Source: a virus (lineage: Duplodnaviria > Caudoviricetes). From it: a stretch of 64,000 bases of DNA. The notes under the pieces were generated by a model. That model was not told where the DNA came from, did no database searches, and saw nothing but the letters and a program-made list of their open reading frames with translations. The translations under genes were made by a program, and so were the position numbers. Below, in pieces: positions 1 to 64,000 of this stretch. Every line of letters begins with the position of its first letter. The stretch's first letter is position 1. The stretch spans positions 32,001 through 96,000 of the IMG/VR virus record IMGVR_UViG_3300037361_000044. One strand, given 5' to 3'.

Positions 1-165
1 ACAACTGAGTATGCCGCGCAGCAGACGAAGCAGCTAAATCGGCGCGTAGATGTGTCGAAGAGAATTCTGAAAGGCCGCACCGGGTCAGAACGTTTGGCTC
101 AGGCGGCAGTTCAACAGTCAAGTGCACTTGTAGTAACCACAATCAATGACTTTCTGACGGGATGA
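1..165 (+). CDS. partial CDS (3' end), hypothetical
   Basis: Frame 1 is open from base 1 to TGA at 163-165 (...LVVTTINDFLTG*), with an ATGA overlap with the next gene. Confidence 0.6.
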   Translation, partial: TTEYAAQQTKQLNRRVDVSKRILKGRTGSERLAQAAVQQSSALVVTTINDFLTG

Positions 166-524
166 CTATGAACGACTTGGAAGAGACCGGTGTTGAAGCG
201 GCTGTTGAGCAGCCCGATGTACCTGCCGAGGAGTTGAAGGAGGAAGACCCTCCATGCCTGAACTCCACCGTGGCCGTGAAGCTAGGTGATTTGGAGTTCA
301 TGGAGTACGAGCGCAACATAGCGCGCGCACGTGAAGCCCAGTTGACCGTACAGATGTACGAGCGTGAGTTGACGCGTGCCAAGGAGGCATTGGCTAAGGT
401 GGGCCACGCGCACACGCAACACGTAATCCTCATGGCGGCTAAGCATAAAGTCGACTTGAGTGCGATGATGGTGTCCGACGACGGGTTCTTCATGCCAACC
501 CCGCCTCAGGCCCTTCGGAGATAA
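162..524 (+). CDS. coiled-coil hypothetical protein
   Basis: 120-aa ORF, acidic N-terminus plus heptad helix, coupled to both neighbours. Confidence 0.7.
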   Translation: MTMNDLEETGVEAAVEQPDVPAEELKEEDPPCLNSTVAVKLGDLEFMEYERNIARAREAQLTVQMYERELTRAKEALAKVGHAHTQHVILMAAKHKVDLSAMMVSDDGFFMPTPPQALRR

Positions 525-526
525 CC

Positions 527-1564
527 ATGAGCTCAATCGTAGTAAGCCCACTCAGCGCCAACACGACCCCCGCCTTTGAGGTGGTCAACCTGGAGATTCT
601 CGTGAAGAACGAGGACTTCCTGGGCTTCTTCGATCTCATTGAGGTCTGGAGGTCCCGAGGTAACGCGAGTGGGCCCTACGAGGAGTTGACGGCACCCTCG
701 TGGCTGCCGGCGCGCCTACCAAAGACGGCGGGAGATGCGCCTACACCTGCCGTCACTGGCCCGACGGTCAACATCGTGGGTAAGACTTTGGAGTTCGTGC
801 TCAAGGAAAAGGACACGATTCTGGTGTTCTTCTCAGGCACGGACCCCCTGACGTACGCACAGGTGGCAGCTCAGATCACCGCACAGAGCTCAGGGCGTCT
901 GCGCGCCTATGTGGACGAGGATGTCCAGATGACCGTGGAGACGTTGGAGCCGGGCACTGGCGCGGCTCTGCGGGTCCTTCCGGGCGACGCCGCCTCTCTT
1001 TTAGCCCTGCCTTTGACCGAACCCGAGTCGTTGGTCTTCGGGCGCGACGCCCGCATCCAACTCATCAAGGACCTGAACACCTACCGCTTCAGTGACATCT
1101 CCGGCTCCACAGCCTACTACTACAAGACTCGCTTCCGGAATCGATCCACCAGCGCCGTGAGCGAGTTCAGCTTGCCCTTCGGTGTGGCGCAGTCCCTGGG
1201 AGTCAGCCCCGCCAACCTGGTGTGCGGCTACCTGAACCTGGTCTCTTTGGACGGAAAACCTTTGGTGGGGCGTGAGGTGTCCCTCTGCAGCCCCTTCACG
1301 GGGGAGCTGGTGGAAAACCGCTTGTTGGCAGGCAATCCCCTGATGAAGCGGACTGACCACGAGGGGCATGTGGAGTTCACCCTCGTCCGCGGCCAGAAGT
1401 ACGCACTTGCCATCTCGGGTCTAAACCTGGCAAAGGAACTTGTGGCCCCAACCGACTCAGCCGTTAGCTCCTTCTCGCTTGTCAGCGCTTCTGCTGGGAC
1501 GCAAGATGACTACTTCCGAGTGCGAGAGCCAGAAGTCACAGTCATGGAACGGAGACACATCTAA
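527..1564 (+). CDS. putative virion structural protein (beta-rich)
   Basis: 345 aa; C-terminal RTDxxGxVxxxLVRxxxY module shared with 2009..2902. Confidence 0.65.
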   Translation: MSSIVVSPLSANTTPAFEVVNLEILVKNEDFLGFFDLIEVWRSRGNASGPYEELTAPSWLPARLPKTAGDAPTPAVTGPTVNIVGKTLEFVLKEKDTILVFFSGTDPLTYAQVAAQITAQSSGRLRAYVDEDVQMTVETLEPGTGAALRVLPGDAASLLALPLTEPESLVFGRDARIQLIKDLNTYRFSDISGSTAYYYKTRFRNRSTSAVSEFSLPFGVAQSLGVSPANLVCGYLNLVSLDGKPLVGREVSLCSPFTGELVENRLLAGNPLMKRTDHEGHVEFTLVRGQKYALAISGLNLAKELVAPTDSAVSSFSLVSASAGTQDDYFRVREPEVTVMERRHI

Positions 1565-1568
1565 GCCT

Positions 1569-2012
1569 ATGGGGGATCCTTCTTCATTGTTCGGTGGTGA
1601 GAGGCCTGGTCAAGCTTCGGCAGACGACCTAATGGCCCTTCGTCGAGACCTTGGTTTTGACGAAGGCACAGGGGCCCCAATCTTTCCGGCAGGAGAGGTA
1701 GTGTTCGAACCTTTGTCCGTAACGTCAACTTTGATGGGTAATTCAGAGGCTGACGACGAGACGAACGAAGGAGGATCCCCCACCCAACCTCAGATGCACG
1801 TGGAGTACGTGGGCCATGGTGGCAGGAAGATCTTGAAGAAGGTCAACTTCGTGTCGGGCGCATCCGTGCATTACTACTTGAAGCAGACGCACACCACATC
1901 CATCCGCACGCACAATGCGCTGATGGTTGGCGGCAAGAAGGTGCGCATGAATTACGTCCCCAAAGTGGGGGAGCACATCACCCTGCAGCCAGTACGGAGC
2001 GCGCTGTCATGA
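1569..2012 (+). CDS. protein with C-terminal ubiquitin-like (beta-grasp) domain
   Basis: ATG at 1569; GASVHYYLK...LMVGGKKVRMNYVPKVGEHITLQP resembles Ub-Mut7C/ThiS-MoaD; no terminal GG. Confidence 0.5.
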   Translation: MGDPSSLFGGERPGQASADDLMALRRDLGFDEGTGAPIFPAGEVVFEPLSVTSTLMGNSEADDETNEGGSPTQPQMHVEYVGHGGRKILKKVNFVSGASVHYYLKQTHTTSIRTHNALMVGGKKVRMNYVPKVGEHITLQPVRSALS

Positions 2013-2902
2013 ACCTGGAAACCGTCCGCGTACAAGTACTCGACGACACCACGGCGCAGGCCGGCATACCTGGTGTAATCGTACGGTTCTTTGACGCCAC
2101 GAACACCAACATCATTACGCAGGCCACTACGGATGCCGCGGGGGGCGTGGACGTGACGCTGGTTGCACCTGGCGACTACTACGTGCGCTTCTACAAGGAC
2201 AAGGTCGTAATCAAACAGCCGCAATTGCTGCAGGTGCTGCAAGCCCCTCCCGATGGCAACTACTTCCTAGCCAGCGGCCACGTCTATGCACCACCTGAGG
2301 CGCTGAACGCGCGCATGTGCTGCTGCTCTGGCTTCTTTCGAAGGCCTGACAACGCACCAGCGGTGAATCACGACATTCACTTCATCCCCAAGTTCGACCC
2401 GTTGCTGCTTGAGGGCAATGCCATGCTCACGGAGCGCGTGTGCGCTCGTACTGACTCCAGGGGTTACGTACAGGTGGAGCTGGTGCGTTTTGGCCAGTAC
2501 GAGGTGACCGTGGAGGGGCTCGAGGACCAGCAGCGCGTCATTACAATTCCTGACGCACCCAGCGTGAACCTGCCTGACCTTCTCTTCTCTGTGGTGGACC
2601 GCATCGAGTTCGATCCGCCTGGACCCTGGAACATAGGAATTGGGGTTCTGAACGACTTTGTCATCACCCCAACCGTCTACACCTCGGATGGACGCGTACT
2701 GCCTGGCACCGCCATGCAGGACGTGCAGTGGGCGGTCTCTGACCCCTCCGTCGCCGCGGTTCTGCCTGCGGACAAGACCATCGTGCTTCGGGGCATGGCT
2801 CCTGGTTCAACCACCTTGGTGCCCACCCGCTGGGACAACTCGATAGTGAGGATCCCGAATCCACCCATCCAGGACACACCCGTAGCCATCAACGTAAGCT
2901 GA
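2009..2902 (+). CDS. putative virion structural protein with carboxypeptidase-regulatory-like and Ig-like (Big_2) domains
   Basis: TTDAAGGVDVTLVAPGDYYV; C-terminal VQWAVSDPSVAAV...GMAPGSTTL Ig-like motif. Confidence 0.65.
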   Translation: MNLETVRVQVLDDTTAQAGIPGVIVRFFDATNTNIITQATTDAAGGVDVTLVAPGDYYVRFYKDKVVIKQPQLLQVLQAPPDGNYFLASGHVYAPPEALNARMCCCSGFFRRPDNAPAVNHDIHFIPKFDPLLLEGNAMLTERVCARTDSRGYVQVELVRFGQYEVTVEGLEDQQRVITIPDAPSVNLPDLLFSVVDRIEFDPPGPWNIGIGVLNDFVITPTVYTSDGRVLPGTAMQDVQWAVSDPSVAAVLPADKTIVLRGMAPGSTTLVPTRWDNSIVRIPNPPIQDTPVAINVS

Positions 2903-3663
2903 TGCCACACGTGGAGCTCCAGCAAGCCCTGTTGGCGGTGTCCACTGGCTCCGTTGCCTTGCGCCACGCCGCGCGAGCACAGGCGTTTACGTCCCAGCTG
3001 GCTGTACCGGACGGCTTTGCCCTTCACGCGGTGCTGGCACCTCTCCAGCAGCTCCAGCAGCTTCTCGGCGGTCCTCAGCAGCCCAGTAGGCCTCGAAGGG
3101 CCCCCATGCCGAGGGCGAAGCGCGCGCCAAGGGCTGTGGCGCGACCTGGTCTACCTAGGCCTGTGGACCTGGGCGGCTTGGACAAGCGCTTGTCCAAGCT
3201 GCTGGACAACCGGATGTCTCGGGGTCGTCCCGATCCCCAGCTGGAGGCCTCCAACTGCCGGGCATTGCTCTTGGAGGTCATACGGCGGGCGGCATACGAC
3301 TGGGTGCTCTACCGCGGCAGCTCGAAGCTACCCAACAGACTCCTGGCGGAATCGGCGTACCAATGGCTCTTCGTTGAGGAGCCTGGTTCGGTGTCTTGGT
3401 GCAACCGCGGCAAGCATGGGAAGGAGCTGACGGCGTTCGCGGCCATCTGCAGTCAGCTGGACATGGATCCTGACAGCGTGCGGTCTACGGTGAGGGCCCT
3501 GACCGAGAGGGACATCATGGGGGCTGGGCGTCCAGCAGAGCGGCGCAGAGGCAAGGCTGGGGATGAGGTGGCTCACGGGGAAGACCTGCGTGTCTTTGAC
3601 GTGGATGTGGACTCGCTGCCGGTCTTCGACTGCATGTTCGCCCCAGAGCCGTTGGGGGGCTAA
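2902..3663 (+). CDS. conserved phage hypothetical protein
   Basis: 253 aa; LLEVIRRAAYDW...AYQWLF...FAAICSQLDMDPDSVR pattern. Confidence 0.65.
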   Translation: MPHVELQQALLAVSTGSVALRHAARAQAFTSQLAVPDGFALHAVLAPLQQLQQLLGGPQQPSRPRRAPMPRAKRAPRAVARPGLPRPVDLGGLDKRLSKLLDNRMSRGRPDPQLEASNCRALLLEVIRRAAYDWVLYRGSSKLPNRLLAESAYQWLFVEEPGSVSWCNRGKHGKELTAFAAICSQLDMDPDSVRSTVRALTERDIMGAGRPAERRRGKAGDEVAHGEDLRVFDVDVDSLPVFDCMFAPEPLGG

Positions 3664-3690
3664 GCGAAAGCAGCTTGTGGCTGCTTTCTA
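3655..3690. terminator. bidirectional intrinsic terminator
   Basis: GAAAGCAGC-ttgtg-GCTGCTTTC between convergent genes; minus-strand tail TTTCGCTTAGCCCC. Confidence 0.75.
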
Positions 3691-3707
3691 CTTGCTGCGC
3701 GACCCTG

Positions 3708-4784
3708 TTACTGGTTCAGGAAGTCGGCAGCCACGTCCAACGTCATCTTCTCATCTGCAGAAACCAGCGTCAGCTTCCCTGGTACGAAGTCAGCCTCAGT
3801 ACCACAGCGAGCCAAGCCCATCTTCAGGGCCCCGTCCACCAAGCGGAAGTAGCCCTTGCTGCGCCAGTATGGCATGTGTGTCTTGGTCTGCTTAGTGGAC
3901 ATCGTTCGGTAGTACACGCGTGTCGACGCCTTGGGTGCGCCGGGTGCTGGGGTGGCGAAGCTGATGTCCAAGTGGGCTCCATCTATGGCCCAGTCCGGCG
4001 TAGAGCCAGACATGCCGGCGAGGTGCCTCGCCAGCTTGCTCGACAGGTACATGGCTGCCTGATGTTCTTTCTGCGCCTGCGTCCATTGGGGGAACAACTT
4101 GGAATAGCGCTCATCCAAGAAGTCCTTCCAGTCCTGCCCCACGCCGCTCTTCCATCCGGCTGCTTGCACGCCTATCTGGTCGCCCGTGATGAGCGCATGC
4201 TCGAATACGGGGACGTTGTGGTATGCCAGTTCAAGCATCTTTCCGGATTGTTCTACGGCGCTGGACTCACGCCAGGCGGTGAGAAACTTCCCACCCACTC
4301 GCTCCTCCAGCAGGGCGCAGAGTTTGATGAAGTCCTTGCAGTACTGCTCCATCTCGTACGCGCTGTCGATGGGCTCCAAGAAGGTGCCCGTGACATCCTC
4401 GAGGCGGATACGGAAGCTCATGCCTGGCTCGTAGTACTTGCTCACACGCTCCTGTAGGCACACCAGCTTCTGCACTGCAGAGAATTCAGCCAAGTCTACT
4501 TGACCGCTGTTGCTCTTCTTTGGCCCGGCTGCAGACAGCACAGGAATGGGCACTCCACGTGACATGGCAGTTCGAATGACGCCACGAATAAGAACTTGGC
4601 TCTCAGGTGCAGGGCAACCCGCCAAGCGTATGTTGCGTGTACCCATGAACAACTCTGAAATCTTGTCCACTAGGTTCTCATCGTGCTGGAAGCTGGCGCC
4701 AGGCAGCTCGTTGACGAGAAACCGGTCCACCATGTCGTTGACGAATCGAAGCTCGGCACTCGTGCAGTTGTATGTAGCTTGCAT
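3708..4784 (-). CDS. PvcA/DIT1 (isocyanide synthase)-like protein
   Basis: GVPIPVLSAAGPKKS..VDLAEFSAVQKLVCLQERVSKYYEPGMSFRIRLED parallels PvcA GEPIEFVLPAFPAKS..PDMAE..L..L..RI..FYAPGAKITVCSD; GAGGA RBS. Confidence 0.6.
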   Translation of the reverse strand: MQATYNCTSAELRFVNDMVDRFLVNELPGASFQHDENLVDKISELFMGTRNIRLAGCPAPESQVLIRGVIRTAMSRGVPIPVLSAAGPKKSNSGQVDLAEFSAVQKLVCLQERVSKYYEPGMSFRIRLEDVTGTFLEPIDSAYEMEQYCKDFIKLCALLEERVGGKFLTAWRESSAVEQSGKMLELAYHNVPVFEHALITGDQIGVQAAGWKSGVGQDWKDFLDERYSKLFPQWTQAQKEHQAAMYLSSKLARHLAGMSGSTPDWAIDGAHLDISFATPAPGAPKASTRVYYRTMSTKQTKTHMPYWRSKGYFRLVDGALKMGLARCGTEADFVPGKLTLVSADEKMTLDVAADFLNQ

Positions 4785-4795
4785 GTGTTTCCTCC

Positions 4796-5041
4796 TCAGT
4801 TGACGGTGTAGGGGTCGGGCATTACATTCAAAACGCGCGATACGTCTTCGAAGCCGGTGTCGATTTCCACAGCCAGGTAGTGGCGGACACGGCTGACAGG
4901 CACCTCGGGGGTGAGGTGCACAACCACCCCGTGCTCCAGGTAGGTGTCCTGATCCACGACGCGGGCCATGGTGTCGGGTGCCACTTCAATTACCAGCTGT
5001 GGGTCTTTCGGGTCTTGAAGTCGAATCATTGGGTTTCTCAT
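4796..5041 (-). CDS. hypothetical protein
   Basis: 81 aa from ATG 5041, directly downstream of a GGGATAAG promoter. Confidence 0.65.
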   Translation of the reverse strand: MRNPMIRLQDPKDPQLVIEVAPDTMARVVDQDTYLEHGVVVHLTPEVPVSRVRHYLAVEIDTGFEDVSRVLNVMPDPYTVN

Positions 5042-5063
5042 GGGTCGGGTTCCCTCTATTCCT

Positions 5064-5092
5064 CTTATCCCCGATCTGATGGCGTTCTTGCC
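5064..5092 (-). promoter_or_regulatory. class A promoter GGCAAG-N15-GGGATAAG
   Basis: Recurrent motif upstream of 4796..5041. Confidence 0.7.
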
Positions 5093-5114
5093 TCTGGTAG
5101 ACTTGTAGTGGCAC

Positions 5115-5143
5115 CTGAAGACCCGCGCGTTTTGTGGCATAAG
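5115..5143 (+). promoter_or_regulatory. class A promoter CTGAAG-N15-GGCATAAG (leaderless)
   Basis: ATG at 5150 lies 6 nt after the motif. Confidence 0.65.
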
Positions 5144-5149
5144 GCTTGT

Positions 5150-5449
5150 ATGGGCAGAATCATCGACCCCCGACCACCGCAATGGGAGCGCAAGCAACCC
5201 GTCGATGACGTGCGGGAAGACCGCGTCCTATGCCTTGCGGAATCGCTGTTGCGGGTACTCACGGGGGAGACCGATCCCACTGCTGTACAGCTTGCGGCAC
5301 TGCGGCTGGTGCAGAAGGCGGTCATCGGCAACTACTCGAGCGCGATGGGGCTGGACAACGCCAAGGCTGTGCTTGCACAGGCCACTGAGCTTGCCAGCTG
5401 CTACGCGATCAACATCGCGGACTACGGAGACAAGGAACATGGAAAATAG
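5150..5449 (+). CDS. hypothetical protein
   Basis: 99 aa, first gene of a long + strand accessory cluster. Confidence 0.65.
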   Translation: MGRIIDPRPPQWERKQPVDDVREDRVLCLAESLLRVLTGETDPTAVQLAALRLVQKAVIGNYSSAMGLDNAKAVLAQATELASCYAINIADYGDKEHGK

Positions 5450-5633
5450 CGCAGCGGACCTCACCACCATCGCAGTCTTCGATCATCCGAGCACAGTCCC
5501 TTGCTCCATGCCGGGTATGTTGCAGGATGCCTACTCACAGTCGATGGCGGTGGACCTACGTGCGCCGAAGGTACCGGATTTCACGGGTGTCTTTGAAGAA
5601 AGGCACCCGGAGATGAGAAAGAGCGAAGAATGA
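5439..5633 (+). CDS. hypothetical protein
   Basis: AAGGA RBS then ATG 5439. Confidence 0.5.
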   Translation: MENSAADLTTIAVFDHPSTVPCSMPGMLQDAYSQSMAVDLRAPKVPDFTGVFEERHPEMRKSEE

Positions 5634-5655
5634 ATCAACGATACAGAGGACTGCT

Positions 5656-5970
5656 ATGCCTACTACTACTTGCGATGTCGGTGGCAGTAAAGATGCTGCG
5701 CGAGTTGCTGATGAGCCTGGACGCTTCTCCTACTCCCGCCTAGTTGCGGCAAGGGACCATGGTCGGCAGCTCCAGGAGAGGGCAGACCGTGCGCGTAAGG
5801 CCGGGGACTACCGTAAAGCCCTTGCCAGGTACAGCGAGCTATTACCTGTGGTTTCCTTCTTGGAGGAGGCAGGGCAAACTGGATTACCACCAGGGATGTC
5901 CATGCAGCTGCTCCAACGTGGGATTGAGCTGGCTGAAGAGCTGGCCGCTGCCCCTTACTTAGGGGAATGA
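5656..5970 (+). CDS. hypothetical protein, single TPR-like helix pair
   Basis: RADRARKAGDYRKALARYSELL; GAGGA RBS. Confidence 0.55.
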   Translation: MPTTTCDVGGSKDAARVADEPGRFSYSRLVAARDHGRQLQERADRARKAGDYRKALARYSELLPVVSFLEEAGQTGLPPGMSMQLLQRGIELAEELAAAPYLGE

Positions 5971-6716
5971 CGGGTAGGGCAAAGCCCCACTACACAGACG
6001 TGTTGCTTCCTACTGCCGTGCGCGTTTGGTACCGGCTCCACGCAGATGGCTGCAGAGACTTGCACCAGGTGTCTTGCGCGCATGACAGCGTAGGGGCAGC
6101 ACCTGAGTGGTGGGAAGAGGGAGATCTGGAAACTGCGGTAGCCTTGAACAGGCTGACCTGCCGCGTGAAGGTGGGCGGGTTCGAGGTGCATCACCCTTGG
6201 TTGCGCTGGGCGCTGCGCAACGGCATAGCACCTGGGCAGGCTTTCTTAGTGGGTATACCGGAGCCTATCTACAGCGGCGACGGGGAGGACTACGATGAGG
6301 AATGGGAGTACGTAGTGCTTGAGCGGGCTCCCTCAAACAGCGCAGCGATACAGCGTAGGTGGGAAGTGTTCTCTCATCGACTGGCCATGCATCGAGCACT
6401 GGCGGCGGCCTCCTACTTCAGGGGCATTCATCTGGTTCAAGCGGACACTGGGGCCATGTACTTGAGACACACGAACTATCGGCCTTCCTCCGACACCTAC
6501 GGTTTCCCACGTGGTGTACTTCTCAGTCTGTGTACGAGTAGACGAGAGCACATCGATTACTTGGGCTATGCGGTGTCGGACGGCTATCAGCTGGCTTCAG
6601 GCAGGGATGATAGGGGCGGCACAGACACAGCGATGGCTCGGTTGATTGAGGTGGCTTGCGAGCGCTACCCAGCACTGAGCCCACAAGTGATCCAAAGCAT
6701 GAGGGTAAGACATTGA
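5967..6716 (+). CDS. hypothetical protein
   Basis: 249 aa, ATGA-coupled. Confidence 0.65.
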   Translation: MTGRAKPHYTDVLLPTAVRVWYRLHADGCRDLHQVSCAHDSVGAAPEWWEEGDLETAVALNRLTCRVKVGGFEVHHPWLRWALRNGIAPGQAFLVGIPEPIYSGDGEDYDEEWEYVVLERAPSNSAAIQRRWEVFSHRLAMHRALAAASYFRGIHLVQADTGAMYLRHTNYRPSSDTYGFPRGVLLSLCTSRREHIDYLGYAVSDGYQLASGRDDRGGTDTAMARLIEVACERYPALSPQVIQSMRVRH

Positions 6717-7093
6717 ACGCATCGAATGCAGCTCGTGTACGCGTGCTACAGGCGGCCATCGCTTGGTGGAAGGGGTTTCGGCCTCTTTCTTGGTCAGAGG
6801 CAGACCACCTGTGCAACCCAGCCATCAACCAGCTAAGTCCGTTGGGTACGGACAAGACCTTGGCGCGTGCCGTGGCCCGCCTGGTCAAAGAAACGGCACA
6901 GCTGGACGACGCCACGCCACTAATACAAGACCTCTACGATCTGGCACAGGGCAAGAAGATCGACCGCTTCTCTGTGCTACGTCGAGCCGAGGCCTTTCTC
7001 GGCAAACGGGAGGTGCAGGATGACCCGAGGCCTGTTGCACGTGAACGCAGAGGAGCCCTCGGACGTATCACTGGCCTTGCTGGTAGAGGATGA
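6713..7093 (+). CDS. hypothetical protein
   Basis: TTG start overlapping the previous stop. Confidence 0.5.
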   Translation: MNASNAARVRVLQAAIAWWKGFRPLSWSEADHLCNPAINQLSPLGTDKTLARAVARLVKETAQLDDATPLIQDLYDLAQGKKIDRFSVLRRAEAFLGKREVQDDPRPVARERRGALGRITGLAGRG

Positions 7094-7229
7094 GATAGTA
7101 GAGCTTCAGCTACTACAATCCTTTGCTGCGGACCTGGCGCTGCACGAGAAGCTGAGCCCACATGACGCCTTGATAGAAACCGTGAGGTTTGTGAATGACT
7201 TTGAAAAGAAGGCTAAGGCAGAAACGTAA
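7020..7229 (+). CDS. hypothetical protein
   Basis: GGAGG RBS, 69 aa. Confidence 0.5.
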   Translation: MTRGLLHVNAEEPSDVSLALLVEDEIVELQLLQSFAADLALHEKLSPHDALIETVRFVNDFEKKAKAET

Positions 7230-7936
7230 ACGCGCACTACGTAAACTGCGCAAGCGCAGAGCGCTAGTGCAGCGGGAACAGCACCTAGCTCGAGAGACAA
7301 GGATCGCCAGCAGCATGGAGCAGCAGTTGATGGCTGTTCTAGTCATGAAGGCGCAAGCTGCGGCTGCTGAGAAGTTCCGGCAGTCCATGGCGGGTAGGTC
7401 CGTAACGGGCAGATCTATGGGTAAGTCCATGAACTTCGGGCTGCACCTACCGGCAAACAGTCCTTTGGGTACCGAGGAGGCTGAGGAGCTGCTTGCTACA
7501 TGGCTAGGTGCGTTCCCGGAATTAGGTGGGTATCTAAAGGACCCTGCCGCAGCCACCGTAAAGTACGGGCAGGCGGATTGGTCTGCGCTGGAGACTCGCG
7601 TCTTGGATTACGCCAAAAGGGATGCTGCGAGCACGGAAAGGTTGTACAAGCAGACCAATGAAGAGCTGCAAGGCAAAGGCGGGAAAGCACAAGAAGCAGG
7701 GAGACCGTCCTTGTCGGCAGCCATGGCGTGGGCGTACAGCGATATGGCAGGCAAGGAAGTGCGAGCAGGAGATTAGCGAGTACATTCAACGCAAGAACAG
7801 ACCGGCTGCTCCAGCCTTTGAAAAGCTGGCCTTGGCGATGGCCGAGGCGCGTATGGTGCAAGAAATACAACAGACAGAGGATGCGGAATTCCTCAATACT
7901 CTCGCACAGGACTTAGCCAATGTCGTACTTGAATAG
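7195..7936 (+). CDS. mosaic protein with scrambled family A DNA polymerase-like motifs; probable +1 frameshift near 7750
   Basis: TGR, KSMNFG, EAEELLATWLGAFPEL, ADWSALETRVL and DYAKRDA in 7195..7776; coding-like continuation in the next frame to 7936. Confidence 0.45.
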
Positions 7937-8375
7937 CCCAAAAGACCCAATACGCGACGTGCTCAAGGCTATGACAGGAAAAGCTCCACCAGCCTTCGTG
8001 CGCGGCTACACCTGTCACAACCTGCCAGACACCAAGTGGGATGCGTTGCAAAGCTGGGCTGTGAACAATTGCAAACCGTCCTACTTGACGGGCATAGGCC
8101 TTATTGAGGCTGCGCACCAGCAGGTGGATGAGGCTGTCAGTAACGGCAACATCCCGCCACCCGGCTACCCCTGCGGGAACCGCGTGGACTTTGTACTGAA
8201 GCTATTCAGGGCGTTGTCGAAACGGCACGGGGACCTGCTGGTGGAGCTGCGACAGGCCACTATAGAGTTGGCGTACAAGCAGAAGGAGGCAGCAGCCTGT
8301 CCGGTGGAAACCCATACCCGCACCAGGGGTTCGAAAAAGAAGTGGAGGATGCGCGTGTCCTCAACAAGGTCATGA
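7920..8375 (+). CDS. hypothetical protein
   Basis: 151-aa ORF in the cluster. Confidence 0.6.
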   Translation: MSYLNSPKDPIRDVLKAMTGKAPPAFVRGYTCHNLPDTKWDALQSWAVNNCKPSYLTGIGLIEAAHQQVDEAVSNGNIPPPGYPCGNRVDFVLKLFRALSKRHGDLLVELRQATIELAYKQKEAAACPVETHTRTRGSKKKWRMRVSSTRS

Positions 8376-8387
8376 AGGAGCCGCTCG

Positions 8388-8645
8388 ATGAACGAACCGA
8401 GAGTGAAGAATGTCGACCTGTTCTTGATGTGCCTATCCGAGGCAGCAAGTAACAAAGAGCTCCTGGCTGAGTTCGATAGACTCACTGGCTACAACATATC
8501 GCTCAGTGGCCCTGCCATCGTACAGGAGATCGATAAAGCCACTGGGCAACTCGAGGCAGGGGCCAAGGTGTTCTACGAGTTCGTAATGGAAAAGATCTAC
8601 TTGCCCGTGCAGGCGAAGATGGACGAAAGCGAAAAGAAGCAATGA
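8388..8645 (+). CDS. conserved phage hypothetical protein
   Basis: AAGGAG RBS; EFDRLTG...IDKATG motif. Confidence 0.65.
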   Translation: MNEPRVKNVDLFLMCLSEAASNKELLAEFDRLTGYNISLSGPAIVQEIDKATGQLEAGAKVFYEFVMEKIYLPVQAKMDESEKKQ

Positions 8646-8848
8646 AAGAGACCTTCTACGTGACCACGTTCTGCAACCACGCGCACCGGTTGGAAGACGG
8701 CAAGCCCATAGGCCACGAGTGCTATGTATTGCCCACTGCTGCCCTTCACGCTGAGAGGGATGGGAAGCTAGGCCTGGCTGTGGAGCTGCTCGGCAAGTGG
8801 AAGAGGCGGCGAGTACATCGTGGTCTGAAGAGTTGTGCACCCACCTGA
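8642..8848 (+). CDS. small Cys/His protein
   Basis: CNHAH...GHEC, ATGA-coupled. Confidence 0.55.
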   Translation: MKETFYVTTFCNHAHRLEDGKPIGHECYVLPTAALHAERDGKLGLAVELLGKWKRRRVHRGLKSCAPT

Positions 8849-9254
8849 GTACACGCCCTACAGCCGCCAGTTGATCTCGCATGAGCTGGCAGAGCTGCAG
8901 GAAGCCGAGGCAATGGAGCAGGACTTCGTGGACTATATGGAGCGCAAACGGCGCCCTAAAGTCACTGACCCTTTTGTCGGGCAGCTGTGGCGGCCACAGC
9001 CCATGATCATGAGCCAACACGACTACGATGACATCGTGGCGTGGGGTGAATCAATAGAGAAAGAGGAAGCGAGGAAAGAGAAAATGCGCATAGGGAAGTT
9101 CCTTATCATGCAGCAGCCAGTAGTTGGCACTGCACGACCCGTGGGCTCGAACCCGGATGAAACACGCACTTTGCAGCCGTTTGGGTCACGTGCTGCCAGA
9201 AGACTTGACGCAAAGATGCTTCGAGCGAAGGCAAAAAAGGGGAAATGTCGATGA
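8835..9254 (+). CDS. hypothetical protein
   Basis: 139 aa; contains MIMSQHDYDDIVAWG. Confidence 0.55.
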   Translation: MHPPEYTPYSRQLISHELAELQEAEAMEQDFVDYMERKRRPKVTDPFVGQLWRPQPMIMSQHDYDDIVAWGESIEKEEARKEKMRIGKFLIMQQPVVGTARPVGSNPDETRTLQPFGSRAARRLDAKMLRAKAKKGKCR

Positions 9255-9913
9255 ACAGAGAAGAAGCCATAGTTTGGATGCTTCGGCATCCTAAAGAGAT
9301 TCTGCGCGGGGAATACAGGCGTGTCGACGGTAAGCGCCGCCTGGACTACTGGATGTTCTTCAATGGTCACATCGTGACAAGCCATACAGACGCCGGGGTC
9401 TACAAGGCAAGCGATGCCTGGCTTCGCCGAGAGCTTGTCAGCTTTTCCGTGCACCACGTGACGTTGACCGAGTGGGCTGGGGCTGCATGCACGGTCACAG
9501 ACTGCATAGGACCGTTCCTTCGTCTACCAAGGGACTTCATTGGTAGACGGGTACGCGTGGCTGCCACCCCAGTGACCGTCATGTCTGGCAAAGACGCCAT
9601 GATTTGGATGCTCAAGCATACTGGCTGGATGGTGCGCTCAATGAGTCAAGCACATGGCAAGTCCAACTACGATGAGTACTTCTTCAGCAACAAGCATCAA
9701 GGCTTTAGAGGGAGGAACGGGGGCAGGGCCCGCAGCTACGCAGTGGACGCCGCCTCTCTGATGACCCAGGGCTTCACCGTCAGTGACACTTGGAAGGATG
9801 TGCTTACTACAACGTCGGACGCGTCCGGGCCGTACGTGCGGCTACCTGCGTACTACGAAGAGCAGGAGATGAGGGTACACGTGACCCTCGTGCAGGGACA
9901 AGAGGCAGCATGA
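9245..9913 (+). CDS. hypothetical protein with two-fold internal repeat
   Basis: AIVWMLRH..GPFLRLP versus AMIWMLKH..GPYVRLP. Confidence 0.65.
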   Translation: MSMNREEAIVWMLRHPKEILRGEYRRVDGKRRLDYWMFFNGHIVTSHTDAGVYKASDAWLRRELVSFSVHHVTLTEWAGAACTVTDCIGPFLRLPRDFIGRRVRVAATPVTVMSGKDAMIWMLKHTGWMVRSMSQAHGKSNYDEYFFSNKHQGFRGRNGGRARSYAVDAASLMTQGFTVSDTWKDVLTTTSDASGPYVRLPAYYEEQEMRVHVTLVQGQEAA

Positions 9914-10926
9914 TAACCAGCATAAAAGTCGGGATGCACGTACGTGTGGTGATACGGGGCACGTACCGTGAGCAGGATTGGCACCACGCTGCGGTGGACG
10001 CGCTGCACGGCGTCACAGGTACTGTTTCGGTGATAGAGCCGGACAAGCTCATGTGTCTGGTGTCCTTCGACGCGCCCGTGGAGAAGTGGGCCATGCGCAG
10101 TTCTGATCCAGACCCCGAGGCAAACCAGCTCACCTGCTTCCATTTTCACTTTGGAGAGCTCGAAGAGCTTCTCGAGAAGCGCGGGGCAATTACGTGCCGT
10201 ACGGATGCAAGCAAGCCCAACAACAGCAATGCCGGTGAACTGCATGCCGTGGAGTTCTCGGACAGGTTACCGGGTAGCGTGGACCTGCTGTACCGGGAGG
10301 TGGCTGCTGGACCTCCTGCGGGGTTCTGCGTGGAAAAAGCACCACACGCAACGTGTCCTGCGTGCGAAATGGAGGCGGAGCTCGGCACAGAAGATGTCCC
10401 ACATCCGATAGACCCGCGGGTTCACAGCTGCGCATTGGACAAGCAGGGCACTACTAGGTACGTAGCTGGCTTCTTCTTCGACCCCACCTTCAGGTACGTG
10501 GCCTTGGTGCTGAAGAAGCGGCCTGACTGGCAGGCTGGCAAATGGAACGCTGTTGGCGGACATGTGGAGGATGGTGAACCGGCAGGCGCAGCCATGGCCA
10601 GGGAGTTCCATGAGGAGGCAGGCATCCTTCACTATCGTTGGCGGCACTTTGCCACCGTAGTGGCAGCTGGTGCTGAATCTCAGCTGGATGCCTACTTTGC
10701 TGTTGGCGCAGAAGATGAGTACATCCGCGTCAAGACCGACGAGCAAGTGGATTGGGTGTCAATAGAAGGTGTACGCGATGGTGAATGGCCCGTGGTTACC
10801 AACACGAGATGGCTGCTGGAGCTGGCTCTATCGATCTGTCGGGGCGTAGACCCCTGCCAGTCCTACCTTATTCAAGAGGAGACAAAAAGAGATGTCGAAA
10901 GCACACCTGTCACGCAGCCACAATGA
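9910..10926 (+). CDS. NUDIX hydrolase domain protein (C-terminal)
   Basis: Nudix box GGHVEDGEPAGAAMAREFHEEAG; upstream KRPDWQAGKWN. Confidence 0.85.
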   Translation: MITSIKVGMHVRVVIRGTYREQDWHHAAVDALHGVTGTVSVIEPDKLMCLVSFDAPVEKWAMRSSDPDPEANQLTCFHFHFGELEELLEKRGAITCRTDASKPNNSNAGELHAVEFSDRLPGSVDLLYREVAAGPPAGFCVEKAPHATCPACEMEAELGTEDVPHPIDPRVHSCALDKQGTTRYVAGFFFDPTFRYVALVLKKRPDWQAGKWNAVGGHVEDGEPAGAAMAREFHEEAGILHYRWRHFATVVAAGAESQLDAYFAVGAEDEYIRVKTDEQVDWVSIEGVRDGEWPVVTNTRWLLELALSICRGVDPCQSYLIQEETKRDVESTPVTQPQ

Positions 10927-11209
10927 GAAGGTGACGCTGGCCCTGGACATCTGTGAGTTTCTCAACGAGCTGGTGAACTTGGACCGCAATGCTGTGCAGC
11001 AGCTCGTGGCCCAGCGCGTCCCTTGTAACGAGGGGATAGTGAACCATCCCACCGCGCAGGTGCCTATGGACGAGGAGTTGTCGCCTTGTATTGGGCTGCT
11101 GGGAGTCCTCAACGGCCTGGTCGGTGGGGGCTACATCGTGGCCGTGTACGACAATGACAACGGTCAGTTGCAGTACTTCTTGGCCCGGCTGGGCAATGAG
11201 GAAAAATAG
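10892..11209 (+). CDS. conserved phage hypothetical protein
   Basis: RVPCN...HPT.QV...GLLGVLNGL motif. Confidence 0.7.
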   Translation: MSKAHLSRSHNEKVTLALDICEFLNELVNLDRNAVQQLVAQRVPCNEGIVNHPTAQVPMDEELSPCIGLLGVLNGLVGGGYIVAVYDNDNGQLQYFLARLGNEEK

Positions 11210-11330
11210 ACGATGCCAAAAGGGCGGAGGCAGAAAGCTAAGCACTGGAAGAACTTCGCCGACAAGCGTAAGTTTGCATTCTTTGCCCGTACCAAAGAGG
11301 CACGGGACCTATCAACGCAGGAGAAACCAG

Positions 11331-11717
11331 ATGACGACCAAGATAAGCTTCGAACCGTGGACGACAGAGATCCCTGACAGCAAGCTGGTGGAGGACCCTG
11401 AGGCCACCATCTACGAACAAGACCCTCGTGTGATTACCAACCACCAACCTGGGCAGTTGCCGGTGCCACCCAATCCCCCACCGCCGGTGGGCTGGGTGTA
11501 CTGGAAGAACCAGCCAGTATCGCACGCAGCAGCGTCATTGGCCAACAGCATGCTGCACGATCCAGGCATGTACCCCATGGGCACCTTCGTACGTATCTCA
11601 GTTGGCGGTGAAATCATTGGCGCGCGTGTGGAGTGGCATGACTTCCAAGGGGCGACTGGGAAGAGGGGCTGCTTCCGTGGTGTGAACCTGCTGAAGAAGG
11701 TGCCTGATGGCGTGTGA
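11331..11717 (+). CDS. hypothetical protein (Pro-rich linker)
   Basis: AGGAG RBS, ATG 11331. Confidence 0.65.
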   Translation: MTTKISFEPWTTEIPDSKLVEDPEATIYEQDPRVITNHQPGQLPVPPNPPPPVGWVYWKNQPVSHAAASLANSMLHDPGMYPMGTFVRISVGGEIIGARVEWHDFQGATGKRGCFRGVNLLKKVPDGV

Positions 11718-12360
11718 CCACTGCAAGACCGCTGAGCGTGAATGCGATTGCGGTGAAGGTCCTTGTCCTGACTGCTACGTCTCCATCTTCGGGGAGGAAG
11801 GACCTACCCCGGAGCAGCGGGCAGAGATCGAAGCCATCAACAAGGATGTGGATGAGTTCCTGGACGCCAACCCAGGGATTGAGCTGCTGCTGAACCAGCC
11901 TGGCGTGTATGTCAGCAGCCACATCATGGAGAGCGTACCTGGCATCCTGGAGGTCACACCTATGCAGTACAGCTTCGAGTCCCCAGTTGAGCACTGGAGC
12001 TCGAGCACACCGAACGTGCAGAACGTGCAGAACGTGCAGAACCCCCAAGGAACACCCACTGGTGAGTCTGAGCTGGTTATGGCCGACGTCTACGGCTCTG
12101 ACGTGCGCCTGCTGCGCAACTGGGACAAGTCCGTGAAAGCAGACGCATCACCATTTGCCGGTCTTGACCTGCCACTACATGACCGCCTCATCCTGCTGAT
12201 ACCCAACCTAGGTGCGTACCCGTCAAGTCCCGCGTTCAAGGAGGCAGTGGAGAGAGAAGCAGGGCCCTGCGATATCAAAGTCATCGGCACTGTTGTGCAG
12301 ATCACACGGCTCACGCCTAATCCAGACGGTACGCACCTGGAGATGCAGATCGAGTATTAG
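11707..12360 (+). CDS. hypothetical protein, N-terminal Cys cluster
   Basis: CDHC..CDC..CPDC; NVQ repeat. Confidence 0.6.
   Translation: MACDHCKTAERECDCGEGPCPDCYVSIFGEEGPTPEQRAEIEAINKDVDEFLDANPGIELLLNQPGVYVSSHIMESVPGILEVTPMQYSFESPVEHWSSSTPNVQNVQNVQNPQGTPTGESELVMADVYGSDVRLLRNWDKSVKADASPFAGLDLPLHDRLILLIPNLGAYPSSPAFKEAVEREAGPCDIKVIGTVVQITRLTPNPDGTHLEMQIEY
12012..12042 (+). repeat. 9-bp tandem repeat (GAACGTGCA)x3.4
   Basis: Directly visible; encodes NVQNVQNVQN. Confidence 0.95.
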
Positions 12361-12371
12361 GGAGACTGCAG

Positions 12372-12656
12372 ATGGAACATTTCGCACAGAATGCGCTGAA
12401 TCACCTCAAGAAGCATCCAGCAGACACATTGGATGGCCGCTCGCTAACCATCCTCGGCGAGGAGCTGCAGAAGGGCATCAAAGAGAACTTGTGGATCATA
12501 GGGGTGCTTGAGGAGCACGCTCCCGACCTTGATGTTCTGCAGGAATTCAAAGACGAGCTGAAAGCCATGGCCGAAGCCAAAGACAACATCGACCTGAACT
12601 TGAAGAGGAGAGCTTCTGAGTATGAAAAGAACAGCAGCACAACGCCGGAAGGATAA
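12372..12656 (+). CDS. hypothetical protein
   Basis: GGAG RBS, helical 94 aa. Confidence 0.6.
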   Translation: MEHFAQNALNHLKKHPADTLDGRSLTILGEELQKGIKENLWIIGVLEEHAPDLDVLQEFKDELKAMAEAKDNIDLNLKRRASEYEKNSSTTPEG

Positions 12657-12981
12657 GGCTCGCAACAAGATACGTCGCCAGCACTATGTAGTGTTGAGTC
12701 CACCACGTGGTCAGCCCAAGTACCAAGCGATACTCGATGACGCGGCGCACTTTGGCCCAGCTGGCTTTCTGAAGGTGGCTGGCTTGGTGCCTTCGGCCAC
12801 TGGCCGCATACCAATGCACAAGAGCTTGGACGAGTACTTCGAAGACATGGATAAGGAGCTGTCCAAGTTGCCTGAGTGTGAGCGCACTAAGGAGAACCAA
12901 GCTGTGCTCCTTGCAAACATAATTCGGGATGGTCTTGGCTTGCCGCCAGTACCGCTGCATAGGGAAAAGCCAGGTGGGTAA
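12622..12981 (+). CDS. hypothetical protein
   Basis: GAGGAG RBS, 119 aa. Confidence 0.55.
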   Translation: MKRTAAQRRKDKARNKIRRQHYVVLSPPRGQPKYQAILDDAAHFGPAGFLKVAGLVPSATGRIPMHKSLDEYFEDMDKELSKLPECERTKENQAVLLANIIRDGLGLPPVPLHREKPGG

Positions 12982-12985
12982 GTAC

Positions 12986-13260
12986 ATGAAGTCCAGCCCG
13001 CCTGCAGATCCTGGGACAATACGGATATCGTTCCAAATCCCGGAGGACCAGTGGGCTGAGTTCGAGAAGCTTACGGTCAAGCAGGCTGTCGCACCTTCAA
13101 GTTCGTACCTAGATACCAGCAGAACTACGATTGGGAGGACTGCAAAGCCACCGGCTACTACTCAGGCAACCCAGTATGGCTGAGTACTTGGCTCATGATC
13201 ATCACGGACAACACGCTACACGTGCTCATCAACGGCGTCATTCTGTACTACATCAAGTAA
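12986..13260 (+). pseudogene. frameshifted or truncated DUF3307-like membrane protein
   Basis: Start-less frame 13060..13260 encodes WEDCKATGY...PVWLSTWLMIITDNTLHVLIN; the ORF from ATG 12986 is in another frame. Confidence 0.5.
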
Positions 13261-13445
13261 GCCATGAACCCATTCGTAAGACCCAGCAAGAAAGCCCCAG
13301 GCAGGCCACGCAGTGTAGTGGGTGCCTCAACTCCCGATGCTCAACGCGCGGTGCATCCAGCAACTAGGGAGCAGGATGCGAGGAACCTCGACAAAGTACA
13401 GCAGGCTAGGGCTTTGAAGCCACCAACCCGAAAGGTGTCCCCAAG

Positions 13446-14321
13446 ATGAGTAGTAAAGCCGACCTGGTTGTGCTGCCGGGTCTTGTACTACCGTGGCGCG
13501 TAGCCAAGGGGTACTGGCAGCTGATAAGGAATGGGGTGTCTGTGAGTGTGCATCCGTACACCAGCTCATTCTCTGTGCAGCTTGCGCCCAACTGGCGTGA
13601 GGCAAAGAAGAGCGGCCGTTACACGTGCACACAGCATGCCGTAGATGGGTTGTTCGAATACTTGGTGGATAGCTGGCTGCTGGACGTGGTCATGGCTGAC
13701 GAGATAGATGGAACACAAGATGGACGAAAAAAAACACGAAGCATGATAGGCGATTACATCAAGAGCCTCCCTGAACCCAGTGAAGGCATGAAGCGCATGG
13801 CTGGAGTAGGCGCCGAGCACATACGTGGCAGGCTTGGGCTACCTCCAAAGAATGCGAGGTACGTGTTGGTACGCTTCTTCAAGCCCTTCATCCAGGCTAA
13901 GTGGTTTGGCATGGGCGGCAGGGAGGTAGGAGTAGCCTACTTTGGGGACCTTGAAGAGAAGTGGACTGTTGCCCTTTACGACATCCCTACGACAGTTGAC
14001 CCAGCTGCCGTTCTGCTGTTGCGCTTTGAACCACTGCAAGATGGGCCAGCCTTCAATGCTGGTCGCTGCTTCACGTGGACTGTGGGCATCGAAGACGTGG
14101 CAATTTGTCAGGTGCTATCGACGCGGGTGATGGAGGTGTTCAAAGCCTCTGACCCGTTCACCAGCAAGCGCATCGTTGGCTTCTCCAAGCTGGCGCCACA
14201 GGAGCCGTTGCCGCCCAGCGTAGGAGAAGTGGCGGTCAAGGTACTTGGAGAAGCCTTGGCACCAGTGCCTGAGTATCAGACTGACGCCTGGGGTGATGCA
14301 CTCGCAGCGCAGAGTACATGA
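13446..14321 (+). CDS. hypothetical protein
   Basis: 291-aa ORF, ATGA-coupled. Confidence 0.65.
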   Translation: MSSKADLVVLPGLVLPWRVAKGYWQLIRNGVSVSVHPYTSSFSVQLAPNWREAKKSGRYTCTQHAVDGLFEYLVDSWLLDVVMADEIDGTQDGRKKTRSMIGDYIKSLPEPSEGMKRMAGVGAEHIRGRLGLPPKNARYVLVRFFKPFIQAKWFGMGGREVGVAYFGDLEEKWTVALYDIPTTVDPAAVLLLRFEPLQDGPAFNAGRCFTWTVGIEDVAICQVLSTRVMEVFKASDPFTSKRIVGFSKLAPQEPLPPSVGEVAVKVLGEALAPVPEYQTDAWGDALAAQST

Positions 14322-14560
14322 AGCACGGCGTCATCCTCATCTCTGTACGTGAGCCTGGACCTAAGGATGACCCCAAGAACCCGTACCGTACAGGCGGGTG
14401 GGTTGTGGTCAAGGATGAAGCCATCTCAAGGTTGGTACAACCACAAGAACTAGCCGATGACATCCTGAGGAAGCGCGCGGCATTCGTGCCCGATGACGCC
14501 TGGGACATGCTTGGCTTGCCGCGAGAGCAGAAGAAAGAAGAGAATGATGCCAACAGTTGA
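14318..14560 (+). CDS. conserved phage hypothetical protein
   Basis: NPYRTGGWVVVKDEAI motif. Confidence 0.7.
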   Translation: MKHGVILISVREPGPKDDPKNPYRTGGWVVVKDEAISRLVQPQELADDILRKRAAFVPDDAWDMLGLPREQKKEENDANS

Positions 14561-15368
14561 AGTATACCGAGCAACCAAGAAGAACGACATCTGTGAAGGA
14601 TGCGGTGCATGCTGTGCCCCTGGTATCCTGGGGCAAAGGACTGGGCCCTACTTGGAGATTACACCCGATGACCTCAAGGATGACTTCAAGAGCAAGAAGA
14701 AGCTGGTGGTCAAGGACCAGATGTTCGGGGAGGGTGGCAAGCTATTCCTCCCAGTGATCCGCAGCAACCGTAACGACTTCACCCAATGCGAGCACCTAAT
14801 TGGCATGGTGCTGGGTGGAGGCCGTTGTAGCAGTTATGACACCCGGCCCACAGCTTGTCGTATCTTCGAACCAGGTGGGCACATGTGCCAGACGCTGAGA
14901 CAGGCATGGCTGGTACACCAGGACAAAGTGGTGTGGGAGAGGCTAGCTCATCCCGAGTACAGCCATGATGAGGCAGTCTACGCGGTGGTGGCCAACAGCA
15001 ACTGCCTAAACGTCTACTCCAAGGACCACCACATCCTCGAGTCCTTAGGCACAGGCCCCGATTATGTCCACCTGCGCAGGGTACGGGATGAGGAGCAACG
15101 CGCAAAGGAGACCAAGGTTGAGTACGCAACCCTGGACCTGCCCAAAGACACCGTGTCCCTGGTTGAGCGCAAGCGTATGTACCGCCCGGTGGGGGACTTC
15201 CGGAAGGCCCACATTGCGCACGAGGGTAAGGGCATAGACCCCTCCACGAGCTTTGCTGCCCAGGCTGAACGCAATGTACTGGCTACCCGCCGCCGCAAGG
15301 TGGCAGCCGCCAAGACACGCGCAGCTGAGAGCCCACGACCAAAACGGACAAAAACCAAGACCCGGTGA
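14544..15368 (+). CDS. YkgJ/CxxCxxCC family Zn/Fe-chelating protein
   Basis: CEGCGACC...CEHL...CSSYDTRPTACRIF. Confidence 0.8.
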   Translation: MMPTVEVYRATKKNDICEGCGACCAPGILGQRTGPYLEITPDDLKDDFKSKKKLVVKDQMFGEGGKLFLPVIRSNRNDFTQCEHLIGMVLGGGRCSSYDTRPTACRIFEPGGHMCQTLRQAWLVHQDKVVWERLAHPEYSHDEAVYAVVANSNCLNVYSKDHHILESLGTGPDYVHLRRVRDEEQRAKETKVEYATLDLPKDTVSLVERKRMYRPVGDFRKAHIAHEGKGIDPSTSFAAQAERNVLATRRRKVAAAKTRAAESPRPKRTKTKTR

Positions 15369-15382
15369 CCTCGTAGAGTAGT

Positions 15383-15412
15383 AGGGTCCTCCCATCCACC
15401 TGGGAGGGCCCT
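15383..15412. other. GC-rich hairpin without U-tract
   Basis: AGGGTCCTCCCA-tccacc-TGGGAGGGCCCT in the intergenic gap. Confidence 0.65.
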
Positions 15413-15447
15413 CTGCCCCTCAAAACCCCACCCAGAAAGCTAGCCCC

Positions 15448-15912
15448 ATGACCACCTCCCAAGACCTAAAAGAAGCCTTCGCACTCCTGGACTCCACCCC
15501 TATCAAGCTGGGCGGGAACAACCCTCCCAACACTGCCTCATTCGTAGACGATAACCCAGACAACCCTGTCCAAATCTGCGACTCCAAGGGCAATCAGCTC
15601 TTGCTCATGTCCCTCGAGGACTACGAGGCAGCAAGAGCCTGGAAGCCCGAGGTCGAAGTCACCAAGGAGGGGGATACCCTGGTAGTGGCGCAAATCACAT
15701 TTCCAGAGCCCCTGAACTACCTGGTGTACGTGGCTCCACAGCCCAATGACGAGCTCGCACGGCTGGAGGCCAAGGCCGTGGATGAAATCCTCAGAGGCAG
15801 CATACTCCCAGCCCACATGCTGCAAGGTGCCCCCTTCGGGAATGAAACACCCTTGCCGCCACCCCCAGCTAGGCTTCTGGACCCCAGCCTCAATACCAAG
15901 GACTCGAAGTAA
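15448..15912 (+). CDS. hypothetical protein
   Basis: 154 aa, stop 1 nt before the next ATG. Confidence 0.6.
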   Translation: MTTSQDLKEAFALLDSTPIKLGGNNPPNTASFVDDNPDNPVQICDSKGNQLLLMSLEDYEAARAWKPEVEVTKEGDTLVVAQITFPEPLNYLVYVAPQPNDELARLEAKAVDEILRGSILPAHMLQGAPFGNETPLPPPPARLLDPSLNTKDSK

Positions 15913-15913
15913 C

Positions 15914-18900
15914 ATGGCAAACTACACCTCAGCAGAGATTCAAGCAGCAGTTGAGAAGGTCGTGCGGTCATCCGTGCGGAATACTACCGGGGCCCTCGGT
16001 CAGCGGCAGGTTGAAACTTCATTCAGTGACCTGCAGGAGGCAGCCGCGGGTGTCTACATCCTGTACTTCAATGCCCCCTTCTACACCATCTACCTAGGGA
16101 CTACCCGCCTCACGGATGCTGCTGAAACCCAGGCCCAGACCATCAGTGCCCTCATTGATGCCGTCTATGCCACGGATAAGCTCGTAACCCCCATCACTGA
16201 CATCTCACCCATCGCTAACGCCAAGGCAGCCCTCCAAGAGCTCGAAGGCGCAGTCACGGCTAGGTCCCAGAGCTTCAGCGATATCACCAAGGTCCCTGCC
16301 TTCAGAAGGTATGCCCAGAACCTCACCAACTTCATCACCCAGAACGGGGCTAACTTGAAGGGAACCACCATCGACACGGATGAAGGGAGCGAGACGTACG
16401 GGCAGGCAGTCACCGGCATCACAGACACCCCCTCGGGGGCCCGCTCCAGGATTCCAGCCCTCGTGAGGCAGCTCAAGGACCAACATGACGAGCTCATCCG
16501 CCGCGCCAAGCTCCTTTCAGTGGCTCTGGAAGACTTCGGGAGCATGAACCTGCCTCAAGTGGCTGCTCAGGGCGTCATCTCAAGAGCACGCCAGGTTCTG
16601 GACTCCCGCTACGCCGAGCTCGAGGCCCTCAATGAGAATCAGCGCCTGGAGAACCTGCGGGCCATTGTTCTCGATCTCCTCACCCAGCAACCCATCGTCG
16701 AGCAGTACGGGGCTGCACAGGCTCCAAGCCAGTATGTGACCACCCGAGGCATGGCTGTGGCCTACAGCGATGGGACTCACCCAGCTACGCCTGCGGCCTT
16801 GGCCTCCTTGTTGAGGGGCCCTTATCCGACCACGAGCACCAGCCACATCATCGACCTCACCCTGGATGGAGCCACGGCCATCTCCTACCCGCTGCCCATC
16901 TCATTGGTGGCTGAGCTTCAGGGGATACTCACGGCTCCATTCAACATCGATTCAACCAACAACGCGCTGACCATCCTCTTTGGGGATCCCGACGCCTCCC
17001 CAATCACCTTTCACGTAACCCTGCCCTCGGGACTGCACAGTGCCCAGGACTTGGCAGCAGCCGTCAACACAATGACGGGCAGCTCTGGGCTCACATGCGA
17101 GGCCACGTTCTCACCCCTTCGCTACCAATCGAACGTTGTAGTCACCAGCCTGGGTGGGAACAACGCCAGGTTCATAGTCATAGCTGGGGCTCTGACTGGG
17201 CTCGGCATTGACGACGCCTGCGAGATTGATGTGCTCTCGGGTCCTGATGCAGGGACCACATGGACAGTCACAGCTGTAGACCCAGCCGGGGCTTACATGG
17301 ACGCAACTGGATCAGCTCCAGTGACACCCGTGGGTTTGCCAGATGGCATCGAAGTCAAGGTTGGCCCCGCGACTAGGTCACTGCTGCTCAGGGATACGCA
17401 AGAGGCCATAAGCGTGGGCATGCGCAGAGCCATCCAACTGCCAGTGACCAATGGGGTGGAGGACTTGGGTGCAGCCACGCTCGGTTGGTACCCAGGGGCC
17501 TACTCACGCTCGAGACCAGTGGCAGCCAAGGACATCGCCGACAACATCACGGCTTCAAGCACGCAGATGGGAGCAAGCGCTGTATTCGAGACGGCCGTGT
17601 ACGAGGGTGCTGCACGCTCGAGCACAGCAGATGCCGGCATGGTTGTACTATCCAAGTTCCAAGGTAGTGGCACCATCACTGGTGGGCTCACAGCAACATT
17701 CACGTACATAGGTTCTTTCGACGTGGAGCTCTGGGAGGTGTTCGTCATTCGTGGCAGCATCACAGCTGCAGACGTAAACCGCTGGGGCATTGTGTCTTCA
17801 GTCACCTATGGGGCAACTACAACCACTGTGGTTGTGACCTTCTCCCAGGCAGTCACTGCAGGGGACGTGGACATCGAGACTGGTCCTAATGCCTACTTTA
17901 CCTTTGGCGATGTGCTGAAGATCACGAGTGGCAACAACCAAGGGCGCTACGTGGTGCGTGAGGATCGCGGGGTTGGTACAACATGCCCATTGGAGGTGCT
18001 GCTTGAATCGGCTGTGCCTGCGCCCAAGGATGGTGCCAACGCTGTGAGCTTCAACGTGCAGCTAGGCCAGGAGTATGTGGTATTCCAAAGCAAGAGCAAG
18101 CTCAATACCAGTAGAGTGACCGTGACTGGCGGCAGTGCTTCATCCTTGTTCTTCCCTACGTTGCCAGCCACAGCAGCAGGTACAACACCATACCTACGCT
18201 TCGAGTCATTCCCTTCGGGCGCCACTGTTGGGGATGTGCTTCAGATCTTCCAAACCGACTACAGCGTTGTTACTAGGCAGTTCGACATCAAGACGCTGGA
18301 GCAGGGTACGCGCGTGGTGAAGGTGAGCCCAGACTTCGAGGTGACTGCCAGCTACTCCTTTGCATTCGACACGCCAGCGCCCTTTGGGCGCATTCGGGTA
18401 TCCAAGGTTGCTGACTACACCACGTTGAAGAGCCGCCTCACGGCGTGGCTGGCCCTTGCCCCGCAGCAGGAGTTGTACTGGCGTAGCTTGACTGCTGTGC
18501 TCAACCCGGTGCTGAGCAACAACAACCCCACAGCCCAGCAGGTGAACGACGCTGTGCACCTACTGCTAACCATGCTCGAGGAGCTCACTGAGAGCGGGGC
18601 TGCTCTCACCTCGGCGGATGCCACAAAGACTCTGCGGTATGCGCTCGTGGAGTACGTGGCCCCAGCAGAGGAGCCTGTGGATACACTGCTCACCACTTTC
18701 AGGCATAAGGGAGCTGATAGGGCGATTGACCTCCTACTTGAGGGGCAGTTCAGTGTCTTCTTTGGTTTGGACGCCGATGGCGTCAGCTATTCGGGCCGGC
18801 TGTTGAGCAGCCTGCGCACGATGACCAGAGAAGACCTGCCAGTACGCAAGTTTGGCAGAGGCAAGGCTGCACAGACCCTCATCGGGCAGTCACAGGAGCA

Positions 18901-18997
18901 GACGGACTACGAGTTCAATGCCGACGACGCCGATTCACCCAATCAACCTGACATACCAATTGGCTCGGATGTACCGGGCACAGGAGCAAGTTACTGA
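15914..18997 (+). CDS. large putative virion structural protein (tail/baseplate-associated)
   Basis: 1027 aa from ATG 15914; helical termini and a T/S/V/G-rich beta core with repeated GD.L.I.SG...G.Y motifs, as in 55860..59861. Confidence 0.7.
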   Translation: MANYTSAEIQAAVEKVVRSSVRNTTGALGQRQVETSFSDLQEAAAGVYILYFNAPFYTIYLGTTRLTDAAETQAQTISALIDAVYATDKLVTPITDISPIANAKAALQELEGAVTARSQSFSDITKVPAFRRYAQNLTNFITQNGANLKGTTIDTDEGSETYGQAVTGITDTPSGARSRIPALVRQLKDQHDELIRRAKLLSVALEDFGSMNLPQVAAQGVISRARQVLDSRYAELEALNENQRLENLRAIVLDLLTQQPIVEQYGAAQAPSQYVTTRGMAVAYSDGTHPATPAALASLLRGPYPTTSTSHIIDLTLDGATAISYPLPISLVAELQGILTAPFNIDSTNNALTILFGDPDASPITFHVTLPSGLHSAQDLAAAVNTMTGSSGLTCEATFSPLRYQSNVVVTSLGGNNARFIVIAGALTGLGIDDACEIDVLSGPDAGTTWTVTAVDPAGAYMDATGSAPVTPVGLPDGIEVKVGPATRSLLLRDTQEAISVGMRRAIQLPVTNGVEDLGAATLGWYPGAYSRSRPVAAKDIADNITASSTQMGASAVFETAVYEGAARSSTADAGMVVLSKFQGSGTITGGLTATFTYIGSFDVELWEVFVIRGSITAADVNRWGIVSSVTYGATTTTVVVTFSQAVTAGDVDIETGPNAYFTFGDVLKITSGNNQGRYVVREDRGVGTTCPLEVLLESAVPAPKDGANAVSFNVQLGQEYVVFQSKSKLNTSRVTVTGGSASSLFFPTLPATAAGTTPYLRFESFPSGATVGDVLQIFQTDYSVVTRQFDIKTLEQGTRVVKVSPDFEVTASYSFAFDTPAPFGRIRVSKVADYTTLKSRLTAWLALAPQQELYWRSLTAVLNPVLSNNNPTAQQVNDAVHLLLTMLEELTESGAALTSADATKTLRYALVEYVAPAEEPVDTLLTTFRHKGADRAIDLLLEGQFSVFFGLDADGVSYSGRLLSSLRTMTREDLPVRKFGRGKAAQTLIGQSQEQTDYEFNADDADSPNQPDIPIGSDVPGTGASY

Positions 18998-19302
18998 TGG
19001 AAACCAAACTAACAATAGAGCTCACGTTACAAGATGGCCAATGGGGCAGCGGAGATGCGCTGTACATGCCGCTGGTGAAAGTGAGTGTAGACGGTAAGCC
19101 CATTAGCTGCCTAACGTACCTGCGGTTGGCAGCTTCCAGCGAGTTACCGGAGGGCCCTTGCCTCACTTTTAGTGTGGGGCGCATGGACTTCAAGCTCGCA
19201 CCTAACGAGGAGGCACCCCCAGGCTGGGCGGAGTTTTTGGAGAAGGTCGCAGAGGAGGATAAGCTGCTACTGCCATTCCGGCAGGTGGGAGGCGGCTACT
19301 GA
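18997..19302 (+). CDS. hypothetical protein
   Basis: TGATG coupling. Confidence 0.55.
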   Translation: METKLTIELTLQDGQWGSGDALYMPLVKVSVDGKPISCLTYLRLAASSELPEGPCLTFSVGRMDFKLAPNEEAPPGWAEFLEKVAEEDKLLLPFRQVGGGY

Positions 19303-19601
19303 TGAAGAAGATAGCCAGGTACCGCGACACGCTGGCTGAGCTTCAGCAGCAGGAAGAGAGTGAACGCGCCGCCATGAATGCTGGGCCTGCGAAGGAGCTG
19401 CACCTCGATAGTGACGGCTATCTACACGGTACAGCCGGTTGGCAGCGCGCTCTCAAAGATCCGGAGAACTGGGAGGCCCTGTGGTGTGGTGGCCTCTGGG
19501 TGAAGCACGAGATCTGGACTACGTGGGAAGACGTTGACGAGAGCGCTCGATTTCAGAGAGTGAACGATAAGCCGATTACGCACGAGGAACTTAATGGCTA
19601 A
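19302..19601 (+). CDS. hypothetical protein
   Basis: GGAGG RBS, TGATG coupling. Confidence 0.55.
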   Translation: MKKIARYRDTLAELQQQEESERAAMNAGPAKELHLDSDGYLHGTAGWQRALKDPENWEALWCGGLWVKHEIWTTWEDVDESARFQRVNDKPITHEELNG

Positions 19602-20373
19602 TACAATAATCAGTTCAAGCACGAAGCACTCCATCAACGACACGCCGCTACAGGAAACTGAGCGCAAGGTCATCTACGACTTGCTGATGGACTTGCGGGA
19701 CGGGGCTCTGCGGGATCCAGAAGTCCCACCACTGAATGAGCTGTTCGCTGCTGTGGAGTTCACAGCGCATGCGGATGGCGAGACGCTGGTTGTTGAAGGC
19801 GCACTGCTGGAGCGTAGACGCATGAGCGAGTGCTTGTCCCCAGAGGTCGTCGAGATGGTGAAATCGCTGCCGGTCGAAGAGGACACCTGGCTGCTTGTGG
19901 TCTACCATCCTCAGGGCGTTGGTGTGTTCAACGTGCGAGTGCCGGGCGTGTCCGCCTCAGCAGCGACTGAGCCTCAAGCAGCTAGCGTCAAGCCCACCAA
20001 CGACCAGCTGCATGAGCAGCTAGGTGAGCATCTGCAGTTGAGCCGAGTGCAGACTGGGCGCATCCTGCAGGAGGTAGAACGCCTTTGCGCACTGCGCTTG
20101 GAGATCCCCAACGCACCACCAGTGCATGAGATGGTGGCCATCATCCACGTAGAAAACAGTGGCCAACTGCATGGGGCGCTCGCTGACCATGGCGAATTGG
20201 TCAAGGTCACAAGCGCGCAGGTGCAGAAGGCTTTGCTCGAGACCCCAGGCAAGTCACCAGGCAAGATGCTCGTGATGCTGATTGCGGAATCTGGCAAGGG
20301 CGGGGTCTTCTCGGTCATCGTGGAGGACTTGCCCAGCATCAATGCCAAGGGCGCTCGTGGAGTGATGAACTAG
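19594..20373 (+). CDS. hypothetical protein with two-fold internal repeat
   Basis: ALRDPEVPPLNEL..GVGVFNV versus ALRLEIPNAPPVHEM..KGGVFSV. Confidence 0.65.
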   Translation: MANTIISSSTKHSINDTPLQETERKVIYDLLMDLRDGALRDPEVPPLNELFAAVEFTAHADGETLVVEGALLERRRMSECLSPEVVEMVKSLPVEEDTWLLVVYHPQGVGVFNVRVPGVSASAATEPQAASVKPTNDQLHEQLGEHLQLSRVQTGRILQEVERLCALRLEIPNAPPVHEMVAIIHVENSGQLHGALADHGELVKVTSAQVQKALLETPGKSPGKMLVMLIAESGKGGVFSVIVEDLPSINAKGARGVMN

Positions 20374-20387
20374 GGTAGGTAGTAATC

Positions 20388-20801
20388 ATGCTTGTTCGAA
20401 TACGATGGGAGCCCGGTAAGTATTCCATCTCCATACCCGTTGACGAACCCGGCGAAGAGCAGCAGCAAAGGGTGCTGCTCGACGTGGAGGAGTTTGCGAT
20501 GGAGTTGACCAACGTCTATGACGTAAAGCCAGTTGTCAGCCGTTCCCGGCTGGCTTTGAGTGTGCACGCAGTGGAAGGAACGGACTGCGGGAAGTACATC
20601 GTCCGTCTTGTGTTCCTGGTTGAGGCACACTTGGATGCTAGCCTGTTCCTGCTGCGCGCCACGCCGCCCACGGCAAACAAGTTCGGACGCTTCATTGTGA
20701 CCGAGCGGCTCTGGTACCTACCGCCAGTGACTGCAGAGATAGAAGAGGCCTTGAGGCTTCAGAAGGAAGTAGATGAGATCGAGACAACCGGACTTGGTTG
20801 A
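20388..20801 (+). CDS. hypothetical protein
   Basis: 137-aa ORF. Confidence 0.6.
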   Translation: MLVRIRWEPGKYSISIPVDEPGEEQQQRVLLDVEEFAMELTNVYDVKPVVSRSRLALSVHAVEGTDCGKYIVRLVFLVEAHLDASLFLLRATPPTANKFGRFIVTERLWYLPPVTAEIEEALRLQKEVDEIETTGLG

Positions 20802-21148
20802 CCGCTGGCCTGGAGACCCTCCACGCTATCGGCACTATGACTTCGAGCTACCAACAGACGCCAGGTTCTTGACTGCACATCGAGAGCCCGTGCGCCCCAT
20901 GGAGCTGGACTTCGACTACGTGCTGGACATGCACTCCATCTTCGTGCAGAGCGGAACGCCTTGCCCAGGGTGTGGCGTATGCCGAAAGGACTTACGATGA
21001 TAGCACGCAGACTCACTGGTGGAGACCTGGTGCGCCCGCAGCCGGGGCATTGGGACGACCTGCGTACGTACTTGCACCCGGAGTGGCCAACGACTCCACC
21101 TATTTGCTTTGTGGTGGCCAGGTGGATCGCTGAGCAGAAGGGGTTACT

Positions 21149-21397
21149 ATGAAGTACTACGTGGTTGCTGGCAGCAACAAGCATGGCGACTTGGTGGTGC
21201 TGGACACGTATAGAGGCTGGTTTATCTACGGAGTACCTGACGTACAAAGCTACATTCTTGGTCGCCCCTTCAGGAGCCACTCAGAGTGCAAGCGTGCGGC
21301 AAGACGTGCGCTGCGCCTGTTCCCCAACTACCACCTAGTGCCGACAGAGGTGGTCAGCGGCGGTAAACACCATAAGGCTGTAGAATCGGAGGCATGA
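21149..21397 (+). CDS. hypothetical protein
   Basis: ATGA-coupled on both sides. Confidence 0.55.
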   Translation: MKYYVVAGSNKHGDLVVLDTYRGWFIYGVPDVQSYILGRPFRSHSECKRAARRALRLFPNYHLVPTEVVSGGKHHKAVESEA

Positions 21398-21864
21398 GTC
21401 ACAGCCAAGGACCATACACACTGGACGAGGATACGAGCCCTCAGACCCCCGAGGCTCTGAGGGCCGCACTTCAACGAGGAATACGCGTGAGCAAAATGAC
21501 CGATACCTGCACAATAGTGCGCAAAGAGCATGGCGTGTCCACGGTTGTGGCTATGGCGCTCAAAGATGACCCGAGCATGAAGCTTGTTGCCCTTGGGCGT
21601 TGCTACGACTGCTACAACTTGCACGCACCCTACATGGTGAAGGACGCCGTGTGGACGCGCGCCTGGCCAAACTACACAGCTGTTCGAGCTAGGATTCAAT
21701 CCCTGTTCCCGGCTAAGGTCCACCTGGACCTATGCCTCAACTGCCTTGTTCTGCGCCTTGGGCGGGACTTGGCTTTGGAGGACCTTACGGATAAGCCAAT
21801 CAACGACTCTATTGTGCTTGGCTACACGATGGGGCGTGCCTTCGAAAGGGGCCTTGCAAGATGA
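21394..21864 (+). CDS. Zn-finger-like phage protein
   Basis: CYDC..YMVKDAVW..LCLNCL..RLGR. Confidence 0.65.
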   Translation: MSHSQGPYTLDEDTSPQTPEALRAALQRGIRVSKMTDTCTIVRKEHGVSTVVAMALKDDPSMKLVALGRCYDCYNLHAPYMVKDAVWTRAWPNYTAVRARIQSLFPAKVHLDLCLNCLVLRLGRDLALEDLTDKPINDSIVLGYTMGRAFERGLAR

Positions 21865-22187
21865 CCACAGAAACCACAGCGTACCTCGCCTACGGCGTTG
21901 TCCTGCAAGAGGGTGACATTGACTACCCCGATGAGTTCGGGAATGCTGTAGTCGCCTCGAATGCATTGTCGTTGGCGTGCTTTGGCAATTCCTCGGAGTG
22001 CACCCGAATCCTCTGCATCAAGTCGTCAGTGATCAAGACGCAGTGGCATCCGCAACGCGTGGCGCTGGGCCTCGACGCGCTAATCGCCGCACAGGACTGG
22101 AATGGGCTACTTCTGCGCCTCTGCGGCAACCACAATAAGAAGATGGAGGCCACTCCCAGCTGGCTCCTCTTCTTCACGAGGTTGTGA
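21861..22187 (+). CDS. hypothetical protein
   Basis: TTAYLAYGV N-terminus; ATGA-coupled. Confidence 0.6.
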   Translation: MTTETTAYLAYGVVLQEGDIDYPDEFGNAVVASNALSLACFGNSSECTRILCIKSSVIKTQWHPQRVALGLDALIAAQDWNGLLLRLCGNHNKKMEATPSWLLFFTRL

Positions 22188-22627
22188 TGATCGGTTGGCA
22201 TGACCCTGCTGTGCAGATGCCTCCTGTGGGGCTTCTTGTTCACGTCAAGCTTCGCCACTACACTTTTGGCGCTGTCGTCAAAGCTGAGATGAAGCATGTG
22301 GACGACGACGATTGCGCTTGGCGCTTCGATACAGGGGACGAGCTCAGCCTCACCTACGACGTCATTAGGTGGCGGTACATGGGCTGTTGGCTGGTGCTCT
22401 TCCTCATGTGGCTTGGTTTGCTGCCAGGCCACCATACGCATGACCCAAGGCTGCGTACTCCAGAGATGGAGGTTTGGCTCACCGAGGAAGCTGCTAGAGC
22501 AAAACGGAATAAGATACTTGCCAGGAAGAACCTGCGTGTCGAGCAGAAGGGGAGGGAGAAACAGAGAAAGCTTCGGCAGAAGTACAACCGATGGCGTAAC
22601 TGGAACAAGATTGGTGGGTGGCGATGA
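22184..22627 (+). CDS. DUF551-like N-terminus fused to a hydrophobic/basic tail
   Basis: WHDPAVQMPP...DVIRWRY. Confidence 0.5.
   Translation: MMIGWHDPAVQMPPVGLLVHVKLRHYTFGAVVKAEMKHVDDDDCAWRFDTGDELSLTYDVIRWRYMGCWLVLFLMWLGLLPGHHTHDPRLRTPEMEVWLTEEAARAKRNKILARKNLRVEQKGREKQRKLRQKYNRWRNWNKIGGWR
22485..22513 (+). promoter_or_regulatory. internal class A promoter AGGAAG-N15-GGAATAAG
   Basis: Full motif including the YR at +6/+7, inside 22184..22627. Confidence 0.45.
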
Positions 22628-22863
22628 AGAACTTCGGTGTTGACCAGGCCACTTTCATGGCGTGGGCAGGTCCAGGGCAGCTACGGCTGGACAAGAGCGT
22701 GGTATTCACGCTGGATGGCAGCAAGCTGCCCAAGAAGAGCCTGCTGCTCAAGGTACTTGATTCTTTGGACTCTGGGGAGGTCGTAGACCTTCTCAACAGG
22801 GACGCCGAGGTAATCGCCCATGTGGAGTTCACAAAGGATGGCTACATAGGAACTTGGCTGTAA
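22618..22863 (+). CDS. hypothetical protein
   Basis: 81-aa ORF. Confidence 0.55.
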   Translation: MAMKNFGVDQATFMAWAGPGQLRLDKSVVFTLDGSKLPKKSLLLKVLDSLDSGEVVDLLNRDAEVIAHVEFTKDGYIGTWL

Positions 22864-22885
22864 GCTAGGCGGTTGTGAGGACCCA

Positions 22886-23200
22886 ATGCCAATGACAGTA
22901 GACAAGGTATTCTTGGCCACGCTGACTGAGCTCGAGAAGATGTCTTCGCCTGCCCCCTGGGAAGTCCCAGAGGGGCCAGGCGGCTCTGCTTTTGTTGGTG
23001 GGCAACGCTGCGTGGTGGTGCAGAGTTCGAAGACGCGGGCGATTGTGGCGTACGTGCCCAAGAGCCAATGGAGCAGCGCCACAGACCATGAGCTGATAGT
23101 GGCGATGCGAAATGGACTACCTGCACTTCTCGAGGAGATCTCTCGCTTGAAGAAGCGGGTGTTCGAGCTCGAAGAGCTGATTGATGGCGACGGCAAGTGA
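22886..23200 (+). CDS. ead/Ea22-like protein
   Basis: SPAPWE...ELIVAMRNGLPALLEEISRL. Confidence 0.65.
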   Translation: MPMTVDKVFLATLTELEKMSSPAPWEVPEGPGGSAFVGGQRCVVVQSSKTRAIVAYVPKSQWSSATDHELIVAMRNGLPALLEEISRLKKRVFELEELIDGDGK

Positions 23201-23296
23201 CGGTTCTAACGAAGTTGATGGTGTGCGCGGTAGGCGGGCTGCTTCTAGTGGCCCTCTCTGCCGTGTGCTCGCTACGAGAGAGGAAAGAACAGCAAC

Positions 23297-23608
23297 ATGA
23301 GCGAAGTACAACTGATCGGGGTAACGAAGGGCATTAGCAAGCCGTCCAAGGTATTGGCCACCTTGGTGGAGCTGAACACATCAAGCCTGGTTCTGCCAGG
23401 GATGCCCGAGCGGCCTGCTGCAGATCCGAACATGAAGTTCCTGATGATCTGCATGCTGCCAACGCCGCAAGGGCAAATCCCTGTGGTTGTGGGAGGCCCG
23501 ACCAGGGGTGCCGTGGAGGCAGCTTTCAAGCTGAAGCTCTCTGACGCCCTGGTGCAGATGAGCGTTGTCTCCATGCAGCAAGTGGAGGTTGAGGTCCCTG
23601 GTGGCTAA
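23297..23608 (+). CDS. hypothetical protein
   Basis: 103-aa ORF with RBS. Confidence 0.6.
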   Translation: MSEVQLIGVTKGISKPSKVLATLVELNTSSLVLPGMPERPAADPNMKFLMICMLPTPQGQIPVVVGGPTRGAVEAAFKLKLSDALVQMSVVSMQQVEVEVPGG

Positions 23609-23864
23609 CGCTGCACGCCCAGCACCACTCACGCGCACTTTCAACAACTTGGAGCTGGCGTACACGCCTGGTCACGATTGGGTTGTGATTAGAGCCAGCT
23701 ACAAGGACTTCATCCACGGGTACGTGCTGGATGTGACAGGATCTCCCAAGCTTGAGCTGTCACTTGGGACTACTATCACGTTCGCTACGCTGTCAGTTCT
23801 GCAGGAGTTCGTGAAGACCTTGCTGGAGGGCACTACGCATGAACAAGCCGATAGCAGTGGTTGA
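23601..23864 (+). CDS. hypothetical protein
   Basis: GAGG RBS, GTG 23601. Confidence 0.5.
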   Translation: MANAARPAPLTRTFNNLELAYTPGHDWVVIRASYKDFIHGYVLDVTGSPKLELSLGTTITFATLSVLQEFVKTLLEGTTHEQADSSG

Positions 23865-24207
23865 TGGTCTTGTCATCGAGGATGGCGACCGCGTGCTATT
23901 CAAGGGGCAGCCCAAAGCGCGCAACAATGGTGTGTACGAGGTGCGTCGCGTACAAGCACGCATTTGCGACATTGGCCCGGAGTTGAAGGGCAGTGCTATG
24001 GCCAAGGTTGCGCAGCGGGCAGTGGAGGCGCTAACGGTGCTCCCTGTGCACGGGCTGATTACGGACATGGAGTCTCGCAAGCTTGCGCAGCGCATTCAGA
24101 GGTACGTAGCAAAGTACGGGATGTCCTTGATCACCACTGGCTTCAAGCAGTACGCGATACGCCGGCTGGAGGAAGATACACCGAAGAAGGCTTCGAAGAA
24201 GAAGTAA
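23839..24207 (+). CDS. hypothetical protein with tail-fibre-like N-terminal motif
   Basis: VDGLVIEDGDRVLFKGQPKARNNGVYEV. Confidence 0.6.
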   Translation: MNKPIAVVDGLVIEDGDRVLFKGQPKARNNGVYEVRRVQARICDIGPELKGSAMAKVAQRAVEALTVLPVHGLITDMESRKLAQRIQRYVAKYGMSLITTGFKQYAIRRLEEDTPKKASKKK

Positions 24208-24244
24208 AGGAGAGGCGGCGTCTTGCCACGCGCAAGGCGCCGCC
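24206..24244 (-). terminator. intrinsic terminator between convergent genes
   Basis: GGCGGCGTCTTGC-cacgc-GCAAGGCGCCGCC. Confidence 0.65.
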
Positions 24245-24255
24245 ACTGCATCCTG

Positions 24256-24633
24256 CTAGAGCGGGAAGTTCAGGCTCGCTTTGGTGGCGGCGAAGACCTC
24301 TTCGTCGATCTCCATGCCGTCGTCCGTAGCCTTGGCACCTGGGAACTTGGCTTCCAGGCTCTGATCGAGTCGAATTGCCAGCTCCGTTTGCTTTTCAATT
24401 AGCTCCTCAGGGCGGATGAGTCCACGTTGCAGCAGCACCTCCACCAGTGCATCTAGCTTTACGCCCTTGCGCATGGAGTTCTCATGCAGGTCTTGCAACG
24501 CGCGGTTGGCCCCATCCACGTCGTCACGCGTTCCGAGCTGCCAGAGGGAGTAGACCTCCTTCCACTGCACGACGCGATTCATGACTTTGGCGTAGTAGTT
24601 CTTCAAGGTTTCGATTCGTCTCTGGTTGCACAT
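24256..24633 (-). CDS. WQLGTR-motif phage protein (paralog of 29417..29788)
   Basis: WQLGTR..DG...LEAKFPG.KA.DDG..ID. Confidence 0.75.
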   Translation of the reverse strand: MCNQRRIETLKNYYAKVMNRVVQWKEVYSLWQLGTRDDVDGANRALQDLHENSMRKGVKLDALVEVLLQRGLIRPEELIEKQTELAIRLDQSLEAKFPGAKATDDGMEIDEEVFAATKASLNFPL

Positions 24634-24641
24634 GGTACTTG

Positions 24642-25259
24642 TTACTCCGTGGTGTAGCTCTGGATCTCAGGAGCGCCGGCGATGTACGTGGCGCAGGCTG
24701 CGTCAACACCGGCGATGGTGGTTGCTGCCTGCAGGTCTTGGATGACGGTCTCTGCTGCGGTAAAGAGTCCGGTGACATAGACGCCAAGGGCTTCGACCAC
24801 AGCAGTGAACCCGTTAGCATTGGTAATGTCGATGTACGTGCTTCCATCTCTGGAGTGCACGCGGAAGGGGTAGCTGATACCCAATGAGGCCCACTTGCCA
24901 CCGATGGACTGCCAATACAACCAGCGTCCTTGGTCCTTGTCCGTGGTTGCGGTGTACTTGCCCGAGCCTGCGGGGTATTCAACGCCCTGCCCGAACTCAA
25001 TGTGGGCCTCTCTGGCGTTGCACACCTCGTTGACCTTCTGGGCTTTGTACGTTACAAGCTCGGCGGCATCCACCACCGCTTTCTCCTCTGTCGTCATCTC
25101 AACGAGGAGGTCACCGACAATCTTGATGTACTTGAGAGGTACAGTTCCGAGGATGGTGAGATCCGGGTTGATGATCCAGTCAGACACCGGGTAGTCGGGA
25201 GTGTTCACGCTGTACAGTATCTGGATAGGTACTGCAGTTCGGTTCACTACGTTGGCCAT
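24642..25259 (-). CDS. tail-fibre assembly / DUF4376-like protein
   Basis: EMTTEEKAVVDAAELVTYKAQK...LQAATTIAGVDA architecture; AAGGA RBS. Confidence 0.6.
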   Translation of the reverse strand: MANVVNRTAVPIQILYSVNTPDYPVSDWIINPDLTILGTVPLKYIKIVGDLLVEMTTEEKAVVDAAELVTYKAQKVNEVCNAREAHIEFGQGVEYPAGSGKYTATTDKDQGRWLYWQSIGGKWASLGISYPFRVHSRDGSTYIDITNANGFTAVVEALGVYVTGLFTAAETVIQDLQAATTIAGVDAACATYIAGAPEIQSYTTE

Positions 25260-25310
25260 GCGTTTCCTTTCCTGCGCAACAGCGCGCAGTACTACGATGG
25301 TACCATCCAG

Positions 25311-25339
25311 CCGAAGTAGCCAAGCATTCAGGGCATAAG
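25311..25339 (+). promoter_or_regulatory. class A promoter CCGAAG-N15-GGCATAAG
   Basis: Upstream of the GGAGG RBS of 25360; back-to-back with TGGTACCAT (minus strand, 25297-25305). Confidence 0.65.
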
Positions 25340-25359
25340 AGCTTTGGAGGCATTGCTAC

Positions 25360-25671
25360 ATGCTGAAGTTGAAAGTGTTTGTTATGAAGACGAAGAAGGA
25401 ACTACTTGAGGCGGGCGCCATCTGGCCCGAGGGATTCCAGGCACCCAACAGCCTCAACGAGAAGATTGCAGAGCTTGTGCGCAAACACGAGCAGCTGCTG
25501 GCATTCATTGTCTTTCAGATGGGGCAGTGCATGGACCAGAACGTGAAGGATCTACTGGGGTACCTTTGCGGGAAGTATACGCAGTTGGAGTTCCCAGAGA
25601 GTATTGAAGCAACTACATTCAGGCACGTGGACACCCGGGCTGCCTTTGCCAAGTTGGATACAAAATCATGA
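25360..25671 (+). CDS. hypothetical protein
   Basis: GGAGG RBS. Confidence 0.6.
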   Translation: MLKLKVFVMKTKKELLEAGAIWPEGFQAPNSLNEKIAELVRKHEQLLAFIVFQMGQCMDQNVKDLLGYLCGKYTQLEFPESIEATTFRHVDTRAAFAKLDTKS

Positions 25672-26069
25672 CCGATCGATACCATGGGTTTGTCGTCACC
25701 CTACAAGACGACGTACGTTCGGATGACGCTGACGACCTCATCAAGGCGCTCTCCATGGTGAAGGGCGTAATCTCTGTGCGTCCAAATGTCGGTGACGGCA
25801 TGCTCGGTATGGCAACTGACCGCGTGAAGCATCGCTACTACATGGCTATGCACGATGCCGTGCGCGGAGTATTCGAGGACACCTCCAAGCAGCAGCTCGT
25901 GTACCCGCCGCCCATGAAGAAGCGATTCATGGAGCCTTGGCAGTGGTCAGCCATCTTCTTCATCAGCTTGGCCGCAGCTTTGGCCATCATCGTGGTGGGG
26001 GTGCACATAAAAGATACGCGCGTGGAGGCGCTACAGCGGATGGAGAAGGCGTGCCGAGTCCCACGCTGA
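25668..26069 (+). CDS. conserved phage protein with C-terminal TM helix
   Basis: MTDRYHGFVVTL..DVRSDD..MVKGVISV; hydrophobic stretch WSAIFFISLAAALAIIVVGV. Confidence 0.65.
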   Translation: MTDRYHGFVVTLQDDVRSDDADDLIKALSMVKGVISVRPNVGDGMLGMATDRVKHRYYMAMHDAVRGVFEDTSKQQLVYPPPMKKRFMEPWQWSAIFFISLAAALAIIVVGVHIKDTRVEALQRMEKACRVPR

Positions 26070-26225
26070 ATGACTTCCCAGAGCCTGTTGATGGATACAA
26101 CCACAGGTACGCCTGGAACTGTACGCTCATCAACGAGATGACGTGGTGGCCCACGCTCAATAGGTACCAGCGTAATCGACTGAATGAGATGAAGGCATGG
26201 AACGCCAGGTTCCTTGAGAGGCAGC

Positions 26226-26432
26226 ATGACGCAGCAAGACCGAGCGCTAATAGCCCGGATTGAGCGTATGGGGTACGAGGAGATGGTGCGCGAGCTTCGG
26301 TTCGCGCCCATCGGCGCCCCTATGTTCACGGGAGAAGCCGGGGAGTTCTTCGGCAAAAGGTTGAGGCAACTACAATCCAGCTTGTCAGTTGCCGAGCAAG
26401 TGGCTATTTCAAAGAAGGTCGGGCATGGCTAA
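26226..26432 (+). CDS. conserved phage hypothetical protein
   Basis: YE...RFAPIG.P.F.GE.G...SKKVG motif. Confidence 0.7.
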   Translation: MTQQDRALIARIERMGYEEMVRELRFAPIGAPMFTGEAGEFFGKRLRQLQSSLSVAEQVAISKKVGHG

Positions 26433-26964
26433 GAAGCGCGCACGTGAGGAGCTTTGGGGTTTGACACCTAGTTCTGCCTTTAGTTTGATGCTAATGCTTA
26501 GAGGACCTCGTAGTGGCGCCGATAAGGCCACGCTGACAGAGTTGCATGTGGCTAAGTACATAGTACCGACAGCAAAAGACACGCTGTGGGAGCCCCGCTA
26601 TCGCCTAACCAGTGCGGGTAGGGCTATTTCTAAGGAGTTCAAAAGGAGAGATGCGCAAGAGCGCGTAGACGCAAGGCTTAGGTATCAAGAGCTGCAGAGA
26701 TTAGCGGAGTTGGCGCAAGAACTACGCAGCGTCACCGTAGACGATGAGGAAGACGAGGAAGACTTAGCGGATGAGGGTGAGTATGATCCGGAAGCCGCTA
26801 ACGACTACTACGACGCGGACTGCGGCCGCTGGGTACCTGACGGCCACGAAGTCTGTGACGCTTGCGCGGGCACAGGCACCGTGACATACGACCACGACCT
26901 GGAGGTGGTTTGCATGGAGTGCGATGGGGAAGGCTATATGCCACGTAGAATGGTTGATATATGA
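26425..26964 (+). CDS. protein with DnaJ-type CxxCxGxG zinc finger
   Basis: CDACAGTG...CMECDGEG. Confidence 0.65.
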   Translation: MAKKRAREELWGLTPSSAFSLMLMLRGPRSGADKATLTELHVAKYIVPTAKDTLWEPRYRLTSAGRAISKEFKRRDAQERVDARLRYQELQRLAELAQELRSVTVDDEEDEEDLADEGEYDPEAANDYYDADCGRWVPDGHEVCDACAGTGTVTYDHDLEVVCMECDGEGYMPRRMVDI

Positions 26965-28106
26965 GCTACGATCCAGAAAAGTGGGACGGAGAACGCGCGC
27001 TCCCAAAGTTGTATTCACGCACGGCCTCGGGAGCCATCAACACCTGGGAGGTGTGGCTGGCTAAGGCTGGAGGCGTCGTCGTACGCTGGGGCCAGATGGA
27101 TGGGGCTCTGCAGACGACGGTCTTTCAATGTGAAAGAAAGAATATCGGTAGGGCCAATGCCACCTCGATGGTGGAGCAGGCCAGGCGCGAGGCGATCTCC
27201 AAGTGGAAGAAGCAGCTCAAGAAGAAGTACTACATGAGCTTGGCGGACGCTGCGGGTCCTGCAACCCAGTCCAGGTTGAGGCCCATGCTGGCGAAGAAGC
27301 TGGAGGACAGAGCAGGTAAGTTCAAGTTCCCTGTTGATGTTCAGCCCAAGCTTGATGGTGTTCGCTGCCTGGCGCAGCGCATTGATGGCAGGGTGCAGCT
27401 CTTCAGTCGGGGCGGTGATCCGTACGACGTAGGGCACATCAGCACCGCTCTGGAGCACAATCTGGTGGATGACTACGTGGTTCTCGATGGTGAGATCTAC
27501 AGCCACGGCATGAGCCTGCAGAACATCATCTCTTTGGTGAAGCGGCCACAGGAGGCCAGCCTCAAGCTGACGTACAACGTATACGATATCGCCAGCACCG
27601 AGCAGGAGGAGCCATGGCACACACGCCGGGATTCCTTAGACAGCTGGTTCGAGTGGGCATGTAGTGAAGGCTTGCTGCCGTGCGTAAAGGGGGTGCACAC
27701 CCGCTCCGCCAACAGCATGGAGGAGCTGAAGGTCGCCCATGACTACTACGTGGAGGAGGGTTACGAGGGCGCCATCATTCGCTTGCTTGATGGGGTCTAC
27801 CGCTTTGGCTACCGCTCGAGCGACCTGTTGAAGATGAAAGAGTTCGACGACATGGAGTTCGAGCTCGTTGGCTGGGATGTGGGCAAGGGCAAGTTTGCGA
27901 ATGTCCCCATCTTCAGGTGTCGGGTGCCCTTCAACGGCAAGCTGTTCGATGTGACGCCTCGAGGTACAGCGGAGGTGCGCCGAGAACTGCTAACGCAAGC
28001 CAAGTCGATGATGGGGAAAAAGTACACTGTGCGGTACTTCGGGCTCACGGACGAGGGAGTACCTCGCTTCCCAGCGGGCATTGGAGTCCGCGAGAAGGGC
28101 ATGTAA
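26961..28106 (+). CDS. lig: ATP-dependent DNA ligase
   Basis: Motif I QPKLDGVRC, VLDGEIY, YDI, EGAIIR, LLKMK, and OB-fold end GVPRFP. Confidence 0.93.
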   Translation: MSYDPEKWDGERALPKLYSRTASGAINTWEVWLAKAGGVVVRWGQMDGALQTTVFQCERKNIGRANATSMVEQARREAISKWKKQLKKKYYMSLADAAGPATQSRLRPMLAKKLEDRAGKFKFPVDVQPKLDGVRCLAQRIDGRVQLFSRGGDPYDVGHISTALEHNLVDDYVVLDGEIYSHGMSLQNIISLVKRPQEASLKLTYNVYDIASTEQEEPWHTRRDSLDSWFEWACSEGLLPCVKGVHTRSANSMEELKVAHDYYVEEGYEGAIIRLLDGVYRFGYRSSDLLKMKEFDDMEFELVGWDVGKGKFANVPIFRCRVPFNGKLFDVTPRGTAEVRRELLTQAKSMMGKKYTVRYFGLTDEGVPRFPAGIGVREKGM

Positions 28107-28762
28107 TGCAGATGTTCCAGAAGAATCTGTGGATTGACACCAATGAGGAATATACCTTCAAGGTGTCCACTGACTCCAACGTTGTGAAAGTGCAGATTGG
28201 GCAGCTCTACATAGGCTGGGTCTCCAATGGCGACAGCTCTGGGGGCATGCCTGAAAAGGTGTCCACGGCAGCCAGGGCGTTCCTGTACGAAGTGAAGCCA
28301 GAGCTCGACCCTGCGGTCATCTTCAAGAGCAAGGAGGTTCCTCCGGCAGTTGCCGCTAAGCCCAAGCTTGGTGACTGCTGTGACGGCATGCGCTTAGTGC
28401 TGCCCCGTACCGAGCTGCTGCAGCACAAGCATGGTATCAGCATTCTGGAACTGATAAATACGGACACCGGTATCATCAAGCGGTACGTGTCCTTGAAGTT
28501 CCCCAAGAACCCAGACAAACTTGCCCCGCACGCCAAGACCACTACCATCGCTTTGAACTTCTGCCCCTTCTGTGGGGCGAAGCTCGAAGGTGAAAGCGAG
28601 GCTTCCTTTGAAGAAACAGAAGAGGATGCAGGACCTCCCGCCGAAGCTGCAGTACCTGCTGCAGAAGGCGATGGACGCCAAAAAGGAAAAGCGAGGGGTG
28701 GCGCTCGGAAACTTCCAACCAAACGAGGTAATACAACTGGGAGAAGCCGCAGTAAGAAATAG
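28106..28762 (+). CDS. hypothetical protein with CC...FCPFCG zinc motif
   Basis: TAATG coupling to the ligase. Confidence 0.6.
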   Translation: MQMFQKNLWIDTNEEYTFKVSTDSNVVKVQIGQLYIGWVSNGDSSGGMPEKVSTAARAFLYEVKPELDPAVIFKSKEVPPAVAAKPKLGDCCDGMRLVLPRTELLQHKHGISILELINTDTGIIKRYVSLKFPKNPDKLAPHAKTTTIALNFCPFCGAKLEGESEASFEETEEDAGPPAEAAVPAAEGDGRQKGKARGGARKLPTKRGNTTGRSRSKK

Positions 28763-28961
28763 GCTGCACCCCAAAGCGACGAAGGACGACATGCGTGCCG
28801 CCCTTGGTAGGTGCGGCATGCGCGTCAATGACATCTACTGCGAGATGGAGCAGCTGGTTGACCCAGACATGGATGAGAATGCGCAGGCAGCCGTTATTGT
28901 AGAGCTTCTATTCGAAGCATTCGATTCAGCATTGATGGACGTAATCGTCCACAAGTTGTGA
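28671..28961 (+). CDS. hypothetical protein
   Basis: Helical ORF; start uncertain (28626 or 28671). Confidence 0.5.
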   Translation: MDAKKEKRGVALGNFQPNEVIQLGEAAVRNRLHPKATKDDMRAALGRCGMRVNDIYCEMEQLVDPDMDENAQAAVIVELLFEAFDSALMDVIVHKL

Positions 28962-29145
28962 GGCAGCATGTCGTGTGCAGATACCGCAAGAGAAAAGGTC
29001 CGTGAGTGCGCGGACAACCTGATGAAGGAAGCAAGGCGCATTGGGATTCTGCGTAGCGTGGAGGCCACAGAGGCCTCGCGCTGGCTGGATGGTATCGCCG
29101 AGCAGTTACGAGCGGCCTGCGAAGAGCCGGCATAGGAGACCACCA

Positions 29146-29433
29146 ATGATTCAGCCGTACGTGGAGGCAAAAGACTTACTAGCAGGAATGACCATAAGGT
29201 GGAACGAGGGGCGGCTAGAAAGAAAGCAGCGGCGCGCCCTGGTCATGTCCGTTGAGTACACCAAGACATCCCGTCTCATAGAGGAGTTTATCCACGTCGA
29301 AGAGAACGTGCGGGTGAAACTGCTCAGAGAGGATGGAACCACCACGACTACGCACTTTCAGCCAAACGTGGCCATTGACCAGATGGCCCCAATTACGATG
29401 CCAGGGAAAGCACAAGATGAAAATAACGGATAA
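29146..29433 (+). CDS. hypothetical protein
   Basis: AGGAG RBS, ATG 29146. Confidence 0.55.
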   Translation: MIQPYVEAKDLLAGMTIRWNEGRLERKQRRALVMSVEYTKTSRLIEEFIHVEENVRVKLLREDGTTTTTHFQPNVAIDQMAPITMPGKAQDENNG

Positions 29434-29788
29434 AGCCTTGTACGTGGCCTACGCCTCGGCGTTGAACCGCCTGCACAAGTGGCGGAAGATCTTTGTAAGC
29501 TGGCAGCTAGGCACACGCACCGACAAGGACGGTGAGGCTCTGGCTCTGGCAGACCATCGCTCATTGTCTTTGCTGCTACGGTCGGAGGTCAACGCCGTGA
29601 CTGCACTTCTTGTCAAGAAGGGTGTCTTCAACGAGGAGGAGTTCACCACGCAGATCATCGAGGAAGCCAAGCTCGTGGACAAGGAGCTGGAGGCTCGCTT
29701 CCCTGGCGTACGCGCTGTTGGAGACGGCTTGGTCATCGACGTGGAGAAGTTCAAGGATACAGCTAAGAAGTTGCACTTCCCGCCATGA
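29417..29788 (+). CDS. WQLGTR-motif phage protein (paralog of 24256..24633)
   Basis: WQLGTR..DGE...LEARFPGVRAVGDGLVID. Confidence 0.75.
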   Translation: MKITDKALYVAYASALNRLHKWRKIFVSWQLGTRTDKDGEALALADHRSLSLLLRSEVNAVTALLVKKGVFNEEEFTTQIIEEAKLVDKELEARFPGVRAVGDGLVIDVEKFKDTAKKLHFPP

Positions 29789-30003
29789 GTGACGTCTACC
29801 CACGTAGGTTTCAGCCAACTATAACGGCGGAGCGATACCACCGTATGTGCGCTGCTTTCACGGCGTTTTGCTACGAGTGCGGGAAGGTGAACGACGGGGT
29901 AGCCCCGGACACGGAGGAGGCCGACTGCGTCCACTGCTTTGCCAGGGAGGTGGTTGGTACATCGCAAGCAGCAAATGAAGGCAGCCTCAAAGTAGAGGGC
30001 TAG
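29785..30003 (+). CDS. small zinc-ribbon protein
   Basis: FCYECG...PD...CVHC. Confidence 0.65.
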   Translation: MSDVYPRRFQPTITAERYHRMCAAFTAFCYECGKVNDGVAPDTEEADCVHCFAREVVGTSQAANEGSLKVEG

Positions 30004-30037
30004 GAAAAAGGCGGGGAGCAATCCCCGCTTTTCCTTA
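29997..30037. terminator. bidirectional intrinsic terminator
   Basis: AAAAAGGCGGGGA-gcaa-TCCCCGCTTTT; minus tail TTTTTCCTAGCCC. Confidence 0.8.
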
Positions 30038-30042
30038 CCACC

Positions 30043-30288
30043 CTATCCGGTGGCTTGCATCGGCGGCTCTGACCAGTGCTCGAGCGGAGGCTCGAGGCAC
30101 TCAAGGTACTGCGCGTCGCTGCAGATGTTGCCAAGGATGGCCAGTGCGTTCTCTGGGCTCGGGTTCGTCAGGAAGGCAGTGCAGAGGTCGATGAGCTCTG
30201 CGTCTTTCTTCACGTATGCGTTTGGACCGATCTTTCCCAGCATGCGAACGCACGCGCCTTTTGAAACTCGTTCTATTGCTGTCCTCAT
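30043..30288 (-). CDS. hypothetical protein
   Basis: 81 aa, ends before the terminator. Confidence 0.55.
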   Translation of the reverse strand: MRTAIERVSKGACVRMLGKIGPNAYVKKDAELIDLCTAFLTNPSPENALAILGNICSDAQYLECLEPPLEHWSEPPMQATG

Positions 30289-30747
30289 GGCGCCCCCTTC
30301 TCTCTTGTTGTGTAATAGAGCCCGTTCTTGAGTACGACACGGCCATCTGCTTCCAGATGATCAAGTGCCAGCTGTGCTGCACGTGGTGCGATGCGGTCTG
30401 CTTGTACAGGTCCAGCGGCTTCCGCGACCCAAGCTCGATGGTGGTGAGTAGGACCTCATCGCTGAAGCTGGTAGCTGGCTTGATGGACTTCGTCATCCGG
30501 AATGGCTCAACAGGCTGAAACGTATTGCTTACTTGGCTTTCCACGTTACTTCCCCTCCTCGGTTGTGTTTAGTTTGACAGCAGGCATGAAGCCGCTCACC
30601 TTCAGGCTGAGCGTTCTGGCGCGAAGCATAGACGACTCGCTTATACGCTACTGCGCGCGCAGGATGGCGGCATCGGCGTTGTTCAGGTGGCCTCTGGCGC
30701 TGTCTGGTATTACCTCTTCGTTTGGCATGATGTGTCCCCTTACCTTA

Positions 30748-30776
30748 CTTATCCCCGAAACCGACTCAGGATTGCC
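30748..30776 (-). promoter_or_regulatory. class A promoter GGCAAT-N15-GGGATAAG
   Basis: Recurrent motif. Confidence 0.7.
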
Positions 30777-30781
30777 TTCAA

Positions 30782-31342
30782 ATGGAAAAAGTCAGTGACC
30801 CAGTTGTCCGTAGCGCGTTGAAGACCCTGCTCATCCAGGGAGGAGCTGGTTGCAATGGAACGCGACTGATCGATGAACTTACCGTGGCCAGTGTAGGCGG
30901 GCGCATAGACGTGACCGTAGTTGGAAAGGAGCTGCACGGGTACGAGATCAAAAGTGACGTCGACAAGCTTGTCCGCTTGCCCAAGGAGGCGGAGAACTAC
31001 GCCAAGGTGATGGACCTGCTCACGCTTGTGGTGACCACAAAGCACCTCGAAGGAGCGATGGCCATGGTGCCCTACTTCTGGGGCGTGCAGGTGTTTGAGA
31101 AGGATGGGCATCTACGTACCATCCGAAAGGCAAAGCCACACACGCGTCAAGAGCTCCCCGCCATGGTGGGTCTTTTGTGGAGGCCCGAGGCGTTGAAGCT
31201 GCTGGCAGAGTGCGGGGTTACGAAAGGCCTGAAGACCAAGCCCAAGTGGGCGCTTTATGAGAAGCTACTGTCCATTTGCACCATGGACCAGGTCCGTGCT
31301 GCGCTGGTGGAGCAGTTCAAGAGGTACGATGACCGTCGTTGA
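30782..31342 (+). CDS. sce7726-family PD-(D/E)xK-fold protein
   Basis: GRIDVTVV..LHGYEIKSDVDKLVRL...YAKVMD. Confidence 0.8.
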   Translation: MEKVSDPVVRSALKTLLIQGGAGCNGTRLIDELTVASVGGRIDVTVVGKELHGYEIKSDVDKLVRLPKEAENYAKVMDLLTLVVTTKHLEGAMAMVPYFWGVQVFEKDGHLRTIRKAKPHTRQELPAMVGLLWRPEALKLLAECGVTKGLKTKPKWALYEKLLSICTMDQVRAALVEQFKRYDDRR

Positions 31343-31461
31343 ATGCATGTACTGGTGGTACGGGGCCGCCTGGGGAGGATCCGTTGGAATCCTACTAATG
31401 CTGGGGATTGCCATGCTTTGGCGGGGACACTAAAGGCCTGTCGCATGGCCGGCACTTCTTG

Positions 31462-31470
31462 TGCTACCAT
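31462..31470 (+). promoter_or_regulatory. class B extended -10 TGCTACCAT
   Basis: TGnTAnnnT upstream of a GGAGGAG RBS. Confidence 0.55.
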
Positions 31471-31488
31471 CCTGGGAGGAGTTACCGG

Positions 31489-32028
31489 ATGCCTCTCTTC
31501 TTCGACGCCACCATCAGCAACTTGCACAACGTCATCGTGAGCCGTCTACAGAGCAATGATGGCGGCTTCGAACCCATCCCTCTTAGCGGGGCCTACTGCC
31601 AGAGTGCCACGCTATGGGACTTGTCCAATGCCAACCAGCGAAGGTTCTGGAGTCAGGTGGAAAGCAATGGATCCGAACTACCCTTGGTGTTTGAGATACA
31701 GCCCCACTATGGGCGGCTAATCACAACTGCGCTGGTACGCGTTGCTGGAACTGGATACACGGTCATGCCCACGTGGATGCCTCGCATCCAGGTCTGGAGT
31801 ATGAACGCGTCCACCAGCACGTACGGTACTGCTTGGACAAACGAGGAAGAGACCATAGACCCTTCCACCACGGTTGGGGAATACAGCACGCTGCACTACA
31901 TCGCGGCCTCGCCCAACCTGGTTGCTAGTTACAACATGCGCTACGCCGTGGCTGTGTTTGCGGACATGTCGTCCACGCACAATATGTTCATCGAGGGCAT
32001 TCAGATAGGATACGCGTTCACGGCATAG
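31489..32028 (+). CDS. beta-rich protein resembling a tail-fibre distal domain
   Basis: 179 aa, S/T/Y-rich, with its own promoter and terminator. Confidence 0.55.
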   Translation: MPLFFDATISNLHNVIVSRLQSNDGGFEPIPLSGAYCQSATLWDLSNANQRRFWSQVESNGSELPLVFEIQPHYGRLITTALVRVAGTGYTVMPTWMPRIQVWSMNASTSTYGTAWTNEEETIDPSTTVGEYSTLHYIAASPNLVASYNMRYAVAVFADMSSTHNMFIEGIQIGYAFTA

Positions 32029-32056
32029 GGCTAAGGAAAAGGGGCTTTTGGCCCCT
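32027..32056. terminator. intrinsic terminator
   Basis: AGGGGC-ttttg-GCCCCT; minus tail TTTTCCTTAGCCC. Confidence 0.75.
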
Positions 32057-32063
32057 CCTCCGA

Positions 32064-32285
32064 CTATCTTGTTCTGAGCTCCCAGGCGATGGCTTCCTCT
32101 TTGGCCGTCGCTTTCTTTTTTAGCTCCTCGATAGTCTCTTTGAGGTACTCATTCCGCAGCTCCAAGTAGTGCGACCTATTATGGTACGGCAGCCCTTGTA
32201 GCTCCTCCTCGTTGGACCCCAGCTCTGCTTCGAGCAGCGTCAACTGCTTCTTGATTTCCTTCAGCTCTGCTTCGTGCGTAGCCAT
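32064..32285 (-). CDS. coiled-coil hypothetical protein
   Basis: 73 aa. Confidence 0.6.
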   Translation of the reverse strand: MATHEAELKEIKKQLTLLEAELGSNEEELQGLPYHNRSHYLELRNEYLKETIEELKKKATAKEEAIAWELRTR

Positions 32286-32304
32286 CTGCGTACCTGTGTC
32301 CTTC

Positions 32305-32571
32305 CTAGGTCAGTCTGTAGCGGAGCAGCGTGCTCCCTCGCTTGTCCTCGTCTTCTTCAATGCCCTTCGGTAGAACCCACTCGAGACCGTCATTGGTCTC
32401 AACCAGTCGTGCCAGGATGAATTCTGCATCGGCGTGGCTCAGGCTTGGATCCTTCTCTCGAAGAAACCTGCAAAGCGTGTCTTCTCGGCGCCACCGCCCC
32501 TGCCCAATGTGCTTCTTCAGCAGCATAATCAGGCGGTACCTGGTCACTTGATGTCCTTGTAGATGGACCAC
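32305..32571 (-). CDS. hypothetical protein (winged-helix-like; start uncertain)
   Basis: ORF in the minus-strand run. Confidence 0.45.
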   Translation of the reverse strand: MVHLQGHQVTRYRLIMLLKKHIGQGRWRREDTLCRFLREKDPSLSHADAEFILARLVETNDGLEWVLPKGIEEDEDKRGSTLLRYRLT

Positions 32572-32876
32572 ACCAATGCCCAGAAGCTGGAGCCAAGCAT
32601 GAAGCCAAGCAGGAACACCATGAGCTGGGCCTGTCTGGTGAACGTGTTCATCTCCTTTTTGATGCCGTTGCGTAGGTTGCTGAAAGCGTGGTCAGCCTCT
32701 TGTGGTTCACAACGCAGGCACTGGTACCCGGCGCTGATGTCACCAGTTCCCCACCTGCAGTGGGGGCATACTGGCTTGGAACAAGTGACACAGACTGCCA
32801 GGTCCCATGTGCTACCGCATTTGTGACAGGCAGTAACAAGACAGGCTCCTGGTCGGACGATCCAGAGCAGCATCAG
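32544..32876 (-). CDS. Cys-rich zinc-finger protein with C-terminal TM helix
   Basis: CHKC..CVTC..CPHC..CLRC plus a hydrophobic tail. Confidence 0.55.
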   Translation of the reverse strand: MMLLWIVRPGACLVTACHKCGSTWDLAVCVTCSKPVCPHCRWGTGDISAGYQCLRCEPQEADHAFSNLRNGIKKEMNTFTRQAQLMVFLLGFMLGSSFWALVWSIYKDIK

Positions 32877-33247
32877 GAACCGGCCTTGGTCTTGCGTAGG
32901 TTGAATTCTACAACCCTCGCATGTTCCTGCATGGCTCCGAGCCATTCCTGCTCATCCGAGCCCATCAAGATCGGTGAGGTGTAGTTGATGAGTTTCCCGT
33001 GATAGATGTACTGGCAGTCGATGGCGTCGCCCCAGAAATGCAGTCGCCCATCGGCGTCTACGCGGGCGTACCAGCGCTCTCCGTGGATGTTGGTGAACAG
33101 CGAGCTGAAGACCACGGGGTCTTCTGGCTTGGGCTCCTCCCTCCAGGCCGGGTTGAGTCCGGTGTCTCTTCGTCGTCCTCTCGGTAGCTTCTCCATGAGT
33201 TCACTCCTGATTTGAATCTGGCGGCCGGTGGGTGTATCCTCTGGGGC

Positions 33248-33529
33248 ATGGCCGAAATGACCCCAGACTTGGCAGCAGTGACTGCCAACGCGTTCTATGA
33301 CGAGCTCTCGAAGTTGGCTGCGGCTGGCGCCCTCGGTAAGTTCTGGGATGGCGCCAAGCACGAGCTAGGACCAGCCATGGGAGCCGTGGGCGGGGCTGGT
33401 GTTGCCAAGATGGTCGGTGTTGACCCTCTGGCGGGCGCTGCCGCCGGCTACGGTCTTGGCGCGACCGGCGACATCGTGAAGGCCATCAAAGAGAAGCGAC
33501 TGGCCAGAACCCTAGCCAGTCACCCCTGA
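33248..33529 (+). CDS. small glycine-zipper protein
   Basis: AFYDELSKLA followed by GxxxG repeats; TTGAAT-N17-TATCCT promoter 7 nt before ATG. Confidence 0.65.
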   Translation: MAEMTPDLAAVTANAFYDELSKLAAAGALGKFWDGAKHELGPAMGAVGGAGVAKMVGVDPLAGAAAGYGLGATGDIVKAIKEKRLARTLASHP

Positions 33530-33794
33530 GGGATCTAGCGGTCCTTCCAGCTGGCTCCTTGGATAGCCGCGCAATCGGAACACATGGGGTGTTGGCTGTG
33601 CTCTTCCTGCTGGGCAACGGTGACGTCAGCCCCACATTGGGTCTCGGCCACGTAGTCAGCGCGAATCTCTAGCACCAGGTGCCAAACCCCATCGGAGCAC
33701 AGCAGGTAACGCTTGCCCTTCCATCCGGGTACGAACTCGCCGAGTGGAAGTTGTAGTTGCCGCTGGTCGACAGCGGCCTTCTTCTTTTTTGGTC

Positions 33795-34019
33795 TCAGGG
33801 TGACGTCCACAGCATAGCTCCTTCTTTTCGGCAGACAGCAGCGTCTGCACGGCATTCATCGTTGCACTTGAGGTGGTTCATCGAGCCCACCTGGTTCTTG
33901 GAACTGCAGTGTTGCTCGCAGCGTTGTTCACGTGCACGGCATACATCGTTCGGCGCCGCGAAGCTAGAGCTCGCCAGCAGAAGGTATGCGCAGCTCAGGA
34001 TCCTTGAGTGTTTTGGCAT
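33795..34019 (-). CDS. small secreted Cys-rich protein
   Basis: Signal-like AYLLLASSSFA, then six Cys. Confidence 0.55.
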   Translation of the reverse strand: MPKHSRILSCAYLLLASSSFAAPNDVCRAREQRCEQHCSSKNQVGSMNHLKCNDECRADAAVCRKEGAMLWTSP

Positions 34020-34500
34020 AGACTCCTTTGTCAATGAATGTTTGTACTAGCTCAGCGTATTGTTGAAGCACCTCACGCCCTATGCCCTCGTTGTGTAGAA
34101 GGTAGGCCATGCGCGAGGCCAAGTACAGCAGCTGCCGCAGCGGTGGGTCCACGCAGGCGGGGCAGTCCACCCCAAGCACCTCTCCCAGTGCCGCGGTCAT
34201 ATCCACGGTAAGCGGCACACCACGCGGCGACGTTAGCTCGTACAAAGCTTCTCGCACCTTGCCCGTGTAGCGCTTCTCTTCGTACTGACGCACTGTGCGC
34301 AGGTGAGTGCCATATTCGTTGGTACTCTCCTTGCCCACCGGGTAGTTTCCGCCAACATCGAAGACGTGCTTACTGGCGGTAGTAACCAGCGTGCGCCCGA
34401 CTTTAGCTATGGTCGTATGTAGCACCCGGTCAGCCGCGTTGTTGATGTTGTACCGAAGCACAACCACTTCCATGCCTACAGGCCAGTCAGCTATCGGCAT
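33964..34500 (-). CDS. hypothetical protein (beta-barrel type)
   Basis: TIAKVGRTLVT motif; 178 aa. Confidence 0.6.
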   Translation of the reverse strand: MPIADWPVGMEVVVLRYNINNAADRVLHTTIAKVGRTLVTTASKHVFDVGGNYPVGKESTNEYGTHLRTVRQYEEKRYTGKVREALYELTSPRGVPLTVDMTAALGEVLGVDCPACVDPPLRQLLYLASRMAYLLHNEGIGREVLQQYAELVQTFIDKGVYAKTLKDPELRIPSAGEL

Positions 34501-35050
34501 TGCTGAGTCCCTTCACGAGTGAGGCCACATCGTCGTATGGCGCTGGACCGAAATCCCATGCGTCCACTCCGAGGCTGATTGAGGCCGGTCCTGTGACCTT
34601 TGTCGTTGCGTGGCTGTGCCCGTGCAGCAGAATCTCTCCCTTGTGCCTACGAGGCCGAAGAGCCTTGTACTTGTCGGGCTTCTCCACACTGGCTGTCTTG
34701 TACGGGTAGTGGCTGAGGCGGCAGGGTACTTCGCCGATCTGCATGACCGCTTCGTGAAGCACTAAGCTGAACCCCATCGAGGCCATGGTTGTGTCTCCTT
34801 GGTCGTGGTTGCCCACGATGAGAATTTTGTAGCCGCAGAGCTCGGTGAGCATGTTTCTGTATCGTTCGGTGTCTCCTTTGAAGAAGCAGTCGCCAAGCCA
34901 GACAACTGTGTCATCTGGCCCGACCATACGATTGTAGTTGTCGGCTAGCGTCAGGTTCATCTCCTCAATGTCAGAGAAGGGTCTGTTGCAGTAGCCGATG
35001 ATGTTTGCGTGAGCAAAGTGTGGGTCTGAGAAGAAGGCTTTGATCTTCAT
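34487..35050 (-). CDS. calcineurin-like metallophosphoesterase
   Basis: SDPHFAH, LGD, GNHD, SHYP, LHGHSH, GVDAW. Confidence 0.92.
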   Translation of the reverse strand: MKIKAFFSDPHFAHANIIGYCNRPFSDIEEMNLTLADNYNRMVGPDDTVVWLGDCFFKGDTERYRNMLTELCGYKILIVGNHDQGDTTMASMGFSLVLHEAVMQIGEVPCRLSHYPYKTASVEKPDKYKALRPRRHKGEILLHGHSHATTKVTGPASISLGVDAWDFGPAPYDDVASLVKGLSNADS

Positions 35051-35307
35051 GCTGACTTTGGTTGCATCCCATAGGTGCGTTGAAAGAGGATGTGCTTTAC
35101 GATCATGCGCGCGCGGATGAGGCCCTTGTCCCCTTCGATGAACTTCTTCTTCACCGCATCAAAGGGAAGTCCTGCGGCGGTTGCTACGATGGTTAGGTAG
35201 AAGTCTCTATTCTCTAGGACCTTCTGTGGTGCGATGTCTGCGTCGTAGGCTGCTTTCAGCAGCAGTTGCTGGTCAATAGAGGCCTCAGAGTCTATGTTGA
35301 CTTTCAT
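35047..35307 (-). CDS. small protein resembling an isolated PolA fingers/motif B segment
   Basis: DFYLTIVATAAGLPFDAV...RMIVKHILFQRTYGMQP. Confidence 0.5.
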   Translation of the reverse strand: MKVNIDSEASIDQQLLLKAAYDADIAPQKVLENRDFYLTIVATAAGLPFDAVKKKFIEGDKGLIRARMIVKHILFQRTYGMQPKSA

Positions 35308-35326
35308 GGCGGGTTCATCCACCTCT

Positions 35327-35355
35327 CTTATCCCCGAAAGGGTGCTACCCTTGCC
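35327..35355 (-). promoter_or_regulatory. class A promoter GGCAAG-N15-GGGATAAG
   Basis: Recurrent motif. Confidence 0.7.
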
Positions 35356-35357
35356 CT

Positions 35358-35630
35358 ATGTCCGGCAAGCTCATTGAACTTCCCCGCAGACTCGAGTGGA
35401 AACCGATTGAGACCTGGATCGGACGGGTCAAGGGCACGGGCCTGTGCACGAAGGTCTCGGAGAAGCTCGAGGGTGCTGGCTTCGTATGGGAGGCGTGGAG
35501 TGGCTGCTCACTGGTTGCTGCCGGGGAAGCTCCAGACATGCTTGCGGGGCGTAAGGCCGCGGAAGAAGCTCTGGAATCGGGAGTGGTGGTTGTGCGCCCC
35601 TTGCCTTCCTCGAACAAGGGCGTACCTTGA
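35358..35630 (+). CDS. hypothetical protein
   Basis: 90-aa ORF filling the gap. Confidence 0.5.
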   Translation: MSGKLIELPRRLEWKPIETWIGRVKGTGLCTKVSEKLEGAGFVWEAWSGCSLVAAGEAPDMLAGRKAAEEALESGVVVVRPLPSSNKGVP

Positions 35631-35682
35631 TTGGTGATGGATGGGGATGCCGCAGTCAGTGGCACTCCATCTGTCCCGTTTT

Positions 35683-35711
35683 GGGGGCTACAAGAAAGCG
35701 GGTTTCCCCGC
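35683..35711 (-). terminator. intrinsic terminator
   Basis: GCGGG hairpin plus TTTCTTGTAGCCCCC. Confidence 0.65.
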
Positions 35712-35720
35712 CTCCCTGCA

Positions 35721-35936
35721 TCAAGACTTGCTGCGAGCATGCCGCCGTGGCGGCCGTTCGAAGCTGGCTCCGCACCAAGGACAGAACTTCACAGCCACCT
35801 ACTCAATGGCGTAGCCCCGTATCACAGCTCCGCTTCCCCAATCCTCTGCCAGAAGTTGTACGTGCTGATGATATGGAAAAGGGCTGGGTGTATCGGCTAG
35901 GCGTAGGTACTTCTTTCCCGATTCACAGCAGTCCAT
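35721..35936 (-). pseudogene. CC...FCPWCG zinc protein interrupted by an in-frame TAG
   Basis: MDCCESG...GYAIE*VAVKFCPWCG; TAG at 35799-35801. Confidence 0.6.
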
Positions 35937-36183
35937 GTTGTTCCGTCGGTAGGGTGATGTCCACTAGGTCCAGGTCGAAAGTGGTGAGCTTGGTGCGCAC
36001 GCAGCTGGCGTTCAGGTCGTCCCAGGTGAGGCCTTCGCCATGCCCGTGCGTGGGTTGGTCACACCTGGAGGCACACTCGGCAGCATGGGCACAGGATTGC
36101 CGCTTCTCTTTGAAGTTCCCAACGCACTCGGGTGCGGTGTAGGAGAAGAGTAGTCCAAGGCAGTGTGGCTTCTGCGAGTTCAC
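35923..36183 (-). CDS. small Cys-motif protein
   Basis: PHCLGLLFS....ECVG..C.....C, shared with 36602..37696. Confidence 0.6.
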   Translation of the reverse strand: MNSQKPHCLGLLFSYTAPECVGNFKEKRQSCAHAAECASRCDQPTHGHGEGLTWDDLNASCVRTKLTTFDLDLVDITLPTEQHGLL

Positions 36184-36605
36184 AGCTCCACCTCGCTGAC
36201 CAGCTCAACTATGCTGGCTGCTGCCGTGCTGCTGAAGTCCCAGAGTGCATCTCGACGCTTCTGGTGCTGCACAGGGTCAAGTCCTCGAGGACGTACAGCA
36301 GCCGTGGTGATCCAGGAGCGGGCGGCCTCGAGCGCCTCATCCAGGTCTGAGCAGTGTCCGTGAGTACCAGCGCGATCCTTCTCCCACAGCCTTGCGTCGG
36401 CCACGGCCCTGGCCAGGATGTAGTCCCTTGACTCCCCTTTGAGCTCCTTGGCCACCACCGCCAAGTAGCTTCGAACGTAACCGACCAGCATGTACTTCAG
36501 GGAAGCACTGTGCCAAGCGTCTGTGAGCTCGCTCGCGGTTAGTTCACTCGGTGTCCCCGCTATAGGTCGTAGAGTCTTGCGTGTCTGCAGGTCTGAGTCG
36601 GTCAT
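36180..36605 (-). CDS. hypothetical protein
   Basis: AAGGAG RBS after a class A promoter. Confidence 0.65.
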   Translation of the reverse strand: MTDSDLQTRKTLRPIAGTPSELTASELTDAWHSASLKYMLVGYVRSYLAVVAKELKGESRDYILARAVADARLWEKDRAGTHGHCSDLDEALEAARSWITTAAVRPRGLDPVQHQKRRDALWDFSSTAAASIVELVSEVEL

Positions 36606-37696
36606 GGTGTGTCTCCTTCTTCTCTCTTATGCCGGAAACCGGCTCTCAGTTGCACCAAGTGCTGTTGGCTGTTCTCCTTGCAACCCTTCCATGCGTCGCA
36701 TTCAGGTACATCCGTTCTCCCTAAGCACTCCACTGCCGTTGCCGAGAAGGATTTCCCGAAGCATGGCGGCATAGTAGCGGACGAGCCAGAGCGGATCTTG
36801 CAAGCTCTGTGCAGGTCACAGGCTGGCTTGTACGGACTGGTGCCGCACTTGGTACTACCCACACAATCGGGTTCCTTAGTTGAGAAGTGTATTCCAAAGC
36901 AGGCCGGGGGTAGGGACGGCGTTGAGCTGCGTGGCAACTCCGTTGCAGCCGTTGCAGTGTTGTAGACTTTGGCTGCGATGTTCTCTTTGATGATGGTGCG
37001 AGCTTTGTCCTTGAGCTGTTGCAGCTCCTTAGCAGCCGCTTGTTGCTCGAGTTCCTTCTTCTGCAGCAGCTTCTGTCGTTGTGCTTCTTTACGGGCCGCC
37101 GCCTGGGTGCGTAACTCCACTGCGCGCAAATCTTCTACGAAGAGTCGGTCTGCTCTCTCTTCTGGGGTTTCATTGATCCAAGGAATGGCCAGTACGCGCT
37201 CAGGGGGTTTCTTGAATCCTTCCTCCCAGTGGGGGTCGAAGTCAGACGCCAGCGCGCTTGCTTTTTCCTCTTCTTCCTCTTCATCCTCAGGTTCCTCGGT
37301 TTCTGGGGTCCACGCGCCAAGCACCTTCTGCATTTCCTTGCGTATATCCTCTTGCAGGATCTGCAACGAATCCTCGGACCACAGCGTGCCGTAGGTCTCG
37401 TAGTCCGTTGCACGCTTCGACTTGCGGTGTTCACGTCCGTCCAAGATCATGCCCCGATACAACTCGTCGCGGCACTCATGGCACATTGGTGAATGCCCGG
37501 CTTTCATGGAGGCACGAATCTGGCTAAGTGGTCTTTGTGCGTATCGTCCGCAGGTGCATTGCAGCATCCATACGTTTCTACCCGCATAGTTCTCTACAAT
37601 GTGCAGAGCGGTCAGCTCGCCAAACCGGCGCCCCTTCACACCATCTTCATCCAGCGCCAGCTTCTCCTCTGGCAGTACCTGTGCTGTAGCTTGCAT
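36602..37696 (-). CDS. multidomain protein: HNH-endonuclease-associated N-terminal motif, acidic tract, coiled coil, two Cys4 repeats
   Basis: GRRFGELTAL...WMLQCTCG; PACFG/PPCFG repeats; AAGGAG RBS. Confidence 0.65.
   Translation of the reverse strand: MQATAQVLPEEKLALDEDGVKGRRFGELTALHIVENYAGRNVWMLQCTCGRYAQRPLSQIRASMKAGHSPMCHECRDELYRGMILDGREHRKSKRATDYETYGTLWSEDSLQILQEDIRKEMQKVLGAWTPETEEPEDEEEEEEKASALASDFDPHWEEGFKKPPERVLAIPWINETPEERADRLFVEDLRAVELRTQAAARKEAQRQKLLQKKELEQQAAAKELQQLKDKARTIIKENIAAKVYNTATAATELPRSSTPSLPPACFGIHFSTKEPDCVGSTKCGTSPYKPACDLHRACKIRSGSSATMPPCFGKSFSATAVECLGRTDVPECDAWKGCKENSQQHLVQLRAGFRHKREEGDTP
36626..36654 (-). promoter_or_regulatory. class A promoter TGCAAC-N15-GGCATAAG
   Basis: Recurrent motif. 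Confidence 0.65.
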
Positions 37697-37714
37697 AGTG
37701 GCTCCTTCGTTGTA

Positions 37715-37743
37715 CTTATACCGTAAATACATGGAATTTGGGG
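37715..37743 (-). promoter_or_regulatory. class A promoter CCAA-N15-GGTATAAG
   Basis: Recurrent motif. Confidence 0.65.
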
Positions 37744-37769
37744 GCTACGAAGAAACGGGTTGTACCCGT
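37740..37769 (-). terminator. intrinsic terminator
   Basis: ACGGGT-acaa-CCCGT plus TTCTTCGTAGCCCC. Confidence 0.7.
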
Positions 37770-37810
37770 CTCTTGTGAGCTACTATCGTCAAGCTCAACC
37801 GATGCCAAAC

Positions 37811-38194
37811 CTATTGGTGCAGTCGGTTCATCCAATCGAGCAGGATGATGTCCTCCGCAATGTCCTCCTCCAGCTCGGTGGCGCGCTTCTCCAGCATAGC
37901 GAGAACGTCGTCCCGATCCTCCTCGGGCATGTCCATGATTCGGTAGTACTCGCCGACAGACAAGGCAATCGCCGCTTCCTTCCCGTCGTTGCCCGTATTC
38001 ATGTCCAGCACGTATTTGGTGCTCAGGGCATGGAGGAGCGCGGCGGCAACCTTGGTGTCATCGACGTACACGCGACTATCCAGAAGCATCAACATGACAT
38101 CTGCCGGGATTGCTCGAATCCTGGCTTTGACGTCAATCTCCGGCTTGTCGTTGGCTGCTGAGGTTGGTGCTACTGGTTCTGCTTCGAAACACAT
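37811..38194 (-). CDS. acidic hypothetical protein
   Basis: AGGAG RBS; class A promoter core at 38240-38247. Confidence 0.65.
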   Translation of the reverse strand: MCFEAEPVAPTSAANDKPEIDVKARIRAIPADVMLMLLDSRVYVDDTKVAAALLHALSTKYVLDMNTGNDGKEAAIALSVGEYYRIMDMPEEDRDDVLAMLEKRATELEEDIAEDIILLDWMNRLHQ

Positions 38195-38262
38195 GTGGTT
38201 CTATTCTCCTGGCGAGGGGGTTCTGTTCCTCTCACATCTCTTATCCCTGTTTTCCACGGTTT

Positions 38263-39249
38263 TTAGCGGCTCACAGTCTTTCCCTTGCTCCGTGGTGTAT
38301 TTTTGAACGCCTTGTTCAGAATGGTCGCTGGGTAAACGCCAACCGCGCGGCGCGCCCCGTTGATCTCCTCAGTAGCCGTCTTTGGTGGCTTGTGCCCGTA
38401 CTTGTCGATGAACAACGCGGTCGCGGCTCTACCCAGGGAGCTGTTGGCGACTGGAGCGTGTTCTGGCGTGTGGTTGCTGCGCCAGCTGGAGATGCTGTAC
38501 AAAGGTGCGCTTGGCGCAAGAGTGGCTGAGGGAGGATCTGTTTGCGCTGTCGAGGCAGTTGGCGTAACCACCACTATAGGCTTTGGCTTCTTCGCCTTGG
38601 CCGCGGCACCCTTGTTGGCAAGGGCCTTTTCACAGGTGGTTATGACCTCAGCCATTTGGGTTGTTATGGCGCGTGCCCTGTCTTCTAGTGAGGTTGCCTC
38701 CTCCAGCACCTGTTGCGGGCTTTCCAGCTCTGCTAGCTGCCCGCGCAGATCTTTTATGGCGTCCGTGTGTACGCGTACTTCTCGTTTCAGCTCCTGCACG
38801 TCCCCTGCTACAGCATCTAGGCTTGGGGCGACAATGATGCCTTGCTCCTGCTGCACAAGGGCCGTAGTCCGGTTGTACTCCTCCACAGCTAGTACATGGT
38901 TGAGCAGTAGGAAGAATGCTTTGACGTACTGTACGAGCAACGCACTGGCATTGGGGGTGTCCGACTTGCCGACGAGGAACATGACCTGGGGCTGGTTGAA
39001 GGCCATCTCTTCGAAGTCACGGGTAGCTCCTTGTCCCGCCTTGAGCTTGACCTGTACGGTACAGGTCTTGCCCAATTCTGCGAGTTTTTCGGCATGTCTG
39101 ACCGCCAGCTGCCTCAATGTGTCCTTGTCCTTGTACCCCAGCAGGTGGGCGAGGTCGGTGAGGCTGATGCGGGCTTGCTCTATGGCTTCCACCGTGGTCT
39201 CAGCCAGGTGGAATGGGATGCTGTTCTTGACGATTACGATGTCGGTCAT
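38263..39249 (-). CDS. phage antirepressor-like DNA-binding protein
   Basis: N-terminal ISLTDLAHLLGY...FNQPQVMFLVGKSDTPNA (Bro-N/Rha-like), coiled coil, C-terminal GRAA...YG..P.K...VGVYP; class A promoter core at 39287-39294. Confidence 0.7.
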   Translation of the reverse strand: MTDIVIVKNSIPFHLAETTVEAIEQARISLTDLAHLLGYKDKDTLRQLAVRHAEKLAELGKTCTVQVKLKAGQGATRDFEEMAFNQPQVMFLVGKSDTPNASALLVQYVKAFFLLLNHVLAVEEYNRTTALVQQEQGIIVAPSLDAVAGDVQELKREVRVHTDAIKDLRGQLAELESPQQVLEEATSLEDRARAITTQMAEVITTCEKALANKGAAAKAKKPKPIVVVTPTASTAQTDPPSATLAPSAPLYSISSWRSNHTPEHAPVANSSLGRAATALFIDKYGHKPPKTATEEINGARRAVGVYPATILNKAFKNTPRSKGKTVSR

Positions 39250-39422
39250 GGTTCTCCTGGCAGTTGGATGTTCTGCCCTCAGGTTGCTTATCCCTGTTCT
39301 GCCTGCGCTTTTCGACGCAGAAAGGCCCCCACCGGCAACCGATGAGGGCCTACTTGCAAGCAGCTTGGGGTCGACTGTAAAGTTTTGGACCCCTGATTGT
39401 AAAGTTTCTGAACAGCCGGTCG

Positions 39423-40586
39423 CTAAACGGTCTTGCCATCCACGGTAACCGACAAGGCATCGGTGACCACGATGAGGCGGGTGGTTGCCGTCGGCGCGGG
39501 GACAGGTACTGGAGTCGGCGTAGGCGCCACGGATCCTTGTAGGGCAGCGAGTAGCTTGGTGCCAACAGGCACGCCCATACCCGTGCAGCAATCGTAGCCT
39601 GCGCGCGCGGCGTAGGTGCCATTGTTGCCCACGGTGATGTCACGGCTCCAGCCAGCTAGGGCGTAGAGCTTATCGTTCATGAAGCCAACGTTCTTGCCCA
39701 AGGCTTGGCCCAAGCAGACTGAGAGGGCCGCCCACATGGGAGCAACTGCGCTTGTTCCTCCAATTACCAGCTGCTGCCCATCCACGATGATGACCCAACC
39801 GGTGTCGGGATCGGCGTTGCCACCCACGTCGGGTACACCGCGGTATTTGGCACCTGGTACGTTGGCTAATCTTTGCCAGTCCGGAAGGAGGAAGTGGGAG
39901 CTCACACCCCCGCCAGTGGCACCACCAGCGCTGCCGTCATTCCATACCGTCTCGTTGATGGGTGAGGTGGCGACCAGTGCTGTGCCTCCACAACCAAGCA
40001 CGTACGGGGAGCTGGAGGGGAAGTCTACATTCTTGCCAGGAAGCCCATCACCGGACCCGTTGTCCCCAGCCGCGGCTGTGACCGTGATTCCTGCGGCGGC
40101 AGCCTTAGCGAAGGCCGTGTTGAAACTGGCCATGACCGCGTCGGTCCAGTCCTTCTCTGGAGCTCCCCACGAGATGCTGATGGCATCCATACCGTCGGTG
40201 ATGGCCTGGATGATGGCCGCTAGGAATCCTGCGTCGGTGTTCGGAGCTGTGTAGCAGTGGAGCTCAGCACCTGGGGCCATGCCACCGATGACGCACAAGT
40301 CGAGCATCACTTCGCCGTCGGCCCCATCTGGTCCGTCCGAGGTGTTTTTGGCACCTTGAATCGAATGGAACAACACGGGCTTGACCGTGAGGCCCAAGCT
40401 CTTGAAGTAGGTGTCGAGGTCTGCTTGGTTGTAAGCTCCCCCAAGTTCGATGACGGCAACTTTCTTGCCGGTACCGGTGGAGCCTGGCGGGAATCCGTAG
40501 AAGGCAGCCAACTGTTTCGGAGTGTAATTGGTCCCGGTAGTGTGGTTCTTGAACCGTCCGTGCTTGAGGTATGAACGTAGTTTCAT
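39423..40586 (-). CDS. S53 (sedolisin/kumamolisin-like) serine peptidase, catalytic domain only
   Basis: DGEVMLD (Glu/Asp), SISWG, AAAGDNGS, GGTSAVAP (Ser), Ca site DITVGNN..GYDCCTGMG. Confidence 0.92.
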   Translation of the reverse strand: MKLRSYLKHGRFKNHTTGTNYTPKQLAAFYGFPPGSTGTGKKVAVIELGGAYNQADLDTYFKSLGLTVKPVLFHSIQGAKNTSDGPDGADGEVMLDLCVIGGMAPGAELHCYTAPNTDAGFLAAIIQAITDGMDAISISWGAPEKDWTDAVMASFNTAFAKAAAAGITVTAAAGDNGSGDGLPGKNVDFPSSSPYVLGCGGTALVATSPINETVWNDGSAGGATGGGVSSHFLLPDWQRLANVPGAKYRGVPDVGGNADPDTGWVIIVDGQQLVIGGTSAVAPMWAALSVCLGQALGKNVGFMNDKLYALAGWSRDITVGNNGTYAARAGYDCCTGMGVPVGTKLLAALQGSVAPTPTPVPVPAPTATTRLIVVTDALSVTVDGKTV

Positions 40587-40657
40587 CTTGGGTACTACTT
40601 CCTTTTGGCGGAGTGCCTAGGTAAGTAGTACCCAAACTGCAGCTACGGTCAATCTGG

Positions 40658-41260
40658 TTACTTCAAATCATGCGCGGCTGCAAAGGCATGGTGCTCTGCC
40701 TGGTCCCATTGGTTTGTGGCATTTCCATGAATGACGTGTCCGAGCTCGTGCTCGAAGGCAGTACTTTCAAGTGGATCTGTCATCTTGTCGTAATCCACCA
40801 TGAAGCAGTGTGTGCCGCTGATTGTGAAGCCCTTGCACAACCTGCCAGCCATTGGCGACACCGTTTCGTTCAGTGTCTTGTCGAACCACACCCAGTTGAT
40901 CTCCGATTTGACTATGGCCTCTGCGTTGGGGTGGTACGGGGTCCATCCTTCGATGGTTCTCTTGATGAGGGTATCCAGCACGTAATTGTCGTGCGGAAGA
41001 AGGTAGCCACCAGGGCTAACCATGAAACCGTAACGTGGGTACCAGATGAACTGGGAAAGCCACTTCTTACGCTGCAGCGCAAAGACTAGCCAGATACCGA
41101 TGAAGCAGAGGCCAACTACAGCAGTGAGGCACAGCCCCTCTTTTGCGTGTGGGCCCTGCACGCCGGAGAAGGCTGCGTAGATGAGTAGCCCTAGCGACAC
41201 GATGCCGCCAAGACCGATGGTGAGTAGATCGACTAATCGAAACCAGCTGGGCTTCTTCAT
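40658..41260 (-). CDS. membrane-anchored HExxH zinc metallopeptidase-like protein
   Basis: Two N-terminal TM helices, FEHELGHVIH; TGTTAGCCT -10 element 6 nt before ATG. Confidence 0.7.
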   Translation of the reverse strand: MKKPSWFRLVDLLTIGLGGIVSLGLLIYAAFSGVQGPHAKEGLCLTAVVGLCFIGIWLVFALQRKKWLSQFIWYPRYGFMVSPGGYLLPHDNYVLDTLIKRTIEGWTPYHPNAEAIVKSEINWVWFDKTLNETVSPMAGRLCKGFTISGTHCFMVDYDKMTDPLESTAFEHELGHVIHGNATNQWDQAEHHAFAAAHDLK

Positions 41261-41317
41261 GATGCGAGGCTAACACTGGGCTAAGAAAAAGCCCACAGGC
41301 GGCCCTTTCCCAGCGCT

Positions 41318-41809
41318 TTAGTTGGCCTCTGCTCCTGGAGGTGCCGGCGCCGCCCCAGGCTTCGGTCCAAGAATGACGCCGAACAGGTTCTTCAGCGCGT
41401 TCTCTCGGTCTACTCGCATCTGGTCGACGTCCGCGTTCTCGTAGTGCGCCATCGCGTGGGCGACGTACATCGAGCCCTTTACGTGGGCTCCTGCAGCAAC
41501 GCGCCCAGCAAGCGTCAAGAGCATGCACAGTAAATCCTGCGCCACCATGTCCATCACGCAGTCCAACGCCTCGGTTGAGATCGGCGTACCTGCGTCCGCT
41601 TGCGCTAGGCCCACTGCCTCGCACCCATCAATGCCACTGGTCATGGCCACGCTGTAGGCGTTGGCGAGTTTCTCTTCAAAGTCATCAATGGCCGCGGCGT
41701 AGATCGCCACCAGTCGCTCAGCGATCTCGGGAGCAACGAGCTCCTTCAGCTTCTCCCTTAGTCCATCTGCGCCATTGATCTCAGACACATCCTTACTTGA
41801 CTTGCTCAT
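41318..41809 (-). CDS. hypothetical protein
   Basis: 163 aa; followed by a TTTTTCTTAGCCC tail at 41278-41290. Confidence 0.65.
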   Translation of the reverse strand: MSKSSKDVSEINGADGLREKLKELVAPEIAERLVAIYAAAIDDFEEKLANAYSVAMTSGIDGCEAVGLAQADAGTPISTEALDCVMDMVAQDLLCMLLTLAGRVAAGAHVKGSMYVAHAMAHYENADVDQMRVDRENALKNLFGVILGPKPGAAPAPPGAEAN

Positions 41810-41844
41810 ATCATCACCTGGTTTCTGGCCGTTTTGCTACCTAG

Positions 41845-42771
41845 TCACTTCTTCAGCTTGTTCAGACGTTCTGTTGTGTTCGTATAGTCAAGGCCTTCGA
41901 TGATGGCGATTAGCCGTTCACGGCCGTCCATAGATAGGTTGGTGGACGCCAGCACGATGTCTCGTGCCTTCTTGGCGTTTGGTATGAAGAACAGCTCAAT
42001 ACGCTTTTTCAACTTGGCGAAGGCGGTACCCATGTCCTCAGGGGTTTCAGGTAACTCGTGGTCTGTCTTCACTGCGGGTGGATCCACTGGGGTCGCTGCA
42101 GCCTTATCTGGTTCTTTGTTGTATTCCAACTCTGTTTGCTGAGGAGCACGCTTGCTTTTATCGAGCTTGTCCCATTGCAGATTTAGAGCCCATTGCACAC
42201 ACGCGTAAGCTCTATTCGTTTCGCTTGGATTGTAGCGATCCTCCGTATTACCGCAGCTACTGCGATCTGGGTTTGCGTACGGAGCGCCCCATGCGTACTT
42301 CAAGATCTCTGCGTCATCTTCGTAGATGTGCTTGGCTGCCTTGGTTCCAAGCTTTAGCTGCTGCGTCAGACGGTACTTCAAAGTTTGCTTGGACTTGTTG
42401 CCTCGGCTGCTTGTTAGCTTTCGTCCTGCAACAGCCAGCCATAGGTCATCGAAGCCGTTTCCATGCACCATGTCTTGATGCAGAAGCACAAATAGAACCA
42501 CAGCGCGTGTACGCGGTGAGCAGGCAGTAAATTCCTCTCCGCGTGTGGTGTACCCTTTTCCAAACTCGAGAATAGCTGTTTGACTACGCTCAGGTGGAAC
42601 GCACGCCCACTCAGGTATGGTCAGCTCCTTGTCTGGCTTGGCTGCTAGCCTTTCTTTGTAGCCTTCTTTTTGCTGCGCACGCGCAATGTCCTTGTCGAAC
42701 TTCACGCAGTACTCAGAACCAGATTCTACCTTAGGTTTACGGACTCGTTTGACTGTTCTTTGCTCTGGCAT
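41845..42771 (-). CDS. hypothetical protein
   Basis: AGGAGG RBS, ATG 42771. Confidence 0.7.
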   Translation of the reverse strand: MPEQRTVKRVRKPKVESGSEYCVKFDKDIARAQQKEGYKERLAAKPDKELTIPEWACVPPERSQTAILEFGKGYTTRGEEFTACSPRTRAVVLFVLLHQDMVHGNGFDDLWLAVAGRKLTSSRGNKSKQTLKYRLTQQLKLGTKAAKHIYEDDAEILKYAWGAPYANPDRSSCGNTEDRYNPSETNRAYACVQWALNLQWDKLDKSKRAPQQTELEYNKEPDKAAATPVDPPAVKTDHELPETPEDMGTAFAKLKKRIELFFIPNAKKARDIVLASTNLSMDGRERLIAIIEGLDYTNTTERLNKLKK

Positions 42772-42808
42772 ATCCACCTCCTGGTGGGCTGCAATTACAA
42801 CCAAGTTG

Positions 42809-42844
42809 CTTATTCCGGCAACTTGCCACCGATTGCGGTATAAG
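42809..42844. promoter_or_regulatory. overlapping divergent class A promoters
   Basis: GCAAT-N15-GGAATAAG on minus and GGCAA-N15-GGTATAAG on plus; plus-strand ATG 6 nt downstream. Confidence 0.7.
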
Positions 42845-42850
42845 TACAAC

Positions 42851-43156
42851 ATGCAGGTCAGGATCATCCCCTATGCTGAGCTCTTCGTCACCGTCACTAT
42901 GACCTTGGACGAGACGGTGGCCTTGAGCTCCGCATTAAGTGGGCTACTCGATGGGACCTCTACGGAGTTGAGAAAGCTGCTCGAGTACGCACTGGAACGA
43001 GCGGCCCAGATGCAAGAGAGAGGAAAGAATGCCAAAGTGGACAATACTGGACAAGCAAACAAGGGAGCACCTAGGAGAGGTGACGGCGGACATTCAGAAG
43101 GACGCGCTGAGGTACGCCCAGCAGGAGTTCGGAAACGACGGAAGTCGGTACGTTGA
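42851..43156 (+). CDS. hypothetical protein (leaderless)
   Basis: ATG 6 nt after GGTATAAG. Confidence 0.5.
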   Translation: MQVRIIPYAELFVTVTMTLDETVALSSALSGLLDGTSTELRKLLEYALERAAQMQERGKNAKVDNTGQANKGAPRRGDGGHSEGRAEVRPAGVRKRRKSVR

Positions 43157-43451
43157 GGTGACGCTGCACTTGCAAGATCGGCCACCAGTGACACGTCCTC
43201 CGGGATTCACCTTGAGTCAGGAAGAGGTGGAGCTTGCGCTTCTCACCTGGGCCCGAGCCTTCAAGAATGTGCCAGAGGGGTTCAAGGTGAAAGTGGTTGT
43301 ACTGGCCAACCTCACGAAGCCAGCCATGCTGGCCCAGGTCTACGATGCCATGGAGAAGCCAGAGCCTGGGATCCACTACGATGAGGATCCGGAGGAGCCA
43401 GAGGACCAGGTGGAGGGATTTGGTCCAGGGGAGGCTCCAGAGGCAGGGTAG
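43029..43451 (+). CDS. hypothetical protein
   Basis: GAGGA RBS, acidic C-terminus. Confidence 0.6.
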   Translation: MPKWTILDKQTREHLGEVTADIQKDALRYAQQEFGNDGSRYVEVTLHLQDRPPVTRPPGFTLSQEEVELALLTWARAFKNVPEGFKVKVVVLANLTKPAMLAQVYDAMEKPEPGIHYDEDPEEPEDQVEGFGPGEAPEAG

Positions 43452-43619
43452 CTACAAGAGGCATCCGAAAGGGGTGAAAAGAGGGTCACTACTGAACATG
43501 CATCACGTAGTCCAGGGAGGCGCTTTTGCGGTTTGACCCCAAAGGTGTTTTTGGAGATTTGCTATAAAACAAGCCTTCCTGGAACGCTAACTGATCATTC
43601 TCTATTTTCTTCTAAGGAA

Positions 43620-43697
43620 GAACTTTTATTTCTGAAGAGGTATACCCCCCACCCCCTCTTGGTACCCCCAGCCCACCCCCTGAAGAAATAAAAGTTC
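43620..43697. repeat. 14-bp perfect inverted repeat enclosing five C-tracts
   Basis: GAACTTTTATTTCT (43620-33) / AGAAATAAAAGTTC (43684-97). Confidence 0.9.
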
Positions 43698-43769
43698 CGA
43701 GAAGAAGCACACCAGCGAAAGAGCAACCTACCAGGTGTATTTCCCTGGATTCTTTCGAAGGAGGCCGTT

Positions 43770-44350
43770 GTGGCCACCAAAAAGAGACGCCCTAAGCGGC
43801 TGGCAACCCCTGTGCAGCAACAGACGCCAGCCGTGTGGACTGACTGGCTTCGGGATCTCGAGGCAGAGGCCAACCAGATTCCGCAACCTGGAGAAGTACA
43901 TGCCGTACAGCAGGATCGTAGAAAGCAAAGACTTGGAGCGACAAGATGACGTTCTCGATGAGCTGGGACCGGAGCGGAAAGCCCCGACTCTCAAAGCGCG
44001 CCCCCGCCGTACTGCGACGGCTGGTCGAGGAGGGGCACTTCAACCAAAAGCCGATGCCAGAGTACTCAAAGCCACGAAAGCGACCAGAGCAGTTCTTCAG
44101 GTTCAGAAAGTCAGCGGTGCCACCAGTGGGTAGCAATCCCTTCGGCGTGGCTCCTGCTGAGGAGTGGCTGGATGGGGATCGCCGGAACAACACCCAGGAT
44201 GGGGCACCTCGCTACCTCAGGGTAGTTGCCGTGGGTGATACCCACGCTGTCGTGGAGAACAAGGCTACGGGGCACAGGTCCACCGTCAAGCTCACCAACT
44301 TCTCAGGGAAGCCCAAGAAGCTATCACGTGTGGGGAAGGTACATGGCTAG
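43770..44350 (+). CDS. hypothetical gene, apparently split over three frames
   Basis: AAGGAGG RBS plus GTG 43770; codon bias appears to move +1 near 43880 and near 44003. Confidence 0.4.
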
Positions 44351-44475
44351 GTACCTTCTGGCATTGCTATTCACTTTCCTGCCGTTCGCGGCGGGTTACT
44401 TAGTTGGGTTCCGTAGGGGGCTCTATCGAGCCCAGAAAGGAGGAGGCGTGCAAGCTTCCTCGAGGAAGGCGTCGG

Positions 44476-44808
44476 ATGTCCAGAGGTAGGAAGCCGACGT
44501 ATCGATTGCTCATAACTGAGAAATTCAACAAGAAAAGTAAGACGTTTGCAGGAGTGGCATTTGCGGGCAACTTCAACTCCTTGAACATCTGCCTGAATCC
44601 CGGAGTCCGGCTGGATTGGCGGGACATGGACAGTGTTTGGCTCACCTTGGTACCGTACACGGGGGACTACAATGCCCCCGATGTGGACCCAGGGCCTGCC
44701 TCAGATGTTGAAGAGCCTACAAAAGTAGAGCAAGCTGAGACCAGTGCCAATGACGACAAGCCCGAAGAAGGACGACCCCCATCAAGAGACGACGACTTCC
44801 CCTTCTGA
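44476..44808 (+). CDS. putative single-stranded DNA-binding protein
   Basis: Small beta domain, acidic linker and SSB-type C-terminal DDDFPF. Confidence 0.6.
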   Translation: MSRGRKPTYRLLITEKFNKKSKTFAGVAFAGNFNSLNICLNPGVRLDWRDMDSVWLTLVPYTGDYNAPDVDPGPASDVEEPTKVEQAETSANDDKPEEGRPPSRDDDFPF

Positions 44809-45394
44809 GAAGATCCGAGTCTTGTTCGATGTGGATGGCGTCATTGCTGACTACGCTCAGCTACATGTGCATGCTGTGATCGCCGCGGGGGTGCGCAACA
44901 TCCCCACGGCATGGCGTCCTAGTCAGTGGGACATCAACAAGGAGTTGAAGCTGACGAAAGAGGAAGCAGACAGGGTTCAGAAGCTCGTAGACTTTCCAGG
45001 CGCAGCCAAGTCGCTGGTCCCGTTTCCTGGGGCCGTCGAGGCGGTCAAGCGTATGGCCGAGATTGCCGACGTGTACTTTGTGACAGCCATCATGCCTGAC
45101 AGCCCCACTTGGGGGTTCGACCGCACTGAGTGGTTGAAGGAGAAGTTCGGCAATGAGCTCGGAAAGAAGTTTGTGCTCACCGATCACAAGTACCTCATAC
45201 CTGCGGCGTACTTGGTAGATGACAAGGTGGACAACTGCAAGACCTGGGAAGCATGGAACCCTGGAGGCATCGCACTACGATGGTGCGTGACCGGCATGTC
45301 CTTAGAGAAGGACCTCATCAATGTTACGGACTGGTCGACTGTTGAGAGGTTTGTGGAGATAGCAGCGCAACGCAGGGCGAACTTTCTACGTTGA
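44750..45394 (+). CDS. HAD-family 5'(3')-deoxyribonucleotidase (NT5C-like)
   Basis: FDVDGVIAD, PFPGA, YFVTA, K, LVDDK. Confidence 0.88.
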   Translation: MTTSPKKDDPHQETTTSPSEKIRVLFDVDGVIADYAQLHVHAVIAAGVRNIPTAWRPSQWDINKELKLTKEEADRVQKLVDFPGAAKSLVPFPGAVEAVKRMAEIADVYFVTAIMPDSPTWGFDRTEWLKEKFGNELGKKFVLTDHKYLIPAAYLVDDKVDNCKTWEAWNPGGIALRWCVTGMSLEKDLINVTDWSTVERFVEIAAQRRANFLR

Positions 45395-45448
45395 ACGAGG
45401 GCCGCCCGCAAGGGCGACCTTTGCTAGCTCACAGAAGGGATGGGGATC

Positions 45449-45631
45449 ATGAATTCAACATTGGCGAAGGCATGGGAAGTACTGCTGGTGATGCAGCAGT
45501 GGGCGTGGACCGGCTTGCGGTGGTTTTTGATGGTGATGGGTGCGGCGACGTTGTTGGCCCTTATTGTCGGAATTGGAGTCGGCAAGTACTTCTCGAACAA
45601 GGGCATAAGCGGAGCTGAAGGAGACAAGTAG
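45449..45631 (+). CDS. small membrane protein
   Basis: Single TM helix. Confidence 0.5.
   Translation: MNSTLAKAWEVLLVMQQWAWTGLRWFLMVMGAATLLALIVGIGVGKYFSNKGISGAEGDK
45581..45609 (+). promoter_or_regulatory. class A promoter GGCAAG-N15-GGCATAAG
   Basis: Exact bipartite motif upstream of the AAGGAG RBS of 45634. Confidence 0.6.
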
Positions 45632-45633
45632 TT

Positions 45634-46086
45634 ATGGGCAAGCGTCCGGTTCTTTCGAACTACCCGCACCTGCACAGTATCCTGCGGAACGACCCGGTCG
45701 CGAACCAGCAGTTCAATGCCGCAATCTCTGGCCTCAGCCTACCCAACACTGGTAGCGAGGAAGCTAGGCTACAGAAGCAGCTCGATGACATGCGAAAGTC
45801 GCTCATCGCCCAAGAGACCAAGGTGAAGGAGGCCGGTAGGCTGCTTATGCGGCAGCGGGCATTCATCAAGCTCTTGGGCGAGGTCATCGAGTCGCAGACA
45901 AAGCTCGAGCCGCACACCACAGACATCGACCGTGGTAGGAGATACGACATCTCCTTCAGCCCTGACAACATTCGTGTGGCTTTGCGGTTGTACTGGGATA
46001 TTTTGTCTAAGGATATGGAGTCCTCCATCGCGCGGGTGGTGAGCATCAAAGCTGCGCAGGAAGCTCCAGAAGATGAGCTTGAATAG
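45634..46086 (+). CDS. coiled-coil hypothetical protein
   Basis: 150 aa. Confidence 0.65.
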   Translation: MGKRPVLSNYPHLHSILRNDPVANQQFNAAISGLSLPNTGSEEARLQKQLDDMRKSLIAQETKVKEAGRLLMRQRAFIKLLGEVIESQTKLEPHTTDIDRGRRYDISFSPDNIRVALRLYWDILSKDMESSIARVVSIKAAQEAPEDELE

Positions 46087-46555
46087 CGGAAAGAGTAGCG
46101 CTGCTGACCTCAGGTGGAGGCGGCAGCGCAAAGCTCTGGACAAAGCCAAGGCTGACAGGAAGGCCTATCGTCGCTACGTTGTGATCAAGACGTCAGAGGA
46201 CATGGAGGCGGAGTTCGTTCGACTCACATTTGCTAAGGAGCGGCATGTAGTCGGCGTCGACATTGGCGCCGTAGAGTCCGACCGCTCAGCGCTTGTGGCG
46301 GGTCGACAGCTTGGAAAGAACCTGTACATCGAGTTCATTCAGCACATACAGGCCGAGACTCGCTTCATGTTTAGCACTCCAGTGCAGGAGCTGAACGAGG
46401 CAGCGCTGCACGAGATAGAAAGGATCCTAGATGACTACGAAGCCTCCGTTGGGTCAGATTCAAAGGACCCCGGCACACCTAGAGTGGAGAGTATCCGCAG
46501 TGACTTGCGAAAGCTCTTCGGAGTTCGCGGCGGCGCTGCAGGAGGAGTTGAATAA
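46073..46555 (+). CDS. hypothetical protein with terminase-nuclease-like segment
   Basis: HVVGVDIGAVESDRSALVAG...LYIE. Confidence 0.5.
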   Translation: MSLNSGKSSAADLRWRRQRKALDKAKADRKAYRRYVVIKTSEDMEAEFVRLTFAKERHVVGVDIGAVESDRSALVAGRQLGKNLYIEFIQHIQAETRFMFSTPVQELNEAALHEIERILDDYEASVGSDSKDPGTPRVESIRSDLRKLFGVRGGAAGGVE

Positions 46556-46688
46556 GAACACCGCTGAGGGCTTTTCGTTAGCCCAGATGTTCGTACGTGG
46601 ACCAAATTCGGACGCAATACTGGTTCATCAGCGGGTTACGGTACAGCCCGCGAGCGAGCCACCCAGTTCAGCAGAAGGAATGCACTAA

Positions 46689-47495
46689 ATGGAAACTGAA
46701 GAAGTCGAAGGCACGATGACCTTGGAGATCGCTCAGAAGGAAGTAGTTGAGTGGGCGTTGCGAAACTTCGGGGAGCAGGGTTCCTATCGCCCGTTGATGG
46801 GCATGCTGGAGGAGCTCGGCGAGTTCTGTGAGGCAAGGGATCGGTTCGACGTAAAGAACATGCGTGACGCCATCGGCGACATCGGCATCTACATGTTGCA
46901 CTACTGTGCCATCCGCGGCTGGAGCATGTCCGAGCTCTGGGACGACAGGGTCGGCCCCACTGGCCCCACCATGTCCACGGTGAAGGCGCTGTGCCACAGC
47001 CAGCTCAAGGGCGAGCAGAACATTCGAGGTGGTGCCGCCAGGCATGACTTCCTTCTGAAGAAGGAGCTGTCCAACCTGCTGTGGCGCATGGACCAGGCAG
47101 CCATCGATGTTGGCACCGACTGCTTGGTGCTGATTTACAACATCTGGGAGAAGGTGAAGCAGCGGGACTGGCAGAAGAATCCCAACAACGCGGACAAGGT
47201 TGCTGCTGGTGCATCGCCCGAGGGTGCTGGGGGCGACTCCCCAGTGGTGCTGGAAATTCTTGCTGAAGAGGATGCCAAATTTATAGCGGACATAGATGCA
47301 GCAGTGGAGGCATCTCGCTGCGAGGACACACTACGTCCAGATGAGACGCCAGCGTTAGCCGAAACAGCGGAAGCGTTTCACGCCATGCTGGAGAGCAAGA
47401 ACCCATCTAGGTCAATGTTCAGCATGGAGCTCATTGAAGACACCCCGGAGGTCCCGGGTCCCGAGGCTCACAGGAATACGGTGTCCAATGGCTGA
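46689..47495 (+). CDS. MazG-like nucleotide pyrophosphohydrolase
   Basis: WALRNFG, EELGE, DAIGDIGIYM, WEKVKQRDW; tandem helical repeat. Confidence 0.8.
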   Translation: METEEVEGTMTLEIAQKEVVEWALRNFGEQGSYRPLMGMLEELGEFCEARDRFDVKNMRDAIGDIGIYMLHYCAIRGWSMSELWDDRVGPTGPTMSTVKALCHSQLKGEQNIRGGAARHDFLLKKELSNLLWRMDQAAIDVGTDCLVLIYNIWEKVKQRDWQKNPNNADKVAAGASPEGAGGDSPVVLEILAEEDAKFIADIDAAVEASRCEDTLRPDETPALAETAEAFHAMLESKNPSRSMFSMELIEDTPEVPGPEAHRNTVSNG

Positions 47496-48126
47496 CGGAG
47501 GAGTCCTCACCGGTCCTGAGATCGAGTACCAGTGCAAGCGGGGGAACATCGTCATCGACCCGTTCAATCAGGAGCAGGTCAACCCCGCGTCGTACGACCT
47601 GCGGTTGGGGTCTAAGGTGGCCGTCTACCGCGCGTGCGTTGTTCGGTCTCTTACGAAGATAGACCCAAACCAAGTAGCGCAGGAAGGCAACATAGTCGCA
47701 GAGACGACAGGAGAGGGGCTGTATCCTTGGAGCGACGTCATGGACTCCAAGCAGCCACAAGGGGTGCTGGAGTTCGAGATGAATCCTGACCGCGGGTGGT
47801 TGCTGAAGCCTGGCGTCGGGTATCTCATGCATACGGCTGAACGCGTGAGGACGGACAAGTATGTTCCCGTGCTGGATGGCAAGTCCTCCATTGGTAGGCT
47901 CTTCATAGCGGTGCACGTGACTGCAGGTTACGGAGACACGGGCTTCGACGGGCAGTACACTCTGGAGGTTGTGGCCACCCATCCCGTCATCGTCTACCCT
48001 GGGATGCGCTTCTGCCAGATTCGATTCCACACCGCAGTAGGGGATGTGCTCCCGTACCGCGGCAACTACACCGGGGATGCCTCCATGGGTCCTGTGCCGT
48101 CACGGGCGTACAACCAGTTCAAGTGA
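47488..48126 (+). CDS. dcd: dCTP deaminase
   Basis: NPASYDLRLG, DGKSSIGRL, TAGYGDTGFDGQYTLE, YPGMRFCQI. Confidence 0.93.
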   Translation: MADGGVLTGPEIEYQCKRGNIVIDPFNQEQVNPASYDLRLGSKVAVYRACVVRSLTKIDPNQVAQEGNIVAETTGEGLYPWSDVMDSKQPQGVLEFEMNPDRGWLLKPGVGYLMHTAERVRTDKYVPVLDGKSSIGRLFIAVHVTAGYGDTGFDGQYTLEVVATHPVIVYPGMRFCQIRFHTAVGDVLPYRGNYTGDASMGPVPSRAYNQFK

Positions 48127-48138
48127 TAGGCTTGTGCC

Positions 48139-48489
48139 ATGCCCTCGGTAGACGCACCTTCCCAGCAGTCGAACAAGGAAGCTGGTGCCCTCGATCAGAA
48201 CGAGGAGCTTCGACGCGTCATCAACCAGTCCTTGGGCGCGGTACTGGGAAGGCAGACGACTGAGAGCTTCTTCGCCATTACCTACGAAGAGCTGGCTGAC
48301 GCGCAGATAGAGAGAATCTCAGGCAAGGGTACGGATGTTCGTCCGAACGAGCTCGAGCGGGTAGCAAAGGTGAAAAGTGACCTGCTGGGCGTGGTGGACA
48401 AGATTCGTGCCTTGCCGCCTGAGAGCTTCCTGATGAGCGATGCCACGAGGGACGTCAACACCCCCGTGGAGCCTGCCGACGAGGTATGA
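48139..48489 (+). CDS. hypothetical protein (leaderless, TGATAGGCT -10)
   Basis: 116 aa. Confidence 0.6.
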   Translation: MPSVDAPSQQSNKEAGALDQNEELRRVINQSLGAVLGRQTTESFFAITYEELADAQIERISGKGTDVRPNELERVAKVKSDLLGVVDKIRALPPESFLMSDATRDVNTPVEPADEV

Positions 48490-48496
48490 TGCCTCT

Positions 48497-48558
48497 GGTA
48501 CCTGGGTCTCGGTTCTTTCCCCCTCTACGGGGCCCAGGTACCTTTCTTTTAGGTAGCC
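48497..48558 (+). terminator. intrinsic terminator-like hairpin
   Basis: GGTACCTGGG...CCCAGGTACC plus TTTCTTTTAGGTAGCC. Confidence 0.6.
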
Positions 48559-48559
48559 A

Positions 48560-49654
48560 ATGGCAAAGTGGATAGTCGTCGGAGCAGGTCTCACGGGCGC
48601 CACGTTGGCGGAACGCATCGCCACTGTACGCGGTGAGGAGGTCAGGGTGGTCGAGCGGAGGCCTTACGTTGGGGGCGCCGCGGCGGACTACGTGATCGAT
48701 GAGGGTTTGCTGGTTCAGCGGTGCGGTCCCCACGTTTTCCACACGGAATCCCCAAGGCTGTGGAACTACCTGGAGCCGTTTTCGGACTGGCGGCCGTTCC
48801 GGTACCAGGTGTCTGCCTACACGAACGGGAGCTTCGTGCCGCTGCCGGTCGGCTTCCGCGGGATCGACATCCTGTTCCCCGAGAAGGCGTCAGCCGTGAA
48901 GATGGCGCTCACGGACAGGTTCGAGGTTGGGCAGAAGGTCTCCATCCACAAGCTGTTGAAGGAGCCAGAGCCTCTACTGCATGAGGTTGCCTGCACCATC
49001 TACGATACGGTGTTTCGCTGGTACACGATGAAGCAGTGGGGTATTCAACCAGAGGCGCTTGACCCGTCTGTGCTGGCACGCGTGCCCATCATCATTGGTG
49101 ACCAGGACAGCTACACAGGAGACCGCATTCAAGCGGTTCCTACCAAGGGGTTCACGCACCTGGTGTCACGGATGCTGGACCATCCCAAGATCACAGTCGA
49201 CCTTCAGAGTGACTACGATCCGCAGTACCCAGCCGCTGGCTACAACGTTCTGTACAGCGGTGCCATTGATGAGTTCTTCAGGTACGAGTGCGGAAGTCTT
49301 CCGTATCGCAGTGTGTGCTTCGACCTGCAGGTACTGCAGCAGGAGCATGTGCTTCCAGTTCCCACGGTGACCTACCCGAACAGCATGCCGTACACGCGAG
49401 CTACGGATATGAAGCAGGTTACGGGGCAAGCGCATGCGCTGTCGGCAGTGGTCTATGAGTACCCGACGCCTTGTCGGAGAAACATGCCCCCTTACTACCC
49501 AGTGCCAACCACCAAGAGCCGAGAACTGTACTTGATGTACGCCAGAAGGGCGGAGACTACGGACGTGCGTTTCTGCGGGCGCCTTGGCGAGTATCGGTAC
49601 TACAACATGGACCAAGCTGTGGCTTCGGCTCTGGCCCTTTTCGAGAGGTTGTGA
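48560..49654 (+). CDS. glf: UDP-galactopyranose mutase
   Basis: VGAGLTG FAD motif, GPHVFHT, YTMKQWG, PYYP, GRLGEYRYYNMDQ. Confidence 0.95.
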   Translation: MAKWIVVGAGLTGATLAERIATVRGEEVRVVERRPYVGGAAADYVIDEGLLVQRCGPHVFHTESPRLWNYLEPFSDWRPFRYQVSAYTNGSFVPLPVGFRGIDILFPEKASAVKMALTDRFEVGQKVSIHKLLKEPEPLLHEVACTIYDTVFRWYTMKQWGIQPEALDPSVLARVPIIIGDQDSYTGDRIQAVPTKGFTHLVSRMLDHPKITVDLQSDYDPQYPAAGYNVLYSGAIDEFFRYECGSLPYRSVCFDLQVLQQEHVLPVPTVTYPNSMPYTRATDMKQVTGQAHALSAVVYEYPTPCRRNMPPYYPVPTTKSRELYLMYARRAETTDVRFCGRLGEYRYYNMDQAVASALALFERL

Positions 49655-50346
49655 TGCGCAAGAATCTACTGGTTGTGCGCGCGGGCGAGCCCTCTATGCA
49701 TCCTGAGTGGGATGACGGCTCGCCTCGAAACTTTGATTTGATGGTGTCCTACTACCACCCAACAATAGAGCCCTTCGAGGACGACTCCGAGTATCAGCAT
49801 CGCTGCGAAGGGCCTCCGTGGAAAGGCAACGCAGACGTCTGTAAGAAGCACGCAGAGCTGTTGACCTCTTACGACTTCGTTGCATTTGCCGATGATGACA
49901 TCTTGACCACGTACACAGACATGAGTCGTCTCTTCGACATCTGCTCCTGGTACGGGCTGTCTTTGGCCACTCCTGCCATCACGGTCAACTCCGTCCCAGA
50001 CCTAGAGCCACGCAGTGGTTTGTTGCTGCGGTATATGGATAGGTGCGACCTCATCTGCCCGGTGTTTGGAATGGCTGCTCTGGTGCGCCTCATGAGCACC
50101 TTTTCAGAAAGCCAGTCTGGGTGGGGTCTTCCTCATCTTTGGGCGCACATGTGCGCTCGTCCGTTCTTCACCACAGCGGTGGTGGACGACGTGGTCGTGC
50201 GGCACATGCGTCCCTTCAGCGGGGGCAGACTGCAGGCCGGTGGGGTGAACCCCCTCAAGGAGCAGTACGAAATCTTCACGAAATATGGGCTGAAGCCTGC
50301 GGACCGTCGGTTTTTTGGGGAGGTACCCCTGTTCGCTTCCAGGTAG
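49654..50346 (+). CDS. GT-A-like glycosyltransferase (DUF707-like)
   Basis: RNFDL..SYY, YDFVAFADDDI, PVF, SGWGL..LW, VVD...V.H.RP. Confidence 0.75.
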   Translation: MRKNLLVVRAGEPSMHPEWDDGSPRNFDLMVSYYHPTIEPFEDDSEYQHRCEGPPWKGNADVCKKHAELLTSYDFVAFADDDILTTYTDMSRLFDICSWYGLSLATPAITVNSVPDLEPRSGLLLRYMDRCDLICPVFGMAALVRLMSTFSESQSGWGLPHLWAHMCARPFFTTAVVDDVVVRHMRPFSGGRLQAGGVNPLKEQYEIFTKYGLKPADRRFFGEVPLFASR

Positions 50347-50357
50347 GTGCGTGCATA

Positions 50358-50801
50358 ATGGGGGACATGGCTGCCACCGACACCAAGACCGTGCCTGAGA
50401 ACGAGCTTAGCGAAGCCACCTGCGTAGACCGTGGCAAGTGCGCGTGCCACGCAGACCAGGACGCCCTTGGTAGGCAGTTCTCGTCCCATCCCGATCCACA
50501 TGTTCGAATGATCGCGCACATGTCGAATCGGCAGCTGGCACTATCAGAGCAGTTGGGCGACAACACGAAGATGGCGTTCAAGTTAGCGGGGGCAGTACAT
50601 TCGTTACAAGAGAAGGTGGACGTCAATACCACCGAGCTACGCAAAGTGAGTGAAGCGCTGGCGTCTATGGCCGCCGCGATGGAGAAGCTCATTGAGGCAG
50701 TAGGGGCGTTGACCAAACAACACTCCGACCTTGCTGAGCGCACAGAAGACCTAGAAGAAGCTGCTGGCTTGGGCGCAGGTGCAGCCATACCTCCCGCCTG
50801 A
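50358..50801 (+). CDS. coiled-coil hypothetical protein
   Basis: Long heptad repeat. Confidence 0.6.
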   Translation: MGDMAATDTKTVPENELSEATCVDRGKCACHADQDALGRQFSSHPDPHVRMIAHMSNRQLALSEQLGDNTKMAFKLAGAVHSLQEKVDVNTTELRKVSEALASMAAAMEKLIEAVGALTKQHSDLAERTEDLEEAAGLGAGAAIPPA

Positions 50802-50867
50802 CCGGGCGGTGGTTTGACCTGTTGAAGTTCCCCGTGCTACTAAGCCGGTTCAGCACAAGGAGGAACT

Positions 50868-51512
50868 TTGCGATTGAGGGTACTATCTGCGGGCCTCTGT
50901 CTCGTGCATTTGGCGTACGGGCAAGAATGCCCTGCGGACATGGTGTTGGCGAGACCAGGCGTATGCGTCGACAGGTATGAGTACTCGAGCATGCCTACCG
51001 ACATAGGCTTGGGTAAGCCATTCTTGGCGGCAAGCGGGATACCAGAGCCTGGTTTTATAGACGGAGTGATCTGGGATGCGACAACATCATGCCGCTTGAG
51101 CGGCAAAAGAACGTGTCATCTCCGTGAGTGGGTAGCCGCTTGTAAGGGCGTCGGCGGTACGAAGTACCCGTACGGGGATCGCTATGATGCATCGGCCTGC
51201 AATACGAACAAGCAATGGAGGTACTTCGACTTCAAGAGGGTGTCCTCCAGGAACTATGATGAGCTAGAGCGCTTAGACCAGAGCGCACCAGTTGGCTCTT
51301 TCCCTCGCTGTGTAAGCGCTGCGGGGGCCTACGACATGGTCGGTAACGCAGAGGAGTGGGTGCGATGCGACTCAGGTAAGTTTGGGTGGTGTTTGGTTGG
51401 TGGCTATTGGGCTCACCCGCAAACCTGCACAGAAGCCATCGTGGTGCACGCCCCCAATTGGCATCTGTACGAGACATCATTTAGGTGCTGCATGGACGTG
51501 GAGATTACATGA
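50868..51512 (+). CDS. secreted FGE-sulfatase (SUMF1/C-type lectin fold) protein
   Basis: Signal peptide, CPADMV, CVDRYE, GKRTC..EW..AC, YPYG, YDMVGNAEEW, GGYW, FRCC. Confidence 0.88.
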   Translation: MRLRVLSAGLCLVHLAYGQECPADMVLARPGVCVDRYEYSSMPTDIGLGKPFLAASGIPEPGFIDGVIWDATTSCRLSGKRTCHLREWVAACKGVGGTKYPYGDRYDASACNTNKQWRYFDFKRVSSRNYDELERLDQSAPVGSFPRCVSAAGAYDMVGNAEEWVRCDSGKFGWCLVGGYWAHPQTCTEAIVVHAPNWHLYETSFRCCMDVEIT

Positions 51513-52228
51513 CGACATTGATTCAGGCGATTACGGTACTACTCATGGGTTTCATCATGCGGGAGGCTCCCAACGTACGCGAGGGCAAGCCGATCTACGA
51601 TGAGTTCCAGACGAGCATCGGCACTCTAGTGCCACTGCATGCGCGCATCGCCACGGGTCTGTTGGTGGACCCGCAGTTTGATATCTTGGTGCTGTCGGCT
51701 GTGAACTACAGAGAATCGCGTATGCGACTGCCGGCCCCCGAAGGCGACTGCCGTTGGGGGCACAAGCTCGACCACGTACCGTCTGGATCGTGGCCTGAGG
51801 GGTACAAGCCAAAGTCCATGCGCATCTGCAACGCAGTTGGTCCCATGCAGCTCAATCGAGGAGCGGGGTATCAAACGCTCAGTTGGACGGAGACCAACGA
51901 CATGTTCTCCGTCAAGGGCGTACGCGACCTGCAGGACACGGAAACCAACGTGCAGTTGGCCTACGCCATTCTCACTCACTGGAAGAACGTGTGCCGGGAT
52001 CGAGATGGCAGTGAAGCTCCCATGGGTGTGTGGCTGACGGCGTATCGCCGCGGCAGCTGCCCTACGGTGGGGAAGACTCGCAGGTACTACGTGGACCATG
52101 AGGCCAAGATTCGGTGTAAGATGGCCAACGACATGGCGAAGGACCTGCAGGGGAACGACGGGGTGGCCTATGCCGGCCCCATCGAAGTTCCTTGTACGTA
52201 CGCAGACGAAACCAAGCCTAGAGAATAG
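51509..52228 (+). CDS. lytic transglycosylase (SLT)-like protein with N-terminal hydrophobic anchor
   Basis: YRES, AVGPMQL, D..TNVQLA..IL, AY. Confidence 0.65.
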   Translation: MTTLIQAITVLLMGFIMREAPNVREGKPIYDEFQTSIGTLVPLHARIATGLLVDPQFDILVLSAVNYRESRMRLPAPEGDCRWGHKLDHVPSGSWPEGYKPKSMRICNAVGPMQLNRGAGYQTLSWTETNDMFSVKGVRDLQDTETNVQLAYAILTHWKNVCRDRDGSEAPMGVWLTAYRRGSCPTVGKTRRYYVDHEAKIRCKMANDMAKDLQGNDGVAYAGPIEVPCTYADETKPRE

Positions 52229-52241
52229 AACGGAGAATCAC

Positions 52242-53366
52242 ATGGTAAGTGCAGCTTCAATTGGTTGGGGATCCTATCAGCAATTTGAAGGTCCTTGGTA
52301 CAAAGGGAAGTGCTCGTATGTACTTCCCGGAAGCCCATCTGAGGATGAGAAGGTCATGGCGGTCATCACGGCGACCGAGGGGGGTAAATTTGACGCCTTC
52401 AACGGCTACGACAGCTGCGGCTGGACGTCAGGCATCATTCAATGGATCGAGAAGGGGCAGTACTCCATCTCGGACATGCTGGGCGCTGTGGCTGAGAATG
52501 ATGCCACCTCTGAAGACGAGTTCCTAAAGACGGTGGATGCCATGGCCGCGTCTTGTGGCTATTCGTTCCGCAAGTGGGTCGGAGGTCGCTACCGGTTCTC
52601 TTCGTCGGCAGGCGTGGTCGACACGTACGACGAGCAGAAGAAGCTCTTTTACGTGCACGGTGACGGGACCAAGGGCACGTGGGATGACGGTACAAAGCTC
52701 TACGCACGGCAGTGGGCGGCGGCTATCTCCACCGTGTGGGAGAACTCCGAGTCGCAGAAGGTCCAGCTCACCTTCACGGCGCAGCGCCTTGGCGGTTTCA
52801 TGCAGGTGTACGCCAAGGGGATCTTCGAATCGATGCCCGATACTGACCTTGCCAGAGGTGTCAGGGCTGCTTACCTGTCCTTCGCCGCCAACAACCCCAC
52901 CTGGGCGAACAAGGCACTGAAGGCAGGTGTGAACAGCACCACGACAACTCCTTGGACTATGGACTGGGCCATCGCTGTCTTGAAGTACCTGACGTTCAAC
53001 CCGCAGGTTGCAATCTACCCCCACAGGTATGACTGCATCAGGCCCGTGCTCGAGAAGGTCTATGGGCTGCAGCTTCCAGACTTCGCGGCGGAGCTCAAGG
53101 CATGGTCAATCAAGACTGGCATCCCCGCGGGGATCGCCACCGTGGACGTGCAGCGTGCGCTTCTCAAGCTCGGCTACGACCTGGGTCCTGCCGAGGATGA
53201 TGGAAAGTACGGCGACAAGACCAGGGCCGCGGTGCTGTCGCTCGAGCAGACGAGTGGCATGGTCCCCAAGGAGGCGCAGGATGGAATGGTGGACGTCTAC
53301 ACCTTCCCAGCTCTATGCGCCGCGCTGGAGGCTAAGGGACTGCCCCTGATGTCCACTGATGGCTGA
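52242..53366 (+). CDS. endolysin: lysozyme-like domain plus C-terminal peptidoglycan-binding domain
   Basis: ATEGG.FDAFNGYD...SGIIQW; VQRALLKLGYDLG..DGKYGDKTRAAV. Confidence 0.8.
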   Translation: MVSAASIGWGSYQQFEGPWYKGKCSYVLPGSPSEDEKVMAVITATEGGKFDAFNGYDSCGWTSGIIQWIEKGQYSISDMLGAVAENDATSEDEFLKTVDAMAASCGYSFRKWVGGRYRFSSSAGVVDTYDEQKKLFYVHGDGTKGTWDDGTKLYARQWAAAISTVWENSESQKVQLTFTAQRLGGFMQVYAKGIFESMPDTDLARGVRAAYLSFAANNPTWANKALKAGVNSTTTTPWTMDWAIAVLKYLTFNPQVAIYPHRYDCIRPVLEKVYGLQLPDFAAELKAWSIKTGIPAGIATVDVQRALLKLGYDLGPAEDDGKYGDKTRAAVLSLEQTSGMVPKEAQDGMVDVYTFPALCAALEAKGLPLMSTDG

Positions 53367-53424
53367 AAAACAGGCTGACGAAGAAAGTACTTGCCCAAAG
53401 CTCGAGCTGCTGTAGGATTGGCTG

Positions 53425-53516
53425 GCACACGGTTGTTCGTTCTCGGGCTAGTGACGCACTTGTGGTAGGTGGATTGGAGGCTCCCGGCACACCCCGGGGG
53501 CCTCTCCTTTTTTTAG
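53425..53516 (+). ncRNA. candidate ~90-nt small RNA
   Basis: TTGCCC-N16-TAGGAT promoter (53391-53418), no real ORF, strong hairpin plus T7 terminator. Confidence 0.4.
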
Positions 53517-53520
53517 CCCC
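53477..53520 (+). terminator. intrinsic terminator
   Basis: GAGGCTCCCGG-loop-CCGGGGGCCTC plus TCCTTTTTTTAGCCCC. Confidence 0.8.
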
Positions 53521-53540
53521 TCGGAATGCTAGGATGAGCT

Positions 53541-54197
53541 GTGCCCGTAGACTTCCAGGTCGCGTTCCCGCAAGAGCTCGTGAAGGTCAGCCAAATCACC
53601 AACGTGGCTGGTTTGGCGTTGCGCACCTTGAACATCGTTGGCGATGACTTCCGATCAGTCGACGAGGTTCGGATGAACGAGGTCGTCTCACCCTCGGTGG
53701 TGGTGCTCAGCAAGAACCGACTGTTGGCGGAGGTTCCTGAGTCCTTGCGGGAGTCGACCATAACGTCGGTGGCTGTCCTGAGCAGGCGGCTCATTATCAC
53801 GCCGCGAAGCTTCATTCGATTCCGCATAGGGACGTCTGCTAGCAAGACACGCGGCATTTTGCGCTTGATGCAACTGTTCCTGAAGATCCTGTTCACCACA
53901 CCAGGTACGGACATCTTTGCGCCAAAGATCGGCGGAGGGGCATTGACGCACTTGGGACAAAGCGTAGGCCTTGAGCAGGGGTCAGATGTGACGGCAGGAT
54001 TGGTTGTGAGTGTGGACTCCACTGCTCGGCAGATCGTGCAGATTCAGGGTAGAAATCAATCCATACCCCCTGATGAGCGCCTGCTGTCTGCCAAGGTACT
54101 GTCGGCTGGATTCAACAAGAACGAGACGGCCCTCGTGGCTTCCATCGAGCTGGTATCCATGGCTGGTACGGCTGCTGTTGCACGGCTCGAGGTTTGA
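53541..54197 (+). CDS. baseplate wedge protein (gp25/GPW-like)
   Basis: LFTTPGTDIFAPKIGG motif; leaderless GTG after TGCTAGGAT; upstream of a baseplate J-like gene. Confidence 0.65.
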   Translation: MPVDFQVAFPQELVKVSQITNVAGLALRTLNIVGDDFRSVDEVRMNEVVSPSVVVLSKNRLLAEVPESLRESTITSVAVLSRRLIITPRSFIRFRIGTSASKTRGILRLMQLFLKILFTTPGTDIFAPKIGGGALTHLGQSVGLEQGSDVTAGLVVSVDSTARQIVQIQGRNQSIPPDERLLSAKVLSAGFNKNETALVASIELVSMAGTAAVARLEV

Positions 54198-54233
54198 GGG
54201 GGCTAAAGAAAAGACGGGTGTATTCGTCTTTTC
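54198..54233. terminator. bidirectional terminator
   Basis: GAAAAGACGG-gtgta-TTCGTCTTTTC; minus tail TTTTCTTTAGCCCC. Confidence 0.75.
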
Positions 54234-54317
54234 AGTGAATTGCGTTAGCGGTACTAACGCAAAGGACCCACTCAAGGCATTCCCTTAGGGTCTCAAAATG
54301 ATACCATAGGACTTGTA

Positions 54318-54845
54318 CTAGTTCAGTAGCGCCTTTAGTTCCTTCTGTGCGTGCAGTGCTCTGCCTGCAGAAGAGGCAGCTACGCGTAGCGCAGGCTGCA
54401 CTTGGTCAATGCGCTCTGCAAGTTGCTGGTTTTGCGCCTCCAGTCGGGCAATCGTGGCTTGAAACTCCGCGGTGGACACCGTGTTTTCCAGGGTTGACCT
54501 GATGATCTCGTCTAGTATGGCTTCTTGGAAGTCTACTGCAGTCGGTGAGTTTGATAGGGTGGCAAAGCGGATGGCGTCGCGCAGGGTCACCAGTCGCATG
54601 TCTCCTCTTACGTACTTTACGCCGAAGGCGTCTTTGTGGTCCTTTAGAAACTGAATTGCGTGTCTATCTGCAACGCTAACGGTGTCGAAACGGTGTTGGT
54701 AGCGTGAGTGGATCAGACGGAGGGCATTGTCTGTGGTACCAAGCGCCACCGCTACAACGTGTCTTGTGGTCAATCTTTCGCCGTTGGCCGTTTTGAGCAT
54801 GGGCAGCGATGGGCCGTTTGGTATGTGCACTATAACTTTCTGCAT
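54318..54845 (-). CDS. antirepressor-like (ORF6N/Bro-N-type) DNA-binding protein
   Basis: LTTRHVVAVALGT...LSNSPTAVDF, coiled coil; class A promoter core at 54885-54892. Confidence 0.65.
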   Translation of the reverse strand: MQKVIVHIPNGPSLPMLKTANGERLTTRHVVAVALGTTDNALRLIHSRYQHRFDTVSVADRHAIQFLKDHKDAFGVKYVRGDMRLVTLRDAIRFATLSNSPTAVDFQEAILDEIIRSTLENTVSTAEFQATIARLEAQNQQLAERIDQVQPALRVAASSAGRALHAQKELKALLN

Positions 54846-54913
54846 CTGTACTTTCTGGTAGGACGGGCTGGTGTCCTCATAGTCCTTATTCCCTGTTCTA
54901 TTGTGGATTACAT

Positions 54914-54950
54914 GGCTAAGAAAGAAGCCAACTTGGTAGTTGGTTCTTTC
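54914..54950 (-). terminator. intrinsic terminator
   Basis: GAAAGAACCAACT...AGTTGGCTTCTTTC plus TTAGCC. Confidence 0.7.
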
Positions 54951-54956
54951 CCCACA

Positions 54957-55709
54957 CTACGCGCAGTACGTAGCGTAGTAGTCGTTGCAGCCCTCCTCTG
55001 TAGGGCCCAGGAAGTTGGGATCGAGTGGCACCCCATCACTCCCTATCCTGCGGCAGAACACCTCACTGTTGGAGTTTCTGCACATTAGCGTAGACCCGTC
55101 AACTGCCGCGTGGCAGCTGCTCGTTGAGGCCAACCACAAGTCTCTGCAAGTAACGGAACCCCAGACAAAGGTGGAGCCACCAGTGCCTGAGCTACCACCA
55201 GCCGTGCTTGTGCCGCCTGCGGCAGTGGTGCCACCGGTGCTCTGCGCACCGCCAGTAGCCGTGGTTTGCACCGAGGTGCTCCCACCTGTTGCCACCACGC
55301 TGGTCGTAGTTACGACTGTGGTGCCGCCAGCGCTTGTAGTGGTTGAGGTCTTTCCGCCTGTGGCAGTACTTCCGCCGGTACTGGTTGTGGTCGTCCCTCC
55401 TCTGGAGGAAGTGCCACCCGTTGCTGTGGTGCCTCCTGTTGAGGTAGCCCCGCCCGTTGCCGTAGTCGTGCTCGGCGCTGCGCCGCCGGTCGAGGTAGTG
55501 GCTTTCAACGTAGATCCGCCGACTCCTGTGACTTTGCTACTTGATCCACCGGTGGCTACGGTTGAAGCCCCTCCGGGGCTTGTACTGGTAACCTCTGCGG
55601 GCTGCCCAGCCGCCGCCGCCGCGTCAGTGGTACTCTCGAAGGAGCCGACGTCATCGCTACAGGCAGACACTAGAAAAGACATTACAAGCAGGTAGTTCAT
55701 GGTTTTCAT
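54957..55709 (-). CDS. Thr/Gly/Ser-rich lipoprotein with C-terminal Cys domain
   Basis: Lipobox LVSA-C, about 15 (T/A/V)GG repeats, six C-terminal Cys; class A promoter at 55750-55778. Confidence 0.8.
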   Translation of the reverse strand: MKTMNYLLVMSFLVSACSDDVGSFESTTDAAAAAGQPAEVTSTSPGGASTVATGGSSSKVTGVGGSTLKATTSTGGAAPSTTTATGGATSTGGTTATGGTSSRGGTTTTSTGGSTATGGKTSTTTSAGGTTVVTTTSVVATGGSTSVQTTATGGAQSTGGTTAAGGTSTAGGSSGTGGSTFVWGSVTCRDLWLASTSSCHAAVDGSTLMCRNSNSEVFCRRIGSDGVPLDPNFLGPTEEGCNDYYATYCA

Positions 55710-55859
55710 GGCACGGCCTTTCTTCGGGTTGGTTGTTCCCTCTACCTATCTTATTCCCGATTTTGCTTACGGATTGCCCTAAACCTGCAGCAAAGCCAGG
55801 TAAGCCAGCGTCTTCTTTCAACTACTTTCCTGTTGTTCCAGCGTGCTATGCTGGCCTCC

Positions 55860-58800
55860 ATGGCTACTTTCGACCTTCAGGTGTACATTCAGGAGCGGTT
55901 GCGGTCCTTTGACGAGAGCATGGATGTAGCCGCCGGCTCTCCCGTAGACATTCAGGTGATTCAGCCGTTGCTGCGCAGGCTCGGTACCGACCCGTTCACC
56001 GTGGACCTCGCCGTGTTTCTCAGCGACCGCCTGAAGCAGGCGTTTCCGGAGATGGCTACGGACGAAGGCGATGCCATCACTGACTTGCTCATCAAGCCGG
56101 CGCTACTGCTGTGGGATCCTATTGTGCGCGAGATTTTCCGTGTCCGAAGCTGCCAGAGCTTCAAGGACCCTCAGTCTCTCACCACCGACGAGGCCGACGC
56201 GCTGGGTGCCAACTTGTTCAGTGACCGCGAGCGTGGAGACTTTTCCCGCGGGGTGGGTAGGTTGTATTACGCGCAGCCGCGGCAGGTTTCTGTTACCCCC
56301 GTCAACTTCTTCACGTCCCGAAGTGGGCTGCACTTCTTCCCCGACGGGCAGCAGAACATCACGGTCAATGAGATGCTGCTCAACATCTCGGGTAGCCTGT
56401 ACTACTTCGATGTGAATCTCATCGCAGAAGCAGCCGGCACTGCCTACAACATAGAGGCCAACGAGCTCATCAACGTAGCCAACATGGAGGGTACAGTGCA
56501 GGTGAAGAACCTGCGGCGCTTCAGGTCAGGGCAGAAGGAAGAGACCGCTGTTGAGTACATCGACCGCGCGCAACAGGAGCTTACCGAGAGGTCCATGGTC
56601 ACCTTACGTGGCCTAGGCGCGCGCATCCCGAAGGCGTTCCCAGAGGTCACGCGATTGGCCGCCGTGGGCTTTGGCGATCCGGAGATGCAGAGGGACGTCC
56701 TCACTGGCGGCGGGCTTGGTCCCATTGTAGGTGCTGGCTTTGCCGGCTCTACTGTCGTGGATCTGGAGAGAAAGCCGCTCACTCGACGGATGCAGCTGCT
56801 GGACTCTGGGGTGGACTTGTACTCGCTGCTCGATACCGACGCCCTCAGCAGTTACGTCCTTACGGTCTTTGAGGCGTTCTCCTCCTCGCCTTCTGTGCGG
56901 GACTTGACCGTCCAGAGCATTGTAGACAGCACAACCATCGAGGTAGCTGAGCAAGTACTTACCCCCTTCGGTATCGGGAAGTCGTGGATGCTTCGGAAAA
57001 AGGAGCTCACGCTGAGTGGAATTCCAGGTGGCATCTTGTTCCCTGACAGCGCAGCAGGGACCGTGGCTATCCCTGAGGGGGAAGTACATGTGGGAGGACA
57101 TTATGATGTCTCTGTCCGAGGTAGCGACTTCGATACCGCTACCCTGGTGTTGGAGAACGTGAGTGACGCCAGTCCTGCCGCCAGCGGTAGTCTTTTGGCG
57201 TTTTCCTCCGTGGCCGTGGCAACGCTCGCAGACCTGGTACTGGGCATAAACTACGCGGTAGGTGATGCCACCTACGTGGCGCTATCTGAAGCCAAGCAGT
57301 TCGGATTCACTCTGCAGGTGTTGACTGGAGTGAACGCAGGGAACTACCGAGTCATCGATGTGGCGCAGGCGAACGGCACGTCGCCACAGCTGACGCTAGA
57401 CACCAGCACGCCGATACTACCAGGCACCTACAAGTGGCGGCTCGTGGACATTATTGACGTGGACCTCGTGGAGCCGAAGGACACGCGCGTGTCCGGCGGT
57501 GACCTGCAGTCCGTGCAGAACCAGGATGTTCTGTCTACCGCCAGCAGCACAGATCTCATGGCGCTTGGCGTGAGCGTGGAGGATACCCTACGCATCGAAA
57601 GTGGGGCCGATGCCGATGACTATACAGTGAAGGCGCTGCCCGCGTTCAATGCGGTGCAGGTTGATCGCACCATGAAGGCTACCTCTGGCAACCTGAAGTA
57701 CACCATCTTCAAGCCCAATGCCGCAGGTGGTGTGCAGCGTCCCTTCGTGCGAGTTACGAAGCTCGAGTTGCTGGATACGTCGGGGCAGCCTGTGGGCTCG
57801 GTGGTTCCCTACGCGCACCCCGTGGACATCCAGAGCCGGTCCTTTGAGAACCCAGGACGTGGCGTGAAGAAGGACTTGCTAGATGGAAGATTGGGCATAC
57901 TCACCAGCAAGATGCCAACTGGAGGCTTCCCCGTTGGAGGCCAGACGTTAGTATTTCACTTCTTCGCGTCGGATCTGACTACACCCGCTTACTCGGACAT
58001 GACTGTGACGTTCTCGGCTGGGGACAAGAACTATGCGCAGGTGGTGACTGAGGTGAATGCCGTGGCCGCATTCCACATAGGGGCGACGGCGGTCATGGCT
58101 GTGTCTGTGTTCGACGGTGACGCGTACAGGGTTGGAATAGTGCCGGTGGCTCCGTTGGTTACGGTGTCTGGAGGCACCTCCATGACTGGTCTGTTCGGCA
58201 GCACAGCTGAGAGGTCCACGCGGGACATCTGCAGTGATTCTTTGCCGTCAGTAGGCTGGTTATCCGTCACGCCCAGCATTGACCAGGATGACCTTGATGC
58301 GGTGCAGGTGCTCGATGGTACGCAGATTGGAAGCTATGGCTCACTGCGCGTGGAACTCACTGCTCCGTCTTTGTTGGTGGCCGGGTCTACCTCGTACTCC
58401 ACCGATCCACCGGCGTTTGCCCCCGAGGTTGGCCGGCACATTCAGGTTGGTGCTCGCTCCATTGGCAGCGTGCGTTGCTTCTTCCTGGAGCCCACCAGCA
58501 TCGAGTTTGGTAGGCTCGCATTCTTCACGGCCACCTTGGCCGATGGCGCCGTGGTGCGATTCCGCCCAGATCCGACACTGGACTTCGTCAAGTTGCCAGC
58601 GTACCCGGCAACCGCACTGATCAAGGATGGCTCCAGTACGGCTGGCCTCAAGACCTTCACGTCAGCGTCGCAGAACTACGTGCTGAGTAGTGTGGTGGAG
58701 GGAGACCTGCTGGACATCCTCTACATCCCGATCATAGGCGCTGTAGCGCTTGGAAGCTCCACGGTTACCTCGGTGGCTGTGGCGAACAAGCAGCTTGTCT

Positions 58801-59861
58801 TGTCCATTGATGGCAGGGCAGACCAGACCATCACGTTTGCGAATGACTCTTCAAGCATTGCGTCCACGCATGTGACCCGCGATGGTGTCGTCTCCCAAAT
58901 CAACAACGCGGTAGGGAGGGCAGTAGCCAAGCTCAACAGCGCGTATCACCTTGAGTTGGAGGGCGATGTAGCCATCTTCGTCAGGGGCTCTGTGGCGCCC
59001 ACCTCAGCAAATTCCGTGTTGGGGTTTGGCGACAACGACCAAGATAACGCATCGTCGAATGCCGATACGTACACAATCGTCGCGGTAGATGCCGACGTGC
59101 TTACACTGCACACGGCCACCCCGGTTACGGAGACCAGGGAGTCTTACGTTGTGCGCAGACCAGGTACGCAGCGCATCTGCTCTACGCAGATGGCCAAGCA
59201 GACGTCCACTGCCGGCTTGTATTACTGCGACGTGGAGTTGGTGAGCGAAGGCACTGGTGACATCTTCAACATCGACAGTTCGTTGCAGCTGACAGCAACG
59301 GGGTACCGAAGCGACGGCTACTACCTGACGACAAGAGACGCCAACCTGGCCTTCTCCACCGTGGAGCAACTATCCCTGCACGTTTCTCGGTCCATACTCG
59401 AGGTGGGTGTGGCGGACGACCCGGCAAACGCCACCCAGCTCACTGGTCAAAACCTCGAGCTCGCGTACGACAGGTCCACGCTGGTCGCTGACGTGCAGAA
59501 CTTCGCTACCAGCGAGACGGAGCGCGTGGTGTGCTCCAACCCGCTGTCTAGGCACTTAGTTCCACACTTTGTGCGGTTCGACTTCGAATACGTCGGTGGG
59601 TCCAGCGCTGACATAGTGACCGCGGACATGGTCACGTACATCAAGGATCTGTTCCCGCAGGACTACCTCGAGGTTGGGGACTTGACGAACTTGGCGTACC
59701 AGCGAGGGGCCACTGGTGTGTCAAATCCCATCGACCTGATTGCCATCGTGCACAACTACGACCGCACGGTGTGGGCGCAGCGCTCTCAGAACGCGCTCAA
59801 CACCGGAAGGCTGGCAGCCTTCATCTCAGACGTCATCAACGTGAACCGCCGTTCGGGTTGA
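55860..59861 (+). CDS. large baseplate J-like / baseplate wedge protein
   Basis: 1333 aa; N-terminal LGANLF..R..G.F, A..AGTAYNI, G...ET..EY..R are baseplate J-like; leaderless after TGCTATGCT. Confidence 0.75.
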   Translation: MATFDLQVYIQERLRSFDESMDVAAGSPVDIQVIQPLLRRLGTDPFTVDLAVFLSDRLKQAFPEMATDEGDAITDLLIKPALLLWDPIVREIFRVRSCQSFKDPQSLTTDEADALGANLFSDRERGDFSRGVGRLYYAQPRQVSVTPVNFFTSRSGLHFFPDGQQNITVNEMLLNISGSLYYFDVNLIAEAAGTAYNIEANELINVANMEGTVQVKNLRRFRSGQKEETAVEYIDRAQQELTERSMVTLRGLGARIPKAFPEVTRLAAVGFGDPEMQRDVLTGGGLGPIVGAGFAGSTVVDLERKPLTRRMQLLDSGVDLYSLLDTDALSSYVLTVFEAFSSSPSVRDLTVQSIVDSTTIEVAEQVLTPFGIGKSWMLRKKELTLSGIPGGILFPDSAAGTVAIPEGEVHVGGHYDVSVRGSDFDTATLVLENVSDASPAASGSLLAFSSVAVATLADLVLGINYAVGDATYVALSEAKQFGFTLQVLTGVNAGNYRVIDVAQANGTSPQLTLDTSTPILPGTYKWRLVDIIDVDLVEPKDTRVSGGDLQSVQNQDVLSTASSTDLMALGVSVEDTLRIESGADADDYTVKALPAFNAVQVDRTMKATSGNLKYTIFKPNAAGGVQRPFVRVTKLELLDTSGQPVGSVVPYAHPVDIQSRSFENPGRGVKKDLLDGRLGILTSKMPTGGFPVGGQTLVFHFFASDLTTPAYSDMTVTFSAGDKNYAQVVTEVNAVAAFHIGATAVMAVSVFDGDAYRVGIVPVAPLVTVSGGTSMTGLFGSTAERSTRDICSDSLPSVGWLSVTPSIDQDDLDAVQVLDGTQIGSYGSLRVELTAPSLLVAGSTSYSTDPPAFAPEVGRHIQVGARSIGSVRCFFLEPTSIEFGRLAFFTATLADGAVVRFRPDPTLDFVKLPAYPATALIKDGSSTAGLKTFTSASQNYVLSSVVEGDLLDILYIPIIGAVALGSSTVTSVAVANKQLVLSIDGRADQTITFANDSSSIASTHVTRDGVVSQINNAVGRAVAKLNSAYHLELEGDVAIFVRGSVAPTSANSVLGFGDNDQDNASSNADTYTIVAVDADVLTLHTATPVTETRESYVVRRPGTQRICSTQMAKQTSTAGLYYCDVELVSEGTGDIFNIDSSLQLTATGYRSDGYYLTTRDANLAFSTVEQLSLHVSRSILEVGVADDPANATQLTGQNLELAYDRSTLVADVQNFATSETERVVCSNPLSRHLVPHFVRFDFEYVGGSSADIVTADMVTYIKDLFPQDYLEVGDLTNLAYQRGATGVSNPIDLIAIVHNYDRTVWAQRSQNALNTGRLAAFISDVINVNRRSG

Positions 59862-60189
59862 TAATGGGCACGTCACCATGAACCGCCTTGTTGGGGTCCC
59901 CTAGTTCGACGATCATCCCGTCAAAGGGGTTCATGGTGAAACCGCAGGCATGGCACTTCAGCAGGTTGCGCGGGACCAGCCAGTTGCTGTCGGCGAAGGC
60001 GAACTTGGTGCCACCGTAGCTCTGCTCCATGGTGGTGCCGCACCCGTTCTTGCAGAACTTGTGCTGGCGGTACAGGGCGTCGGCCTTGGCTTTCTCTCCC
60101 GTTAGGACGTCGGGGATACCCTCGATGGCCTTCCGTGCTAGTTCTGGATCCAGCGTCTGAAATCCGATAGGGATACCTCGTTCGGCCAT
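59836..60189 (-). CDS. zinc-ribbon protein
   Basis: CKNGC...CHACG; TACACT -10 element 6 nt before ATG. Confidence 0.65.
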   Translation of the reverse strand: MAERGIPIGFQTLDPELARKAIEGIPDVLTGEKAKADALYRQHKFCKNGCGTTMEQSYGGTKFAFADSNWLVPRNLLKCHACGFTMNPFDGMIVELGDPNKAVHGDVPIINPNGGSR

Positions 60190-60293
60190 TTCCCCAGTGT
60201 AGTGGCAGGAAATATCCGCCGCAAGTGAGGCTTTTGGGTCGAAGGCCCAGCTTCCTGGTACAATCGGAACGGACGCACCCTGGAAGGCACAGC

Positions 60294-63200
60294 ATGGCAG
60301 CTACCGCGCTCATCAAGTTCACGCAGAATACCAACGTAGGCGCAGACGGGCAGGCCCTTCTGGGTGTGCTTTCGGTGGCCGTCAACCTTTCCAACGTCGA
60401 CAACACCGGTGTGCGATCTTGGCAGGTGGAGCTTGTAGCAGCAGCCACAGACAGCTCTTTGGCGCTGGATGTGCTTGCCTACTCGGACAATAGCTCCACG
60501 CCAGCCGCTAACTTCACCCCCGACACCAGGGGGAGCTACAGGCTCGTCCTGAAGGTGTGGGATGCCATCAACAGGGTTGGTGACCCTACCAGTGTGGACA
60601 TTCGTGTCTTTGCCGTGCCCGAGGTGAATGGGTTCGTAACTCCACCTCCTCAAGTGTGGCCGCAGCCACTGCCAGACCCGCGCTCTGGAGAGACCACATC
60701 CAGGCCAAACGAGCTGAACTTCTCCGGTCAGGGCAATGGCTGGGCCGGTGCCGGAGCTGGTGACGGGCTTTTGAACCAGCTGGTGAAGAAGGTGGATGCC
60801 CTGTCCGCTTTCGATCCGTCCTCGCTCGTTACGCCACCAGACCCAGATACGGCCGGTGCCTTCGAAAAGCTAACTGCCGTGGGGTTCCATCGTCCCGTGG
60901 CCACTGTCTACTTCCAAGACGCCGTGTGGGTGCTAGAGGCTGGTGACTGCCGTAAGCAGGCCAGGCCTAGCCTAACCAGATTGGACTTGGCTACGCGCCG
61001 CCCAGACTTATCGGTCAGTTCTCCATCGGACGTAGAGGAGTGGCTGAACGTAGCTGCAGACGCTTCGAACAGGCTGTGGGTTGTCGGCGACCACATGCGT
61101 GGGATCAGAAGGTTTATGCGGTACATCGACTTCTCGGTGTCTCCGCCGGCGGTGAGCGCTTTGATTGATTGCGGGGCGCCTCCTTCGACCAGCGTCTCCC
61201 AATCGGCTTCAGTACCACCAGCAGCCCCGTTATCGTTTGACGGCACACGCATGTGGACTGTGCTACTTGACAGGGCAGTAGGTGTAGGCCAATACGGGGT
61301 GGAGCTGAGTGCTAGCCCCAGCACAGGCCCTACTTATATTTATGCCGACGCTACGGAGAGGGCTGCTGCTCTTTCTATGTTTGTTGCCGCAGACGCCGGC
61401 AGTGTAGCCTTGCAGACAGATGACTCAACCTACTGGATTTTGGAGTACTCGGATCCAACATTCAGTTGGAGCAGTATCACAGCACTCGGCTACCAAGGTG
61501 CCCGCAACGCCCACCCGCAGTGGGTAGTCTGTGACGAAGACACCACACACTACACGGATACGGCGCCACGAGTCTGGGTGCTGAGCTCGTCAGACGACCC
61601 TCTGTACAGCGGCGTAACTTCGGTGCTGGATAGGCTCTCCGCAGCTGGTACTTTGGATGCCACACGTAAGTGGGGTGATTCTATACCGCACCAGCTTTTG
61701 GTCGGTGGGGCGCATTTATACGTGCTACTTGAGCGCGCCGTTTCGAACCAGATTCAGCGGTTGGTTCCAGACACGTTGGTAGTGGCAGGATCCGGGTTCC
61801 CCAACACCGGCGTACGTCCTTTATCTTTTGCTTACAACGCCGCAAGTCTTTCACTAGCAGTGTTGGGGCTGCGCGCGTCTTGCTCTGGTTCCCTGTATTG
61901 TGCTGCCACCTTACCGGCTACGGCGTTGACTCCAGTAGTTGTTGGGAACCTGGCGTCCACCGTCGCAAGTGGACTAGAGCCATTGCTAGTGAATGTACTC
62001 CCCATACCCTCTGGTGTGCGTTGCTTTTACCCCACGGGTGCAGATGGCAGGTCTCTGTATCAGGTGGCTTCGGTTTCAGGAAGCATTGTATTCACAGCAT
62101 TCTCCAGACGCGGCCTTGGGTACGTACCGACGTCAGTAGATGTGCCTCCACCAGTGTCTACGTTATACGTGCAGCCATCTGCCACAATGGTGGCGCCACC
62201 ATCTCTGCAGGACGGATCCTCCGCAAGGCCGTTTACCGACCTTCAAAGCGCCTTGGATGTAGTGAATACAAACACGGATGCTTCTGTCATAGCCTGGAGG
62301 ATTTGCCTGGCTGCTGGAGACTACTCGGGGTCGTACGCGCTAGCCCCAGCTTCCAAGTCTGCCAGTGATGTCTGGATCACCATAGACGGAGTGCCTGGAA
62401 ACATGGGGCACACGACCATTCATGGTTCTCTGAACGTGGTAACCACGCGCCTAGGCGGCAGGTGCTCGTACGCAATCAACAACGTGCGGATGTACAACGG
62501 CATCGTTCTGACTAAGAGCGTGGCAGGGGTAAGCCATGGCGTGGCGCTGGAGCTTCGAGACTCTTCGTGCAGCGCCATTACAGCGGACGGCTTAGACGCG
62601 TCGGACACCCTGGACCTATTCATTAGAGGCACAGGTCTCTACTCGGACGCAGACACCGCGAACACGTACTACACCAGTCAGGTGGGCGCGATTTCTTGTG
62701 CAAACGCCACCTGCTCGGTGTACACAGACGGAGCCAACCTGCTTGACTCCTGCGTGGTACTGGGTAAGGGCGTTTTCAGAAACACGGACCTGGCGAGTGG
62801 CGTAAGCTTGACAGCCAGCGCCCTAAAGCTGCTGGACTCGGGCCATAGCGTTGCTGCTGGCAGTGGGATTCTCACCGCTACAGGCCCCTCGAAGGCCATC
62901 GAGATGGATTCCGCCTCCTTTGCTCGGGTGCTCAAGTTTGGCACAGAGCTAGCTGCGTTGTCTCATCTGTTGTCCGTAGGTGGCGGAGAGTTCATGTACG
63001 AGTTTCCAGTGGTGGAGACCGCCGCCGACACAGCGGACCAAGTACTGTTCTCTCAGGATCTGCAGCACTGGCCTAGCGGTATTGTGGTTGCCGTGCGAGC
63101 GGTGGTCACCGTCTACAACAAAAGTACGTTGACCGACCATGGCTACTTCGAACGTGTAGCCGTCTTTGACAGGCGCACAGCTGGCGTGACCTTGGTCAAA

Positions 63201-63377
63201 GAGGGGGATACTCTTTACTCGGCTGGGCCATCAGTAGACATGTCCTCAGCGCATTCCGTGCGCTTTTCTGTGGTAGGTACATCGGCGTCCTTGCTGTGTA
63301 CGCCTTCTTCGTCTACTTCTGACCACAACAACAGCTGGAAGGTTGCTGCCTACTTCTCGGTGCACAAGGCGTCCTAA
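60294..63377 (+). CDS. putative tail fibre / receptor-binding protein
   Basis: 1027 aa; PKD-like FTPD..GSY, beta-propeller-like middle, DGSSARPF..LQSALD beta-helix entry; TGGTACAAT -10 element. Confidence 0.7.
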   Translation: MAATALIKFTQNTNVGADGQALLGVLSVAVNLSNVDNTGVRSWQVELVAAATDSSLALDVLAYSDNSSTPAANFTPDTRGSYRLVLKVWDAINRVGDPTSVDIRVFAVPEVNGFVTPPPQVWPQPLPDPRSGETTSRPNELNFSGQGNGWAGAGAGDGLLNQLVKKVDALSAFDPSSLVTPPDPDTAGAFEKLTAVGFHRPVATVYFQDAVWVLEAGDCRKQARPSLTRLDLATRRPDLSVSSPSDVEEWLNVAADASNRLWVVGDHMRGIRRFMRYIDFSVSPPAVSALIDCGAPPSTSVSQSASVPPAAPLSFDGTRMWTVLLDRAVGVGQYGVELSASPSTGPTYIYADATERAAALSMFVAADAGSVALQTDDSTYWILEYSDPTFSWSSITALGYQGARNAHPQWVVCDEDTTHYTDTAPRVWVLSSSDDPLYSGVTSVLDRLSAAGTLDATRKWGDSIPHQLLVGGAHLYVLLERAVSNQIQRLVPDTLVVAGSGFPNTGVRPLSFAYNAASLSLAVLGLRASCSGSLYCAATLPATALTPVVVGNLASTVASGLEPLLVNVLPIPSGVRCFYPTGADGRSLYQVASVSGSIVFTAFSRRGLGYVPTSVDVPPPVSTLYVQPSATMVAPPSLQDGSSARPFTDLQSALDVVNTNTDASVIAWRICLAAGDYSGSYALAPASKSASDVWITIDGVPGNMGHTTIHGSLNVVTTRLGGRCSYAINNVRMYNGIVLTKSVAGVSHGVALELRDSSCSAITADGLDASDTLDLFIRGTGLYSDADTANTYYTSQVGAISCANATCSVYTDGANLLDSCVVLGKGVFRNTDLASGVSLTASALKLLDSGHSVAAGSGILTATGPSKAIEMDSASFARVLKFGTELAALSHLLSVGGGEFMYEFPVVETAADTADQVLFSQDLQHWPSGIVVAVRAVVTVYNKSTLTDHGYFERVAVFDRRTAGVTLVKEGDTLYSAGPSVDMSSAHSVRFSVVGTSASLLCTPSSSTSDHNNSWKVAAYFSVHKAS

Positions 63378-63408
63378 TCATGATCGAACTGCAGAATAGA
63401 GGTGTCTT

Positions 63409-64000
63409 GTGAGTGGCGGCTACGGCTCTGGCTGGGGCCTGACCCCGTGGGGCGGCTTTTTGCTGCCGAGCACCGGGGGACCGGTACCGCCCACACCGCC
63501 CGAAGGGTGGGACATCTACGTCTACTACGAGTGGGAAGGGTCGATGGGGGTAATCCTCGACGACCCTAACGTAAGCGTGGTAGGCGGCGCCTTCGAGATC
63601 AGTCTTAGCAGCGACTTGTGCCTACGCAGTGGTGCCCCGTCGCCATCCACCGATGCGTATATGCACCTTGCTGCCCTGGTGCCGGACAGCTACACGTTGC
63701 AAGCCACGTTCGTGTCCGATTGGCTGCCTGTCGACTTCTCCAACCTCATTTACTCGCACTTGTACGTAGGCGCTGCCAATCAAGTGGGCTACGCGGCAGG
63801 GCTGTTCTTCTCTAGCGCGGGTATTGCGTACACCGGGGCGGTGTATCTGACGAGTGGGAACTTGGCCTTGTCTGGTCCCATGCAGGTCATCCCCGGTACC
63901 GCGGGTCTCATCGAGCAGGGGGTGGATTACACCATCCGCATTGCCGTAGATGCCGCTACAACCACTGCCTACATCTTTGTTACGGAGACGCTGCCGCTAG
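63409..64000 (+). CDS. partial virion structural protein (5' end)
   Basis: GAGG RBS plus GTG 63409; MSGGYGSGWGLTPWGG... open to the window end. Confidence 0.7.
   Translation, partial: MSGGYGSGWGLTPWGGFLLPSTGGPVPPTPPEGWDIYVYYEWEGSMGVILDDPNVSVVGGAFEISLSSDLCLRSGAPSPSTDAYMHLAALVPDSYTLQATFVSDWLPVDFSNLIYSHLYVGAANQVGYAAGLFFSSAGIAYTGAVYLTSGNLALSGPMQVIPGTAGLIEQGVDYTIRIAVDAATTTAYIFVTETLPL

What the first reader, a model, noticed from the sequence alone, without database searches (positions are those of the whole stretch)
3708..5092. Phage-encoded PvcA/DIT1 isocyanide-synthase-like enzyme in a self-contained cassette
Seen: a 358-aa ORF whose segments IRTAMSRGVPIPVLSAAGPKKS / VDLAEFSAVQKL..LQERVSKYYEPG / RIRLED / MEQYCKD / LDISF / HMPYW follow the order and spacing of PvcA (GEPIEFVLPAFPAKS / PDMAE...YAPG / VCSD / AYQD / IRLSIH / TPWH). 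It has its own class A promoter, an 81-aa partner gene and a terminator. Knowledge: PvcA/IsnA/DIT1 enzymes convert an amino acid into an isonitrile or N-formyl product in secondary metabolism. Inference: the diverged motifs (AGPKK, ED, PYW) and the absence of a PvcB-type oxygenase suggest new chemistry, such as a metal-chelating small molecule, a signal or anti-defence molecule, or a modification enzyme. I do not know of a characterised phage member.
Basis: partly seen in the sequence, partly recalled or inferred. Interest (0 to 1): 0.8.

Follow-up and report, generated by a model that had tools for sequence, protein, structure and literature searches.

The report
Phage relative of isonitrile synthases
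A complete 190-kb uncultured phage carries an intact enzyme gene with the three-dimensional shape of bacterial isonitrile synthases (PvcA/IsnA), but it belongs to a large, unnamed, phage-borne sister family in which several residues invariant in the sampled bacterial enzymes are replaced and the usual partner enzyme is missing, so phages probably use it for related but still unknown chemistry.

Summary
A 358-aa ORF (3708-4784, minus strand) follows an 81-aa ORF behind a phage-specific GGGATAAG motif and precedes a hairpin. The homology call is right. The AF2 model (pLDDT 94.9) matches PvcA at Z 20.7 and PIsnA at Z 20.1, against 10.8 for the next fold. hhalign against canonical PvcA gives 96% probability (E 4e-9). 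The family profile, run over 400 bacterial genomes, hits only its own member and true PvcA genes.

It is not a regular member of the family. The query scores 14.4 bits against Pfam's cut-off of 26.4. It belongs to a sister family of at least 426 clusters (50% identity), sampled only on phage-like contigs. No relative was found in 50,697 deposited phages or in PHROGs.

The N-terminal half of the canonical site is kept (K90, D97, E100, Y118-x-PG, Y148). Canonical R261, H265, Q267 and H289 are replaced. The phage has no PvcB/TauD, CDO or cupin gene. The 81-aa partner is lineage-specific, so probably not obligatory.

Best reading: an active stand-alone enzyme that condenses an amine with a phosphorylated carbonyl compound; the product is unknown. 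This scan has described the same sister family before on other DNA (e1-5348894, e1-4790366, e1-2327325).

The parts
3708..4784 (-). 358-aa PvcA/IsnA-fold enzyme of a phage-borne sister family
   Evidence: ORF. AF2 pLDDT 94.9. VIA Z 20.7 to PvcA 3e59 and 20.1 to PIsnA 9dhm. hhalign prob 96%, E 3.9e-9. 426 family clusters.
4790..4795 (-). GGAGGA ribosome-binding site, 5 nt before the enzyme's ATG and directly after the partner's TGA
   Evidence: Read directly from the sequence.
4796..5041 (-). 81-aa upstream ORF ('partner'), no known family
   Evidence: ORF with its own RBS. Homologs at the same position in L001, L020 and L021 (31-43% identity); none found in L004, L019 or L022. No Pfam, PHROG, NCBIfam, PADLOC or Atlas hit.
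5064..5071 (-). GGGATAAG, a copy of the phage-specific promoter-like motif GGNATAAG, 22 nt upstream of the partner's ATG
   Evidence: 16 copies in the window against 3.3 expected; 0 of 100 shuffles reach 16.
3662..3693 (.). Hairpin between the convergent genes 2902..3663 (+) and 3708..4784 (-); terminator-like, no U-tract
   Evidence: MFE -16 kcal/mol on the minus strand and -15.8 on the plus strand, z -1.7 and -1.2. Not called by the terminator scan.

Best explanation
The 358-aa protein is a catalytically active, stand-alone enzyme. It shares common ancestry and the whole two-domain fold with the IsnA/PvcA/Dit1 isonitrile synthases, but it belongs to a separate sister family found almost only on phage contigs. 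It is transcribed with an 81-aa ORF from a phage-specific GGNATAAG-type promoter, in a small minus-strand island among plus-strand genes. Shown: the fold, the homology, the retained N-terminal half of the canonical site (K90 at the PAFPxKS lysine, D97/E100 of DxAE, Y118-x-P-G, Y148), and a family-specific invariant set (R53, R127, E129, D130, E173, R293, H303, W307, R308). Inferred: like IsnA, it binds a phosphorylated carbonyl co-substrate (ribulose-5-phosphate or a similar ketose phosphate) at the retained site and condenses it with a primary amine. Canonical R261, H265, Q267 and H289 are replaced by E/Q/D, A/V, P and R, so I expect the amine substrate and/or the later bond-breaking steps to differ. 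The product may therefore be an isonitrile, an N-formyl compound or something else. With no tailoring oxygenase, the product would be released as made and would act inside the infected cell.
For: Fold: Foldseek places PIsnA and PvcA as the top 8 hits, E 3.5e-10 to 1.7e-8. VIA gives Z 18.6 in the unbiased scan and 20.7, 20.1 and 19.9 in the second look, against 10.8 or less for TyrRS. ESM Atlas Dit1 and IsnA-TauD clusters match at TM 0.69 and 0.67. Sequence: 44 of 77 family members hit PF05141, best E 1.1e-7, and no other family matches more than one member. The family profile hits PIsnA at 9.3e-6 and PvcA at 2.1e-5 in the PDB. hhalign gives 96%, E 3.9e-9. Over 400 bacterial genomes in six frames, the family profile hits only its own member and the canonical PvcA genes. 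Active site: invariant K90, D97, E100, P120, G121, Y148 and W307 align with canonical invariants. Seven of the family's charged invariants (K90, D97, E100, R127, E129, D130, E173) lie at or just after the C-terminal ends of strands 80-86, 122-128 and 168-172 of the model. Real, selected gene: 426 clusters at 50% identity, all about 360 aa. Stand-alone: no neighbour recurs across 14 sampled loci. No TauD, CDO or cupin in the phage. No fused forms found. Precedent for other products in the superfamily: Dit1 yields N-formyl-tyrosine with an unknown donor (PMC7345447). Promoter motif enrichment.
Against: No biochemical data exist for any member of this sister family. The canonical invariants R261, H265, Q267 and H289 are not kept at columns aligned with confidence 7, so IsnA-like chemistry may not be possible. 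I could not obtain the PIsnA structure paper, so which canonical residues are catalytic is unknown to me. The roles I assign to K90, D97 and E100 (phosphate and amine binding) are inference from their position in the fold. Parts of the C-terminal alignment have low confidence (0-5). The canonical comparison set (24 sequences, 40% identity or more) is narrow and overstates canonical invariance.
Confidence: 0.6

Rival explanations
1. It is a bona fide isonitrile synthase. It converts an L-amino acid (Tyr, Trp, Val or another) plus ribulose-5-phosphate into an alpha-isocyano acid, exactly as IsnA/PvcA do, and the residue changes only retune substrate choice.
For: Same fold at Z about 20. Retained K, DxAE, YxPG, Tyr and Trp invariants. 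A conserved His (H303, 70 of 77) sits in the same loop as canonical H289, and R293 aligns with canonical R277. The superfamily already accepts different amino acids, for example the valine-derived isocyanide of CrmA (PMC9381783 abstract).
Against: Canonical invariant R261, H265, Q267 and H289 are replaced, and R261 by acidic or amide residues. The query is below the Pfam cut-off, and only 3 of 77 members reach about the threshold. The NCBIfam equivalog NF045653 is not matched. No IsnB/PvcB-type partner is present, whereas all 3 canonical genes sampled have one adjacent.
Confidence: 0.2
2. It is a neofunctionalised enzyme that keeps only the phosphate-binding scaffold. It acts on a different class of substrate, such as a nucleotide, a nucleotide-derived immune signal, a tRNA or another phosphorylated host metabolite, as a host-takeover or counter-defence function.
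For: Members sit among arrays of small, unannotated, same-strand phage genes typical of early or takeover regions. The family is restricted to phage contigs. It has many invariant Arg/Lys and Asp/Glu residues not shared with canonical enzymes. The gene moves between phage lineages independently of synteny.
Against: There is no similarity to any known defence or anti-defence protein (PADLOC). Nucleotide-binding HUP folds score only Z 5-10 against about 20 for PvcA. The best-conserved shared residues are exactly the canonical IsnA motif residues.
Confidence: 0.15
3. It is a non-catalytic ligand-binding protein (a sponge or regulator) that retains the fold but not the activity.
For: Several canonical invariant residues are lost.
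Against: Eight residues are invariant and about 19 nearly invariant across 77 sequences that are 25-70% identical to the query, mostly charged or aromatic and placed at strand ends. That pattern is typical of an active site.
Confidence: 0.04
4. It is a class-I aminoacyl-tRNA-synthetase-like or cyclodipeptide-synthase-like enzyme that uses ATP or aminoacyl-tRNA.
For: TyrRS, TrpRS and CDPS structures are the next-best structural matches, at Z 7-10.8.
Against: PvcA and PIsnA score about twice as high and cover the whole protein. There is no Pfam tRNA-synt_1b or CDPS hit at E up to 1. No HIGH or KMSKS motif is present; the HIGH position reads G-P-K-K (read from the sequence).
Confidence: 0.01

Closest known systems
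IsnA-type isonitrile synthases: PvcA (P. aeruginosa, PDB 3E59) and PIsnA (PDB 9DH4, 9DHM, 9DHN); Pfam PF05141 DIT1_PvcA
   Same: The whole two-domain fold (Z 19.9-20.7, about 274 residues aligned at 3.3-4.0 A, model residues 30-357). Similar size (about 330-360 aa). Retained invariants: K of PAFPxKS, D and E of DMAE, YxPG, Tyr136, Trp288, and probably Arg227 and Arg277.
   Different: 12-17% identity. Below the Pfam and NCBIfam thresholds. Canonical R261, S74, H265, Q267, W284 and H289 are replaced. It has its own invariants R53, R127, E129, D130, E173, R293, H303 and R308. No adjacent or genome-wide Fe/2OG oxygenase. Phage-borne rather than part of a bacterial or fungal secondary-metabolite cluster.
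Yeast Dit1 (spore-wall N-formyl-tyrosine / tyrosine isonitrile)
   Same: It is a member of the same superfamily whose product is not simply the canonical vinyl-isonitrile precursor and whose donor substrate was unresolved (PMC7345447). The ESM Atlas Dit1-named cluster is the top structural match at TM 0.69.
   Different: Dit1 is a regular PF05141 member and works with the P450 Dit2. The phage protein is outside the curated family and has no partner.
Class I aaRS (TyrRS/TrpRS) and cyclodipeptide synthases (HUP/Rossmann-like superfold)
   Same: Shared core architecture, Z 7-10.8.
   Different: No HIGH or KMSKS motif and no Pfam hit. The structural score is half that of PvcA.
Phage and CPR isonitrile-synthase cassettes with a CDO-like cupin partner
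   Same: A PvcA-fold gene carried by uncultured phages.
   Different: This phage has no CDO_I or Cupin_2 match anywhere, and no conserved three-gene cassette.

Membership tests
Pfam PF05141 DIT1_PvcA | Whole-protein score at or above the curated gathering cut-off (26.4 bits) | tested here: not met
   The query scores 14.4 bits, E 0.026, over residues 84-126 only. 44 of 77 relatives hit weakly, but only 3 of 77 reach about the cut-off.
NCBIfam NF045653 L-tyrosine isonitrile synthase (equivalog) | Score at or above the equivalog cut-off (600 bits) | tested here: not met
   No hit for the query. The best relative, P0034, scores 15.8 bits.
IsnA/PvcA isonitrile synthases | PvcA two-domain fold | tested here: met
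   VIA Z 20.7 (3e59_B, 274 aa, rmsd 3.3) and 20.1/19.9 (9dhm/9dh4); next fold 10.8. The unbiased scan of 48,161 chains gives PvcA Z 18.6 at rank 1.
IsnA/PvcA isonitrile synthases | N-terminal signature PAFPxKS ... DMAE ... YxPG | tested here: met
   K90=K73, D97=D86, E100=E89 and P120-G121=P109-G110 are invariant in both families. Y118 (61 of 77) aligns with Y107. hhalign confidence is 8-9. S74 is not kept (P/T/A).
IsnA/PvcA isonitrile synthases | C-terminal signatures RLSIHPQ and W-x-TPWH (invariant in 24 canonical sequences) | tested here: not met
   R261 becomes E/Q/D, H265 becomes A/V, Q267 becomes P, W284 becomes H303 and H289 becomes R308, at columns of confidence 7. Only W288=W307 is kept. 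Caveat: this is a profile alignment, not a structural superposition.
IsnA/PvcA isonitrile synthases | Pathway context: adjacent Fe(II)/2-oxoglutarate oxygenase (IsnB/PvcB, TauD family) | tested here: not met
   All 3 canonical genes sampled have TauD directly downstream. The phage has no TauD match at E up to 1 in 190 kb, and none is listed next to the relatives whose called genes carry Pfam labels.
IsnA/PvcA isonitrile synthases | Catalysis: amino acid + ribulose-5-phosphate gives an isonitrile | not testable with these tools
   Needs an enzyme assay.
Class I aaRS / cyclodipeptide synthases | HIGH and KMSKS motifs (aaRS), or a Pfam tRNA-synt_1b or CDPS match | tested here: not met
   No such Pfam hit at E up to 1. 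No HxGH or KMSKS in the sequence. Structural Z is only 7-10.8.

The most novel reading that the evidence does not exclude
Large uncultured phages make their own reactive small molecule during infection. This stand-alone enzyme would convert an abundant host amine and a pentose-phosphate-pathway sugar phosphate into an isonitrile or a related metal-binding or electrophilic compound. That compound would disable host metalloenzymes or a defence pathway. This would be a new class of phage-encoded chemical warfare, represented by hundreds of gene clusters and by no cultured phage.
Probability: 0.2. Interest if true: 0.85.

Novelty: new variant of a known kind. Interest (0 to 1): 0.6.

Why it matters
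Isonitrile synthases are a rare enzyme class, known from bacterial and fungal secondary metabolism (virulence, copper and zinc chemistry, spore walls). I found no report of a phage member. Here a complete 190-kb phage, and at least 426 sequence clusters sampled only from phage-like contigs, carry a sister family. It keeps the fold and half of the conserved site, replaces the other half, and has no tailoring partner. If active, it would show that phages synthesise or transform a small molecule by unusual C-N chemistry during infection. The family is compact (about 360 aa, one gene), so it can be tested directly by expression and metabolomics. It is also a clean case for how an active site is remodelled within a conserved fold.

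Tried and rejected
1. Single-sequence phmmer and the shallow 15-sequence profile against the PDB found nothing relevant. The 77-sequence profile was needed.

2. DNA (blastn) and protein (tblastn) searches of 50,697 deposited phages found no match for the window region, the query or a distant member.

3. PHROGs (all 77 members), and NCBIfam and PADLOC (the query and 4 distant members each), gave no family assignment. The only hit was a 15.8-bit match of one relative, P0034, to NF045653.

4. BFVD viral structures held no PvcA-like protein, only weak TyrRS and CDPS hits.

5. The search for longer, fused forms found none. The tool itself calls this weak evidence.

6. The search for related loci with the diverse alignment A2 failed because it has no conserved 7-10-mer. 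With A1 it returned only 2 viral and 3 MAG loci.

7. Complex prediction of enzyme plus 81-aa partner gave no verdict (score 0.00, mark 0.32). This is neither support for nor evidence against binding.

8. The downstream ~360-aa genes in L020 and L003, and the extra genes in L001, are not paralogs and are not related to each other.

9. I looked for a CDO-like cupin partner as described in earlier scan notes. It is absent here.

10. The PIsnA structure paper is not in the library, so I could not take experimentally defined catalytic residues from the literature.

12. Model coordinates are not exposed, so no pocket or superposition analysis was possible.

13. The sigma-70 promoter scan gave nothing relevant on the minus strand.

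Full report
OBSERVATION. The window is bases 32001-96000 of a 190,298-bp IMG/VR virus record that CheckV rates 100% complete. The ORF 3708..4784 on the minus strand encodes 358 aa. Directly upstream lies an 81-aa ORF (5041..4796). Its TGA abuts a GGAGGA ribosome-binding site (4795-4790), 5 nt before the enzyme's ATG, so the two genes look co-transcribed. GGGATAAG lies at 5064-5071 (minus strand), 22 nt upstream of the small ORF. The motif GGNATAAG occurs 16 times in the window against 3.3 +/- 2.0 expected, and none of 100 shuffles reached 16. Downstream of the stop codon, between this gene and the convergent gene 2902..3663 (+), is a hairpin at 3662-3693. It folds at -16 kcal/mol, but its z-score is only -1.7, it has no U-tract, and the terminator scan did not call it. 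The description is therefore correct, except that 'terminator' should read 'terminator-like hairpin'.

IS IT A PvcA/IsnA HOMOLOG? Yes. The query alone gives only a sub-threshold Pfam hit to DIT1_PvcA (14.4 bits, cut-off 26.4, residues 84-126). The exhaustive search found 426 representative clusters at 50% identity, and all of the best 150 full-length hits are about 340-390 aa. Of 77 diverse members, 44 hit PF05141 independently (best E 1.1e-7), and no other family matched more than one member. A profile of the 77 hits PIsnA (9DH4, E 9.3e-6) and PvcA (3E59, E 2.1e-5) in the PDB. hhalign against 24 bona fide PvcA sequences gives 96% probability and E 3.9e-9; those sequences came from three bacterial genomes plus their database relatives. 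As a reciprocal test, I ran the phage-family profile in six frames over 400 bacterial genomes. It hit only its own member on a MAG contig (366 bits) and the canonical PvcA genes of two genomes (E about 1e-6).

The structural evidence agrees. The AF2 model built from the 77-sequence alignment is very confident (pLDDT 94.9, pTM 0.89). Foldseek's top eight PDB hits are PIsnA and PvcA chains, with E from 3.5e-10 to 1.7e-8. The Foldseek-independent VIA scan of 48,161 chains ranks PvcA first at Z 18.6, and the next hit scores 10.5. The VIA second look gives PvcA Z 20.7 (274 residues, 3.3 A) and PIsnA Z 20.1 and 19.9, against 10.8 for the best TyrRS. ESM Atlas clusters named Dit1 and IsnA-TauD fusions match at TM 0.69 and 0.67. 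The language-model search points to clusters in which 32-41% of members carry PF05141.

IS IT A MEMBER OF THE FAMILY? Not as curated. It fails the Pfam cut-off, and only 3 of 77 relatives reach about that level. It does not match NCBIfam's isonitrile-synthase equivalog.

I compared every aligned column between the two families. These invariants are shared:
- K90 = K73, the lysine of PAFPxKS.
- D97 = D86 and E100 = E89, of DMAE.
- P120-G121 = P109-G110, of YxPG.
- Y148 = Y136.
- W307 = W288.
- At lower alignment confidence: R253 = R227, R293 ~ R277 and W265 ~ W248.

At columns aligned with confidence 7, the canonical invariants are replaced:
- R261 becomes E/Q/D.
- H265 becomes A/V.
- Q267 becomes P.
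- W284 becomes H303.
- H289 becomes R308.

The phage family has its own invariants: R53, P58, E61, R127, E129, D130, E173, R293, H303 and R308. In the model, K90, D97, E100, R127, E129, D130 and E173 sit at or just after the C-terminal ends of the parallel strands 80-86, 122-128 and 168-172. That is where Rossmann-like folds place their active sites; this last point is established knowledge of the fold class. I conclude that about half of the conserved core is retained and half is remodelled.

There are caveats. The canonical set is narrow (40% identity or more). Part of the C-terminal alignment has low confidence. I could neither superpose coordinates nor obtain the PIsnA paper. I therefore do not know which canonical residues have been shown to be catalytic.

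CONTEXT. All three canonical bacterial genes are followed directly by a TauD-family (PvcB/IsnB-type) dioxygenase. The phage has no TauD, CDO_I or Cupin_2 match anywhere, and it has a single copy of the family.

I sampled 14 loci of the family, window included. In the 9 loci that come with called genes and Pfam labels, the neighbours are many small unannotated ORFs plus RecA, DNA ligase, a methylase, NUDIX, RNase HII and thymidylate synthase. For the 5 loci fetched by the search for related loci only ORFs were compared. No neighbour recurs beyond closely related contigs. In one species-representative genome for each of 185,579 species, the narrow pattern scan found the family on only three short MAG contigs (Burkholderiales, Neisseriaceae). 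This also hints at a betaproteobacterial host. No deposited phage and no PHROG contains it.

The 81-aa partner has homologs at the same position in three syntenic ~190-kb relatives (L001, L020, L021; 31-43% identity), where it sometimes overlaps the enzyme's start. It is missing next to the closer enzymes of L004 and L019 (67-70% identity) and next to L022. It therefore follows phage lineage, not the enzyme. The enzyme gene seems to move between phage lineages.

MECHANISM. Shown: an intact, strongly constrained gene for a PvcA-fold protein with a conserved polar site, expressed as a small phage operon. Inferred: the retained K/S-loop and DxAE helix start bind the phosphorylated carbonyl donor and the attacking amine, as in IsnA. 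In IsnA the alpha-amine of Tyr or Trp condenses with C2 of ribulose-5-phosphate (established knowledge; PMC7949033 abstract, PMC7345447). The replaced Arg/His/Gln/His set implies a different amine substrate and/or different later steps. Dit1 shows that the superfamily can yield N-formyl as well as isonitrile products (PMC7345447, PMC13005658). I give 0.6 to 'active IsnA-like condensing enzyme with undetermined product'. The remaining 0.4 goes to exclusive alternatives: 0.2 to a true isonitrile synthase that differs only in substrate choice, 0.15 to a repurposed enzyme acting on another class of phosphorylated substrate, and about 0.05 to non-catalytic or aaRS/CDPS-like readings.

NOVELTY. Targeted literature searches found no phage-encoded isonitrile or isocyanide synthase; an earlier, looser query was uninformative. 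This scan has reported the same sister family before on other DNA (e1-5348894, e1-4790366, e1-2327325). Those are AI notes, not independent evidence, but my independently derived result agrees with them: same fold, two histidines replaced, no partner. I class the finding as a new variant of a known kind. It is interesting as a testable lead, but it has no functional evidence yet.

Noticed in passing
window 4880-5449 (+): The 189-aa ORF is a chimera. Residues 92-175 are a real, divergently transcribed ~100-aa gene (~5150-5449, 56% identical to L001 9293-9595). Residues 1-65 are only the antisense shadow of the 81-aa gene. GGCATAAG at 5136-5143 (+) lies just upstream of the real gene, so the 5042-5150 spacer looks like a divergent promoter region.
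   Followed up: partly
window 5099-5113 and 5142-5156: A 15-nt direct repeat (80% identical, 43 nt apart) inside the divergent promoter region. It could be an operator, or it could be chance.
   Followed up: no
window 9790-10926 (+): A 378-aa ORF with a C-terminal NUDIX domain (E 5.8e-10). A NUDIX gene also lies near the cassette in the relative L001.
   Followed up: no
window 2009-2902 (+): A 297-aa protein with CarboxypepD_reg and Ig-like domains, probably structural. A gene with the same domains lies near the cassette in L001 (62% identical by BLAST), L020, L021 and L022. The minus-strand enzyme operon is thus an island wedged among plus-strand genes.
   Followed up: partly
L004, L019 versus L020, L021: Enzyme similarity and synteny disagree. 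The 67-70% identical enzymes sit in different neighbourhoods without the partner, while the 47-49% identical ones share the window's synteny and the partner. This suggests horizontal exchange of the enzyme gene among large phages.
   Followed up: partly
L010, L011, L012 (bacterial genomes G210, G093, G281): In each locus a divergently oriented ORF of about 280-300 aa lies upstream of the canonical PvcA-TauD pair. I did not annotate it.
   Followed up: no

Follow-up and report, generated by a model that had tools for sequence, protein, structure and literature searches.

Family A DNA polymerases (PolA) recur in tailed phages as complete enzymes, as diverged accessory copies and as short pieces, and polymerase swapping is frequent in these phages (PMC11348598). 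Among the accessory copies, divPolA1 and divPolA2 of Caudoviricetes are normal-sized proteins with catalytic residues in a palm, and polymerase activity is predicted for them (Yutin et al. 2024, PMC11348598). The short pieces are represented by PHROG 12116, an 81-position phage family annotated as "DNA polymerase" that consists of short PolA palm pieces running from motif 2 to motif A. We found no description of small PolA relics in the literature; since large polymerase surveys drop fragments under about 200 residues (PMC12926913), small relics maintained by selection would be invisible in what can be searched.

The gene studied here, ORF 7195-7776, lies in a window (the whole 64,000-nucleotide stretch analysed) taken from an IMG/VR virus record of 190,298 bp that is rated complete; it covers bases 32001-96000 of that record. 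Our favored reading, put forward with modest confidence, is that the gene product is a family A polymerase relic, conserved but without catalytic activity, that is joined to an Arg/Lys-rich helix and has its motifs probably mostly in native order; the relics would form a new small family. With family A polymerases (PF00476; Klenow, Bst, Taq and the phage's own PolA) the protein shares the motif A Asp, Leu/Ile-Glu, Arg and Leu, and its family shares a motif B placed after motif A (RR-x2-K ... YG in the relatives) and, in three members (the window ORF, P0003 and the L013 protein, hereafter L013p), the TGR of motif 2. It is, however, about 190 aa long versus about 600 aa or more, it lacks motif C, the thumb, the exonuclease core and the rest of the palm, it carries a new Arg-rich N-terminal helix, and the window copy has lost the O-helix Arg/Lys and Phe. 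The PHROG 12116 proteins are similar in that they, too, are small phage proteins made up of nothing but an active-site segment of PolA and retained next to a complete polymerase. The relic family is longer, adds motif B and the basic helix, and forms a separate family: the PHROG 12116 profile matched only the true PolA genes of phages G000, G001, G002, G004 and G005 (E = 7e-4 to 0.04) and gave no match at E ≤ 10 to segments of ORF 7195-7776 or L013p. Like divPolA1 and divPolA2, the gene is an extra PolA-derived phage gene beside a regular replicative polymerase, in variable non-replication neighborhoods, but unlike them it would, judged from its motif content, be a fragment incapable of catalysis. 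A further likeness is to the DEDDy 3'-5' exonucleases (PF01612), whose ExoIII pattern Y-x3-D-A-x2-T is invariant in six close homologues; unlike those enzymes, the window protein has no ExoI or ExoII, and an ExoI-like D-x-E-T occurs only in L013p and the L014 protein (L014p).

The gene is part of a block of genes on one strand, those for NUDIX and DNA ligase among them, and in a relative's locus ThyX and RNase HII lie upstream of it. All motif strings quoted in the original prediction are found in this ORF, in frame 0. A GAGG lies about 8 nt 5' of the ATG at 7195, which we take to be the true start because the Arg/Lys-rich N-terminus is common to all homologues; the public gene call begins at Met41. 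The layout upstream, in which the last 35 nt of a 69-aa ORF overlap the start of the gene, is repeated on the P0006 contig. By codon usage, frame 0 is favored between about 7200 and about 7680, and between about 7740 and 7830 the signal lies in the +1 frame. A +1 shift near 7750, proposed earlier as appending further sequence to the protein, is unsupported: we reject it because frame 0 is homologous to the relatives up to its stop codon, its last residues matching the QVRAG of three of them. The +1 frame downstream is probably a separate small gene. In relatives, a 58-aa gene overlaps the end of the orthologue by 23 nt, although the window frame has no significant sequence similarity to it. 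Inspection of 7658 to 7832 revealed no ATG, GTG or TTG for the +1 frame, and an ATT overlapping the TAG of ORF 7195-7776 occupies the position of the GTG start of the small gene in L003; the frame could use a non-canonical start or termination-reinitiation. Just downstream lies a 151-aa gene (7920-8375) that has no family match and is 62-64% identical in L003, far above the conservation of ORF 7195-7776. A candidate motif C in this 151-aa gene was rejected, as its QVDE reads QVEE in the 62%-identical orthologue and the ORF has no PolA score.

Table 1. Coordinates of ORF 7195-7776, its parts and the adjoining reading frames (positions in the window).
Feature	Position	Strand	Basis
Gene of the putative PolA-relic protein, 193 aa	7195..7776	+	ORF list and sequence; conserved N-terminus; dN/dS 0.23-0.39
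Upstream ORF, 69 aa	7020..7229	+	35-nt overlap with start of ORF 7195-7776; coding potential in own frame
Downstream small reading frame, +1 relative to ORF 7195-7776	7772..7936	+	Coding potential after ~7740
Arg/Lys-rich N-terminal helix (predicted), residues 1-66, with conserved Met-Glu (41-42)	7195..7392	+	AF2; invariant residues; fold search
TGR (71-73) then K-x3-F-G, residues 69-86	7399..7452	+	Degenerate PolA motif 2 (TGR...NLQNIP) or motif-B-like O-helix start
Helix with EEAE...W...FP, residues 93-114	7471..7536	+	Like post-motif-B helices, or EEG-R-x-IR-x-AF before motif A
Motif A equivalent, residues 126-138	7570..7608	+	D128, L132, E133, R135 and L137 invariant in six close homologues
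Helix after motif A, Y139-x3-D143-x3-T147, residues 138-151	7606..7647	+	Also fits ExoIII of DEDDy exonuclease
Degenerate motif B (O-helix), residues 167-186	7693..7752	+	Top hhalign hit; alignment to L013p motif B

An exhaustive phmmer search against 1.8 billion representatives returned three homologues, 166-176 aa long, at E = 1e-12 to 3.5e-5, along with one repeat-protein false positive. Two more, of 186 and 189 aa, came from a profile search, giving five close homologues (P0002, P0003, P0005, P0006 and P0007). One is encoded on a contig of 189,951 bp whose gene order is that of the window, and synteny around the gene is kept in L003 and on the P0006 contig. The family profile also weakly matches two phages (L013 and L014) with about 65% identity in PolA. 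Both matches fall precisely into the syntenic slot, whose flanking genes match at E = 1e-35 and 3e-10; these two distant positional orthologues include L013p, which aligns to the family profile in hhalign at P = 5.8e-5. All family members occur in metagenomic relatives of the 190-kb phage. Searches of INPHARED phage DNA and proteins found no relatives of ORF 7195-7776, a pattern scan of IMG/VR with profile A2 gave no matches, and orthologues of the neighboring gene were not found in more distant PolA-related phages with the query used.

ORF 7195-7776 is a real, functional gene under purifying selection and one of the two fastest-evolving genes in its neighborhood, as follows from its dN/dS and its syntenic homologues. 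P0002 versus P0007 gave a Nei-Gojobori dN/dS of 0.23 (at dS 0.9), and comparisons with the window copy gave 0.35-0.39; among the seven further genes compared, six had values of 0.06-0.25, the seventh being ORF 11707-12360 at 0.33. Identity to the L003 orthologue was 38%, against 56-80% for the neighbors (ORF 11707-12360, at 33%, again excepted), and between the window and L003 its dN was the highest of the eight genes compared. The reading frame is intact, at 166-197 aa, in seven of eight lineages that share 30-40% identity, with the start, the basic helix and the C-terminus all conserved and with R5, R11, R13, Q26, Q29, R36, A38 and E42 invariant in the N-terminal part. The copy in phage G001 (L014:1201-1884, minus strand) keeps an ExoI-like motif and motif A, and on sequence grounds it is probably truncated after motif A. 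A gene read in another frame, with a basic N-terminus of its own, overlaps it 3' of that motif.

Likeness to PolA is clear for the family and faint for the window sequence taken singly, so that the resemblance to family A polymerase motifs first noticed in the window protein is borne out at the profile level, well above controls, while the sequence alone scores at noise level. Pfam gave no match for the window ORF and five neighbors (none at E ≤ 10 for the window ORF); its match to PHROG 17, "DNA polymerase", had E = 0.034, its best BLAST match among 38 PolAs a shuffle P of 0.055, and a PolA HMM run over the 1329 ORFs of the genome ranked it 11th, at E = 4.2. A comparison with the phage's own PolA, suggested at the outset, was significant by Smith-Waterman (shuffle P = 0.003), but in yet another register. 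At the DNA level no similarity to that polymerase gene was found, and recent copying or gene conversion from it was accordingly rejected. In PDB profile searches, by contrast with these single-sequence scores, all 55 matches of profile A1 were of Pol I type (best E = 0.0037), as were 42 of the 43 matches of A2. Against a PolA profile built from 38 sequences, hhalign gave the family three local hits (motif A to the C-terminal motif B, motif B with the following helix, and ExoIII) with scores of 26-35, compared with 13 ± 2.3 (maximum 27.8) for column shuffles and 13-19 for both reversed profiles and the profiles of 11 neighbor genes, the last two kinds of control never exceeding 19.3.

Individual members add matches that all fall under curated thresholds. 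Pfam DNA_pol_A matched L013p (E = 0.0055, 16.1 bits) and P0003 (E = 0.011, 15.2 bits; residues 7-162 on profile positions 68-223), both co-linearly, and the PF00476 gathering threshold of 34.3 bits was reached neither by these two nor by the window ORF. DNA_pol_A_exo1 (PF01612) scored 13.9-15.1 bits in P0005 and P0007 (threshold 23.6), PHROG 17 matched three of eight family members, and three PolA models were among the NCBIfam matches of L013p, at E of only about 0.2. The clearest member is L013p itself, in whose 197 residues an ExoI-like D-x-E-T, a near-consensus motif 2 (10 of 15 positions), motif A and a complete O-helix follow one another in native order. The residues that align to the motif A metal-binding Asp and following Glu of PolA, D128 and E133, are invariant in A2; a profile of six homologues did not recover the TGR motif. 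Taken together, these comparisons support, at the sequence level, a derivation of ORF 7195-7776 from family A polymerase sequence.

How the pieces are ordered is less straightforward. The original prediction saw TGR, B, A and ExoIII, an order that is incomplete, as a degenerate motif B after motif A had been overlooked. In the window this motif retains only R170, Y181 and G186, with Gly, Leu and Met at the positions of the first Arg, the Lys and the Phe; the corresponding stretch of the relatives reads RRQ-x-K ... Y-G, with RR, K and YG kept in P0002, P0003 and P0006, and L013p has the complete R-x3-K-x3-F-x3-YG. The top hhalign hit covers motif A through to this C-terminal motif B co-linearly, and the alignment to L013p (P = 5.8e-5) pairs the family's C-terminal stretch with a clean motif B. 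TGR occupies the same site in the window ORF, P0003 and L013p, and in L013p that site holds a full motif 2. Because the C-terminal motif B aligns co-linearly and TGR recurs at its site, we read TGR, A and B as standing in native order; the best BLAST alignments to bacterial Pol I are likewise co-linear for the window ORF, P0003, P0007, L013p and L014p.

Two off-diagonal likenesses do not fit this order, and they are real at the profile level. Residues 73-116 resemble motif B with its following helices (hhalign of family positions 63-107 against motif B and what follows, P = 0.002-0.012), and residues 134-162 resemble ExoIII (the third hhalign hit, P = 0.006-0.013). Both have co-linear alternatives: BLAST aligns residues 69-86 co-linearly to bacterial Pol I, residues 93-114 lie within the top hit of a two-sequence profile and in the BLAST alignment, and the ExoIII-like residues also align to the helix after motif A. 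In global hhalign of the six-member profile, a template in the order first read scored 57 and a B-A-B permutation 49, versus 18-23 for the native order, the permuted templates having been picked after the matches had been seen. Since the permuted template fits much better, a purely co-linear reading needs two coincidental off-diagonal similarities. There are shared patterns from which such similarities could arise: motif 2 and motif B both have an Arg followed by Asn and a hydrophobic residue seven and eight positions on, and a common Glu-rich, aliphatic, aromatic, Pro pattern marks both the linker that leads into motif A and the helices behind motif B. For P0005 the co-linear and the off-diagonal reading score an equal 23.5 bits, and hhalign of the two halves of the protein against each other (P = 0.17) detected no internal duplication. 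As the native TGR-to-A linker and the post-A helix share a residue skeleton with the motifs in question, the motif-B-like and ExoIII-like extras are, from sequence, most simply explained as by-products of a relic that is itself co-linear. TGR, A and the C-terminal B are thus in PolA order, the off-diagonal elements of the claimed scrambling stand as likenesses, and scrambling as such is unproven; we consider native order about twice as likely as a real rearrangement.

Such a rearrangement, in which PolA pieces would have been shuffled or partly duplicated and then kept by selection, perhaps as a surface mimic or decoy for a host factor such as a defence sensor, is the most serious competing explanation, and we give it a minor but real chance. 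It would account directly for three separate local profile likenesses, two of them off the main diagonal and all of them higher than every control, for the high scores of both permuted templates, for the match of P0005 to the motif B region of bacterial Pol I (L035; 30% identity over 43 columns with one two-residue gap) and for the exact fit of the family-invariant Y139, D143 and T147 to ExoIII, and fast evolution would suit a role in conflict. Against this, the templates were chosen post hoc, a repeat is undetectable, and the same ExoIII-like residues are the ones that align to the post-A helix. Co-linear BLAST alignments are equal or better for the window ORF, P0003, P0007 and L013p, and the TGR at the disputed site in two family members and in the outgroup L013p, with its full motif 2, indicates that the site was ancestrally motif 2. 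The most specific form of the idea, a selected collage of B plus helices, A fused to ExoIII, and B again, which partial duplication or recombination would have assembled and which would mimic polymerase surfaces, appears unlikely; if true, such a protein could, for instance, titrate a defence sensor of the host, or a partner in the replisome, that recognises polymerases of family A.

Noise-level single-sequence scores, database E-values that all lie between 0.004 and 0.2, all-helical models without a match to the polymerase fold and residues that admit several mutually exclusive alignments could also be expected of an unrelated small helical phage protein whose conserved residues merely look like PolA. 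We regard such a chance resemblance as improbable, since independent members match only PolA-related models (in Pfam, PHROGs, NCBIfam and the PDB) and do so via different segments, since the neighbor-gene and reversed profiles stay at or below 19.3 where the family reaches 26-35, and since L013p combines the ExoI-like motif, motif 2, motif A and the complete motif B in native order. Least credible, to the point of being very improbable, is a functionless, decaying pseudogene of a displaced polymerase. The frequency of polymerase swapping in tailed phages, the seemingly truncated and overlapped copy of G001 and the high dN between the window and L003 would fit decay, whereas the intact frame in seven of eight lineages, the dN/dS of 0.23-0.39 and the conserved start, basic helix and C-terminus do not.

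Under the reading that we prefer, a conserved and mostly co-linear relic, the protein would consist of a helix of about 65 residues, rich in Arg and Lys, fused to a shrunken and strongly diverged palm/fingers stretch in which motif 2 (TGR), motif A and motif B (the O-helix) follow one another before the protein ends. It would have arisen from a polymerase gene cut down by large deletions, a course suggested by the L013 orthologue, in which an ExoI-like motif is still followed by TGR, A and B as in a native polymerase. The residues of PolA motifs that are invariant in the family (D128, L132, E133, R135, L137, R170 and Y181, in addition to Y139, D143 and T147) are those invariant in PolA, and thus we posit that an ancestral surface or local fold is still in use. 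Nucleotide binding can be dismissed as the common function, because the O-helix Arg/Lys pair has been lost in the window phage. The basic helix would most likely bind nucleic acid, as its predicted length and charge suggest, and the polymerase-derived part could present surfaces that contact the primer terminus or nucleotide, or a polymerase-like docking surface; the protein might thereby modulate or compete with a family A polymerase, either host Pol I or the phage's own, or with a partner of it. Our best guess is that it binds, non-enzymatically, either primer ends or a partner of a polymerase, and a mimic that titrates a polymerase-sensing host factor, which would fit the fast evolution, is possible.

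AF2 places a helix over residues 3-66 (pLDDT 85-95 for the first 40 residues) followed by low-confidence helices (pTM 0.29), and the fold matches of residues 1-66 are to coiled coils or single helices only. Models of the window family and of L013p are all-helical and of low confidence (pTM 0.26-0.29); fold searches with them (Foldseek, VIA-align) returned only coiled coils and generic helices, and the ESM Atlas nothing beyond chance level. Models of this quality neither support nor exclude a palm/fingers-like arrangement.

The earlier statement that the protein cannot be a polymerase holds: motif C, thumb and exonuclease core are all lacking, and the chain stops directly behind motif B. Motif C is absent from every member, all of which end 10-25 residues past motif B. 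The genome encodes one intact PolA frame of 702 codons with all motifs (G000:C1:~119.5-121.6 kb). Beyond this frame the PolA HMM found no other PolA pieces among the genome's ORFs, which argues against a split polymerase. The family shows that selection can maintain in a phage, beside an intact polymerase, a protein that has kept residues lining the polymerase active site and yet is unable to polymerise. Were relics of this kind to act on polymerases, on primer ends or on host proteins that sense polymerases, they would constitute a new class of small regulators or counter-defence proteins of phages; as no more than structural remnants with an unrelated use, they would still document the recycling of replication genes.

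Two other ORFs were considered as PolA-like and rejected. ORF 26389-26964, in front of the ligase gene, scored at noise level with the PolA HMM. ORF 11707-12360 also scored as noise versus PolA, and its PolA-like snippets are missing from the L003 orthologue; it is the other fast-evolving gene of the block (33% identity), a Cys-rich protein of 217 aa in which those snippets surround a 9-bp tandem repeat that encodes Asn-Val-Gln three times. Between ExoII and ExoIII, the exonuclease domain of the phage's own PolA (G000; L001, L002, L050) has an insertion about 35 residues long that is rich in Cys (four to five of them); this insertion is conserved and common to related phages (A3), and it may be a zinc-binding module. 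In phage G002 the PolA match (L010:1501-3645) contains two in-frame stops, and in phage G003 (L012:1501-4269) it is about 270 residues longer than in relatives, so these polymerase genes may be split or insert-bearing.

A last observation concerns a short motif, Ala-x-x-Met-Glu-x-Ala-Leu, that recurs near the N-terminus of nearly every consecutive small gene of the clusters at L013:1-2100 and L014:1-2500 (minus strand), several copies following a Lys/Arg-rich stretch, against a chance expectation of about 0.04 matches per 3 kb. It could serve as a leader common to these proteins, as a processing site or as a helix that binds a partner. In the window, a version of it occurs only in ORF 7195 (residues 39-45; 7315-7335) and in ORF 8835-9254 (8910-8930).

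Follow-up and report, generated by a model that had tools for sequence, protein, structure and literature searches.

Small genes and short likenesses to core proteins in a hyperplastic accessory region of a large uncultured phage

The stretch of DNA analysed here, a window of 64,000 nucleotides, belongs to an uncultured phage of ~190 kb that encodes a single-chain beta-beta' RNA polymerase, PolA, an HK97-type MCP and TerL. The phage clade is undescribed and had no match among 50,697 phage records. Positions 7195-47495 (~40 kb) form a hyperplastic region of fast-changing accessory genes, in which ~70 small genes are interspersed with nucleotide-metabolism and regulatory genes. The latter comprise genes of NUDIX, DNA ligase, NT5C, MazG, metallophosphoesterase, ProQ-C-like, Rha/Bro-like and subtilase proteins. 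Gene replacement is evident from four complete relatives (G001-G004), whose MCPs are 87-91% identical to that of the phage: between 5 and 33 kb of the window, the majority of the ORFs have no homologue in these genomes. ORFs of this same part are retained at 45-90% identity in a closer relative. The initial annotation had flagged short peptide strings of the accessory ORFs as snippets of core proteins and had seen in them either a library of epitopes acting as immune decoys or a micro-recombination gene factory. Seven of these strings occur exactly where they had been placed; the tail-fibre-type string and VVGVDIG..DRSA are also present, with a spacing slightly different from the one described. 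The features concerned are listed in Table 1.

Table 1. Features of the accessory region, with positions in the window.
Feature	Position	Strand	Size	Description
x7195	7195..7776	+	193 aa	Arg/Lys-rich N-terminal leader, then PolA-like strings (motif B, motif A, ExoIII)
x7622 (VQEIQQTEDAEFL)	7622..7936	+		Doubtful gene; initial 155 nt overlap x7195; absent from gene calls
g063	8835..9254	+	139 aa	12-member small-protein family
g071 (VVMADEID)	13446..14321	+		Conserved gene; Walker-B-like string in non-conserved upstream part
g074	15448..15912	+	154 aa	Conserved small gene; g075 (1027 aa) follows directly downstream
g089	23601-23864	+		Start codon is the ancestral one, reused
Insertion	23605..23964	+	360 bp	Relative to closest relative; contains g089 and first 42 codons of g090
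g090	23839..24207	+	122 aa	Chimera: ~7-36 virion-domain piece; ~40-122 conserved accessory domain, basic tail
g117	35047..35322	-	86-91 aa	'PolA fingers-like' ORF; real small gene
g140	46073..46555	+	160 aa	ORFan, basic N-terminus; VVGVDIG..DRSA
g141	46689..47495	+	268 aa	MazG-like pyrophosphatase; LEILAEEDAKFI in non-conserved C-terminal tail

The clearest case of a borrowed piece is g090. The DNA alignment with the closest relative is interrupted at window positions 23604/23965 and L132 positions 10004/10028, and the 360-bp insertion delimited by these edges built both g089, a new ORF, and the chimeric g090, in which a 42-codon virion piece was placed on an older gene. Three homologues of g090 (70-87% identity) are devoid of the N-terminal 35 residues; G001-G004 retain the C-terminal domain. 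A search of five genomes yielded no DNA source for the insertion. Among the PHROG profiles, residues 7-36 hit phrog_17264 at E 2.7e-6, the tail-fibre family phrog_11518 at E 5.9e-5 and the head-decoration family phrog_2647 at E 3.2e-4. The same profiles match strongly, in two domain copies (E 1e-73 to 1e-31), the 900-aa virion protein g170 encoded by the phage itself, whose two repeats are also matched directly by the g090 N-terminus (shuffle p<=5e-4). The N-terminus of g090 is homologous to the virion domain of g170, and the tail-fibre-type motif that the initial annotation had read in this ORF is real. It corresponds to the start of a domain found in PHROGs 27782, 2647, 11518, 24595 and 17264 (DG..h..GDRVL...Q....NG[IV]Y), which are annotated as tail fibre, head decoration or virion structural proteins. 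In contrast with the members of these families, g090 contains ~30 of roughly 100-180 residues, fused to an unrelated accessory domain, and carries no other sign of being a virion protein.

The family of g063 is organised as an N-terminal EYTP..RQLISHE block, a motif hhMSQxx[YWF][DE]DI[VL]x[WY] and a basic C-terminal tail; D66 and I67 of g063 are near-invariant across the family. The conserved motif was likened to residues 201-235 of the MCP, or more narrowly 217-235, and g063 aligns with the MCP at a Smith-Waterman p<=0.001. The MCP is the top non-self match of the family HMM in the proteome (E 0.011), and the MCP gene is the sole match of the family profile in the genome G008 (E 0.011). Reciprocally, g063 is the top match of an MCP-segment HMM over five proteomes (E 0.014), and hhalign of the family against the MCP gave P 3.4e-5 with 72% probability (reversed control 0.075). 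In the same scan, the unrelated NT5C enzyme g137 attained P 2e-4 against the MCP profile by chance. The MCP HMM scored g063 at E 0.24 among 1064 small ORFs. Homology to the HK97-type MCP (phrog_2522) beyond the short motif was rejected, the alignment covering 19-34 columns only and the AF2 model (pLDDT 69, pTM 0.24) having three helices, with the motif at a helix N-cap, and not the HK97 fold. The resemblance of the g063 motif to the MCP is best described as borderline.

A second borderline case is the apparent likeness of x7195 to PolA. Aligned with hhalign against the PolA of the phage, x7195 matched motif B over residues 73-127 (P 2e-3), motif A over residues 113-152 (P 1.1e-3) and ExoIII over residues 136-158 (P 1.3e-2), all within 85 residues and in the order B, A, ExoIII, which is not the native order and spacing. 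Its counterpart in the closest relative, L145:5382-5942, is 38% identical and retains the leader and the motif-like residues, namely strings of the types K..DFG, DYSMLERRIL and YAAADVAATVALH. The PHROG DNA polymerase profile phrog_17 gave E 0.034 on x7195 and did not match its homologue. Assignment of x7195 to the family A DNA polymerases was rejected, since no Pfam match was found at E<=0.1, phmmer against the PDB returned no PolA and the motifs stand in a non-native order; over the whole genome, PF00476 (DNA_pol_A) matches g185 only.

The leader of x7195 defines a family of its own. It consists of an Arg/Lys-rich stretch followed by KhA..ME.Rh and forms a module of ~30-45 residues on small proteins that are otherwise unrelated. 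The leader HMM detects x7195 at E 1.3e-8, with no reversed decoy under 0.013, as its only match in the whole genome; five relatives have no member. This arrangement recalls the T4 capsid targeting sequence, a short N-terminal leader common to otherwise unrelated small internal proteins. It differs from it by its composition, by occurring once in this genome and by showing no sign of packaging or cleavage. In relatives, small ORFs with the Arg-rich leader more often carry a piece of a conserved protein, the MCP or another (3/12 against 10/1052 untagged ORFs, P 3e-4, or P = 0.008 when two homologous cases are counted once), which hints at a designed architecture.

Pieces of the MCP were also found in two small ORFs of relatives. 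Their profile matches are clearly significant, with HMM E-values of 1.1e-5 and 3e-4 among 1064 ORFs (best decoys 0.018 and 0.11) and of 1.1e-7 and 4.3e-6 with MCP-segment HMMs. These matches therefore indicate that capture of core-gene pieces occurs in the clade. Both ORFs are singletons, missing from nine other genomes; in five further genomes, each matches the MCP gene only and has no small-ORF homologue.

The remaining flagged ORFs gave little. The doubtful ORF x7622 resembles residues 104-143 of the MCP by Smith-Waterman (p<=0.001), with hhalign P 0.006 at 6% probability and E 1.1 for the MCP HMM, and its seeming conservation with G001 is due to a 33-nt stretch of conserved DNA. Two pairs of strings had been thought to recur in unrelated ORFs. 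Neither that of x7622 and g141 (near 7860 and 47250; p 0.14) nor that of g063 and g074 (near 9010 and 15605; p 0.016, HMM E 0.19) rises above chance. The gene g074 is 48% identical to L133:6195-6911 and 70% identical to its G001 homologue over residues 5-67. The strings LLLMSLEDY and EILRGSILPAHML are conserved in it; the motif W and ITFPEPLNYL are not. The idea that its strings were core-protein segments found no support against MCP, TerL, PolA and RNAP (all p>0.46).

The Walker-B-like VVMADEID of g071 lies within 93 N-terminal residues missing from the closest homologue, L133:796-2340 (514 aa, 65% identity), which begins at residue 94 of g071. The true start of g071 is probably near residue 94-99, judging from this alignment. 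A P-loop NTPase was rejected for this gene, which has no Pfam or PHROG match and whose VVMADEID string belongs to this extension. The conserved N-terminus of g071 aligned weakly with residues 6-37 of the MCP (hhalign P 3.4e-4); the MCP HMM misses g071. The presumed isolated PolA fingers of g117 did not exceed chance either (Smith-Waterman p 0.17-0.20; hhalign P 0.076 against 0.18 reversed). The gene has a homologue in G001 only, at 37% identity, where YGM is replaced by HGV. Assignment to the family A DNA polymerases found no support for g117, which matches no Pfam (E<=0.1, PF00476 included) or PHROG profile and for which phmmer against the PDB returned noise and no PolA. The string VVGVDIG..DRSA of g140 had suggested a terminase nuclease. 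Likeness to the TerL of the phage is at chance level (Smith-Waterman p 0.10-0.11) and, with no Pfam or PHROG match, the reading as a large terminase nuclease (RNase H-like) is unsupported. This ORF has no homologue in G001-G004 and falls outside the leader family by the leader HMM. Finally, g141 resembles the MazG-like phage pyrophosphatases over residues 10-144 (phrog_1992, E 2.2e-4), a part conserved in four relatives. It differs from them in its Pfam MazG (PF03819) score of 17 bits, under the 22-bit cut-off, and its flagged string lies in the C-terminal tail, relatives aligning over residues ~2-177 only.

Taken as a set, the strings showed weak enrichment in core-protein matches. An all-versus-all comparison of 71 accessory ORFs with 46 large proteins yielded 18 real pairs at E<0.003, against 9 with reversed and 5-8 with shuffled controls, no clear excess, and 5 of the 18 trace to a single Gly-zipper ORF. 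A scan with HMMs of 53 conserved families gave no significant match within the window (top real match E 0.013, top decoy 0.13). Most snippets are not kept among relatives, as illustrated by the g090 N-terminus, the VVMADEID of g071 and the C-terminal tail of g141. No family relationship joins the flagged ORFs, apart from a weak one between x7622 and g063 (p 0.0015), and nothing was found that ties them to one another or to defence sensors. Co-located genes combining a common architecture with core-protein matches above the null were not found, the leader family having one member and the enrichment being weak. The initial annotation had named a lack of enrichment and a lack of conservation among relatives as evidence against its proposal, and this is largely what was obtained. 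The library of epitopes is not borne out, a single listed snippet (the g090 N-terminus) being securely homologous and two (in g063 and x7195) borderline; the other listed motifs do not rise above chance. The micro-recombination reading agrees with the insertion and fusion seen at g089/g090 and with the pieces carried by leader-bearing ORFs of relatives, as mosaicism of an ordinary, low-frequency kind and not as a dedicated factory.

With one real borrowed virion piece and two borderline ones, the region therefore looks like the outcome of ordinary low-frequency phage mosaicism, and not like an immune-decoy library or a dedicated factory. The explanation considered fairly probable is that of a hyperplastic accessory region whose small genes arise by module insertion and in-frame fusion. 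The small genes are real, fast-evolving and frequently replaced; new ones would be born by the insertion of short modules at the borders of existing genes and their in-frame fusion, and occasionally a virion gene or some other conserved gene would supply the module. The expected outcome is a small number of true short similarities amid many chance ones produced by generic local structures, for example helix N-caps or hydrophobic-strand-plus-acidic motifs. Recombination capture, and not selection for mimicry, would account for the borrowed pieces, and the likenesses of g063 to the MCP and of x7195 to PolA, if real, would share this origin. Some observations fit mosaicism less well. Within their families, conservation is highest at the g063 motif and at the motif-like residues of x7195, which suggests functional importance and is less expected of passive debris. 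The enrichment of leader-bearing ORFs in pieces of conserved proteins also counts against it, real pairs exceed the controls about twofold at E<0.003 and the source of the insertion was not found.

It is possible, if rather unlikely, that all likenesses except that of g090 arose by chance or by convergence on frequent local structures. The motifs had been selected visually among ~25,000 codons, where short matches of such strength are expected. When 239 small ORFs were aligned as single sequences with the MCP profile by hhalign, their P-values agreed with a uniform distribution (3, 12 and 30 observed below 0.01, 0.03 and 0.1, for 2.4, 7 and 24 expected) and a reversed-MCP tblastn control reached E-values as low as the real ones. 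The g063 motif is modelled as a strand-to-helix N-cap (S/T-x-x-D, then an amphipathic helix), a very common structure, and the Pfam, PHROG and PDB searches gave no PolA link for x7195 or g117. However, adding homologues sharpened the matches to the MCP, from P 1.8e-3 to 3.4e-5 for g063 and from 0.014 to 3.4e-4 for the g071 N-terminus, the three separate matches of x7195 coincide exactly with motifs A, B and ExoIII of PolA, and chance does not explain the MCP-piece ORFs of relatives.

Selection for mimicry is another reading, and an improbable one. Mini-proteins would present core-protein pieces on a simple carrier, either a basic tail or a leader rich in Arg, and might act as decoys or blockers of capsid or polymerase sensors, or might modulate assembly or competing phages in a dominant-negative manner. 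Such a role could fall to the g063 and x7195 families and to those ORFs of relatives that join a leader to an MCP piece. Known sensors of MCP, terminase or portal include CapRel, Lit and Avs, and the Gol peptide of T4 gp23 is a short MCP stretch recognised on its own with Lit. The g063 motif and the two ORFs of relatives similarly resemble MCP stretches of ~20-40 residues; in the known cases of Lit and CapRel-SJ46, the capsid piece triggers defence and is part of the capsid gene itself, and these cases are not known to involve a separate phage gene acting as a decoy. According to a review, CapRel senses both the MCP and the small protein Gp54 (PMC13728456). The conservation of the g063 motif in 12 family members, most like the MCP segment, the PolA-like strings retained by the x7195 homologue and the enrichment of the leader family are consistent with mimicry. 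Against it, no match in the window survives correction over all ORF-by-core tests, the enzyme g137 matches the MCP profile at P 2e-4 by chance, the MCP-piece ORFs are singletons, and the leader has a single member in this genome and none in five relatives. Pieces of ~30 residues taken from larger folded domains are unlikely to form native epitopes, a capsid-like peptide could trigger a sensor as easily as block it, and a capsid-fragment decoy was not described in the literature searched. It is quite doubtful that the clade deliberately makes mini-proteins that display conserved 20-40-residue pieces, of the MCP in the g063 family and in ORFs of relatives and of PolA motifs in the x7195 family; if it did, they would mimic capsid or polymerase surfaces, blunting host sensors or interfering with rival phages.

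The region has parallels elsewhere. T4-like and other large phages possess hyperplastic (plastic) regions with mosaic small genes and 'moron'-type insertions. As in those regions, conserved modules are separated by blocks of small, fast-evolving and often lineage-specific ORFs, new genes enter by insertion at the borders of existing ones and domains are common to unrelated proteins. Unlike there, the insertion described here lies inside an older gene, within its initial codons; it reused the start codon of that gene for a new ORF and fused a virion-domain piece to the old gene body. Short modules are common to small and large proteins of the phage (g120/g122/g194 and g162/g170/g156) and the N-terminal domain of g176 is also found in four small ORFs of relatives. 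The same virion unit as in g090, of ~28 residues, recurs in G002, where a different small accessory ORF carries it at the C-terminus.

The source phage is a 190,298-bp IMG/VR record, complete per CheckV, whose bases 32001-96000 make up the window, and no near relative of it was found among 50,697 deposited phage records. Gene calling by a codon-usage model yielded 257 genes, several of which encode recognizable core proteins (see table). Neither PHROG nor Pfam gave a name to the portal or the sheath, so all large proteins were taken as comparison targets, i.e. the 53 proteins of at least 300 aa together with 53 conserved families in place of named core proteins. IMG/VR contains 295 relatives of the MCP, many of them from 184-196-kb contigs. 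Four complete relatives (G001-G004) were compared whole, along with three loci (L132, L133 and L145) from a Logan contig of 189,951 bp that represents a closer relative; synonymous sites were saturated at 38-56% protein identity.

The initial annotation proposed that the accessory ORFs at 7195-47495 carry snippets of core proteins. Essentially no enrichment of such snippets over the null was observed for the window by Smith-Waterman, HMM or hhalign comparison. Smith-Waterman alignment of 71 accessory ORFs from the span to 46 large proteins encoded outside it gave 18 real pairs at E<0.003, against 9 with reversed and 5-8 with shuffled sequences; at E<0.03 the counts were 101, 102 and 70-87, respectively. 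Five of the 18 real pairs came from a single Gly-zipper-like ORF, g113, without which the excess is not significant. This Gly/Ala-rich protein of 93 aa, 67-81% conserved in all relatives, matches larger head-region proteins many times by composition and inflates naive snippet counts. Scanning every small ORF in five genomes with the 53 conserved family HMMs returned no match in the window below E 0.013, the first decoys appearing at about 0.01 overall, and when 239 small ORFs were compared as single sequences with the MCP profile, the hhalign P-values followed the uniform expectation. MCPs searched by tblastn against five genomes gave no more matches than reversed MCPs; the two real MCP pieces found in relatives were told from noise only by profile methods.

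All the peptide strings listed in the initial annotation are present in the window, and most of those flagged found no support as pieces of core proteins. The likeness of ORF 35047 (g117) to PolA fingers is not supported (shuffle p 0.17; hhalign P 0.076 versus 0.18 reversed), no link to PolA was found in Pfam, PHROG or PDB, and the sole homologue, in G001, has HGV in place of YGM. The terminase-nuclease-type string of ORF 46073 (g140) did not stand out against TerL (p 0.11), and the ORF belongs to no family and has no homologue among G001-G004. The Walker-B-like VVMADEID of ORF 13446 (g071) lies outside the part shared with the homologue of the closer relative (L133:796-2340, 514 aa, 65% identity); since this homologue starts at the position aligned to g071 residue 94, the string falls in a non-conserved, possibly untranslated extension. 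The N-terminus of the L133 homologue weakly resembles that of the MCP (hhalign P 3.4e-4); the N-termini of g108 and G004_197 likewise show a weak resemblance to MCP residues 1-45. The recurring pair at 7860 and 47250 is not significant (shuffle p 0.14); the first string belongs to a doubtful ORF and the second to a tail of the MazG-like protein that is not conserved. The pair at 9010 and 15605 gave a shuffle p of 0.016 and an HMM E of 0.19. ORF 15448 (g074), which is conserved and precedes g075 (1027 aa), matched no core protein.

Coordinates and identification of features (window positions unless stated otherwise)
Feature	Position	Remarks
TerL (g212)		phrog_675, E 5e-55
RNA polymerase beta-like protein (g205)		2133 aa, profile identification
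MCP (g223)		phrog_2522, E 1.4e-12
PolA (g185)		PF00476, E 3e-51
Leader family	7195-7362; L131:1694-4772; L102:7290-8557; L119:11295-12131	L131, array in G004; L102, G002; L119, G003
33-nt DNA stretch	7694-7726	G001, about 136144-136176
K/R-rich-tail proteins	8835-9254; 14652-15368; 23839-24207; genome 165968-167208	last, beside MCP
NUDIX	9910-10926
g071	13446-14321
Insertion	23605-23964	relative to L132
DNA ligase	26961-28106
g108	31489-32028
g113	33248-33529
ProQ-C-like protein and metallophosphoesterase	33964-35050	minus strand
Rha/Bro-like protein and subtilase	38263-40586	minus strand
NT5C nucleotidase	44750-45394
MazG-like protein	46689-47495
Paralogues or shared modules	527-2902; 24256-25259 and 29417-29788; 35923-37696	within genome
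g156/g162/g170 module region	60294-63377; genome 102904-110798
g172	79510-80103	past window end
G004_260 (68 aa)	L131:2780-2986 (G004)	matches MCP residues 56-98
G001_117 (69 aa)	L097:3871-4080 (G001)	matches MCP residues 6-40

The tail-fibre-type motif of ORF 23839 (g090), by contrast with these strings, reflects a real likeness to virion proteins, as found by PHROG matches and in the phage's own g170. Residues 7-36 of g090 hit three PHROGs, namely phrog_17264 (E 2.7e-6), one annotated as tail fibre (5.9e-5) and one annotated as head decoration. These PHROGs are also matched, with E 1e-73 to 1e-31, by the 900-aa virion protein g170, which contains a widespread domain of the tail-fibre or head-decoration type twice, and g090 aligns to both copies (shuffle p<=5e-4). 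The first 35 residues of g090 are missing in three homologues (70-87% identity), and DNA alignment to L132 delimits a 360-bp insertion that starts directly after the ancestral start codon. This codon now serves as the start of g089, a new ORF, and the older g090 body has gained 42 codons by fusion. The pair g089/g090 is a documented gene birth via insertion and in-frame fusion in a phage accessory region. A unit of about 28 residues of g090 recurs at the C-terminus of a second small ORF, in G002.

Clear pieces of the MCP were found in relatives, in two small singleton ORFs, G004_260 and G001_117 (HMM E 1.1e-5 and 3e-4, best decoys 0.018 and 0.11; segment HMM E 1.1e-7 and 4.3e-6; hhalign P about 2e-6 and 8e-6). 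In five further genomes the MCP gene was the only match of either, and both ORFs are absent from the nine other genomes examined. The stretch of G004 that holds G004_260 is syntenic with window 9-15 kb; no colinear pieces flank the ORF, and a decayed copy of the MCP was therefore rejected. A real family is defined by an N-terminal Arg/Lys-rich leader and the KhA..ME.Rh that comes after it (ten matches at E<1e-3, zero reversed decoys). The C-terminal parts of its members are unrelated, some being pieces of MCP or of g176, and in relatives the leader is joined to capsid-protein pieces. Pieces of a larger conserved protein (MCP or g176 residues 5-61) occur in 3 of 12 leader members versus 10 of 1052 other small ORFs (P 3e-4; 0.008 when the two homologous g176 cases are counted once). 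The family forms small arrays in G002-G004, is lacking in G005-G009 and has ORF 7195 as its only member in this genome; g070 and g140 were rejected as members by HMM. Lys/Arg-rich tails, with five or more such residues among the final ten, are mildly enriched: they occur in 7 proteins, where 1-1.6 would be expected, and the genes of two of these proteins lie immediately downstream of the MCP. They are too few and too simple for a shared C-terminal tag system, which was discarded.

ORF 7195 was compared to the phage's own PolA by hhalign, giving three separate local matches located exactly at motif A, motif B and ExoIII (P 1.1e-3, 2e-3 and 1.3e-2, respectively). The homologue in the closer relative (38% identity) retains the motif-like residues K..DFG, DYSMLERRIL and YAAADVAATVALH. 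No PolA link was returned for ORF 7195 by Pfam or PDB phmmer, nor by PHROG for the homologue. The likeness to PolA is plausible, not established.

The g063 (ORF 8835) family comprises at least 12 small proteins, and its best-conserved block, hhMSQxx[YWF][DE]DI[VL]x[WY], oddly resembles a capsid segment. MCP residues 217-235 are the top non-self match of the family HMM in the proteome (E 0.011), and g063 is reciprocally the top match of the MCP-segment HMM across five proteomes (E 0.014). The profile-profile P decreased from 1.8e-3 with a single sequence to 3.4e-5 with 12 sequences (reversed control 0.075), and the MCP gene was the only match of the family profile in G008, a genome lacking any homologue of g063. 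However, three results count against the relationship: the whole-MCP HMM gives g063 an E of only 0.24; g137, an NT5C enzyme, attains P 2e-4 against the MCP profile by chance; and in an AF2 model of g063 (pLDDT 69, pTM 0.24) the motif is an ordinary strand-to-helix N-cap. The odds of a true relationship are put near even. A search for related loci with g063 gave no matches, and P0007, a 936-aa acidic repeat protein matched by composition only, was dropped as a relative.

Most small ORFs of window 5-33 kb have no homologue in G001-G004 despite 87-91% MCP identity. In the closer relative most are retained at 45-90% identity in unchanged order, and they are therefore real genes of a hyperplastic region. 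The gene turnover, the insertion-fusion event, the shared short modules and the sporadic non-conserved MCP pieces are secure, and they are compatible with ordinary mosaic evolution of this region, during which pieces of the phage's own genes would occasionally be captured. Alternatively, the accessory mini-proteins might act as decoys, an idea favoured by the conserved motifs of g063 and ORF 7195 and by the leader-plus-piece enrichment in relatives. In the searched literature capsid proteins are described as defence triggers, and no separate capsid-fragment decoy gene is described. An early-expressed library of core-protein epitopes, as initially proposed, would if true be a new anti-defence principle; the present evidence does not carry that claim. 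The finding is largely ordinary, with a modest question attached; the g089/g090 birth, the g063 family and the leader family are cheap and concrete test targets for capsid-fragment mini-protein function.

Several paralogues or shared modules were also observed within the genome. They include the pairs g048/g050 and g091/g102; g092 is 45% identical to g172, a domain of about 55 aa is common to g120, g122 and g194, and a module of about 60 residues (42-53% identity) is common to g156 (residues 348-398), g162 and g170. The doubtful ORF at 7622 was rejected as a conserved gene, its tblastn match in G001 depending on conserved DNA over 33 nt and on low-complexity sequence of basic character. This 33-nt stretch (85% identity) sits just upstream of the g060 homologue between unalignable flanks, contains GGAC..GTCC and may be a regulatory site.
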